Numbered from the stretch's first letter, positions 1-21,610 are shown. The stretch is DNA of 21,610 bases from an uncultured Deinococcales bacterium (GCA_964247135.1 CAXTTL010000061.1:1-21610), one strand, 5' to 3'. The notes: a model not told the origin generated them from the letters alone. Program-made: numbers and translations.

Positions 1-2067
1 GGCGGTTTCTTTTTTTCTGGCTTTTGGTTTTTTCTCGCCCTCGATCACCATTTCTTTGATTTGCGACAATGACATTTCGCCGCTTTTTAAGGCTTTGAGT
101 TTTTCTTTTTGCATCACGCCAAAGCGGTGCTCTTCGTCAATAATCAACAAGCCCAAATTCTTAAACTCGAGTTCTGGACTGAGCAGCCTGTGCGTGCCAA
201 CCACAATGTCCACCGTGCCACGTTTCAAACCCTTGTAAACCGCATCCACGTCTTTTGGGGTGGTAAACCTCGAGAGTCCAGACACAATCACGGGCGTACC
301 TTCAAAGCGTTTTCGCAATGTCTCGAGGTGCTGATCTGCCAAGAGCGTCGTGGGTACGAGCACGGCAACTTGCCGCCCGTGAGACACAATTCGGTGCGCG
401 GCGCGAACGGCGACCTCGGTTTTACCGAAACCCACATCGCCCGAAACCAACCTGTCCATCGGCAAGCTTTTCTCGAGGTCTTTGTAGGTGGATTTGATGG
501 CTTGCGCTTGGTCTTTGGTGAACTCGAACGGGAAGTTCTTCTCGAACGCCTCATCCCATTCGTTCGTAATGTCGGGATAACTCGAGCCTGGTGTGGCTTG
601 ACGCGCCGCGTATTGCACCAGCAACTTCTGCGCGAGTTCTTCGGCGTTTTGACGGGCTTTCTCTCGAGCCTTCTGCCATTCGTTCTTGCCCAGTGTACTT
701 AAACGCGGCGGGTCATCGGTTGTGCCAGGATGCCGACGCAACAGTGGTAATTGCTCGACTGGCAAGAAAATACGGGCATCCGATGCGTATTTGATCTGCA
801 AATAATCCCTGGTCACGCCCAGAATCTGTCGCGCCTCGAGTCCCATAAACTGCCCAATGCCGTGCTCTGGGTGAATCAAATAATCGCCCATTTGCAGCGC
901 GGTGGCATCGCTGACGGGTGGACCTCGGAGTTTTCGGGCGCGAAGCACGCTGCCGCCCTGAAAACCGTAGAGCAATTCTTCGGTGACGACGGCAACTTTG
1001 GCGATGTGGTCAATAAAACCGCCCTCGCTGCAGCCTTTGACAAACGAAATCCGACCTTTTTCGGCTTCCGCCCGCCATTCCCAACCCCTTGGAATATCAC
1101 CCAAAACGTGCTGCTCGAGGTACGCACCCGTGCGTTCGTGCTTTAAGAGGGCAACCAAGCGATATCCCGCCTCGAGCCAAGCGGCGGCATCGTCGCGGAA
1201 CATGCGAAGCCGAGCGCGGTAAAACGGCAGCGTCTCGAGGTCAGAGGGGCGTTCTGGTAGCTCGAGCGGCGTGCGACCAAAGGCAATAACCTCACGGGTT
1301 TTCAGGTGCGCCCAGAGTCGTTGGTATTTTTTGGGACTTAAATAACCTTCAAAAAACTCTGGCGAATCGAGGTACACCCGACCTTTTAAACGCTCGAGTC
1401 TGGTGCTGTCCCAGGCAACCTCGGGAATAAAATCGCCCAGCGGACCCAGCCCAAAGGATTTGACTTTCTCGCCGTCCACACGCACAAACTCGAGGTCATC
1501 ACCAAAAAATTCGGCACGAACGACTTGGGATTTGCCGTTCAAATTCAAACGAATCTCGAGCGTGTCACCCAAAACCTTAAAGAAACCCTCGGTCTTGGCT
1601 AAATCACTTGTCTCGAGGTTTTCTTCGCGCTCGTACCCCAAATTCTCGAGCTTATCGAGGAATTCGTCACGCGAAAAACGCATTCCAGGTGCAAGCTCGA
1701 GCCTGAAGGCATCGGGTTGAGATGGGAAATCCTCGAGCGCTGTTTCGATGTCCAACAGCACGTGCTTGTGCAAATCCGTCCACTCGGCTATCTCGGGATT
1801 TAAACTGACCCGAGCGCCAAACAGCGGCGCATCGACGTACAACTTCAAACGCTCAGGCGTGGAAATCAGCACCCCGCCAGCATCCGCTGCAAATAGGGCA
1901 AGTCGTGCCACCTGAGAGAGTCCAGCGTGTAAGCCAGGCTCGAGCGGGGCTAAGTTTTCAGTGACCAGAGGCGCACGGGTTCCACTGCGGGTAGAAGCCT
2001 TCTCGGAAAGAGGTTTCTCACGCACAGCGACACCCGGCGACCCGACCTTCGGGGCAGTTCGCCGCAT
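1..2067 (-). CDS. mfd: Transcription-repair coupling factor Mfd (5' part; runs off the left edge)
   Basis: Read manually because it is absent from the ORF track. Frame contains [12 protein letters not shown] (helicase motif I) and [10 protein letters not shown] (motif II), and an N-terminus [27 protein letters not shown] resembling Deinococcus Mfd. ATG at 2067 lies 7 nt after TAGAAT; alternative ATG at 2076. Confidence 0.95.
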
Positions 2068-2129
2068 CGGAATCATTCTAACCTAAGTTGCTCGAGAATC
2101 AAGGGGTATTTTCACACGGAAATTTGGAA

Positions 2130-2399
2130 TCAGAGCATGTCTAAAATTCGGTCATACTCGCCGTGTGTTCCAATCCACCACCACGTTATTAAATTGTCCT
2201 CGAATAACCCGAGTGCGCGGTAATGCAATCCAACTCGAACAGAATACGTTGCGCTGTTTTCATCCACGCATTTAAAATGCGAACCTGGATGACGCGGGTT
2301 TTGAACAAACAACTGATACGAGGCTCGAGCTTGCTGCCGAACCTGAACAGGCAAATCTTGGTATAACTTCCAGAATTCTTTGGTTGTGTCCGAATTCAT
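2130..2399 (-). CDS. RelE/ParE-like type II toxin
   Basis: 89 aa with FWKLYQDLP..ARASYQLF..NPRHPGSHFK..YSVRVGLHYRALG..WWWIGTHGEYD, typical of this toxin family; ATGA overlap with the upstream gene's stop at 2396-2399. Confidence 0.8.
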   Translation of the reverse strand: MNSDTTKEFWKLYQDLPVQVRQQARASYQLFVQNPRHPGSHFKCVDENSATYSVRVGLHYRALGLFEDNLITWWWIGTHGEYDRILDML

Positions 2400-2611
2400 T
2401 CGCACTCTATGGCTTGTGTTTGACCAGCACGACGTTCAGCTCGAACTTTTTCTGCCATCGTTTGCAAGAAATCCTTTGATTCAGGACGAGCGAACGAAGC
2501 CTGCCATTTGGCTTCCTCGATTTCCTCGAGTAGCCGCATTGCAATTTCGTTCTGCTGCGCTTCAGGCAGATCATTTAATGACTCGAGCGCTTGTTGTAAG
2601 ACTTGCGTCAT
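2396..2611 (-). CDS. Putative antitoxin
   Basis: 71-aa helical acidic protein MTQVLQQALESLNDLPEAQQNEIA..EEAKWQASFA, translationally coupled to the toxin; TG-n-TACGCT extended -10 lies 6 nt before the ATG. Confidence 0.75.
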   Translation of the reverse strand: MTQVLQQALESLNDLPEAQQNEIAMRLLEEIEEAKWQASFARPESKDFLQTMAEKVRAERRAGQTQAIECE

Positions 2612-2712
2612 GCAAAAAGCGTAGCACAAGACGCTCGAGAATCAAGCGTCAAGTGTTACAGACTTGAGCGAGATGGATTTGAAGTTTGCTTTACAAGTGG
2701 CTCGAGGTGCGG

Positions 2713-2756
2713 TCTGCCCTCATCCCCAGCCCTTCTCCCAGCATGGGAGAAGGGAG
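2713..2756 (+). repeat. REP-like hairpin repeat, family A (left flank of DUF559 gene)
   Basis: TCTGCCCTCATCCCCAGCCCTTCTCCCAGCATGGGAGAAGGGAG, with internal stem CCCTTCTCCC/GGGAGAAGGG. Confidence 0.85.
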
Positions 2757-2790
2757 CTTGATTCGATTGTGGTTTGGGTAGAATATTTTT

Positions 2791-3153
2791 ATGGGACGTG
2801 GAATTTTGACGACGGTGGCACGAGTGAATCGGCGCAATGCCACACCAGCAGAGGAATATCTTTGGACGGCATTACGGGATAGAAAGTTGGATGGTTGGAA
2901 GTTCAAGCGACAAAAGGTGATTGGGAAGTTTGTTGCAGATTTTTATTGCCGTGAAGCAAAATTGATTGTCGAACTGGACGGCGCAATCCATGATGCTCGA
3001 GATGCCCAAATCGCAGATGCTTTACGCACCGAATTTTTGAAGGCAAGCGGTTATACGGTCATTCGATTTCGCAATGAAGAAGTTCTGAACAACGTACTCG
3101 AGGTTTTAAAAACCATCAAAACCAACCTTCCAAGCCCAACAAATAGCGCTTAA
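2791..3153 (+). CDS. DUF559 / Vsr-like PD-(D/E)XK endonuclease domain protein
   Basis: 120 aa with T.AE..LW..LR..L.G.KF.RQ..IG.F.ADFYC....L.VELDG..H and D..R..FL...GY.VIRF.NE; TAGAAT 6 nt before the ATG. Confidence 0.9.
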   Translation: MGRGILTTVARVNRRNATPAEEYLWTALRDRKLDGWKFKRQKVIGKFVADFYCREAKLIVELDGAIHDARDAQIADALRTEFLKASGYTVIRFRNEEVLNNVLEVLKTIKTNLPSPTNSA

Positions 3154-3156
3154 AGT

Positions 3157-3201
3157 CTCCCTTCTCCCGATGTTGGGAGAAGGGTCGGGGATGAGGGCAG
3201 A
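3157..3201 (-). repeat. REP-like hairpin repeat, family A (right flank, inverted relative to 2713-2756)
   Basis: Reverse complement TCTGCCCTCATCCCCGACCCTTCTCCCAACATCGGGAGAAGGGAG differs from the left copy by 3 substitutions and a 1-nt indel. Confidence 0.85.
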
Positions 3202-3417
3202 GTGGCATTTGCAGCTTTTCTTAAGAGACAAGTGCAAGGTGTTAGGTTGTCTCGAGTTTACCGATTTTGTTAAACTCGAGACAAAACTTCACAACGAATT
3301 TAGACCATACACTCGAGCTTTCGGCATCAACCCAAGTGCGTAAAGCATTTCCCTGGCATTCTGTGCTCGCTCGAGCATTTTTAAACTCAGGGTTTGCTCG
3401 AGGGTTACCGCCAGGCT

Positions 3418-4701
3418 TCAGTTGATCGGCTTACCGCCGATTTCAAACTTGTCCACCACGCTGGTCGAAACCTGGAAGTCGTAGTCAGGAATGTCGTCCT
3501 GCTCGGATACGACCTGACCTTTCACCAGCAGCTCGTGACCTCTGGTGCCCTCTTTGAGACTCAGGGCATTGGCTTTGAGTTTGGTGATCTCACCGCGAAC
3601 CAGACTCTCGCCTTCGCCTCCTTTGGTGCGGATGTCTTGATGGACAACAATGGAACCAAAGGGTTTGGACAGTTGGACGCCGATGCCTCCATCGCCGAAG
3701 GTCGTGATGCTCTGAAACTCGGCTTGCTGTAGTGACCCGTCATAAAGATTGAACCCGCGTGCACCAACCCCATGGGTTTCCAAAGGAGCTTGGACGGTCA
3801 GGGTCTCGAGGTCGCCAAAGTTCACGAAGCCAATCCCGCTGGGACCGTAGGATGTCACCTTGGCTTGGACCATCCAATCTTCAACCTTTCCCCAGTTGTC
3901 GAGCACCATGTCGTTGGGACCGTATGTTGTGACAGGTTCAGTATTGACCACCCGCTGAGCGTCTACTCCTGAGCCGATAAACACGGCGCCGGTGATGAGG
4001 TTGGAAATGCCCGGTGCAATACCGCCATCGGCATGAATTTCGCCAGTGGTCAGGCTTGTGAGTTCAATGCTGCCACCTTCCTCGGTTGGAGCCGGAGCTT
4101 TGCTGGGGTCGGTACCGGTCGGGATAAACCAGCCGCCGAACACGAACACGCCGCTACCACGCAAAGGTTGCTCCTTGCTGCCACCGGATAGATTCTCGAG
4201 ATCCACTGTCCAGCGGCTCGTTTTGTCCTGAGAGAAGTTGTACACGCTGATGCAGCCCAGCAGCACCTCCACTCCGAAGCCCGCCGGGCGGTGGGCAGCC
4301 ATCCGCGCGTCTGCCGCCTCCACATGAATGTCTTGTAAGTGGATGTGCCCTTGTCTGGACTGAGCGCCCTTCAGGTGAACACAGCCCACGGTGCGAAGCT
4401 TGCTGATCCGTAGTGTGCCGAGGTCAGCGACGTCGTCCGCAAGACCCAGCGCGATCTGAGCTTCGTCCGTAACGACTCGCAACCCAGAAACCTCATGGTC
4501 GGCGCTTAACATCAGTCCAGGCTGACCTGGCTTGAATTGTAGTTCAGCGTTTGGTCCTTCACCCCATAGTTGTGTACCAGGGGGCAGCTTGATGCTGGAC
4601 AGCCCAGTGATTCGGACTTCAACCACAATCCGGGTGGCTTTCTGATCAAGGGCAGTTTGCAGGCTAGCGGCGTCCTTCACGTGAACGGCAGTGTCTGTCA
4701 T
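3418..4701 (-). CDS. Hypothetical protein, Gly/Val-rich, possibly beta-helix-like
   Basis: 427-aa ORF with AGGAG RBS; recurring T.G....G motifs (TYGPN, SYGPSGIG, THGVGARG, TFGDGGIG); no catalytic motif recognised. Confidence 0.75.
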   Translation of the reverse strand: MTDTAVHVKDAASLQTALDQKATRIVVEVRITGLSSIKLPPGTQLWGEGPNAELQFKPGQPGLMLSADHEVSGLRVVTDEAQIALGLADDVADLGTLRISKLRTVGCVHLKGAQSRQGHIHLQDIHVEAADARMAAHRPAGFGVEVLLGCISVYNFSQDKTSRWTVDLENLSGGSKEQPLRGSGVFVFGGWFIPTGTDPSKAPAPTEEGGSIELTSLTTGEIHADGGIAPGISNLITGAVFIGSGVDAQRVVNTEPVTTYGPNDMVLDNWGKVEDWMVQAKVTSYGPSGIGFVNFGDLETLTVQAPLETHGVGARGFNLYDGSLQQAEFQSITTFGDGGIGVQLSKPFGSIVVHQDIRTKGGEGESLVRGEITKLKANALSLKEGTRGHELLVKGQVVSEQDDIPDYDFQVSTSVVDKFEIGGKPIN

Positions 4702-4902
4702 GGCAGTCTCCTGAACTGAGTAGAATGGTTATCGCGTGTTGAGGTCGACAACGGAGCATCAAAAACCTGAGCAGGAATCTGCAATTAGATTACCACCGAT
4801 CCACAATTTCTTTCAATATTTGAAGCGCTGAGTGCAGCGTTGGATTATTCTTCAATACTCTGGAAAATTTTCCTCACAACGTCAAGAATTCGCTGTCACT
4901 AA

Positions 4903-4926
4903 GGGCGCAGCAAGCAGCGCCCTTAC
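4903..4926 (-). repeat. GTAG-type REP, family B
   Basis: Minus strand GTAAGGGCGCTGCTTGCTGCGCCC, identical to 7813-7836 except at one base. Confidence 0.8.
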
Positions 4927-5063
4927 AACCCTGAAATACGTGACAGACGCGAATTAGCAAAAACATTCCGAACTGTTATTCTTTAAAGCTCAAACAATAA
5001 AGTTGACTGCCTAGACAGCACTCGCTTGGTACACCGTTGAGAACGTTTGTGGTTTTTTGGAGC

Positions 5064-5172
5064 GAAGCGGTTCTGCCCGAAGGTGCGTTTTAGAACCAAG
5101 AAGCGGTTCTGCCCGAAGCGACCCAGGCCCGTCAGCGATTCCGCCCGTTAGGTGCGTTTTAGAACCAAGAAG
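5064..5172 (-). repeat. Two tandem copies of a 36-nt mini-element, one carrying a 33-nt internal insertion
   Basis: GAAG boundaries at 5064, 5100 and 5169; minus-strand unit CTTC-TTGGTTCTAAAACGCACCTTCGGGCAGAACCG-CTTC; homologous to 15915-15954. Confidence 0.85.
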
Positions 5173-5195
5173 CGGTCCACACTGCGTTAGGTGTT

Positions 5196-5489
5196 TTACA
5201 GCACAACCTTTTCAAAATGCTCCACAATCGGAAACGGATCGTAAAAATGATGCAATAAAGAGCGCCATTCCTGGTATTCACTCGAGCCTCTAAACCCTAC
5301 CGTGTGATCCTCGAGCGTTTCCCATTTTACCAGCAGCACATATTTGTTGGCTTGCTCGAGGCATTTTTGCAGTTCAACCTCAATAAACCCGTTCATGCTC
5401 GAGATGATTTTGGAGGCTTGACGAAACGCGGTTTCAAATTCTGTCTCGAGGTTTGGTTTGATGTGCAGCATGGCAACTTCTAGAATCAT
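5196..5489 (-). CDS. Antibiotic biosynthesis monooxygenase (ABM) family protein
   Basis: 97 aa MILEVAML..FETAF..ASKII..GF..Y.LLVKWETLEDHTVGFRGS.EYQEW..LLHHFYDPFP.VEHF; start moved to the ATG at 5489. Confidence 0.9.
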   Translation of the reverse strand: MILEVAMLHIKPNLETEFETAFRQASKIISSMNGFIEVELQKCLEQANKYVLLVKWETLEDHTVGFRGSSEYQEWRSLLHHFYDPFPIVEHFEKVVL

Positions 5490-5505
5490 GGGGTTAGTAT
5501 AGGTT
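5490..5505. promoter_or_regulatory. Bidirectional overlapping -10 elements for two leaderless genes
   Basis: 16-nt gap GGGGTTAGTATAGGTT: TAGTAT-N5-ATG on + and TATACT-N6-ATG on -. Confidence 0.65.
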
Positions 5506-6264
5506 ATGAACATTGATTTGAACGCCGACGCTGGCGAATCGTTTGGGGCTTTTCGCATGGGGCGTGACGAGGAGTTGTTTGATTTCATCAGCACGGTCAA
5601 TGTGGCGTGCGGTTTTCATGCGGGTGATCCAATCACGATGCAAGCCACGCTCGAGCTTGCCAAGCAAAAGAATGTGGCGGTTGGGGCGCATCCTGGTTAT
5701 CAGGATTTGGTGGGTTTTGGACGCAGGATTCTCGAGGCAACACCTGAACAAGTCTATGCGGATACGGTCTATCAGGTGGCGGCGTTGGCGGGTTTTGCAA
5801 AATTGGCAGATATGAAATTAACGCATGTCAAAGCCCACGGTGCGTTGTCCACTCGAGCTTGGGTTCATGCGCCGACCGCCGAAGCGCTGGCTCGAGCGAC
5901 GAAAGATTTTGACCCGAATTTACCGTTGATGGTCTTGCCTGGGACGTTTCTCGAGTCTGAAGCGCAAAAGTTAAAAGTTCCGATGCTGATTGAGGCTTTC
6001 CCAGAACGGGCGTACATGCGCGATGGTCGGCTTGCGCCGCGTTCAATGGCAGGCTCGAGCATTCACGACCCGAAAGAGGCGGCGAGACGTGCGGTGCAAA
6101 TGGTTAAGGAGCATCGCGTCGAGGCGATTGACGGCGGTTGGTTTGAAATGCAGCCGCAAACCTTGTGCATTCATGGCGACAACCCGCACGCTCCCGAAAT
6201 TGCCAAAGAGGTTCGTGCGGCGCTCGAGGCTGAGGGCATCACCGTTTCACATTCGGGACTTTAA
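5506..6264 (+). CDS. pxpA: 5-oxoprolinase subunit A (LamB/YcsF)
   Basis: DLNADAGES, NVACGFHAGDP, GAHPGY.D..GFGRR, HVKAHGAL and TLCIHGD motifs. Confidence 0.95.
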   Translation: MNIDLNADAGESFGAFRMGRDEELFDFISTVNVACGFHAGDPITMQATLELAKQKNVAVGAHPGYQDLVGFGRRILEATPEQVYADTVYQVAALAGFAKLADMKLTHVKAHGALSTRAWVHAPTAEALARATKDFDPNLPLMVLPGTFLESEAQKLKVPMLIEAFPERAYMRDGRLAPRSMAGSSIHDPKEAARRAVQMVKEHRVEAIDGGWFEMQPQTLCIHGDNPHAPEIAKEVRAALEAEGITVSHSGL

Positions 6265-6266
6265 CC

Positions 6267-7805
6267 GTGCGGCAACTGACTGGTTTTTACGTTCCGTTCT
6301 CGAGCAGCCTTGACCTTGAATCAAACGCCAGAATGCACGCGTTGGCGGAACGACTGCGTACAAATTTACTCGAGGGCATCACGGATTTGTATCCTGGTTA
6401 CATCAACTTGTACGTCGAGTTTGACGCGAATCTGGTGGCTCGAGACACCGTGAAAGCTTGGGTCAAAAAACACGCACTCAATCTCGAGGCGAAGGCGGCA
6501 AGTGGGCGCGAGGTTGTGATTCCTGTTCGGTACGACGGTGAAGACCTCGAATTTGTGGCGCAACAAACAGGTTTGAGTGTCGCGCAAGTGATCGAAAAAC
6601 ACTCGAGCGTCACGTATCAGACCTACACGGTGGGGTTCACGCCTGGCTATCCGTTTTTGGGAAAACTTGATCCTGTACTGCACCTGCCGCGCCGTAAAAC
6701 CCCACGCAAAAAAGTGCCGGCGCACAGCGTCGCCATTGCGGTGGGGCAAACCGGAATTTACCCGCTTTCAACCCCTGGCGGTTGGCACACTCTGGGTTCA
6801 GCGTTGACCGCCGTTTACGATCCTCACCGTGAAAAACCGTTTTTGCTCGAGCCTGGCGATAACGTGCGGTTTGTGCCGAGCGAGGGTGAAACGCCGCCAG
6901 AAGCCAGCGTGCTCGAGATTCTGCCGCTCAAGCCCCAATTTCCAATTTTAAAAGTTGAAAAAGTTGGTGTGCTCGATTTGATTGTCGATCAGGGTCGCGC
7001 TTTGGCGGGTCATTACGGCATGGCGCGGTCAGGAGCGATGGACGAACGCAGCGCCAGCGCCGCGAATGCCTTGGTGGGCAACACAGCCAACGCTGCGGTG
7101 CTCGAGATGACCCTGAAAGGCGTGACGTTTCGCGTTTTGCAAGATGCGGTTTTGGGTTTTGCGGGTTTTGGAATGCGTCTGATGTTGAATTCTCAACCTG
7201 CACCGGCGTTCGAGAGTTTCGCGGTCAAAACTGGCGATCAACTTGAGTTTGTGCCCACGGCAACGGGGGTGCGTGGGTACTTGGCTGTTCCTGGCGGTTT
7301 TGAAAGCTCGAGTTTTATGGATTCCAAAAGCACCGATTTGGTTGGCAGAATCGGGCGGGCGCTTCAAGTAGGGGAGACGCTCGGCATGATGCGACCCTCA
7401 AGCAAAAACCGTGCGGGTTACAGCATTTCCCACTCGAGTTTGCCAGAAACGGTTATTGTGCGTTTGCAGGCTGGACCTCAAGCGACGCCCGAAGCACTTG
7501 CAGCCTTGTGCAGCGCCGAGTTCAAGGTCAGCAGCCCTGACCGCATGGGCGTCAGGCTCGAGGGGGTCAAAGTTCCAGGGGGCGAACTGACCAGCGAAGC
7601 CACGCCGATGGGCGGGGTGCAAATCACCATCGACGGCGACCCGATTTTGCTCTTAAATGACCGAGGACGGATTGGAGGTTACGCCAAACCCGCCGTGGTT
7701 GATCCTCGAGATTTGGGCTTGGTGGCGCAATTGCGACCAGGGCAGAAATTGCGGTTTAAACTGGTTGGTGGATCGAGTTCAGAACACTGGTTTTTGACGC
7801 TATAA
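6267..7805 (+). CDS. pxpBC: Fused 5-oxoprolinase subunits B and C (KipI-KipA type)
   Basis: N half: IPVRYDGEDL, GFTPGYPFLG, LPRRKTPR, GQTGIYP.STPGGW (PxpB). C half: D.GR..GAMD..AN.LVGN, GVRGYLAVPGG, DRMGVRL, GGYAK (PxpC). Confidence 0.92.
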   Translation: MRQLTGFYVPFSSSLDLESNARMHALAERLRTNLLEGITDLYPGYINLYVEFDANLVARDTVKAWVKKHALNLEAKAASGREVVIPVRYDGEDLEFVAQQTGLSVAQVIEKHSSVTYQTYTVGFTPGYPFLGKLDPVLHLPRRKTPRKKVPAHSVAIAVGQTGIYPLSTPGGWHTLGSALTAVYDPHREKPFLLEPGDNVRFVPSEGETPPEASVLEILPLKPQFPILKVEKVGVLDLIVDQGRALAGHYGMARSGAMDERSASAANALVGNTANAAVLEMTLKGVTFRVLQDAVLGFAGFGMRLMLNSQPAPAFESFAVKTGDQLEFVPTATGVRGYLAVPGGFESSSFMDSKSTDLVGRIGRALQVGETLGMMRPSSKNRAGYSISHSSLPETVIVRLQAGPQATPEALAALCSAEFKVSSPDRMGVRLEGVKVPGGELTSEATPMGGVQITIDGDPILLLNDRGRIGGYAKPAVVDPRDLGLVAQLRPGQKLRFKLVGGSSSEHWFLTL

Positions 7806-7812
7806 AAGAAAC

Positions 7813-7836
7813 GTAGGGGCGCTGCTTGCTGCGCCC
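7813..7836 (+). repeat. GTAG-type REP, family B
   Basis: GTAG-GGGCGCTGCTTGCTGCGCCC: tetranucleotide followed by an imperfect palindrome, intergenic. Confidence 0.8.
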
Positions 7837-7877
7837 TTTTGGCAACCATTCTCGAGTTTGAAACAAAAGGAGCAACT

Positions 7878-8687
7878 ATGGAACAACGTTTTAAAAACAA
7901 AGTCATTCTCATCACGGGCGCGGGCAACGGTATCGGTCGCGCCATTGCGAACCGCTACGCGCTCGAGGGTGGCAAGGTCGTGGTGAACGACATCAAACCA
8001 GAATTGGTTGATCTGGTGGTCAACGAAATCAAGGCGGCTGGCGGTACGGCGCTGGGTTTTGTCGGGGATGCCTCGAGCAAAACCGAAATTGACTCGATGT
8101 TTGACGCCACCGAAAAGCAGTTTGGGTATGTCGATGTGGTGGTCAACAACGCGGGTTTGACCAGCGATCAACGCCATTTTTTGAATGCCGACGAAGCCTG
8201 GTGGGACAAGTATTTGCGCATCAACCTGAAAAGCGCTTACCTCTGCGCCTTTCGAGCCGCAAACATCATGGTGCGGCGGCGCAAGGGCGTGATCGTGAAC
8301 GTCTCGAGCGGCGGGGGAACAAGGGCGCACCGTGGGTTTACGGCGTATGACGCGTCCAAGGGTGGCATCGAGGCGTTCACGCGTTCGCTGGCGCTCGATC
8401 TGGGTTTCTACGGTGTTCGGGTCAACTGCCTTGTGCCTGGGTTGATCAACACCTATGGCTTGGAAGGCGACGATCTGGCAGAACGCGAGAAGGTTGTGCC
8501 GTTGCGTCGTTACGGCACAGCCGAGGACATGGTTGGCGCGGCAACGTTTTTGGCGTCCGACGATGCGGCGTACATCACGGGGCAGTGCCTTGTGGTGGAT
8601 GGCGGTGTGCTGGCGCAGCAGCGCAGTGCCAACGTGGACACCTTTCCGCTCTCCAATTTTCCAGACATTGCCCATGACCTCGAGTAA
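7878..8687 (+). CDS. SDR family NAD(P)-dependent oxidoreductase (FabG-like)
   Basis: TGAGNGIG, NNAG, YDASK and ITGQ.L.VDGG motifs; AAGGAG RBS before the ATG at 7878. Confidence 0.93.
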   Translation: MEQRFKNKVILITGAGNGIGRAIANRYALEGGKVVVNDIKPELVDLVVNEIKAAGGTALGFVGDASSKTEIDSMFDATEKQFGYVDVVVNNAGLTSDQRHFLNADEAWWDKYLRINLKSAYLCAFRAANIMVRRRKGVIVNVSSGGGTRAHRGFTAYDASKGGIEAFTRSLALDLGFYGVRVNCLVPGLINTYGLEGDDLAEREKVVPLRRYGTAEDMVGAATFLASDDAAYITGQCLVVDGGVLAQQRSANVDTFPLSNFPDIAHDLE

Positions 8688-8705
8688 AACGTTTGGGGGT
8701 TAACC

Positions 8706-9224
8706 ATGATTCTCGAGACTGAACGATTGATGCTGAGACGGTTTGTGCTGGACGACTTGGATGCCCTGTCTGAGTTGTACCATGATGAAGAAATTCGGCG
8801 GTACTTTCCCGAAGGTGTCTTGGATGATGCGCAAACCAAAGCCGAACTCGAGTGGTTTTTAAACGGGCATCCGAGGTTTCCAGAATTGGGACTTTGGGCG
8901 ACGGTCAACAAAGAATCGGGTGAGTTTATGGGGCGTTGCGGTTTGCTGCCCTGGACCATCGAAGACCGTCAAGAGGTCGAGGTGGCGTACCTGCTGGGCA
9001 AGAAATTCTGGGGACAGGGATTTGCCAGCGAAGCGGCGTTGGCGATTGTTCGTTACGCTTTTGAGCACTTGAATTTGTCGCGTCTGATTTGCTTGATAGA
9101 CCCAGAGAATTTGGCGTCAATCAAAGTCGCCGAGCGTATCGGCATGAGGCTCGAGCAAAAACTGGATGGCATTGATGGTGACGGCATTCCAACCCTGATT
9201 TATGCCATCTCGAGAAACCTCTAA
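8706..9224 (+). CDS. RimJ/RimL-type GNAT N-acetyltransferase
   Basis: LETERL.LR, GRCGL, EVAY.L...FWGQGFASEAA, I.PEN.AS.KVAERIGM. Confidence 0.92.
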   Translation: MILETERLMLRRFVLDDLDALSELYHDEEIRRYFPEGVLDDAQTKAELEWFLNGHPRFPELGLWATVNKESGEFMGRCGLLPWTIEDRQEVEVAYLLGKKFWGQGFASEAALAIVRYAFEHLNLSRLICLIDPENLASIKVAERIGMRLEQKLDGIDGDGIPTLIYAISRNL

Positions 9225-9248
9225 AATCACTTGACTCGAGCGAGGTGT

Positions 9249-9926
9249 TTACCAGGCGGGCGGCAATTCGTCTTCGCTGGTCATGGGTGCGAGTGCCACA
9301 CGAATGATGTAACGCTGTGCGCCGCCGCGCCCAAGGTAACGCAGGTACAATGCCACCAGTTCGTGTTGCAGGGCTTTGGCGTCGCTGTGATCGAGGCGTA
9401 AATCGGTGAACCAACCCTCGAGGATGGCTGGAACATCTGTCACGAGGGGGTTGAACGGGCTTATCGCATTTGAGGCGGGCGAGATCAGCAGTTGACCGTT
9501 TGCTTCTCGGGAGATGCGCACGCCCCAACGCTGGCTGGTGGACTCGAGGGCGGCGATAAAACTTTTCAAAAACACGGGCTGTAAGCTTTGAGACCAGGCA
9601 TCGAGCAAACTTTCCATGTTCTCGAGCGGGGTTGCCTGTAAGGGCACAAAAAAACTGTCTGACACGGCTCGGTAGTATTTGATTGGGCTGCCTTTTCGGG
9701 TTTGGGTGCGCGTGTGGCGCAACAAACCCAATTTCAGCAGTCGCTCAATTTGGTACAGGTAGGCTTTCAGGTCTGCCATGTACTCTTTGGCGACCTCGCT
9801 GGCACTGCGTTCTTTTCCAATAAACGGGTACAGGTATACGGCTTTGTGCGGGTTGGACAGGTACGCGGCGGCTTTTGGGTTGCTGATCTCGAGCGGGGCA
9901 AAGCTGGTCGAGTTTTGCTGTTTCAT
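9249..9926 (-). CDS. Winged-HTH (ArsR-like) transcriptional regulator
   Basis: SASEVAKE..LKAYLYQIERLLKLGLL..RKGSPIKYYRA; start moved to the ATG at 9926, 7 nt after TATACT. Confidence 0.8.
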   Translation of the reverse strand: MKQQNSTSFAPLEISNPKAAAYLSNPHKAVYLYPFIGKERSASEVAKEYMADLKAYLYQIERLLKLGLLRHTRTQTRKGSPIKYYRAVSDSFFVPLQATPLENMESLLDAWSQSLQPVFLKSFIAALESTSQRWGVRISREANGQLLISPASNAISPFNPLVTDVPAILEGWFTDLRLDHSDAKALQHELVALYLRYLGRGGAQRYIIRVALAPMTSEDELPPAW

Positions 9927-10002
9927 CTCGACCAGTATAGCTGCCAATCTGTTGTAGAAAAGGTTTTTGAAATACCTTGCTGTTCGAGTAAAGGGGTCAA
10001 TA

Positions 10003-10878
10003 ATGAAAATATCCACATTTTTAGTGCCGCTCGGTTTGGTGTTTTTGGTCGCTTGCCCTCAAAGCGCTCAACCCATGACCGCCGGCGATGCCAAAACCCT
10101 CAAGACGGTTTTGCCCTTGGCGCTGAACGGTTTTGCCAACAGTGTGCGTTCTGGTGGCTCGAGCGCGGCTGGTACAGCCTCAAATGCGCTCGAGACTTTC
10201 GGTTTGCAGCCAAAAGCCGTGACTGGAAATTGTGGCTCGAGTGCCGCAATCACCGATGCCGACGGCGATAAAGTGCCGAGCAATTTTTCTTATACCTACG
10301 ATTGCACCGTGACCGTTGGGGCTGGTTTTACCTTTAAAGCCAAAGGTTTGGTCAAGAGCAATGACAGCAACGATAACGACCCCAACAGCGGTTACACCAC
10401 CGAGGGCAACTTGCGTTACGATTTTATTTTTACCAACACCCAAACCCAAGAGACATCTGGTTTTGCGTTTGTGGTGCAATGGAATGCCAATGCAACCATC
10501 GCCACTTCCGGCGGTTACACGATCAGCACCGATCAACGCCTGACCTTCCAACCCGACACGGACAAGAGTCAATTTGGTTATCAATTGAGTGCAACCTACC
10601 TGCCAGACGCGGACGGCAACAACCTCAAATTTGATGCCGGAAAACTGAACATTGTTGGATCAGCCAATTTCAGCAACGCGAGCGGCAAGTTTTCAATCTT
10701 AAACCTGAGTGTCAACGATTTGCACTTTGGCGGTACTTGCCCTCGAGCCGTGGACAGCGGCATTGTTCGGCTCGAGGACAGCTCGAATTTGAATGGCAGC
10801 AAAAACAATGTGCTCGAGTTGACCGCCACAGGTTGCGACACCTGGAATGCGACGTATAACGGCAGCCTCGTTTTTTAG
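10003..10878 (+). CDS. Hypothetical lipoprotein
   Basis: MKISTFLVPLGLVFLVA|C lipobox; AAGGGG RBS; acidic motifs DADGDKVP and DSNDNDP; four further Cys. Confidence 0.8.
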   Translation: MKISTFLVPLGLVFLVACPQSAQPMTAGDAKTLKTVLPLALNGFANSVRSGGSSAAGTASNALETFGLQPKAVTGNCGSSAAITDADGDKVPSNFSYTYDCTVTVGAGFTFKAKGLVKSNDSNDNDPNSGYTTEGNLRYDFIFTNTQTQETSGFAFVVQWNANATIATSGGYTISTDQRLTFQPDTDKSQFGYQLSATYLPDADGNNLKFDAGKLNIVGSANFSNASGKFSILNLSVNDLHFGGTCPRAVDSGIVRLEDSSNLNGSKNNVLELTATGCDTWNATYNGSLVF

Positions 10879-10894
10879 ATCATTTCAGTCATTG

Positions 10895-10928
10895 AAATCT
10901 CGAGAAGCATGACTTCTCGAGATTTTTT
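10895..10928 (+). terminator. Intrinsic terminator with CTCGAG in both arms
   Basis: AAATCTCGAGAAG-CATGA-CTTCTCGAGATTT followed by further T's. Confidence 0.8.
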
Positions 10929-10959
10929 GATGTCTGAGCAGGCATGTTTGCGGTATCGC

Positions 10960-11016
10960 TTGACTTTTGAACGCGTTCAGTTTAGTATCTGAACATGTTC
11001 AATTTGAATGCGTTCA
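10960..11016 (+). promoter_or_regulatory. Sigma70-type promoter with three TGAA-N4-TTCA operator-like palindromes
   Basis: TTGACT-N17-TAGTAT-N6-ATG; palindromes TGAACGCGTTCA (10968), TGAACATGTTCA (10990), TGAATGCGTTCA (11005). Confidence 0.75.
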
Positions 11017-11705
11017 AAAACCAGGCAGCCTCGGATGCCCCCTTAAGCAAAGCCGACCTGACCAAACAAAAGATTCTCGAGGAGGCTTTAAAGCTCTTTC
11101 GTGAAAAGGGTTTTGACGCCACCACCATGCGCGACATTGCCGCGACCTGCGACATGGCGGTCGGCACGGCGTACCACCACTTTGAAAGCAAAGAAGCCAT
11201 CGTCAGCGCCTATTACAACTGGGTTCAACTCGAGCACCTGCGCCAAGTCAGCGAATACAACCAAAGCAAACACAGCCTCAAACAACGCCTCGAGCAAGCC
11301 TTTCAAAGCAAACTCGAGATTGTCGCTGGCGACCAAAAATTGCTCGGCGTCATCATGCGTTACATCGGCGAATCCGAACATCCGCTCTCAATTTTTGGCG
11401 CAAAAACCAAAGACTTGCGCGACGAAGGCTTGCAAATCTTCAAAATCGCCCTCGCCGACGAAGCCATGCACGCCGACCTGAAAGAACTCGCGCCACTGAT
11501 TTTTTGGACGCTGCACATGGGAATGCTGCTGTATTTTCTGCACGACCAAACCCAAGGCGAACGCACCAGCAAACTTGGCAAAAGTGCGCTCGAGTTGATT
11601 CTGCAAGTCTTTGGCATGGTCGGTTCGCCACTGGTGCAACCACTGATTAAACCCGTTCTGGGCAAGGTCAAAAAATTACTGAAAACCTATAACTTGATGG
11701 ATTAA
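10995..11705 (+). CDS. TetR/AcrR family transcriptional regulator
   Basis: TKQKILEEALKLFREKGFDATTMRDIA...MAVGTAYHHFESKE HTH signature. Confidence 0.93.
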   Translation: MFNLNAFKNQAASDAPLSKADLTKQKILEEALKLFREKGFDATTMRDIAATCDMAVGTAYHHFESKEAIVSAYYNWVQLEHLRQVSEYNQSKHSLKQRLEQAFQSKLEIVAGDQKLLGVIMRYIGESEHPLSIFGAKTKDLRDEGLQIFKIALADEAMHADLKELAPLIFWTLHMGMLLYFLHDQTQGERTSKLGKSALELILQVFGMVGSPLVQPLIKPVLGKVKKLLKTYNLMD

Positions 11706-11790
11706 AGCTTTACAATCCGCCGCTAAATCTCGAGCCTTCAAACTCAAAAAGCTCGAGCTGGGAAAACACTGCCCAAAACAGGAGGTTGTT

Positions 11791-12195
11791 ATGAATACCA
11801 CCAGAACCATGAGGAACATCGCCACCATCCAACTCGTGATTGCCTTCGGTTGTTGCCTGATCTGTATTCTGCCAAGCCTTGAGTGCCTGATTAGCATCTA
11901 TTTCGCATTGCCCACGATTGTGGTTTGGTGGCTCGGTATTCGCTTGATGATCGGGTACTACAACATCAGCCAAGGCAAACAGGGTATGTTACAAACCCGA
12001 AGACTGTGGTTTGAAAGTCTAATTTTTAACGTCACAATAGCCGTAATCGGAATTTCACTTTCAATCATTTCTTCTGAAATCACCCTCGGGTATTTTTTTC
12101 TATTGATGCCCTCTGTGCTAGGCAGCATCCTTGCAATATGTGCGCTGCTCCTACCGCCAGAAAACAATTGGACGCTCGAGCACAAAACTTTTTAA
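11791..12195 (+). CDS. Hypothetical membrane protein (about 4 TM)
   Basis: AGGAGG RBS; four hydrophobic segments. Confidence 0.65.
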   Translation: MNTTRTMRNIATIQLVIAFGCCLICILPSLECLISIYFALPTIVVWWLGIRLMIGYYNISQGKQGMLQTRRLWFESLIFNVTIAVIGISLSIISSEITLGYFFLLMPSVLGSILAICALLLPPENNWTLEHKTF

Positions 12196-12329
12196 TTTTT
12201 AAGCTTGAAATTCAAGGTCCTTCTCAGCAAGAGCAAGGCTGGAAAAACATTGCCCAAAAAACTGTTAGCGAATCTCGAGTTCAAACGCCATCCAACCCTT
12301 CGCCCTCTCGAGCACAAAGGAGCAACACC

Positions 12330-12743
12330 ATGAATGTTTTGTTGACTTACGCCGTTTACGCCACCATCAGCCTGAGCTTAACGATTTGGGTTGCTCAAAC
12401 CCTGCACAAAAATGGCAAGATTTTCTTGATTGATGCGTTTCGCGGCAACGAACAAATGGCGGATTCGGTCAACCATTTGTTGCAAGTTGGGTTTTATTTG
12501 GTCAATGTTGGTTTTGTTTCACTCTTTTTGCGCTTTGGTGACACGCCAAACGATGCCGTCAGCAGCGTGGAGTACATCAGTACCAAAATTGGGATTGTGC
12601 TGTTGGCGCTTGGTGGAATGCACTTTTTTAACATGTTCAACTTTGCCAACATGCGAAGCAGAGCCAAACGCCACGACAAAATACAAGCCGAGTTAAACTT
12701 CTCAGATCAGGGCAGTATCTCGAGCCTGGAAGCAAAAATCTGA
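12330..12743 (+). CDS. Conserved hypothetical integral membrane protein
   Basis: AAGGAG RBS before the ATG at 12330; Y..S..LT.WVA.TL..NG..FL...F.GN...ADSVN.LL.VGFYL.N.G and K.G...L.LG.MHF.N pattern. Confidence 0.85.
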   Translation: MNVLLTYAVYATISLSLTIWVAQTLHKNGKIFLIDAFRGNEQMADSVNHLLQVGFYLVNVGFVSLFLRFGDTPNDAVSSVEYISTKIGIVLLALGGMHFFNMFNFANMRSRAKRHDKIQAELNFSDQGSISSLEAKI

Positions 12744-12755
12744 GATTGGATTTTC

Positions 12756-12793
12756 AAATGAGGCTCGAGGTTTTTGTCTCGAGCCTCATTTTT
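12756..12793. terminator. Terminator between convergent genes, with CTCGAG in both arms
   Basis: AAATGAGGCTCGAG-GTTTTTGT-CTCGAGCCTCATTT. Confidence 0.8.
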
Positions 12794-12805
12794 ATTGGGT
12801 TGAAT

Positions 12806-15800
12806 TTAGCCCAGTGTTTTTTGACCAATTTTTGGTTTCAAAAAAGGCGCTTCAATGTACTTGTACGACAAACTTGCCGCCCCAAACGCCAGCGCCAACG
12901 CCACACCAGAAATCAACAAATGCTCGCTGAGGCTCGAGATGCCAAAATACTGGTAATTGCTGTTAAACGTTAAACGAATCAACTCGAGGATTAAATAATG
13001 CCAGATGTACAAGCCAAACGAAATCTTGGCGGTGTACCGAAAAAAAGTGTTGTCGAGGAGTCGCCCAAGGATTCTCGAGAATGGCAGGGTGGACAGTTGA
13101 ATGGCGATTAACGCGGGAAAAATGGGGTAGAAATACGGTTGGTTGCCAAGGCTGAAGGCGAAATCTGGGGCGTAACGTTGTGTGAACAAAAACACCATCG
13201 TGACGACAAAAGCGGTTAGTGCAATGCCGTCAAAAATCCAACTCGAGCGGATTTTGAGGTTGCGCAATTTGACAATAATTCCTGCGGCGATCACGCCCAG
13301 AATGTAATGCCCGAACATGCCGACGGCGTTGTAATTGGGCATCCAATATTTTGCGCCGCCAATAAGCCCATGATCCCAACCTCGGTTGACGCTGTCGGGA
13401 ATCAGGTCGGTGATGATGGCTTGATGCGCAATCAACGTGACTGCAAGCACGCCAAACCAGAACAGCAAACCTTGACGAAATGAAGCTCGAGCGGCAAGCA
13501 GTTGAAACATTGCCCACATTGCAATTGGCATCATGGCGTAACACAGCACTTCAAATCCGATGCTCCACAGTGGACCATTCAGGTCGGCGGGGAAGAGCGT
13601 CACGTAATGCAGCGCGGAGGTGAACGTCAGGGCAGAAACATAACGGATGAAGACGGCTTGGGCGTCGGGCACAAAGAACAGGGTGCAAATTACGCTGATG
13701 GTCAGACTGGCGTAAAACCCTGGCACAATCCTGACCGCACGACGACGCGTGAACTCGAGCATGTTGGGGAAATCGCGGCGCTCGAGAAAATTTTTCCAGA
13801 AGGGCATGGATAAAAGCATTCCCGAAAGCACAAAAAACGCGCTGACACCGACTTGTCCGGTCATGATGAAGGCTTGGGCGTCTTGAATAAACTTGCTTTG
13901 CTCGGGGCGGTTTAAACGCTGCGAAAGGTGATGCGCCACCACCATCAAGCACGCCATCGCCCGAATGCCATCCGCGCCGGAAAGGCTGGCGGTGCTCGAG
14001 GAATCCATGATGCGAGCGATTATTTTCTTAAACGGGTCAAACCAAGTCAAAGCCGTATTGCTCGAAATGTTCATGCCCTTGCCGATCTGCCCAGCCGAAA
14101 ATAAAAACAAGATAAACGCGGGCAAACTGGCAATCGCAATGCCAACCGTGAAGGCGCTGCTCGAGGTTGAGAGGTTGCTCATGACTTGTGTGACCATTTG
14201 CGTGTCAGAATTTTTCAGGATGGCGAGGGCTGCGGAGGCATTGTTCCAAACCGTAACGAAGGTCAGTAGACCGAGTGTGACCAACACTGGACGCGCCAGG
14301 GGCATAACAAGGCTGGCAAAGATTCGCAGTTCACTCGCACCATCAATCCGTCCCGCCTCGAGTAAACTTTTTGGCACGGCGGCGGTCAAATACTGACGAA
14401 TCAAAAACACGCCAAACGCGCTGACCGTGGCGGGAACCCAGACGGCTCGAGCCTGATCCATCCAACCAATCACGCCAACCACCAGCACGGTTGGAATCAA
14501 ACTGAGCAGCGACGGGAAGAGCATCACGCCAAGGGTGATGGCGTACAGAACATTGCGCCCTTTAAACTCGAGAAAGGCGAAGCCGAACGCGGCAAGGCTG
14601 GCGGTGATGATCGCGCCAACGGCAGCCAGGGTGCAGATGTAAAAACTGTTCCAGAAATTGCCCCAAAAGTGCGGCACCTGCTCGAGCAAGAATTTGAGGT
14701 TGTAACTCAGCGAATCGCCAAGTTGAAAGTCGATGCTCGAGGAGGGATAATTTCGGGTGGCGTTGAAAAACATCATGACGATGGGCAAAATTGACAGAAT
14801 AATGCCAAACAACACCAGAAATCGCAAAACGATTTTTGAGGTGTTGGAAAAACGAATGGCTGACTGGTCACTCTCGAGGTGTGCGCTGGTGTCCAAGCTC
14901 GAGAAGTTGCGTCCGATTAGGGCGTACACCACCAGCACGATGGCGACCATGCCGAAGAAATACACCATCGTCATTTCGCTCGCCAAGCCCATGTCAAAAT
15001 CCCAGAAACCCGTGCGGAAAATATAGGTCGGCAGGTCGGTGGTGCTGGGGTTGAAGCTGCTCGAGTACCAGGCGTTGGTCGCGCCCTGAAAACCGCGCAA
15101 GAAACTCATGGTGAAGGCGACAAAAATCATCGGGCGCATCAAGGGCAAAGCAACGCGCCCGAACAAACCCCAGAAGCCCGCGCCGTCGAGTTGCGCCGCT
15201 TCGTACAAGCTGCGCGGAATCGAATTGAGCACCATCAAATACAACAAAACATTCCAACCCACCGTGCCCCACAAACTCACGAACGCCACCCGAGCATCCT
15301 CGAGGTACAAACTGGTGTTGGGAATGAACGTGCCCAAAAGTGGCAGGTGCGAAAGCCAGCCAAAACCAGCATCAATAAACTGCCAGACGAACAAGAAAAA
15401 CGTGCTTAAAACCGAAGCCGCCGCGATGCTCGAGGTCATGTACGGCAGGAAAAAAATGGTTCCCAAAACGCCCTGAATGCGTTTGAATGCCATGTGCAAA
15501 ATAAACGCCAACGGAATGGCAATCAGGTGTTGCGGGATGGCGCTGAACACCGCCTGACGAAGCGTGCGCAACAACGCCGACCAGAAATTGGGATCGTTGA
15601 CAAACGTATAATTGTACGCCCACAAACCCGAGAATTTCAGGTGGTTTAAACCCGCCACAGGGTTGTACTCAAAAAAACTGACGAACAACGAGAACGCCAA
15701 GGGCGCAATGCCGAACGCCAGCAACAAACAAAAAAACGGTGCGATAAAACCATAACCCACCCAACTCGAGCGCCACGGTTTACGGGCGGGTTGGCTCGAG

Positions 15801-15826
15801 GTTTTGGCTGGGAGACTGAGGTTCAC
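12806..15826 (-). CDS. Fusion: carbohydrate ABC permease 1 + permease 2 + acyltransferase_3 (OafA-like)
   Basis: Single 1006-aa ORF with AGGAG RBS and GTG start. Two EAA loops (IPRSLYEAAQLDGA, VPKSLLEAGRIDGA), then AT3 motifs DGIRA..LMVVAHH, GVSAFFVLSGML, F.RRR.VRI.P, LWSIGFE, ISFGLYIWH, SYKYIEAP. Confidence 0.85.
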   Translation of the reverse strand: MNLSLPAKTSSQPARKPWRSSWVGYGFIAPFFCLLLAFGIAPLAFSLFVSFFEYNPVAGLNHLKFSGLWAYNYTFVNDPNFWSALLRTLRQAVFSAIPQHLIAIPLAFILHMAFKRIQGVLGTIFFLPYMTSSIAAASVLSTFFLFVWQFIDAGFGWLSHLPLLGTFIPNTSLYLEDARVAFVSLWGTVGWNVLLYLMVLNSIPRSLYEAAQLDGAGFWGLFGRVALPLMRPMIFVAFTMSFLRGFQGATNAWYSSSFNPSTTDLPTYIFRTGFWDFDMGLASEMTMVYFFGMVAIVLVVYALIGRNFSSLDTSAHLESDQSAIRFSNTSKIVLRFLVLFGIILSILPIVMMFFNATRNYPSSSIDFQLGDSLSYNLKFLLEQVPHFWGNFWNSFYICTLAAVGAIITASLAAFGFAFLEFKGRNVLYAITLGVMLFPSLLSLIPTVLVVGVIGWMDQARAVWVPATVSAFGVFLIRQYLTAAVPKSLLEAGRIDGASELRIFASLVMPLARPVLVTLGLLTFVTVWNNASAALAILKNSDTQMVTQVMSNLSTSSSAFTVGIAIASLPAFILFLFSAGQIGKGMNISSNTALTWFDPFKKIIARIMDSSSTASLSGADGIRAMACLMVVAHHLSQRLNRPEQSKFIQDAQAFIMTGQVGVSAFFVLSGMLLSMPFWKNFLERRDFPNMLEFTRRRAVRIVPGFYASLTISVICTLFFVPDAQAVFIRYVSALTFTSALHYVTLFPADLNGPLWSIGFEVLCYAMMPIAMWAMFQLLAARASFRQGLLFWFGVLAVTLIAHQAIITDLIPDSVNRGWDHGLIGGAKYWMPNYNAVGMFGHYILGVIAAGIIVKLRNLKIRSSWIFDGIALTAFVVTMVFLFTQRYAPDFAFSLGNQPYFYPIFPALIAIQLSTLPFSRILGRLLDNTFFRYTAKISFGLYIWHYLILELIRLTFNSNYQYFGISSLSEHLLISGVALALAFGAASLSYKYIEAPFLKPKIGQKTLG

Positions 15827-15893
15827 TTCGGGTTGCTCCTGGTGTCTCGAGTGTACTGGGGGAATATTAAGATTGAACGATAAGCAATTGCTC

Positions 15894-15977
15894 GGTCTAT
15901 CCTCATCCCCAACCCTTCTTGACCATAAAACGCACCTACGGGCATGGTCGCTTCTCCGAACATCGGGAGAAGAGGGA
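15894..15977 (+). repeat. Solo family A hairpin repeat interrupted by the 36-nt mini-element
   Basis: GGTCTATCCTCATCCCCAACCCTTC[36 nt]TCCGAACATCGGGAGAAGAGGGA; removing the 36 nt restores a near match to 2711-2756 and 3157-3201. Confidence 0.85.
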
Positions 15978-16037
15978 TTTAGTGCTTTGTTGTGGGGCTG
16001 AATTTCGCTCGAGAAAAATCAATTTAATAAAAGGTTG

Positions 16038-16095
16038 GTAGGGTGCGCTGTGCGCACCAGAGCATGTGAATAACGGTGCGCGAGGCGCACCCTAC
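16038..16095. repeat. Inverted GTAG-REP doublet (REPIN-like)
   Basis: GTAG-GGTGCGCTGTGCGCACC ... GGTGCGCGAGGCGCACC-CTAC, just downstream of the GH43 stop. Confidence 0.85.
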
Positions 16096-16100
16096 GATTT

Positions 16101-17738
16101 TTAATTCTCGAGGTATTCAAAGAAATCAAAATCCGCATGGTGTCTTGTGCCTGCCAGGTCTTGAACGCACAGGGCAATGAATGTTCCCGTGAACGCCAGC
16201 CCGTTGCAGTAATCGTCTGAAAGGTGACTCGAGTCAAAGGCGGGTCCAATCTGCTGCCAGGTTTGGTTGTCGCTCGAGTACGAGAATTGGAAGGTTTCAC
16301 GGTTGAAGCCCACGCGCAAATAAATGCTGCCTTCGCTCGAGATTGGGATTTCTTCTGCCAGCGGTTCGGAGTAATAACCTTGGTCGCAGACCAGCAAGTT
16401 TAGGGTTTTGCCCAAATCCTCATCCCTCGAGACGCGCAGGTACACCCAGTGTTGGCTGTCGTAGTAGGCTGCCATGCCCGCCATCTGTTGGAAGTGTTGG
16501 GGGTCAAACGCCAGGCTGGTGGTGGCTTGGGCGTGGAAGGCTTGCAGGCGGCGTCCGATCAAGCTTTGGTGGTGGAGGCTGCCCAGCGACTCGCGCCCGA
16601 ACAAGCGCAAGTGTCCTGGGCGTTCGGTCAGTGTCAACCAACTTGGGTTGGCAGGTTCGCGCAGGGTTTGCCAAGCAATCTCCAGGGTTGGCGCGTCAAA
16701 ATCGTCCCGTGTGTTTGGTACTGGGAATGGGTGAGGCTCGAGCTTTGGTGCAATGACTTGAAGGCTTGGGGTGTTGCCACCGCCTGCCAGTCGCACCCAG
16801 TCGTCTTGTCCCCACTCGAGTTTTTGAATGGATGTTTCGCGCCCAAGGTTGCAATAACCGCCGCCCAATCCTGGTTCGAGCGGTCGTCCGCACAAATGCA
16901 CGATGTACCATTCATCGTTTTGGGTTTGCACGATGCTGGCATGACCCGATTTTTGCAGCTCGAGTTCTGGGTGTTGGTTGCTGGTCAAGAGTGGGTTTTG
17001 TGGGTGAATCTCGTATGGTCCTTCGAGATTTCTCGAGCGTGCCAATGTCGCGGCGTGCTCATAGGTTGTGCCACCTTCGGCAGTCAGCAGGTAATACCAG
17101 CCGTTGCGCTGGTAAACGTGTGGACCTTCGTTCACGCCAATGCTTGAGCCTTTGAAAATATTTTTGACCGCACCCACCAGTTTTTGTGCGACCGGATCAA
17201 ACTCTTGCAGGTAAATTCCGCCGAACGGATTTTTGCCTTTTCGGTGATCCCAGACCATGTTGAGAAACCATTTGCGTCCATTTTGGTCATGAAACAAACT
17301 CGGGTCAAAGCCGCTCGAGTTTAAATAAATGGGTTCTGACCAAGGACCTTCAATATTGCTGGCGGTCACCAAATAATTGTGCGTGTCTTTAAACGGCGCG
17401 TGCATACTGAAGGCTTTAACATCGGTGTAAATCAGGTAAAACGTGCCGTTATCAAAACTTAAACACGGCGCCCAAATCCCGCCCGAGTCGCCGTTGCCGC
17501 GCATGTCCAATTGCGATTTTCTCGAGAGTGGTTGGGTCAAAACGCGCCAGTGTACCAAGTCCCTCGAGTGATGAATTTGCACGCCAGGGAACCATTCAAA
17601 GGTGCTGGTGGCAATGAAATAATCTTCACCGACGCGCAGGATGCTGGGGTCTGGGTTGAAACCGCGCAAGATTGGGTTTTGAATCAAGGTTTGAGGCTCG
17701 AGTGTGGTGATGGTTTGGGGTTGGGTGAGGGTGGTCAT
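16101..17738 (-). CDS. GH43 beta-xylosidase / alpha-L-arabinofuranosidase (XynB-like)
   Basis: NPILRGFNPDPSI, WAP, GFDPSLFHD, EGPH motifs and a C-terminal beta-sandwich ending FTGTFIALCVQD..ADFDFFEY; no signal peptide. Confidence 0.95.
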   Translation of the reverse strand: MTTLTQPQTITTLEPQTLIQNPILRGFNPDPSILRVGEDYFIATSTFEWFPGVQIHHSRDLVHWRVLTQPLSRKSQLDMRGNGDSGGIWAPCLSFDNGTFYLIYTDVKAFSMHAPFKDTHNYLVTASNIEGPWSEPIYLNSSGFDPSLFHDQNGRKWFLNMVWDHRKGKNPFGGIYLQEFDPVAQKLVGAVKNIFKGSSIGVNEGPHVYQRNGWYYLLTAEGGTTYEHAATLARSRNLEGPYEIHPQNPLLTSNQHPELELQKSGHASIVQTQNDEWYIVHLCGRPLEPGLGGGYCNLGRETSIQKLEWGQDDWVRLAGGGNTPSLQVIAPKLEPHPFPVPNTRDDFDAPTLEIAWQTLREPANPSWLTLTERPGHLRLFGRESLGSLHHQSLIGRRLQAFHAQATTSLAFDPQHFQQMAGMAAYYDSQHWVYLRVSRDEDLGKTLNLLVCDQGYYSEPLAEEIPISSEGSIYLRVGFNRETFQFSYSSDNQTWQQIGPAFDSSHLSDDYCNGLAFTGTFIALCVQDLAGTRHHADFDFFEYLEN

Positions 17739-17759
17739 GGATGGTTCTCCCGATCAAAT

Positions 17760-18776
17760 TTATTTGGCTGCTTGAAGCACACGCTTGAGGGCGTCGTAAG
17801 CCGGTTTTGGCGCATAATTGCCGTCAAAAATCAGTGGTGCTCGACCCGCCCGCCACGAGTGCGCGTCGGTCAAACCCCACATCATGAACGCCGAACATTT
17901 GACCGCCAAGCACGTCTCGAGCATGTCGCCATAAACTTTGGCTTGGCGCGTCAGGTGTTCACTGGCGGGGTAACCTGGGCTGCTTTGCACGTCCAATTCG
18001 GTGATTTGTACTTCCAAACCGAGGTCTTTAAAACGCTGGTAATTCTCGAGCACGTGTTGAGAGACCACGTTAAAACTGGCATCGATATGGGCTTGAAACC
18101 CCACACCGTCAATCGGTACGCCCTTGGCTTTGAGGTCTTTGACAAGCGTATAAACTTCGTCCGATTTTTGGTTGATGCCGTCGGTGTTGTAATCGTTGTA
18201 AAAGAGTTTGGCGCTCGGGTCGGCTTCGTGCGCCCAACGAAAGGCAAGCTCGAAGTAATCCTTGCCAATGGTTTTTAAAAACGGCGTGTTGCGCAAGCCG
18301 CCACTGTCGCTGATGGCTTCGTTGATGACATCCCAAGAGTCAATCTGCCCTTTGTAGTGCTTGACCTCGGTTTGAATGTGATCCTTCAGCGCCGCCATCA
18401 TGGTCTCGCGGTCAGAGATTTGCAGCACCCAACTGGGCAGTTGTTCGTGCCAGACCAGGGTGTGACCACGAATTTTTTGCTTGTTTTGCTGCGCAATTTT
18501 GACAATCGCATCGGGCAATGACCAAACGTATTGGTTTGGGGCGGGTTGAACCGCAGCCCATTTCATGGCGTTTTCGGGCACGACCATGTTGAACTCTTTT
18601 GCGAGCGTTTCGGCGTATTCAGGCTCGAGGTCTTCAAACAAGGTTGGTCCAACGGCGACACCAATGTTGACGCCTTTGGCGCTGGCAAGCGAACGCAAAC
18701 TGGGGGTGGTTTGTGCTCGGGTGGCGCCGAGTGCCAAACCGAGCGCGATGGGTAGCAACCATTTGGCGTGTTTCAC
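17760..18776 (-). CDS. GH10 endo-1,4-beta-xylanase, exported
   Basis: Signal peptide; PENAMKW, RGHTLVWH, WDVINE (acid/base), NDYN, DGVGFQAH, ITELD (nucleophile). Confidence 0.95.
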   Translation of the reverse strand: MKHAKWLLPIALGLALGATRAQTTPSLRSLASAKGVNIGVAVGPTLFEDLEPEYAETLAKEFNMVVPENAMKWAAVQPAPNQYVWSLPDAIVKIAQQNKQKIRGHTLVWHEQLPSWVLQISDRETMMAALKDHIQTEVKHYKGQIDSWDVINEAISDSGGLRNTPFLKTIGKDYFELAFRWAHEADPSAKLFYNDYNTDGINQKSDEVYTLVKDLKAKGVPIDGVGFQAHIDASFNVVSQHVLENYQRFKDLGLEVQITELDVQSSPGYPASEHLTRQAKVYGDMLETCLAVKCSAFMMWGLTDAHSWRAGRAPLIFDGNYAPKPAYDALKRVLQAAK

Positions 18777-18823
18777 GGGTTTCTCCTTGGAATATTGATT
18801 CGAGGTTTGAATTGATTTTTAAA

Positions 18824-19771
18824 TCAAGTTTTGACGCCGCCAGAGGTTAAGCCTTCAATCATTTGGCGGCTGGTCAGAATAAACAGAATCAACAGTGGCA
18901 GCACCGTCAGGGCGACGCCCATCATGACCGCGCCAAAATCGACGTTGGTGTTGGTGCCACCGCCGCCGATTAAACGCAGCAAAGTTTGCAGGGTTTGGGT
19001 TTCTTGAGAGCGGAAAATAATAATCGACAGAATGTATTCGTTCCAGATGCCAATGAAGGTCACCAGTCCGAGCGTGCCGAGGGCTGGACGGGTGAGCGGC
19101 AAAATAATTTTCCAATAGGTTTGAAATTCGGTGCAGCCGTCAATGCGTGCGGCTTCGACCAGTTCTTTGGGAATGGCGCTCAGAATATACTGTCGCATTT
19201 GAAAGATACCGAAGGCGCTCGCCATGCCAGGGAACCACAAGGCTTTGGGTGAACCGATCCACAACAGGCTTGGAAACCAGGGCAGCACGCTATGAATGGC
19301 GGTGTCGAGCGGTGCGAACAATTGGCTGAGCAGTGAGAGCACCAGATAGAGCGGAATCAAATTGAGCGCTCCAGGAATCGCCATCGTCGCCAGCAAAATG
19401 CCAAATAACCGGTCTTTGTATTTAAACTCGTACATCGCAAAGCCGTAACCCGCCAAGGAACAAAAAAACAATTGGGTGGCGGTGGTCACAACCGACAGGT
19501 AGGTGCTGTTCCAAAAAATACGCCAGAACCGTCCTTGGGTCACCTCCATCAGCGCCTGATAGTTGTGCAGCAAGGAATTTCCGAACCACAACGGCGGCGG
19601 AAACCTAAAAATATTGTCTTTGGGTTGCGAGGCAAAAACAAACATCATAAAGAGCGGTAAGACCATCAACAAACCACCGATGAAAACGATAATCAATGCC
19701 GTGTAATTGGTCGGGATTCTCGAGGTTTGCTGGGTTTTGATGCGCTTGCCAGTTGGAATCGTGATCGCCAT
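18824..19771 (-). CDS. Carbohydrate ABC transporter permease (MalG-like)
   Basis: SLAGYGFA, IPKELVEAARIDGC EAA loop, C-terminal IEGLTSGGVK; ATG lies 1 nt after the upstream stop. Confidence 0.92.
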   Translation of the reverse strand: MAITIPTGKRIKTQQTSRIPTNYTALIIVFIGGLLMVLPLFMMFVFASQPKDNIFRFPPPLWFGNSLLHNYQALMEVTQGRFWRIFWNSTYLSVVTTATQLFFCSLAGYGFAMYEFKYKDRLFGILLATMAIPGALNLIPLYLVLSLLSQLFAPLDTAIHSVLPWFPSLLWIGSPKALWFPGMASAFGIFQMRQYILSAIPKELVEAARIDGCTEFQTYWKIILPLTRPALGTLGLVTFIGIWNEYILSIIIFRSQETQTLQTLLRLIGGGGTNTNVDFGAVMMGVALTVLPLLILFILTSRQMIEGLTSGGVKT

Positions 19772-19772
19772 G

Positions 19773-20744
19773 TCAGTCTGCCCTTCCGCCACGGAAAATC
19801 CGGTTGTTGATGATCGTCATGACGATGATGATGGCGAACAAGACCCACGAAATGGCGGCAGCCAGTCCAAAATCAAGATCGGTGAAGGCGGTCTTAAACA
19901 GGTACATCATGGTCGTCCGACCGGCGTTGTTCGCGCCGCCGTCCTGCCCGACCAGCGTGAAAGGCTCGAGGAACAGTTGCATACTGCCGATGATGGTTAA
20001 GGTGACGGCGTAAAAAGCCATCGGGCGCACCAGCGGCAGGGTGATAAACCGAAATTGCTGCCAGCGGTTGGCGCCGTCAATCGCGGCGGCTTCAAAGAGT
20101 TCGAGGGGAATGGCTTGCATGGCTGACAGGTACAAGATCGTGTTCCAGCCTGTGTAACGCCAGAAAATCACCAGTGCCACCGACGGTTTAATCCAGAACG
20201 AACGCCCCAGCCAATTGATGTTCTCGCGTGGGAACAAACCGCCAAGGATTGGAATTTGATGCAGTTGCAAGAGTGCCCAGTTGAACAAACCGTTGCGTTC
20301 GGAAAACAGCAAGCCAAACACCACACTAATCGCCGCGATTGATGTGATGAACGGTGCGAAGTAAAGGGCGCTCAAAAAACCTTTGAGGCGTTTGAGGGTG
20401 TTGTTGAGCAAATAAGCCAGCGGCAGGGCGACCAGGTGCTGTGGAATGCCGCCCAGAATTCCCAAGATTGCGGAGTTGACCAAGGACGTTTGGAAGAACG
20501 TGTCGTCCTGAATCAGATAGCGGTAATTGTCAAAACCGACAAACTTGATGCCGCGCAAACCGTCCAATGGATTCCAACGCGTCAGTGAAATATAAAACGA
20601 AAAGATGTTCGGGAAAAAACTAAAGATAACGTACAGAATAAAGAAGGGGGCAATAAAAAAATATGGCGCGTATCTGCGTTGCCAGTTGGCGTAACGATAC
20701 TCTGGAGGTACAATATTGACTTGCTTGGTGCGCGAAAGAGCCAC
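19773..20744 (-). CDS. Carbohydrate ABC transporter permease (MalF-like)
   Basis: FVGFDNY, WRYTGWN, IPLELFEAAAIDGA EAA loop, FGLAAAISW; AGGAG RBS and GTG start. Confidence 0.92.
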   Translation of the reverse strand: MALSRTKQVNIVPPEYRYANWQRRYAPYFFIAPFFILYVIFSFFPNIFSFYISLTRWNPLDGLRGIKFVGFDNYRYLIQDDTFFQTSLVNSAILGILGGIPQHLVALPLAYLLNNTLKRLKGFLSALYFAPFITSIAAISVVFGLLFSERNGLFNWALLQLHQIPILGGLFPRENINWLGRSFWIKPSVALVIFWRYTGWNTILYLSAMQAIPLELFEAAAIDGANRWQQFRFITLPLVRPMAFYAVTLTIIGSMQLFLEPFTLVGQDGGANNAGRTTMMYLFKTAFTDLDFGLAAAISWVLFAIIIVMTIINNRIFRGGRAD

Positions 20745-20906
20745 AGGTTTCTCCTGACTGATCAGAGTGTCTTGCAGGTTGCAGCAAAACTCGAGCTGCG
20801 GTTGTTGTTTTTTGAAATGTTCAAAACTTGAAATAAGAGATTGATTCTTGTTTTATGGTCTTCGTGAATTTAACTCGGGCTGCTCGAGTAAGGATTTTAA
20901 CTTTCG

Positions 20907-20942
20907 CTCGAGCAACGACTTGGTTCAGGGTCGTTGCTCGAG
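20907..20942. terminator. Intercistronic stem-loop after the SBP gene, closed by CTCGAG pairs
   Basis: CTCGAGCAACGAC-N10-GTCGTTGCTCGAG; position typical of an mRNA-stabilising or attenuating hairpin. Confidence 0.7.
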
Positions 20943-20998
20943 ACGCTAGAGGTTGAAGAAGCGCAAAGGAGGATTTTACGCTTCCCAAAAAGAGGGCT

Positions 20999-21610
20999 TT
21001 AGCGGCGGGCGCGTTTGTCGATTTCGCTGCGGGCGTCGGTCAAGACTGTTTTGATGTCTGCGCCTTCATCTAAAACTTTGCCCAAGGCGGTTTGTACGAT
21101 GGTTTCGGCGACACTATCGTACTTGTTGACGTCAATTGGTTTGATGCGTTTGGCGGTGGCTTTCCAGAGCAGACGGGCTTTTTGACCGCCCAAGAAAGGC
21201 ACTGGTTCGTTAAAGCTCTTGTCGCCCCAAGCGCTGTTGAGTGCTGGGAATGCGCCATTGCTCTTGAAGACGGCAATTTGTTGTTCGCGGTTGAGGGTCA
21301 TGTACTTGATGAACTCCCAAGCCTCTTTTTTGTGTGCCGAAGCGGTCGGGATCGAGTAGAACGAGCCGCCCCATGAGGCGAATGCGCCGTCTGGAAGGTC
21401 TTGAACGCGCCACAAGCCTTTGGTGTCTGGCGCCATCCAGTTTTGGAAGTGACCCTGCAACCATGCGCCCGAGAATTGCGTGGCGACGGTGCCGCCCTTG
21501 AAGCCCTCGTACCATTCGTTGGTCCACTCGCCGATTTTGGCGTCGATGCCAGCTTCGCGGATTTTCTTGGCAATCGTGAAGGCTTTGACAAAACGGGCGC
21601 TGTCTGGTCC
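20999..21610 (-). CDS. Carbohydrate ABC transporter solute-binding protein (3' part)
   Basis: Frame is open to the right edge; G.WRV..LP.G.FASWGGSFYSIP...HKKEAWEFIKY..GAFPAL; directly upstream of two permeases. Confidence 0.9.
   Translation of the reverse strand, partial: GPDSARFVKAFTIAKKIREAGIDAKIGEWTNEWYEGFKGGTVATQFSGAWLQGHFQNWMAPDTKGLWRVQDLPDGAFASWGGSFYSIPTASAHKKEAWEFIKYMTLNREQQIAVFKSNGAFPALNSAWGDKSFNEPVPFLGGQKARLLWKATAKRIKPIDVNKYDSVAETIVQTALGKVLDEGADIKTVLTDARSEIDKRARR

Follow-up and report, generated by a model that had tools for sequence, protein, structure and literature searches.

CTCGAG as a highly iterated palindrome of an uncultured Deinococcales family

Throughout a family of uncultured Deinococcales, the hexamer CTCGAG is a genuine highly iterated palindrome and a ‘self word’ of the genome, 6 bp long. 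It reflects a sequence-specific pressure on the DNA itself, which acts on genes in every reading frame, on non-coding DNA and also on restriction-modification (R-M) islands that were acquired horizontally and have long been resident. This pressure outweighs the choice among synonymous codons, and proteins have gained thousands of Leu-Glu pairs through it. The sites stand at a steady state near one per 150 bp, in which loss is about 5–6 times slower than neutral and gain approximately equals decay. A search for literature on the abundance of CTCGAG found no paper; what is new here is that the published SMRT methylation of CTCGAG in Meiothermus and Marinithermus is connected with the abundance of the word and the conservation of its sites in such lineages.

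The window, i.e., the whole stretch of 21,610 bp that was analysed, belongs to G000, a 5.09 Mb metagenome-assembled genome (MAG) of an uncultured Deinococcales bacterium that is 84% complete. The first-pass annotation had counted about 138 copies in the window, in all codon phases. The exact number is 138, or one per 157 bp, while dinucleotide-preserving shuffles (n = 100) contain 3.58 on average and 9 at most, with 0 of 100 reaching 138. Relative to 17 ORFs, the sites are split into 61 read as CTC-GAG, 11 as xCT-CGA-Gxx and 33 as xxC-TCG-AGx, with a further 33 outside those ORFs. The five intergenic copies claimed for positions 3251–3402 were also recovered, starting at 3251, 3275, 3312, 3370 and 3397 and flanked by a DUF559 ORF (end at 3153) and a convergent ORF (end at 3418). 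The features concerned are as follows.

1..21610, no strand: CTCGAG palindrome, 138 copies by direct count, the 61 in-frame ones encoding Leu-Glu
3251..3402, no strand: five-copy intergenic CTCGAG cluster between two convergent ORFs
3249..3282, no strand: perfect 12-bp inverted repeat found by reading the sequence, with arms at 3249–3260 and 3271–3282 and a 10-nt loop

Each arm of the inverted repeat contains one CTCGAG, and the repeat, composed of two copies of the word, resembles a terminator hairpin.

Across G000, CTCGAG occurs 33,925 times (6.66 per kb) and is by far the commonest hexamer. When synonymous codons were shuffled inside each of 3,143 crude genes, 3,426 copies (sd 61) were obtained against 25,269 observed, a 7.4-fold excess. 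It extends to every frame, with 15,485, 3,873 and 5,911 sites observed versus 2,668, 243 and 514 after shuffling (5.8-, 15.9- and 11.5-fold). The 73 kb of ORF-free DNA holds 461 copies against 11.8 expected, and its density of 6.29 per kb is similar to that of coding DNA. Constraint on proteins or codons cannot account for the abundance of the word, as had been argued from the window, and the enrichment neither vanishes under a codon-aware model nor retreats to one frame. The Leu-Glu dipeptide has an observed/expected ratio (O/E) of 2.36 in these genes, compared with 1.01 for Glu-Leu, and 15,485 of the 20,086 Leu-Glu pairs are encoded by CTCGAG.

Genome-wide O/E depends on the order of the Markov background, being 24.8, 35, 14.4, 3.45 and 1.24 for orders 0 to 4. 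The first-pass annotation had named a 4th-order model as one under which the signal might disappear; most of it is indeed absorbed at that order, but only because the 5-mers already carry it (the next base is G in 67,850 of 77,426 occurrences of CTCGA). Masking all sites from the background restores the excess, with 1,129–2,580 expected and 67,850 observed (both-strand counts), and the maximal-order null was therefore dropped as a test. None of the bases flanking CTCGAG carries more than 0.07 bit, which fixes the length of the word at exactly 6 bp, and these uninformative flanks exclude a longer repeat or REP element as its source. The distances between sites follow a near-exponential distribution, with a mean of 148 and a median of 108, and pairs less than 30 bp apart are half as frequent as expected. 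The only periodicity detected is the 3-bp codon period, with no helical phasing, long periods being poorly tested on the short contigs.

Site conservation was assessed by comparing G000 with a same-genus genome over 297 kb aligned at 85% identity. CTCGAG was kept at 1,643 of 2,070 sites (79%), which ranks it first of 1,517 hexamers (mean 43%). The synonymous third positions of CTC and GAG codons were 93–94% conserved inside CTCGAG versus 64–71% outside it, and the dip in divergence around the word covers only its 6 bases. Site gain and loss in orthologues, a check named at the outset, likewise accords with a maintained word: in the 41 kb where two or more relatives allowed polarisation, 25 sites were private to G000 versus 20 private absences. 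Among six genomes of the genus that are about equally distant from one another (86–90% identity), CTCGAG is kept 5–6 times better than neutral positions. The three transition types among its decay products in the same-genus comparison number 71 : 57 : 51, an even spectrum that fits N6-methyladenine (m6A) or no mark, and not a 5-methylcytosine hotspot. One-letter variants of CTCGAG have O/E values of 0.5–3.2 (1.2–3.2 for transitions), and the spectrum of one-site differences resembles balance and not collapse.

All eight sampled genomes of the family show the excess, at a density of one per 150 bp throughout a GC range of 46–62%. The excess is milder in Meiothermus-, Marinithermus- and Truepera-like lineages, and CTCGAG is avoided in Deinococcus-like genomes. 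In 220-kb samples of two relatives, G025 and G030, no hexamer is commoner than CTCGAG (2.6–2.8 per kb), which exceeds the synonymous shuffle 1.9- and 3.3-fold, respectively, in every frame, with a Leu-Glu O/E of 1.44–1.54; the palindrome GAGCTC stays at null level in both samples. CTCGAG is also the best-conserved hexamer between G038 and G030 (136 of 155 sites kept, rank 1 of 572). Genomes G021 and G029 contain 1.7–1.8 copies per kb without TaqI-like enzymes, and Thermus-like genomes encode close homologues of the Marinithermus enzyme, yet show little or no excess. An R-M island of foreign composition holds 0–1.3 copies per kb, and older low-GC islands hold 4–8 per kb.

Type II m6A methylases of CTCGAG without a listed restriction partner have been recorded for three species from the order of G000, namely Meiothermus ruber, M. 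chliarophilus and Marinithermus, in the supplements of Blow (2016, PMC4752239). There, M.Mru1279II, M.Mch9957IV and M.Mhy14884I methylate 99.5, 94.1 and 94.6% of CTCGAG sites, respectively. For M. silvanus, the same data contain no CTCGAG methylation. In the main text, CTCGAG figures only in connection with Nocardia replication origins, and neither those genera nor the abundance of the word is mentioned (Blow, 2016; PMC4752239). The three enzymes share their word and their order with G000, and their host lineages show the milder excess, frame-independence and site conservation. TaqI-like methylase genes were located in G038 and G025, where their neighbours are housekeeping genes. The systems differ in that G000 has no homologue or orthologue of these two located enzymes. 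The orphan methyltransferase of XhoI/PaeR7I-like or TCGA specificity for which the first-pass annotation had advised looking is thus present in cultured relatives (Blow, 2016; PMC4752239, supplements), while the same search was negative in G000. No TaqI-type specificity domain (TaqI_C) and no Vsr (PF03852) was found in this genome. Neither the nuclease nor the cognate methylase of an XhoI/PaeR7I-type system was recognised there, the Pfam XhoI nuclease model being a weak test that matched 0 of 14 control genomes. Among 18 family genomes, the Marinithermus-type enzyme has no orthologue, the M. ruber-type enzyme has one distant full-length homologue, in a single genome, and TaqI_C occurs in six but is absent from the closed genome G011; no methylase orthologue group is common to all 18. 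The absence of a cognate methylase from G000 is not proven, given a MAG that is 84% complete and specificities that are unreadable from sequence.

Most methylases found in G000 adjoin a recognised or putative nuclease gene, and none is orphan-like. Profiles were made for chosen candidates only, across 31 genomes. C36 was rejected as the CTCGAG methylase, being paired with a PvuII nuclease and having orthologues in only 5 of 18 family genomes, as was C320 (D12 class), whose partner is a weak SacI-like ORF. C207, C4b, C14, C178 and C189 were set aside because each sits in a two-gene low-GC cassette; across the 18 genomes, C207 has orthologues in 9, C4b in 6 and C14 close ones in about 3–4. C112, C21 and C192 were discounted as orphan methylases, being large multi-domain enzymes: C112, of 1,499 aa, combines a methylase with a long and, in our reading, helicase-like C-terminal region, and C21 and C192 we take to be MmeI-like from an N-terminal motif. 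The D12 ‘group A’ seemed conserved, but its slot in G000 is occupied by another cassette. A scan of ORFs of ≥150 codons for (D/N/S)PP(Y/F/W/H) left 46 ORFs, of which 20 were submitted to Pfam and 8 were known beforehand. The one new methylase that it yielded, C51, is of the gamma class and has a nuclease next to it. With 141 CTCGAG observed versus 205 expected in 80 metagenome loci of its family, there is no special depletion, and C51 is probably not CTCGAG-specific. DUF559, which has a Vsr-like fold, does not follow the distribution of the excess and was dismissed as a Vsr-like driver: it occurs in 16 of 18 family genomes, yet also in all three CTCGAG-avoiding genomes and in none of the three of family f2.

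By analogy with the cultured relatives, CTCGAG may be read through N6-adenine methylation, a reading to which we assign a probability of roughly 0.4. The methyl group would be the mark by which the word is read, and methyl-directed repair, or recombination or natural transformation favouring marked kin DNA, would keep and spread the sites. A comparable methylation-linked proposal has now been made for cyanobacterial HIP1. Against this reading stand the failure to find a cognate methylase where the word is densest, the lack of a methylase group shared by the family, the 1.7–1.8 copies per kb in G021 and G029 despite their want of TaqI-like enzymes, and the Thermus-like genomes, in which close homologues of the Marinithermus enzyme go with little or no excess. 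Repair bias can enrich the target word of a methylase, as with Dcm/Vsr in E. coli, where CCWGG is in excess and CTWGG in deficit. A Vsr-type very-short-patch repair ratchet is nevertheless disfavoured here, because words one letter away from CTCGAG show no depletion, being as frequent as expected or more so, and no Vsr was found in G000. Because no XhoI nuclease, no Vsr and no TaqI-like or other unpaired methylase was found in G000, the mechanism lies between a methylation-linked and a methylation-independent reader. A tentative version of the latter is that this palindrome, which would be the densest iterated one so far known from bacteria, is kept without a cognate methyltransferase by a new reader of plain CTCGAG, be it a chromosome protein or a factor of uptake or recombination, and that the Meiothermus and Marinithermus methylases are later add-ons to an older self-word of the phylum.

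Among the alternatives, we regard as rather doubtful that CTCGAG is a methylation-independent signal of self-recognition in natural transformation or recombination, through which kin DNA replaces site-poor alleles in a ‘molecular drive’ to equilibrium density. It is favoured by the similar coding and non-coding densities, the near-random spacing, gains that approximately match losses, the scarcity of the word in DNA of foreign composition, the failure to find a conserved methylase in the family, and the natural transformability of members of this phylum. As with the uptake sequences of Neisseria and Pasteurellaceae, a short word is spread genome-wide in all frames, alters the peptides encoded, is rare in DNA of foreign origin and stands at equilibrium density. 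However, known uptake sequences are 9–12 bp long, non-palindromic and found about once per kb, about six times sparser than this 6-bp palindrome at 6.7 per kb. So short a word discriminates poorly per site, Thermus is reported to show no sequence preference in DNA uptake, and no receptor candidate was found. Recent work on HIP1 points to transformation (GBE 2026, PMC13756078; bioRxiv 2024.09.10.611283).

Binding of an abundant protein involved in nucleoid organisation, chromosome compaction or segregation, with weak selection at each site, is unlikely. A constraint exactly 6 bp wide, a density indifferent to GC content and the deficit of close pairs would suit it, but the spacing lacks helical phasing, no candidate protein was found, and it is hard to see how per-site selection on 34,000 sites could be strong enough to override protein sequence. 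That CTCGAG is abundant as the legacy of an earlier drive, e.g., of an ancestral methylase ratchet, and is now only decaying, would agree with the lack of a visible cognate methylase in G000; the retention of sites across the six genus genomes, the private sites that match private absences and the balance-like difference spectrum make it very improbable. We give almost no credence to a by-product of codon usage, of a protein motif or of a dispersed repeat, or to a resident XhoI-type restriction target. The Leu-Glu phase is the largest class, and O/E is low at the 4th order, but the word is enriched in all frames and in ORF-free DNA, its flanks are free of information, and no member of the XhoI nuclease family was detected in G000.

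The closest known parallel is HIP1 (GCGATCGC), together with the alternate HIPs of cyanobacteria (Elhai, 2015, PMC4390886; Xu, Lawrence and Durand, 2018, PMC5861425), and the analogy drawn in the first-pass annotation holds in several respects. Both are palindromes that are hyper-abundant in every frame as well as in non-coding DNA, both are conserved beyond their own codons (the same test with the same outcome as in Xu, 2018, PMC5861425), and both are targets of methylases without listed restriction partners, for CTCGAG in relatives of G000 (PMC4752239, supplements). CTCGAG differs in phylum, in length (6 bp versus 8 bp) and in density (one per 150 bp, versus up to one per 350 bp for HIP1; PMC5861425). 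Its spacing shows no periodicity, whereas HIP1 is reported to be periodic (Xu, 2018, PMC5861425). In the cultured relatives, its m6A is deposited by TaqI-like or HsdM-like enzymes instead of the cyanobacterial pair, and no counterpart of the conserved orphan methylase described for HIP1 (Elhai, 2015, PMC4390886) was found across the most enriched family.

HIP1, for 30 years without an explanation, was until now the sole lineage-wide case of this type. CTCGAG adds another, independent one from a different phylum, shorter, denser and strong enough to rewrite proteins. Within a single order its strength is graded, ranging from Deinococcus-like genomes that avoid the word to a density of one site per 150 bp. 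Its milder form occurs in M. ruber and Marinithermus, which are cultured and have complete genomes. The identity of the reader of such words and the need for methylation can be tested in these cultured members, since CTCGAG methylation has already been measured there. The extreme family, with no visible methylase, is a natural counter-test of that requirement.

Within the window, one stretch is poor in sites.

17760..21610, minus strand: site-poor stretch by CTCGAG density, containing a GH10 xylanase, two ABC permeases and a solute-binding protein fragment

CTCGAG reaches 2.9 per kb in the xylanase gene, 2.1 per kb in each permease gene and 0 in the fragment. The stretch is not a recent arrival, because same-genus genomes hold it at 81–86% identity, and its low density may be due to the membrane proteins that it encodes.

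The first-pass annotation had put the number of CTCGAG sites in the window at about 138; the exact count is 138, and none of 100 dinucleotide-preserving shuffles exceeds 9 (mean 3.58). The parent metagenome-assembled genome of this contig (C61), G000, comprises 5.09 Mb in 386 contigs (GC 52.7%, 84% complete, 1.8% contaminated) and contains 33,925 sites (6.66 per kb), which makes CTCGAG its commonest hexamer by a more than two-fold lead. Within the NTCGAN set the inflation is limited to this word: on both strands of G000, CTCGAG is counted 67,850 times, compared with 242–4,290 for the other 15 members. Since flanking bases carry no more than 0.07 bit of information per position, the word spans six bases exactly, with no longer repeat around it. 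Sites are spaced almost at random (mean interval 148, median 108) with a 3-bp period only, while pairs less than 30 bp apart occur at half the expected frequency; two sites exactly 6 apart, a distance at which GAGCTC would arise, are never seen. Three or fewer sites are found in 24 of the 2,358 2-kb windows, mostly low-GC. A two-gene restriction-modification (R-M) island of GC 0.38–0.40 has 0–1.3 sites per kb, and older low-GC R-M islands in G000 have 4–8 per kb.

Neither codon usage nor protein constraint accounts for the excess. In 3,143 crude genes (non-overlapping ORFs of 200 codons or more, the longest being chosen; 3.87 Mb combined), CTCGAG occurs 25,269 times, compared with 3,426 (sd 61) after within-gene synonymous-codon shuffling (five shuffles) and 1,469 after shuffling of codon order. 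The enrichment thus survives the codon-aware null that had been named as a possible refutation, and does so in every frame (15,485, 3,873 and 5,911 observed vs 2,668, 243 and 514 shuffled). Presence of the word outside genes, as originally claimed, is also borne out by 633 segments of G000 without any 70-codon ORF (73 kb, GC 42%), which hold 461 sites against 11.8 expected. The word has altered the proteome: Leu-Glu dipeptides number 20,086 vs 8,523 expected, 77% of them spelled CTCGAG, while Glu-Leu is not raised (O/E 1.01 in the same crude genes). A fourth-order Markov model, the other proposed refuting test, does absorb most of the excess in G000 (O/E 1.24). This is no refutation, because the model parameters already contain the signal (the base after CTCGA is G in 88% of cases); with the sites masked from the background, 1,129–2,580 occurrences are expected vs 67,850 counted on both strands.

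The sites are actively kept. In 297 kb aligned at 85% identity between G000 and the same-genus genome G005, 1,643 of 2,070 CTCGAG sites are identical, ranking the word first of 1,517 hexamers (mean 43%, runner-up 72%). At conserved Leu residues, CTC keeps its synonymous third base in 93.4% of cases within CTCGAG vs 64.0% elsewhere; at conserved Glu residues, GAG keeps its own in 94.3% vs 71.4%. Beyond called genes, 75.7% of sites are retained vs 42.6% for all hexamers, and retention is weaker at phase-1 sites (139/204). The dip in divergence spans exactly six bases, with mismatch of 0.05–0.08 within the word and 0.14–0.16 from ±4 bp outward. Pressure on CTCGAG therefore acts at the DNA level and is site-exact. 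The gain and loss comparison in orthologues suggested at first pass was made among six same-genus genomes that are roughly equidistant (86–90% identity). Two or more relatives align over 41 kb, a small sample read on an assumed star-shaped tree. There, 25 sites are private to G000 and 20 are absent from it alone; such near-equal gain and loss indicates turnover at equilibrium.

The relatives of G000 at 90–92% protein identity are Deinococcales MAGs. All 18 other sampled genomes of its family (f1) contain 838–4,448 GCTCGAGC each, and CTCGAG is the top hexamer in 8 of 8 family genomes, at 4–8 per kb (2.5–20-kb samples, GC 46–62%). Whole-genome counts were extended to 150 further genomes of the phylum.

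CTCGAG counts per genome across the phylum
Genus g7, Deinococcus-like in size and GC, 77 genomes: 26–1,010, strong avoidance
Thermus-like, 27 genomes: 1,455–2,803, close to the count of the GAGCTC control
Genera g13–g15: 3,336–12,522, or 1.4–3.4 per kb
Family f4: 1,424–6,708
Family f2: 2,224–10,639

The trait is therefore graded over the order and extreme in family f1. In a sample of the Thermus-like genome G022 (G022:C1:1-20000), all 20 TCGA sit within CTCGAG, where 58 TCGA are expected, and TCGA is avoided outside that context; this genome encodes a homologue, 56% identical, of the Marinithermus CTCGAG methylase.

Type II m6A CTCGAG methylases with no restriction partner are tabulated for three species in the supplementary tables drawn on here (Blow et al., 2016; PMC4752239).

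CTCGAG methylases of cultured relatives (PMC4752239)
Meiothermus ruber: M.Mru1279II, Mrub_2385, 99.5% of sites methylated
M. chliarophilus: M.Mch9957IV, gene labelled a type I methylase subunit, 94.1% of sites methylated
Marinithermus hydrothermalis: M.Mhy14884I, Marky_0034, 94.6% of sites methylated

The same tables give no CTCGAG motif for M. silvanus, and the main text of that paper names CTCGAG only for Nocardia replication origins. The Marinithermus-type genome G025 (single contig, 2,269,167 bp) carries an Eco57I+TaqI_C methylase at 34–35 kb, flanked by aminotransferase and release-factor genes. In the M. ruber-type genome G038 (single contig, 3,097,457 bp), a methylase of the Eco57I+TaqI_C type is found at 2.4375 Mb beside amidase, TldD and holA; a type I methylase lies 68 kb away, in agreement with the locus-tag distance 2385–2453. 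CTCGAG in these lineages behaves as in G000, only more mildly. It is the top hexamer in samples of G025 and of G030, a third genome of these lineages (2.6–2.8 per kb), stands 1.9- and 3.3-fold above the synonymous shuffle with every frame enriched, and is accompanied by Leu-Glu O/E of 1.44–1.54 with GAGCTC at the null. In 54 kb aligned between G038 and G030 it is the best conserved of 572 hexamers (136/155).

No orthologue of either located methylase is found in G000; among the 18 family genomes, the Marinithermus type has 0 orthologues and the M. ruber type one distant homologue. The XhoI/PaeR7I-like or TCGA orphan methyltransferase proposed at first pass did not turn up in G000, whose methylases look like ordinary R-M systems. 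Profile searches of G000 found neither the TaqI specificity domain (TaqI_C) nor Vsr, and the XhoI nuclease family had no match there, a weak test since the model matched no control genome either.

Methylase loci in G000
C36, 19235-21059: PvuII nuclease and methylase pair, fitting the CAGCTG deficit
G000:C320:1061-2985: D12-class methylase, then a 364-aa ORF, a weak SacI-like neighbour
G000:C51:8405-10599: gamma-class adenine methylase, 514 aa, with motifs FQTP, EPTCG and NPPW and without a Pfam match

The D12 methylase and 364-aa ORF pair is conserved at 75–83% identity in G005 and in the closed family genome G011, where the ORF's counterpart weakly matches the SacI nuclease family (E 0.0078, below cut-off). 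Several two-gene low-GC methylase cassettes are also present in G000. The C51 methylase adjoins a 217-aa nuclease (NCBIfam NF052465) and belongs to a family of more than 7,950 homologues (45–59% identity, several phyla), with both genes in 71 of 80 metagenome loci. It has this nuclease partner, and it is probably not CTCGAG-specific, since hosts of its family do not avoid CTCGAG; on contigs with such loci the most depleted palindrome is CCTAGG (20 vs 205 expected), and CTAG words are depleted generally. Across G000 and the 18 sampled family genomes, no methylase orthologue group common to all was found, and profile search of G011 detected neither a PF01555 methylase nor a TaqI_C protein. One D12 candidate was discarded since a different cassette fills its slot in G000: between the inosine-uridine nucleoside hydrolase gene and sua5, G000 (G000:C14:35994-37982) has a C5 methylase and a 287-aa ORF, while G005 (G005:C6) and the same-genus G002 have a D12 methylase and an ORF of 372–397 aa with no assigned function, which looks like an R-M cassette swap at one site.

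The methylated sites in relatives make methylation-linked maintenance of CTCGAG the mechanism with the most support; it is weakened because no cognate methylase was found in the family with the densest CTCGAG, and we give it a probability of roughly 0.4. That the word is instead read as a methylation-independent uptake or recombination signal seems rather unlikely, and its reading by a chromosome protein more doubtful still. Vsr-type correction is disfavoured as the driver: no Vsr was found in G000, and one-letter variants of CTCGAG are not depleted there, with transition variants 1.2–3.2-fold above expectation, as decay from a large site pool would give, which argues against such correction. 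A small ORF adjoining mfd (window 2791-3153, + strand) encodes DUF559, which has a Vsr-like fold; G000 has four members of this family and relatives have as many as 11, including one with internal stops. DUF559 does not track the trait and was likewise set aside. A literature search outside subscription journals found no paper on CTCGAG abundance.

GAGCTC, in which the halves of CTCGAG are reordered, has 0 copies in the 5.09 Mb of G000 and 0–1 in the 2.5–20-kb samples of 8 of 8 family genomes. Other 6-bp palindromes near-absent from G000 are GGGCCC (1), CGGCCG (3), AGGCCT (4), CGTACG (5), GGATCC (7), CCGCGG (11), CAGCTG (15) and GCATGC (17). Five short intergenic segments of the window (3148-3220, 4850-4990, 5056-5172, 15880-16000 and 16035-16110) match dozens of contigs from all five same-genus genomes at 75–100% identity, and are dispersed REP-like repeats. 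A 1,006-aa ORF (window 12806-15826, − strand) joins BPD_transp_1, in two stretches, to an Acyl_transf_3 domain; provided the ORF call is no artefact, this ABC permease–acyltransferase fusion would be unusual.

Follow-up and report, generated by a model that had tools for sequence, protein, structure and literature searches.

The window, by which we mean the whole 21,610-nt stretch of DNA analyzed from this uncultured Deinococcales bacterium, holds copies of a small hairpin unit at two loci. At one of them a simple 36-nt unit (15916–15951, plus strand; stem class ACCAT/ATGGT, loop TAC) is set within a repeat of family A, between CCC and TTCTCC. The left part of this host repeat (CGGTCTATCCTCATCCCCAACCC) lies at 15893–15915 and its right part, the small hairpin TTCTCCG...GGGAGAAG, at 15952–15977, both on the plus strand. 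Repeat pairs in the window define both parts, together with the genome-wide count of the main site for the left one and the comparison of orthologous sites for the right one and for the unit itself. An empty family A copy with an unoccupied CCC^TTCTCC site, recognized from the same repeat pairs, is found at 2713–2760 (plus), and a second empty copy, inverted (3153–3201, minus), brackets with it a DUF559 gene (2791–3153). Removal of 15916–15951 regenerates a family A repeat, as the initial annotation proposed; the product can be compared with the empty copy at 2713–2760 and with the empty orthologous site in a related genome, G001. Two other kinds of hairpin in the window are empty as well, namely a REP1 doublet of the GTAGGGTGCGC type (16038–16095), whose counterparts elsewhere hold the unit in their loops, and a REP2 hairpin (GTAGGGGCGCTGCTTGCTGCGCCC; 7813–7838, plus; inverted copy at 4901–4926), which is a recurrent target.

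The other locus lies on the minus strand. Here a simple 36-nt unit of class GTTCT/AGAAC with the loop TTC (5067–5102) stands in tandem after a complex unit (5103–5171), which consists of one left half (5151–5171, GTTCT), two unmatched right halves (5135–5150, GGAAT, and 5118–5134, CTGGGT, a divergent class), and then the right half matching the first (5103–5117, AGAAC). What was first described as a third, tandem copy at 5100–5172 does contain left and right halves, but it is not a plain tandem unit. It is probably a nested stack from which deletion between repeated GCACC cores removed the inner left halves; an intact nest with the same series of right halves is present at C4:45127. Synteny with the relatives breaks off immediately past the stop codon of the gene, which leaves no definable empty site for 5064–5172.

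The unit is 36–37 nt long and consists of TTCTTG, a 5-nt variable arm, AARAYGCACC, a loop of 3–4 nt, GGGC, the complementary arm, and CGC. Its stem comprises 6 bp, a constant G-C plus five variable pairs, and not the 4 bp read initially. The two window copies have the sequences given in the initial annotation and agree at 31 of 40 positions (the pair is 78% complementary); eight of their nine differences are indeed four compensatory pairs. The core-plus-loop pattern has two matches in the window against 0.05 expected, and none of 100 shuffles reached two.

A regular expression recovered 107 units from the genome, 92 of them with all five arm pairs Watson-Crick, and at least 10 stem classes. 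In an alignment of 61 units taken from the window and from loci of Deinococcales MAGs, pairing is kept in 98.7% of cells, double changes occur at five of the six outer pairs, and G-U pairs are entirely absent from the outer helix. Cells changed on both sides number 89 versus 33.6 ± 4.8 in shuffles, a value matched by none of 500. The 6-bp stem can vary freely, provided that Watson-Crick pairing is kept. The conserved parts of the unit are its unpaired stretches (5′ TTCTT, the AARAY internal loop, a bulged A, and 3′ GC), and within one stem class about 30 of 36 positions are strongly conserved. Folding of single sequences gives the expected hairpin with z of only −1.0 to −1.4, so covariation is what carries the case for the fold. 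The C(UNCG)G loop recognized in the window fits the 3-nt loops TTC, TAC, and TGC (31 of the 107 units) but is not general, since most loops are 4-nt TNNC.

The genome has about 100 simple units and 132 left halves. Genomes of the same genus contain 87–272 left halves (272 in G001, 218 in G003, and 87 in G005, which is 92% complete), other genera of the family 0–41, and four neighboring families of the order 0–1 matches. In a scan of the collection, all multi-copy loci among the matches listed belong to MAGs named “Deinococcales bacterium”. Among the matches listed in the genome-by-genome count, the dominant stem class differs between genomes. The pattern search for further copies, which the initial annotation suggested, has thus revealed a high-copy family restricted to one lineage. 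A literature search on Deinococcota found no such element.

The inserted segment runs from TTCTTG to CGC and is placed between C and usually T, with no duplication of the target. Among 98 units the preceding base is C in 82, the first base T in 79, the last base C in 95, and the next base T in 78; for the 25 units outside recognized repeats, C precedes in 17 and T follows in 20. The C|T rule holds in about 80% of cases and is not absolute: insertions in REP1 loops are C|C, and some units begin with G or C. The CTTC direct repeat noted originally is present at both window copies, but it is not the mark of a target duplication that holds for the family. Only 37 of 98 units are followed by the same three bases with which they begin, mostly in tandem arrays or in targets bearing TTC. 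Duplication of CTTC or TTC was rejected because the target's own loop bases (TAAC, TGAC, CTC, and others) persist in the right flank, whereas TTC stands on the left in nearly all cases. A classical MITE was rejected as well: TTCTTG and CGC do not form terminal inverted repeats, and a general target-site duplication is lacking.

Where does the unit insert? It goes into the tips of DNA hairpins or close to them: into its own loop, the loops of REP hairpins, and that of a terminator, as well as into family A at one fixed site. These targets, nests included, bear out the earlier proposal of insertion into folded repeats. When the halves were parsed as stacks, they fell into 129 arm pairs (111 perfect) and nests of matched arms to depth 3. 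Units also occur in tandem, and neighbors within 200 nt are co-oriented in 17 pairs and inverted in one. A CRISPR array was rejected, as units abut or nest and spacers are absent. The family A main site, which lies 3 bp within a stem and not in a loop, is empty in 71 copies and filled in 18 across the genome, and five stem classes occupy it. Insertions in REP2 and REP4 are found on both strands and at varying positions; in REP1 all 10 of 10 units lie on the GTAG strand, a sign of strand-specific insertion. The boundaries of the insert are identical across at least 10 kinds of target. The locus C3:30711 adjoins a transposase-like gene.

When stem variants were tabulated against targets, no link appeared between class and kind of target: family A takes its five classes, and many classes are mixed in nests. 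On these grounds the idea that stem class encodes the target was rejected, and of the two roles first offered for the variable stem, structure or specificity, the structural one is favored.

The site orthologous to 15916 is empty in G001, carries a unit of the ATTCC class in G003, and an ATTCC unit plus a nest in G002. One REP1 that is filled in this genome is empty in G001, and one terminator hairpin filled here is empty in G004. Empty alleles, which the initial annotation named as a check, therefore exist in relatives, and since orthologous sites there are empty or hold a different stem class, the unit is very probably a mobile, hairpin-seeking DNA element. Its first description as a very small non-autonomous mobile unit agrees with these empty, filled, and differently filled sites, as well as with copy number, lineage restriction, covariation, nests, and the five classes at one family A site. 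Relative to co-directional genes, 22 units have the same orientation and 21 the opposite one; convergent spacers hold 19 units and divergent spacers 6, most units lying in transcribed 3′ regions. Orientation showed no bias with local GC skew (46 to 33, p = 0.18; the skew of this genome is weak).

What, then, could move the unit? We tentatively favor, at slightly less than an even chance, the reading that this mobile 36–37-nt non-autonomous hairpin is moved single-stranded by an HUH nuclease of the RAYT/IS200 type acting in trans. The unit would travel as single-stranded DNA. A tyrosine nuclease of this kind would nick C|T 5 bases 5′ and 2 bases 3′ of the stem, and the freed hairpin would be joined into another exposed C|T. 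Tips of hairpins would be targeted as the parts that remain single-stranded in folded or extruded DNA. Every insertion would provide a new tip with a new C|T, giving nests, and a new C|T at the 3′ end, giving tandem arrays. Targets other than loops, the exceptions to the C|T rule, and the lack of bias with GC skew speak against this reading, and neither a circle of 36 nt nor an excision product was seen.

The unit resembles REP/REPIN-RAYT systems in being a short extragenic hairpin of high copy number, with gene 3′ ends favored and structure outweighing stem sequence, and RAYTs with their own REPs are present in this genome. Published RAYT cuts lie beside the hairpin and not within the loop. 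According to the available part of one study, cleavage by RAYTs in E. coli and S. maltophilia falls at C|T on the 5′ or the 3′ side of a hairpin in single-stranded DNA and goes together with strand transfer, and published RAYTs need a GTAG or GTGG head (PMC8266576); in sequence, the C|T junctions of the unit agree with such cleavage. However, the unit has neither head, its 5′ flank in the 61-unit alignment being TTCTT; the opposite strand of its apex reads NNAGGTGCG, and only the TAC loop, present in 8 of 107 units, turns this into GTAGG. It also differs in not flanking a RAYT gene at the loci checked, in the lack of inverted doublets (one inverted pair against 17 co-oriented), and in entering loops, those of REPs too, where it builds nests, as well as forming direct tandem arrays.

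There are four Y1_Tnp loci in this genome, two of which are RAYTs flanked by REP1 or REP2; the genus has at least four RAYT lineages. The unit does not flank an HUH gene at any of the four Y1 loci here or of 10 RAYT-like loci in G001–G004, G012, and G016; these loci are flanked by, or contain, GTAG REPs (REP1, REP2, REP5), and one of the relatives' 10 has a unit nearby, within the flanking REP2. As the unit flanks no enzyme gene, the HUH mechanism is something we infer, and the earlier statement that no cognate enzyme could be assigned stands for the loci checked. The presence of PF01797 and that of the unit do not match cleanly: G007 and G011 have Y1 genes and 0 units, while G006 (29 left halves, 74% complete) and G008 (10 left halves, 91% complete) have units and no Y1 match. 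The DUF559 endonuclease was rejected as the enzyme: family A repeats stand on both sides of its gene in the window and on C252, but its distribution is unlike that of the unit.

IS200/IS605 elements would have in common with the unit that they transpose as single-stranded DNA, leave the target unduplicated, recognize a hairpin, and insert beside a short specific sequence. They have, however, a separate hairpin near each end and a guide-read target of 4–5 nt, whereas the unit has one hairpin and only C (usually C|T). With its one hairpin the unit was rejected as a miniature element of this family, and the end hairpins of the resident IS200-like element on C249, of the GAAGCAAGCTTC type, are unrelated to it.

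A different explanation, which we consider unlikely, involves no dedicated enzyme. The unit would spread by replication errors or repair at stalled or cleaved hairpins (template switching, short-patch gene conversion) through microhomology around CGC|TTC, and its stems would be kept perfect by intrastrand templated correction of quasi-palindromes. Some targets (ACC|TTC, CCC|TTC, TGC|TTG) are indeed like the donor junction CGC|TTC, and nested and empty units have 10 nt (AARAYGCACC) plus 5 nt (CGGGC) of flanking homology in common; the stem shows no wobble intermediates, no enzyme gene was found at the loci checked, and the complex unit of the window resembles the product of a deletion between repeated cores. 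Almost no homology to a donor, however, is present in the terminator loop at C13, a unique hairpin, or in the REP1 loops. The constant boundaries in at least 10 kinds of target and the arrival of five stem classes at the single family A site also speak against it, and restriction to one family, with 0–1 matches in four neighboring ones, is more easily explained by a lineage-specific enzyme than by general repair.

In genomes G000, G001, and G003, which have PF01548, the two halves of a unit border an IS110-family element. In this genome the locus was found through PF01548; the one far pair of unit halves from regular-expression pairing was spurious. Long copies enclosing an IS110-type ORF, anticipated in the initial annotation, do exist in this sense, but we read them as insertions of the IS into the loop of a unit, and not as parents of the unit, because their bridge-RNA-like guides match the unit apex. 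The IS enters at the same CT as nested units, and both leave CT on each side. Its bridge-RNA-like internal loop matches the apex as target, not the outer junction, and the right-hand guide follows the unit loop, with CCCGAAG for the TTC loop and CCGAUAG for the TATC loop. The 5′ region of the IS bears a unit-like hairpin, kept in three copies; an Rfam search of this region returned no family, a nearby sub-threshold L10 leader being the only match. The ends of the IS (TGTAAG..., ...GGCTG; TGTAAGTTGG and ACACGGCTG) are unlike those of the unit, and the flanking halves differ in stem class between IS copies, which would follow from hopping of the IS from unit to unit. The element exploits the unit as a landing site and probably does not move it. 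A guide loop that tracks the variants of the unit loop would represent a natural bridge RNA co-varying with a fast-changing target.

The setting is like that of known IS110 elements (IS621, ISPpu10), for which the available parts of two reports describe a repeated stem-loop target, CT crossover, and bridge-RNA guidance (PMC11208160; 10.64898/2026.03.19.712850). It is nonetheless quite improbable that a bridge recombinase of this family moves the unit, either directly, with the CG-CT-TC junction as donor, or by carrying the unit along, the IS being excised with the two halves around it, inserted elsewhere, and then precisely lost so that an intact unit stays behind. The flanking halves, the shared CT, the unit-like hairpin, and PF01548 in the three genomes would fit, as would the CT core and REP-like hairpin targets of IS110 elements in the part of PMC11208160 available; the same part gives double-stranded circles as donors, however, and a 36-bp circle seems to us too small. 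The match to the apex instead of the outer junction, the unlike ends, and the change of flanking class from one IS copy to another also oppose this route, the range of targets is at odds with a guide of ~11 nt, and PF01548 has no match in G005 despite its 87 left halves and 92% completeness. An IS110-derived miniature element was rejected too, as the 36-mer is without coding, its ends differ from LE/RE, and the bridge-RNA-like loop reads its apex as a target.

Movement via RNA, with the transcribed hairpin inserted in a transcript or DNA and copied back by reverse transcriptase, appears improbable to much the same degree. A compact hairpin with conserved unpaired bases, a C(UNCG)G fit for a third of the loops, the bias to transcribed 3′ regions (19 convergent versus 6 divergent), and one RVT_1 gene in this genome are consistent with it, but RVT_1 is unmatched in G001, G003, and G005 (272, 218, and 87 left halves; 88–92% complete), that is, in three of the four high-copy genomes searched, gene-relative orientation is even, and the outer helix lacks G-U pairs. 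The sequencing runs listed as containing this DNA are four DNA runs, with shares of 0.05–0.11, and no RNA run is among them. Very improbable is a unit no longer mobile, kept by the host as a protein-binding site or a terminator or REP extension and carried by multiplying host repeats: conservation within a class, the preference for gene 3′ ends, and the many copies within other repeats that multiply themselves would suit it, but presence and stem class at orthologous sites vary between species of one genus, nests and tandem arrays are present, both gene-relative orientations occur, and the dominant class differs between genomes among the matches listed.

Returning to the HUH reading, we regard as doubtful, though worth stating, its extension that a bare 36-nt single-stranded hairpin constitutes a distinct mode of mobility, needing only a C-specific nick-and-join and an exposed hairpin tip; hairpins would then grow by stacked tips, with the variable loop in an arms race with the bridge-RNA IS. 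If the mechanism is as proposed, the unit would be among the smallest mobile DNAs known, its insertion guided by DNA folding and not by sequence. Unit arrays also disrupt assemblies and inflate spurious ORFs.

Folded DNA serves as a landmark for IS1397 and ISKpn1 in REP loops, for class C group II introns after terminators, and at integron attC sites; to our knowledge, each of these systems is long and either encodes a known enzyme or depends on one. The only comparable elements we know of were described in cyanobacteria, and we know of no explanation for them. SDR1–8 of Nostoc and related cyanobacteria are reportedly dispersed repeats of very small size that have a predicted hairpin in common, supported by compensatory changes, and are said to lie inside their own copies and inside other repeats at precise positions, within one lineage and with the enzyme not known. 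Movement through RNA is said to have been proposed for them. By these features SDRs and the unit have in common very small size, nesting in their own copies, and compensatory stem changes; SDRs differ in being 21–27 nt long and cyanobacterial, against 36–37 nt in Deinococcota. The unit shows C|T junctions, an IS110 partner, and a series of orthologous sites with and without an insert. The available part of PMC4390886 describes SDR5 as inserted precisely within HIP1. The many stem classes, the orthologous sites that are empty in one genome and filled in another, and the several HUH candidates of a single genus make the movement of tiny repeats testable in vitro.

Within the assembly, 9 of 98 units lie no more than 150 nt from a contig end or a run of N, compared with 2.3% of the genome.

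The two 40-nt stretches at 5064-5103 (minus) and 15915-15954 (plus) read letter for letter as in the initial annotation. A repeat finder pairs them over 40 nt with 78% complementarity, that is, 31 of 40 positions are identical after turning one of them. The core and loop that they conserve are present twice in the window, where chance would give 0.05, and none of 100 shuffles reached two. Further copies with complementary arms, whose absence would have spoken against the initial annotation, were found when the genome (386 contigs, 5.09 Mb) was searched with a regular expression (TTG plus five bases, then a ten-base core with ACC at its end, a loop, GGGC or GGTC, and five more bases before a C). 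It returned 107 units, and all five variable arm pairs are Watson-Crick in 92 of them and four in 8. The commonest stem class is ACCAT/ATGGT (51 units), followed by GTTTC/GAAAC (14), ATCCC/GGGAT (10), ATTCC/GGAAT (5), ATGCC/GGCAT (5) and ACCCT/AGGGT (3); other classes have a single unit, including GTTCT/AGAAC from the window. Related metagenome genomes add the arms GTTCC, GTCTC, ACTAT and TTTCC, each opposite a perfectly complementary arm.

For the analysis of covariation we aligned 61 units, two from the window and 59 of 60 from the loci of a scan of one genome per species; the omitted unit came from a cyanobacterial record and has only three of five arm pairs. In this alignment 98.7% of the cells pair in the named structure, and in five of the six outer pairs both partners change. 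There are 89 cells with such two-sided changes, compared with 33.6 ± 4.8 in shuffles, none of 500 of which reached that number, and sliding the partner by 1-3 columns brings pairing down to 31-47%. There is no G-U pair in the outer stem of any of the 61 units. Near-invariant parts are the four inner pairs, the AARAY internal loop, a bulged A and the flanks TTCTT and GC. On its own the hairpin has only modest stability (-4.7 kcal/mol as DNA, z about -1.4), and for this reason it is the covariation that argues for the fold. Units of the commonest class are otherwise near-identical and vary at only three places: in the first base, in the core's Y (25 C, 24 T) and in the loop interior, which has 14 variants in 49 units.

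It is at orthologous sites that the mobility of the unit can be followed. Excising 15916-15951 gives back a family A repeat, one of the short hairpin repeats serving as hosts, like the empty copy at 2713-2760; the insertion claimed by the initial annotation is thus confirmed. The main family A site is empty in 71 copies in this genome and filled in 18, and the filled sites carry five stem classes. At the orthologue of 15916, one genome of the same genus (G001) has an empty family A repeat, the empty allele of this site. A second genome (G003) has a unit of the ATTCC class at the identical point, a third (G002) has an ATTCC-class unit with a nest plus a second filled site, and in a fourth (G004) family A is absent. 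A copy of REP1, another host repeat, is filled behind an orthologous gene in the window's genome and empty in G001. A terminator hairpin on contig C13 is filled, and the same hairpin in G004 has an ordinary loop. On these comparisons we regard independent and recent insertion as demonstrated. The idea of a very small mobile unit in folded repeats is upheld by the genome-wide family, the empty and filled orthologous sites and the hairpin hosts: the family is real, mobile and hairpin-seeking.

Units are nested, and a stack parser that handles left and right halves as brackets gave 129 pairs in this genome, 111 with perfect arms. Thirteen arrays have a nest depth of two and one a depth of three, e.g. 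ACCAT(ATTCC(ACCAT)), and tandem arrays contain up to four units. Most seemingly orphan right halves are accounted for by a divergent class with the core AAAGCAGCACC and the right half GGGCTTGGG. Unit halves do lie at 5103-5171 (minus), where a third tandem copy had been proposed, but their composition is a left half, two foreign right halves and the left half's own right half. Because the identical series of right halves recurs in an intact nest on contig C4, this stretch probably arose from a nest when a deletion between repeated GCACC cores removed the inner left halves.

The boundaries were examined in 98 units with at least four of five arm pairs. The first three bases are TTC in 75, GTC in 10, CTC in 8, TTT in 4 and ATC in 1, and the final base is C in 95; a C precedes the unit in 82 and a T follows it in 78. 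In nests the right flank retains the outer loop's own letters (TAAC, TGAC, TCAC, TAC) and the left is TTC, while in REP1 hairpins the unit is bordered by GGTGCGC and by CTC, CTT, CCC or CGT. From this comparison of flanks, the insert reads as TTCTTG...CGC, or that frame moved one base to the left, without target duplication. Duplication is ruled out, since the three bases 3′ of the unit match its first three in only 37 of 98 cases and the right flank is the target's own. The CTTC repeat noted on both sides of the window copies is there as letters, but it is made up of the 5′ end that belongs to the unit and of a target that by chance also reads TTC.

The targets of these 98 units are the loop of another unit (24), the position directly behind another unit (15), the main (11) and the second (4) family A site, REP1 loops (6), REP2 (6), REP3 (3), REP4 (4) and elsewhere (25). 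The word loop is not strictly true of all targets, because the family A site is within a small stem, three base pairs in. All 10 units in REP1 hosts, nested ones counted, are on the GTAG strand; in REP2 and REP4 hosts units occur on both strands and at different positions. One unit in unique DNA (C13:39877-39913; L146:778-814) occupies the loop of a Rho-independent terminator hairpin just past a stop codon. Although 86% of the genome is crude ORF, 77 of the 98 units lie outside long ORFs, and they are in convergent spacers more often than in divergent ones (19 vs 6; background 433 vs 459). No preference of orientation relative to co-directional genes was detected (22 vs 21). The unit at C24:28873-28908 is in a REP4-like hairpin within a 936-residue open frame, which may be two genes read through across repeats.

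Distribution was traced with a 19-nt left-half pattern, its reverse serving as control (0-1 matches in every genome). The window's genome has 132 matches and five genomes of the same genus have 272, 187, 218, 133 and 87. Other genera of the family have 0-41, one genus having none in its two genomes, and the order's four other families, represented by 22 genomes, have 0-1. Among the matches listed for this pattern, the dominant stem class differs between genomes. In the scan of one genome per species, all multi-match loci among the matches listed are from metagenome-assembled genomes titled 'Deinococcales bacterium'. Recurrence in many independent assemblies excludes an assembly artefact. All counts are lower bounds, because contig ends and N runs are enriched in units: 9 of 98 are no more than 150 nt away from one, vs 2.3% of the genome.

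The small dispersed repeats of Nostoc reportedly (Elhai, 2008) measure 21-27 nt, are nested and have compensatory stems; we know of no enzyme for them. Taken by their description, they are the nearest described likeness to the 36-nt unit. One of them, SDR5, is described as inserting precisely into HIP1 (PMC4390886). Other near relatives are REPs and REPINs, with which the unit shares C|T junctions; it differs from them in three features, the head, the REPtron and the doublets. We found no literature on such an element in Deinococcota.

What moves the unit? An RNA route is disfavoured, because a reverse transcriptase (RVT_1) was found in the window's genome only among the four high-copy genomes searched.

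Another candidate is an IS110-family element. The search for IS110 recombinases led to contig C51, which has in order a REP1 arm, a unit left half, a 1.19-kb insert (14326-15515; L139:527-1716), a unit right half and the REP1 remainder. The insert begins TGTAAGTTGG, ends ACACGGCTG and codes a 331-residue protein with both IS110 domains (PF01548, PF02371). Further copies are L142 (G001:C261), L141 (G003:C800) and L145 (G001:C634): the same element lies in a unit within a REP2 loop in G001 and in another unit in G003, and G001 also has a truncated copy, behind which comes an ATTCC-class right half. In every copy GCAC-CT closes the left flank, and CT with the loop remainder opens the right one; this CT is the core described for IS110 elements (PMC11208160).

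The 5′ non-coding region of three copies has a predicted fold in which a long stem bears an internal loop and ends in an apical hairpin. On its 5′ side the internal loop reads GCAAUGCACCC or, in G003, CAAACGCACCU, which corresponds to the core of the unit together with the crossover. For the two copies sitting in TTC loops, the 3′ side contains CCCGAAG, complementary to CT-TCGGG; for the G003 copy, with the target loop TATC, it contains CCGAUAG, complementary to CT-ATCGG. This arrangement, as modelled, is that of a bridge-RNA target loop, and it co-varies with the loop of the unit. Since the predicted guides match the unit's apex and co-vary with its loop, the element uses the unit as its landing site. 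Long copies enclosing an ORF, for which the initial annotation suggested a search, exist as an element between unit halves; the ends of the element are unlike those of the unit. Because of these ends, and because the guides miss the unit's outer junction, the element is unlikely to be the mover. The hypervariable interior of the unit's loop coincides with the bases matched by the predicted right-hand guide. The 5′ non-coding region also contains a diverged unit-like hairpin (TTCTTGACCCTACTACGCCACCTGACGGGGCTGGGTCGC; L139:645-683, C51:14444-14482), with C|T at both borders and kept in three copies from three genomes, which may be an old insertion or a working part.

The best-supported guess for the mover is an HUH nuclease acting in trans. 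Both ends of the unit, and most of its targets, show the C|T junction, and RAYTs of E. coli and Stenotrophomonas are described as cutting C|T 5′ or 3′ of the bound hairpin in single-stranded DNA, with strand transfer (PMC8266576). The unit would be a single-stranded DNA hairpin, moved by the enzyme into whatever C|T a hairpin tip exposes. This mechanism fits the strict Watson-Crick stem, the conserved unpaired bases, the strand specificity in REP1 and the small size; the unit seems too small for a double-stranded circle. Of the four Y1_Tnp loci in the window's genome, one is an IS200-like gene, two are RAYTs flanked by inverted copies of REP1 and of REP2, respectively, and one is a decayed RAYT containing a REP; the genus has at least four RAYT lineages. 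The mechanism stays conditional because of four results. No HUH gene flanked by the unit was found at these four loci or at 10 in relatives. The unit has no GTAG head. Both unit-free genomes (G007, G011) have Y1 genes, and Y1 was not found in two unit-bearing genomes. Finally, orientation relative to GC skew, which is weak in this genome, is 46 to 33, not significant.

RAYT-like genes with an internal REP of the GTAGGGGATGGTC type occur at L166 (G001:C828), L172 (G002:C402), L169 (G003:C712) and C5:5357 of the window's genome. In the G001 gene the REP head has grown into a tandem 12-nt array (GTAGGGGATGGT, 6-7 times). The distribution of DUF559 does not track the 36-nt unit; a 120-residue DUF559 gene (Vsr-like endonuclease fold) lies between inverted family A repeats at 2713-3201 in the window and at C252:2675-3200, two of the four DUF559 loci of the genome, in a layout like that of a RAYT between its REPs. 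Elsewhere in the window, 12806-15826 (minus) is a 1006-residue ORF, apparently joining ABC-type permease (BPD_transp_1) and acyltransferase-3 domains. Nearly all short repeat families from the repeat finder contain CTCGAG (e.g. 2985-3003, 7552-7571 and 13069-13090).
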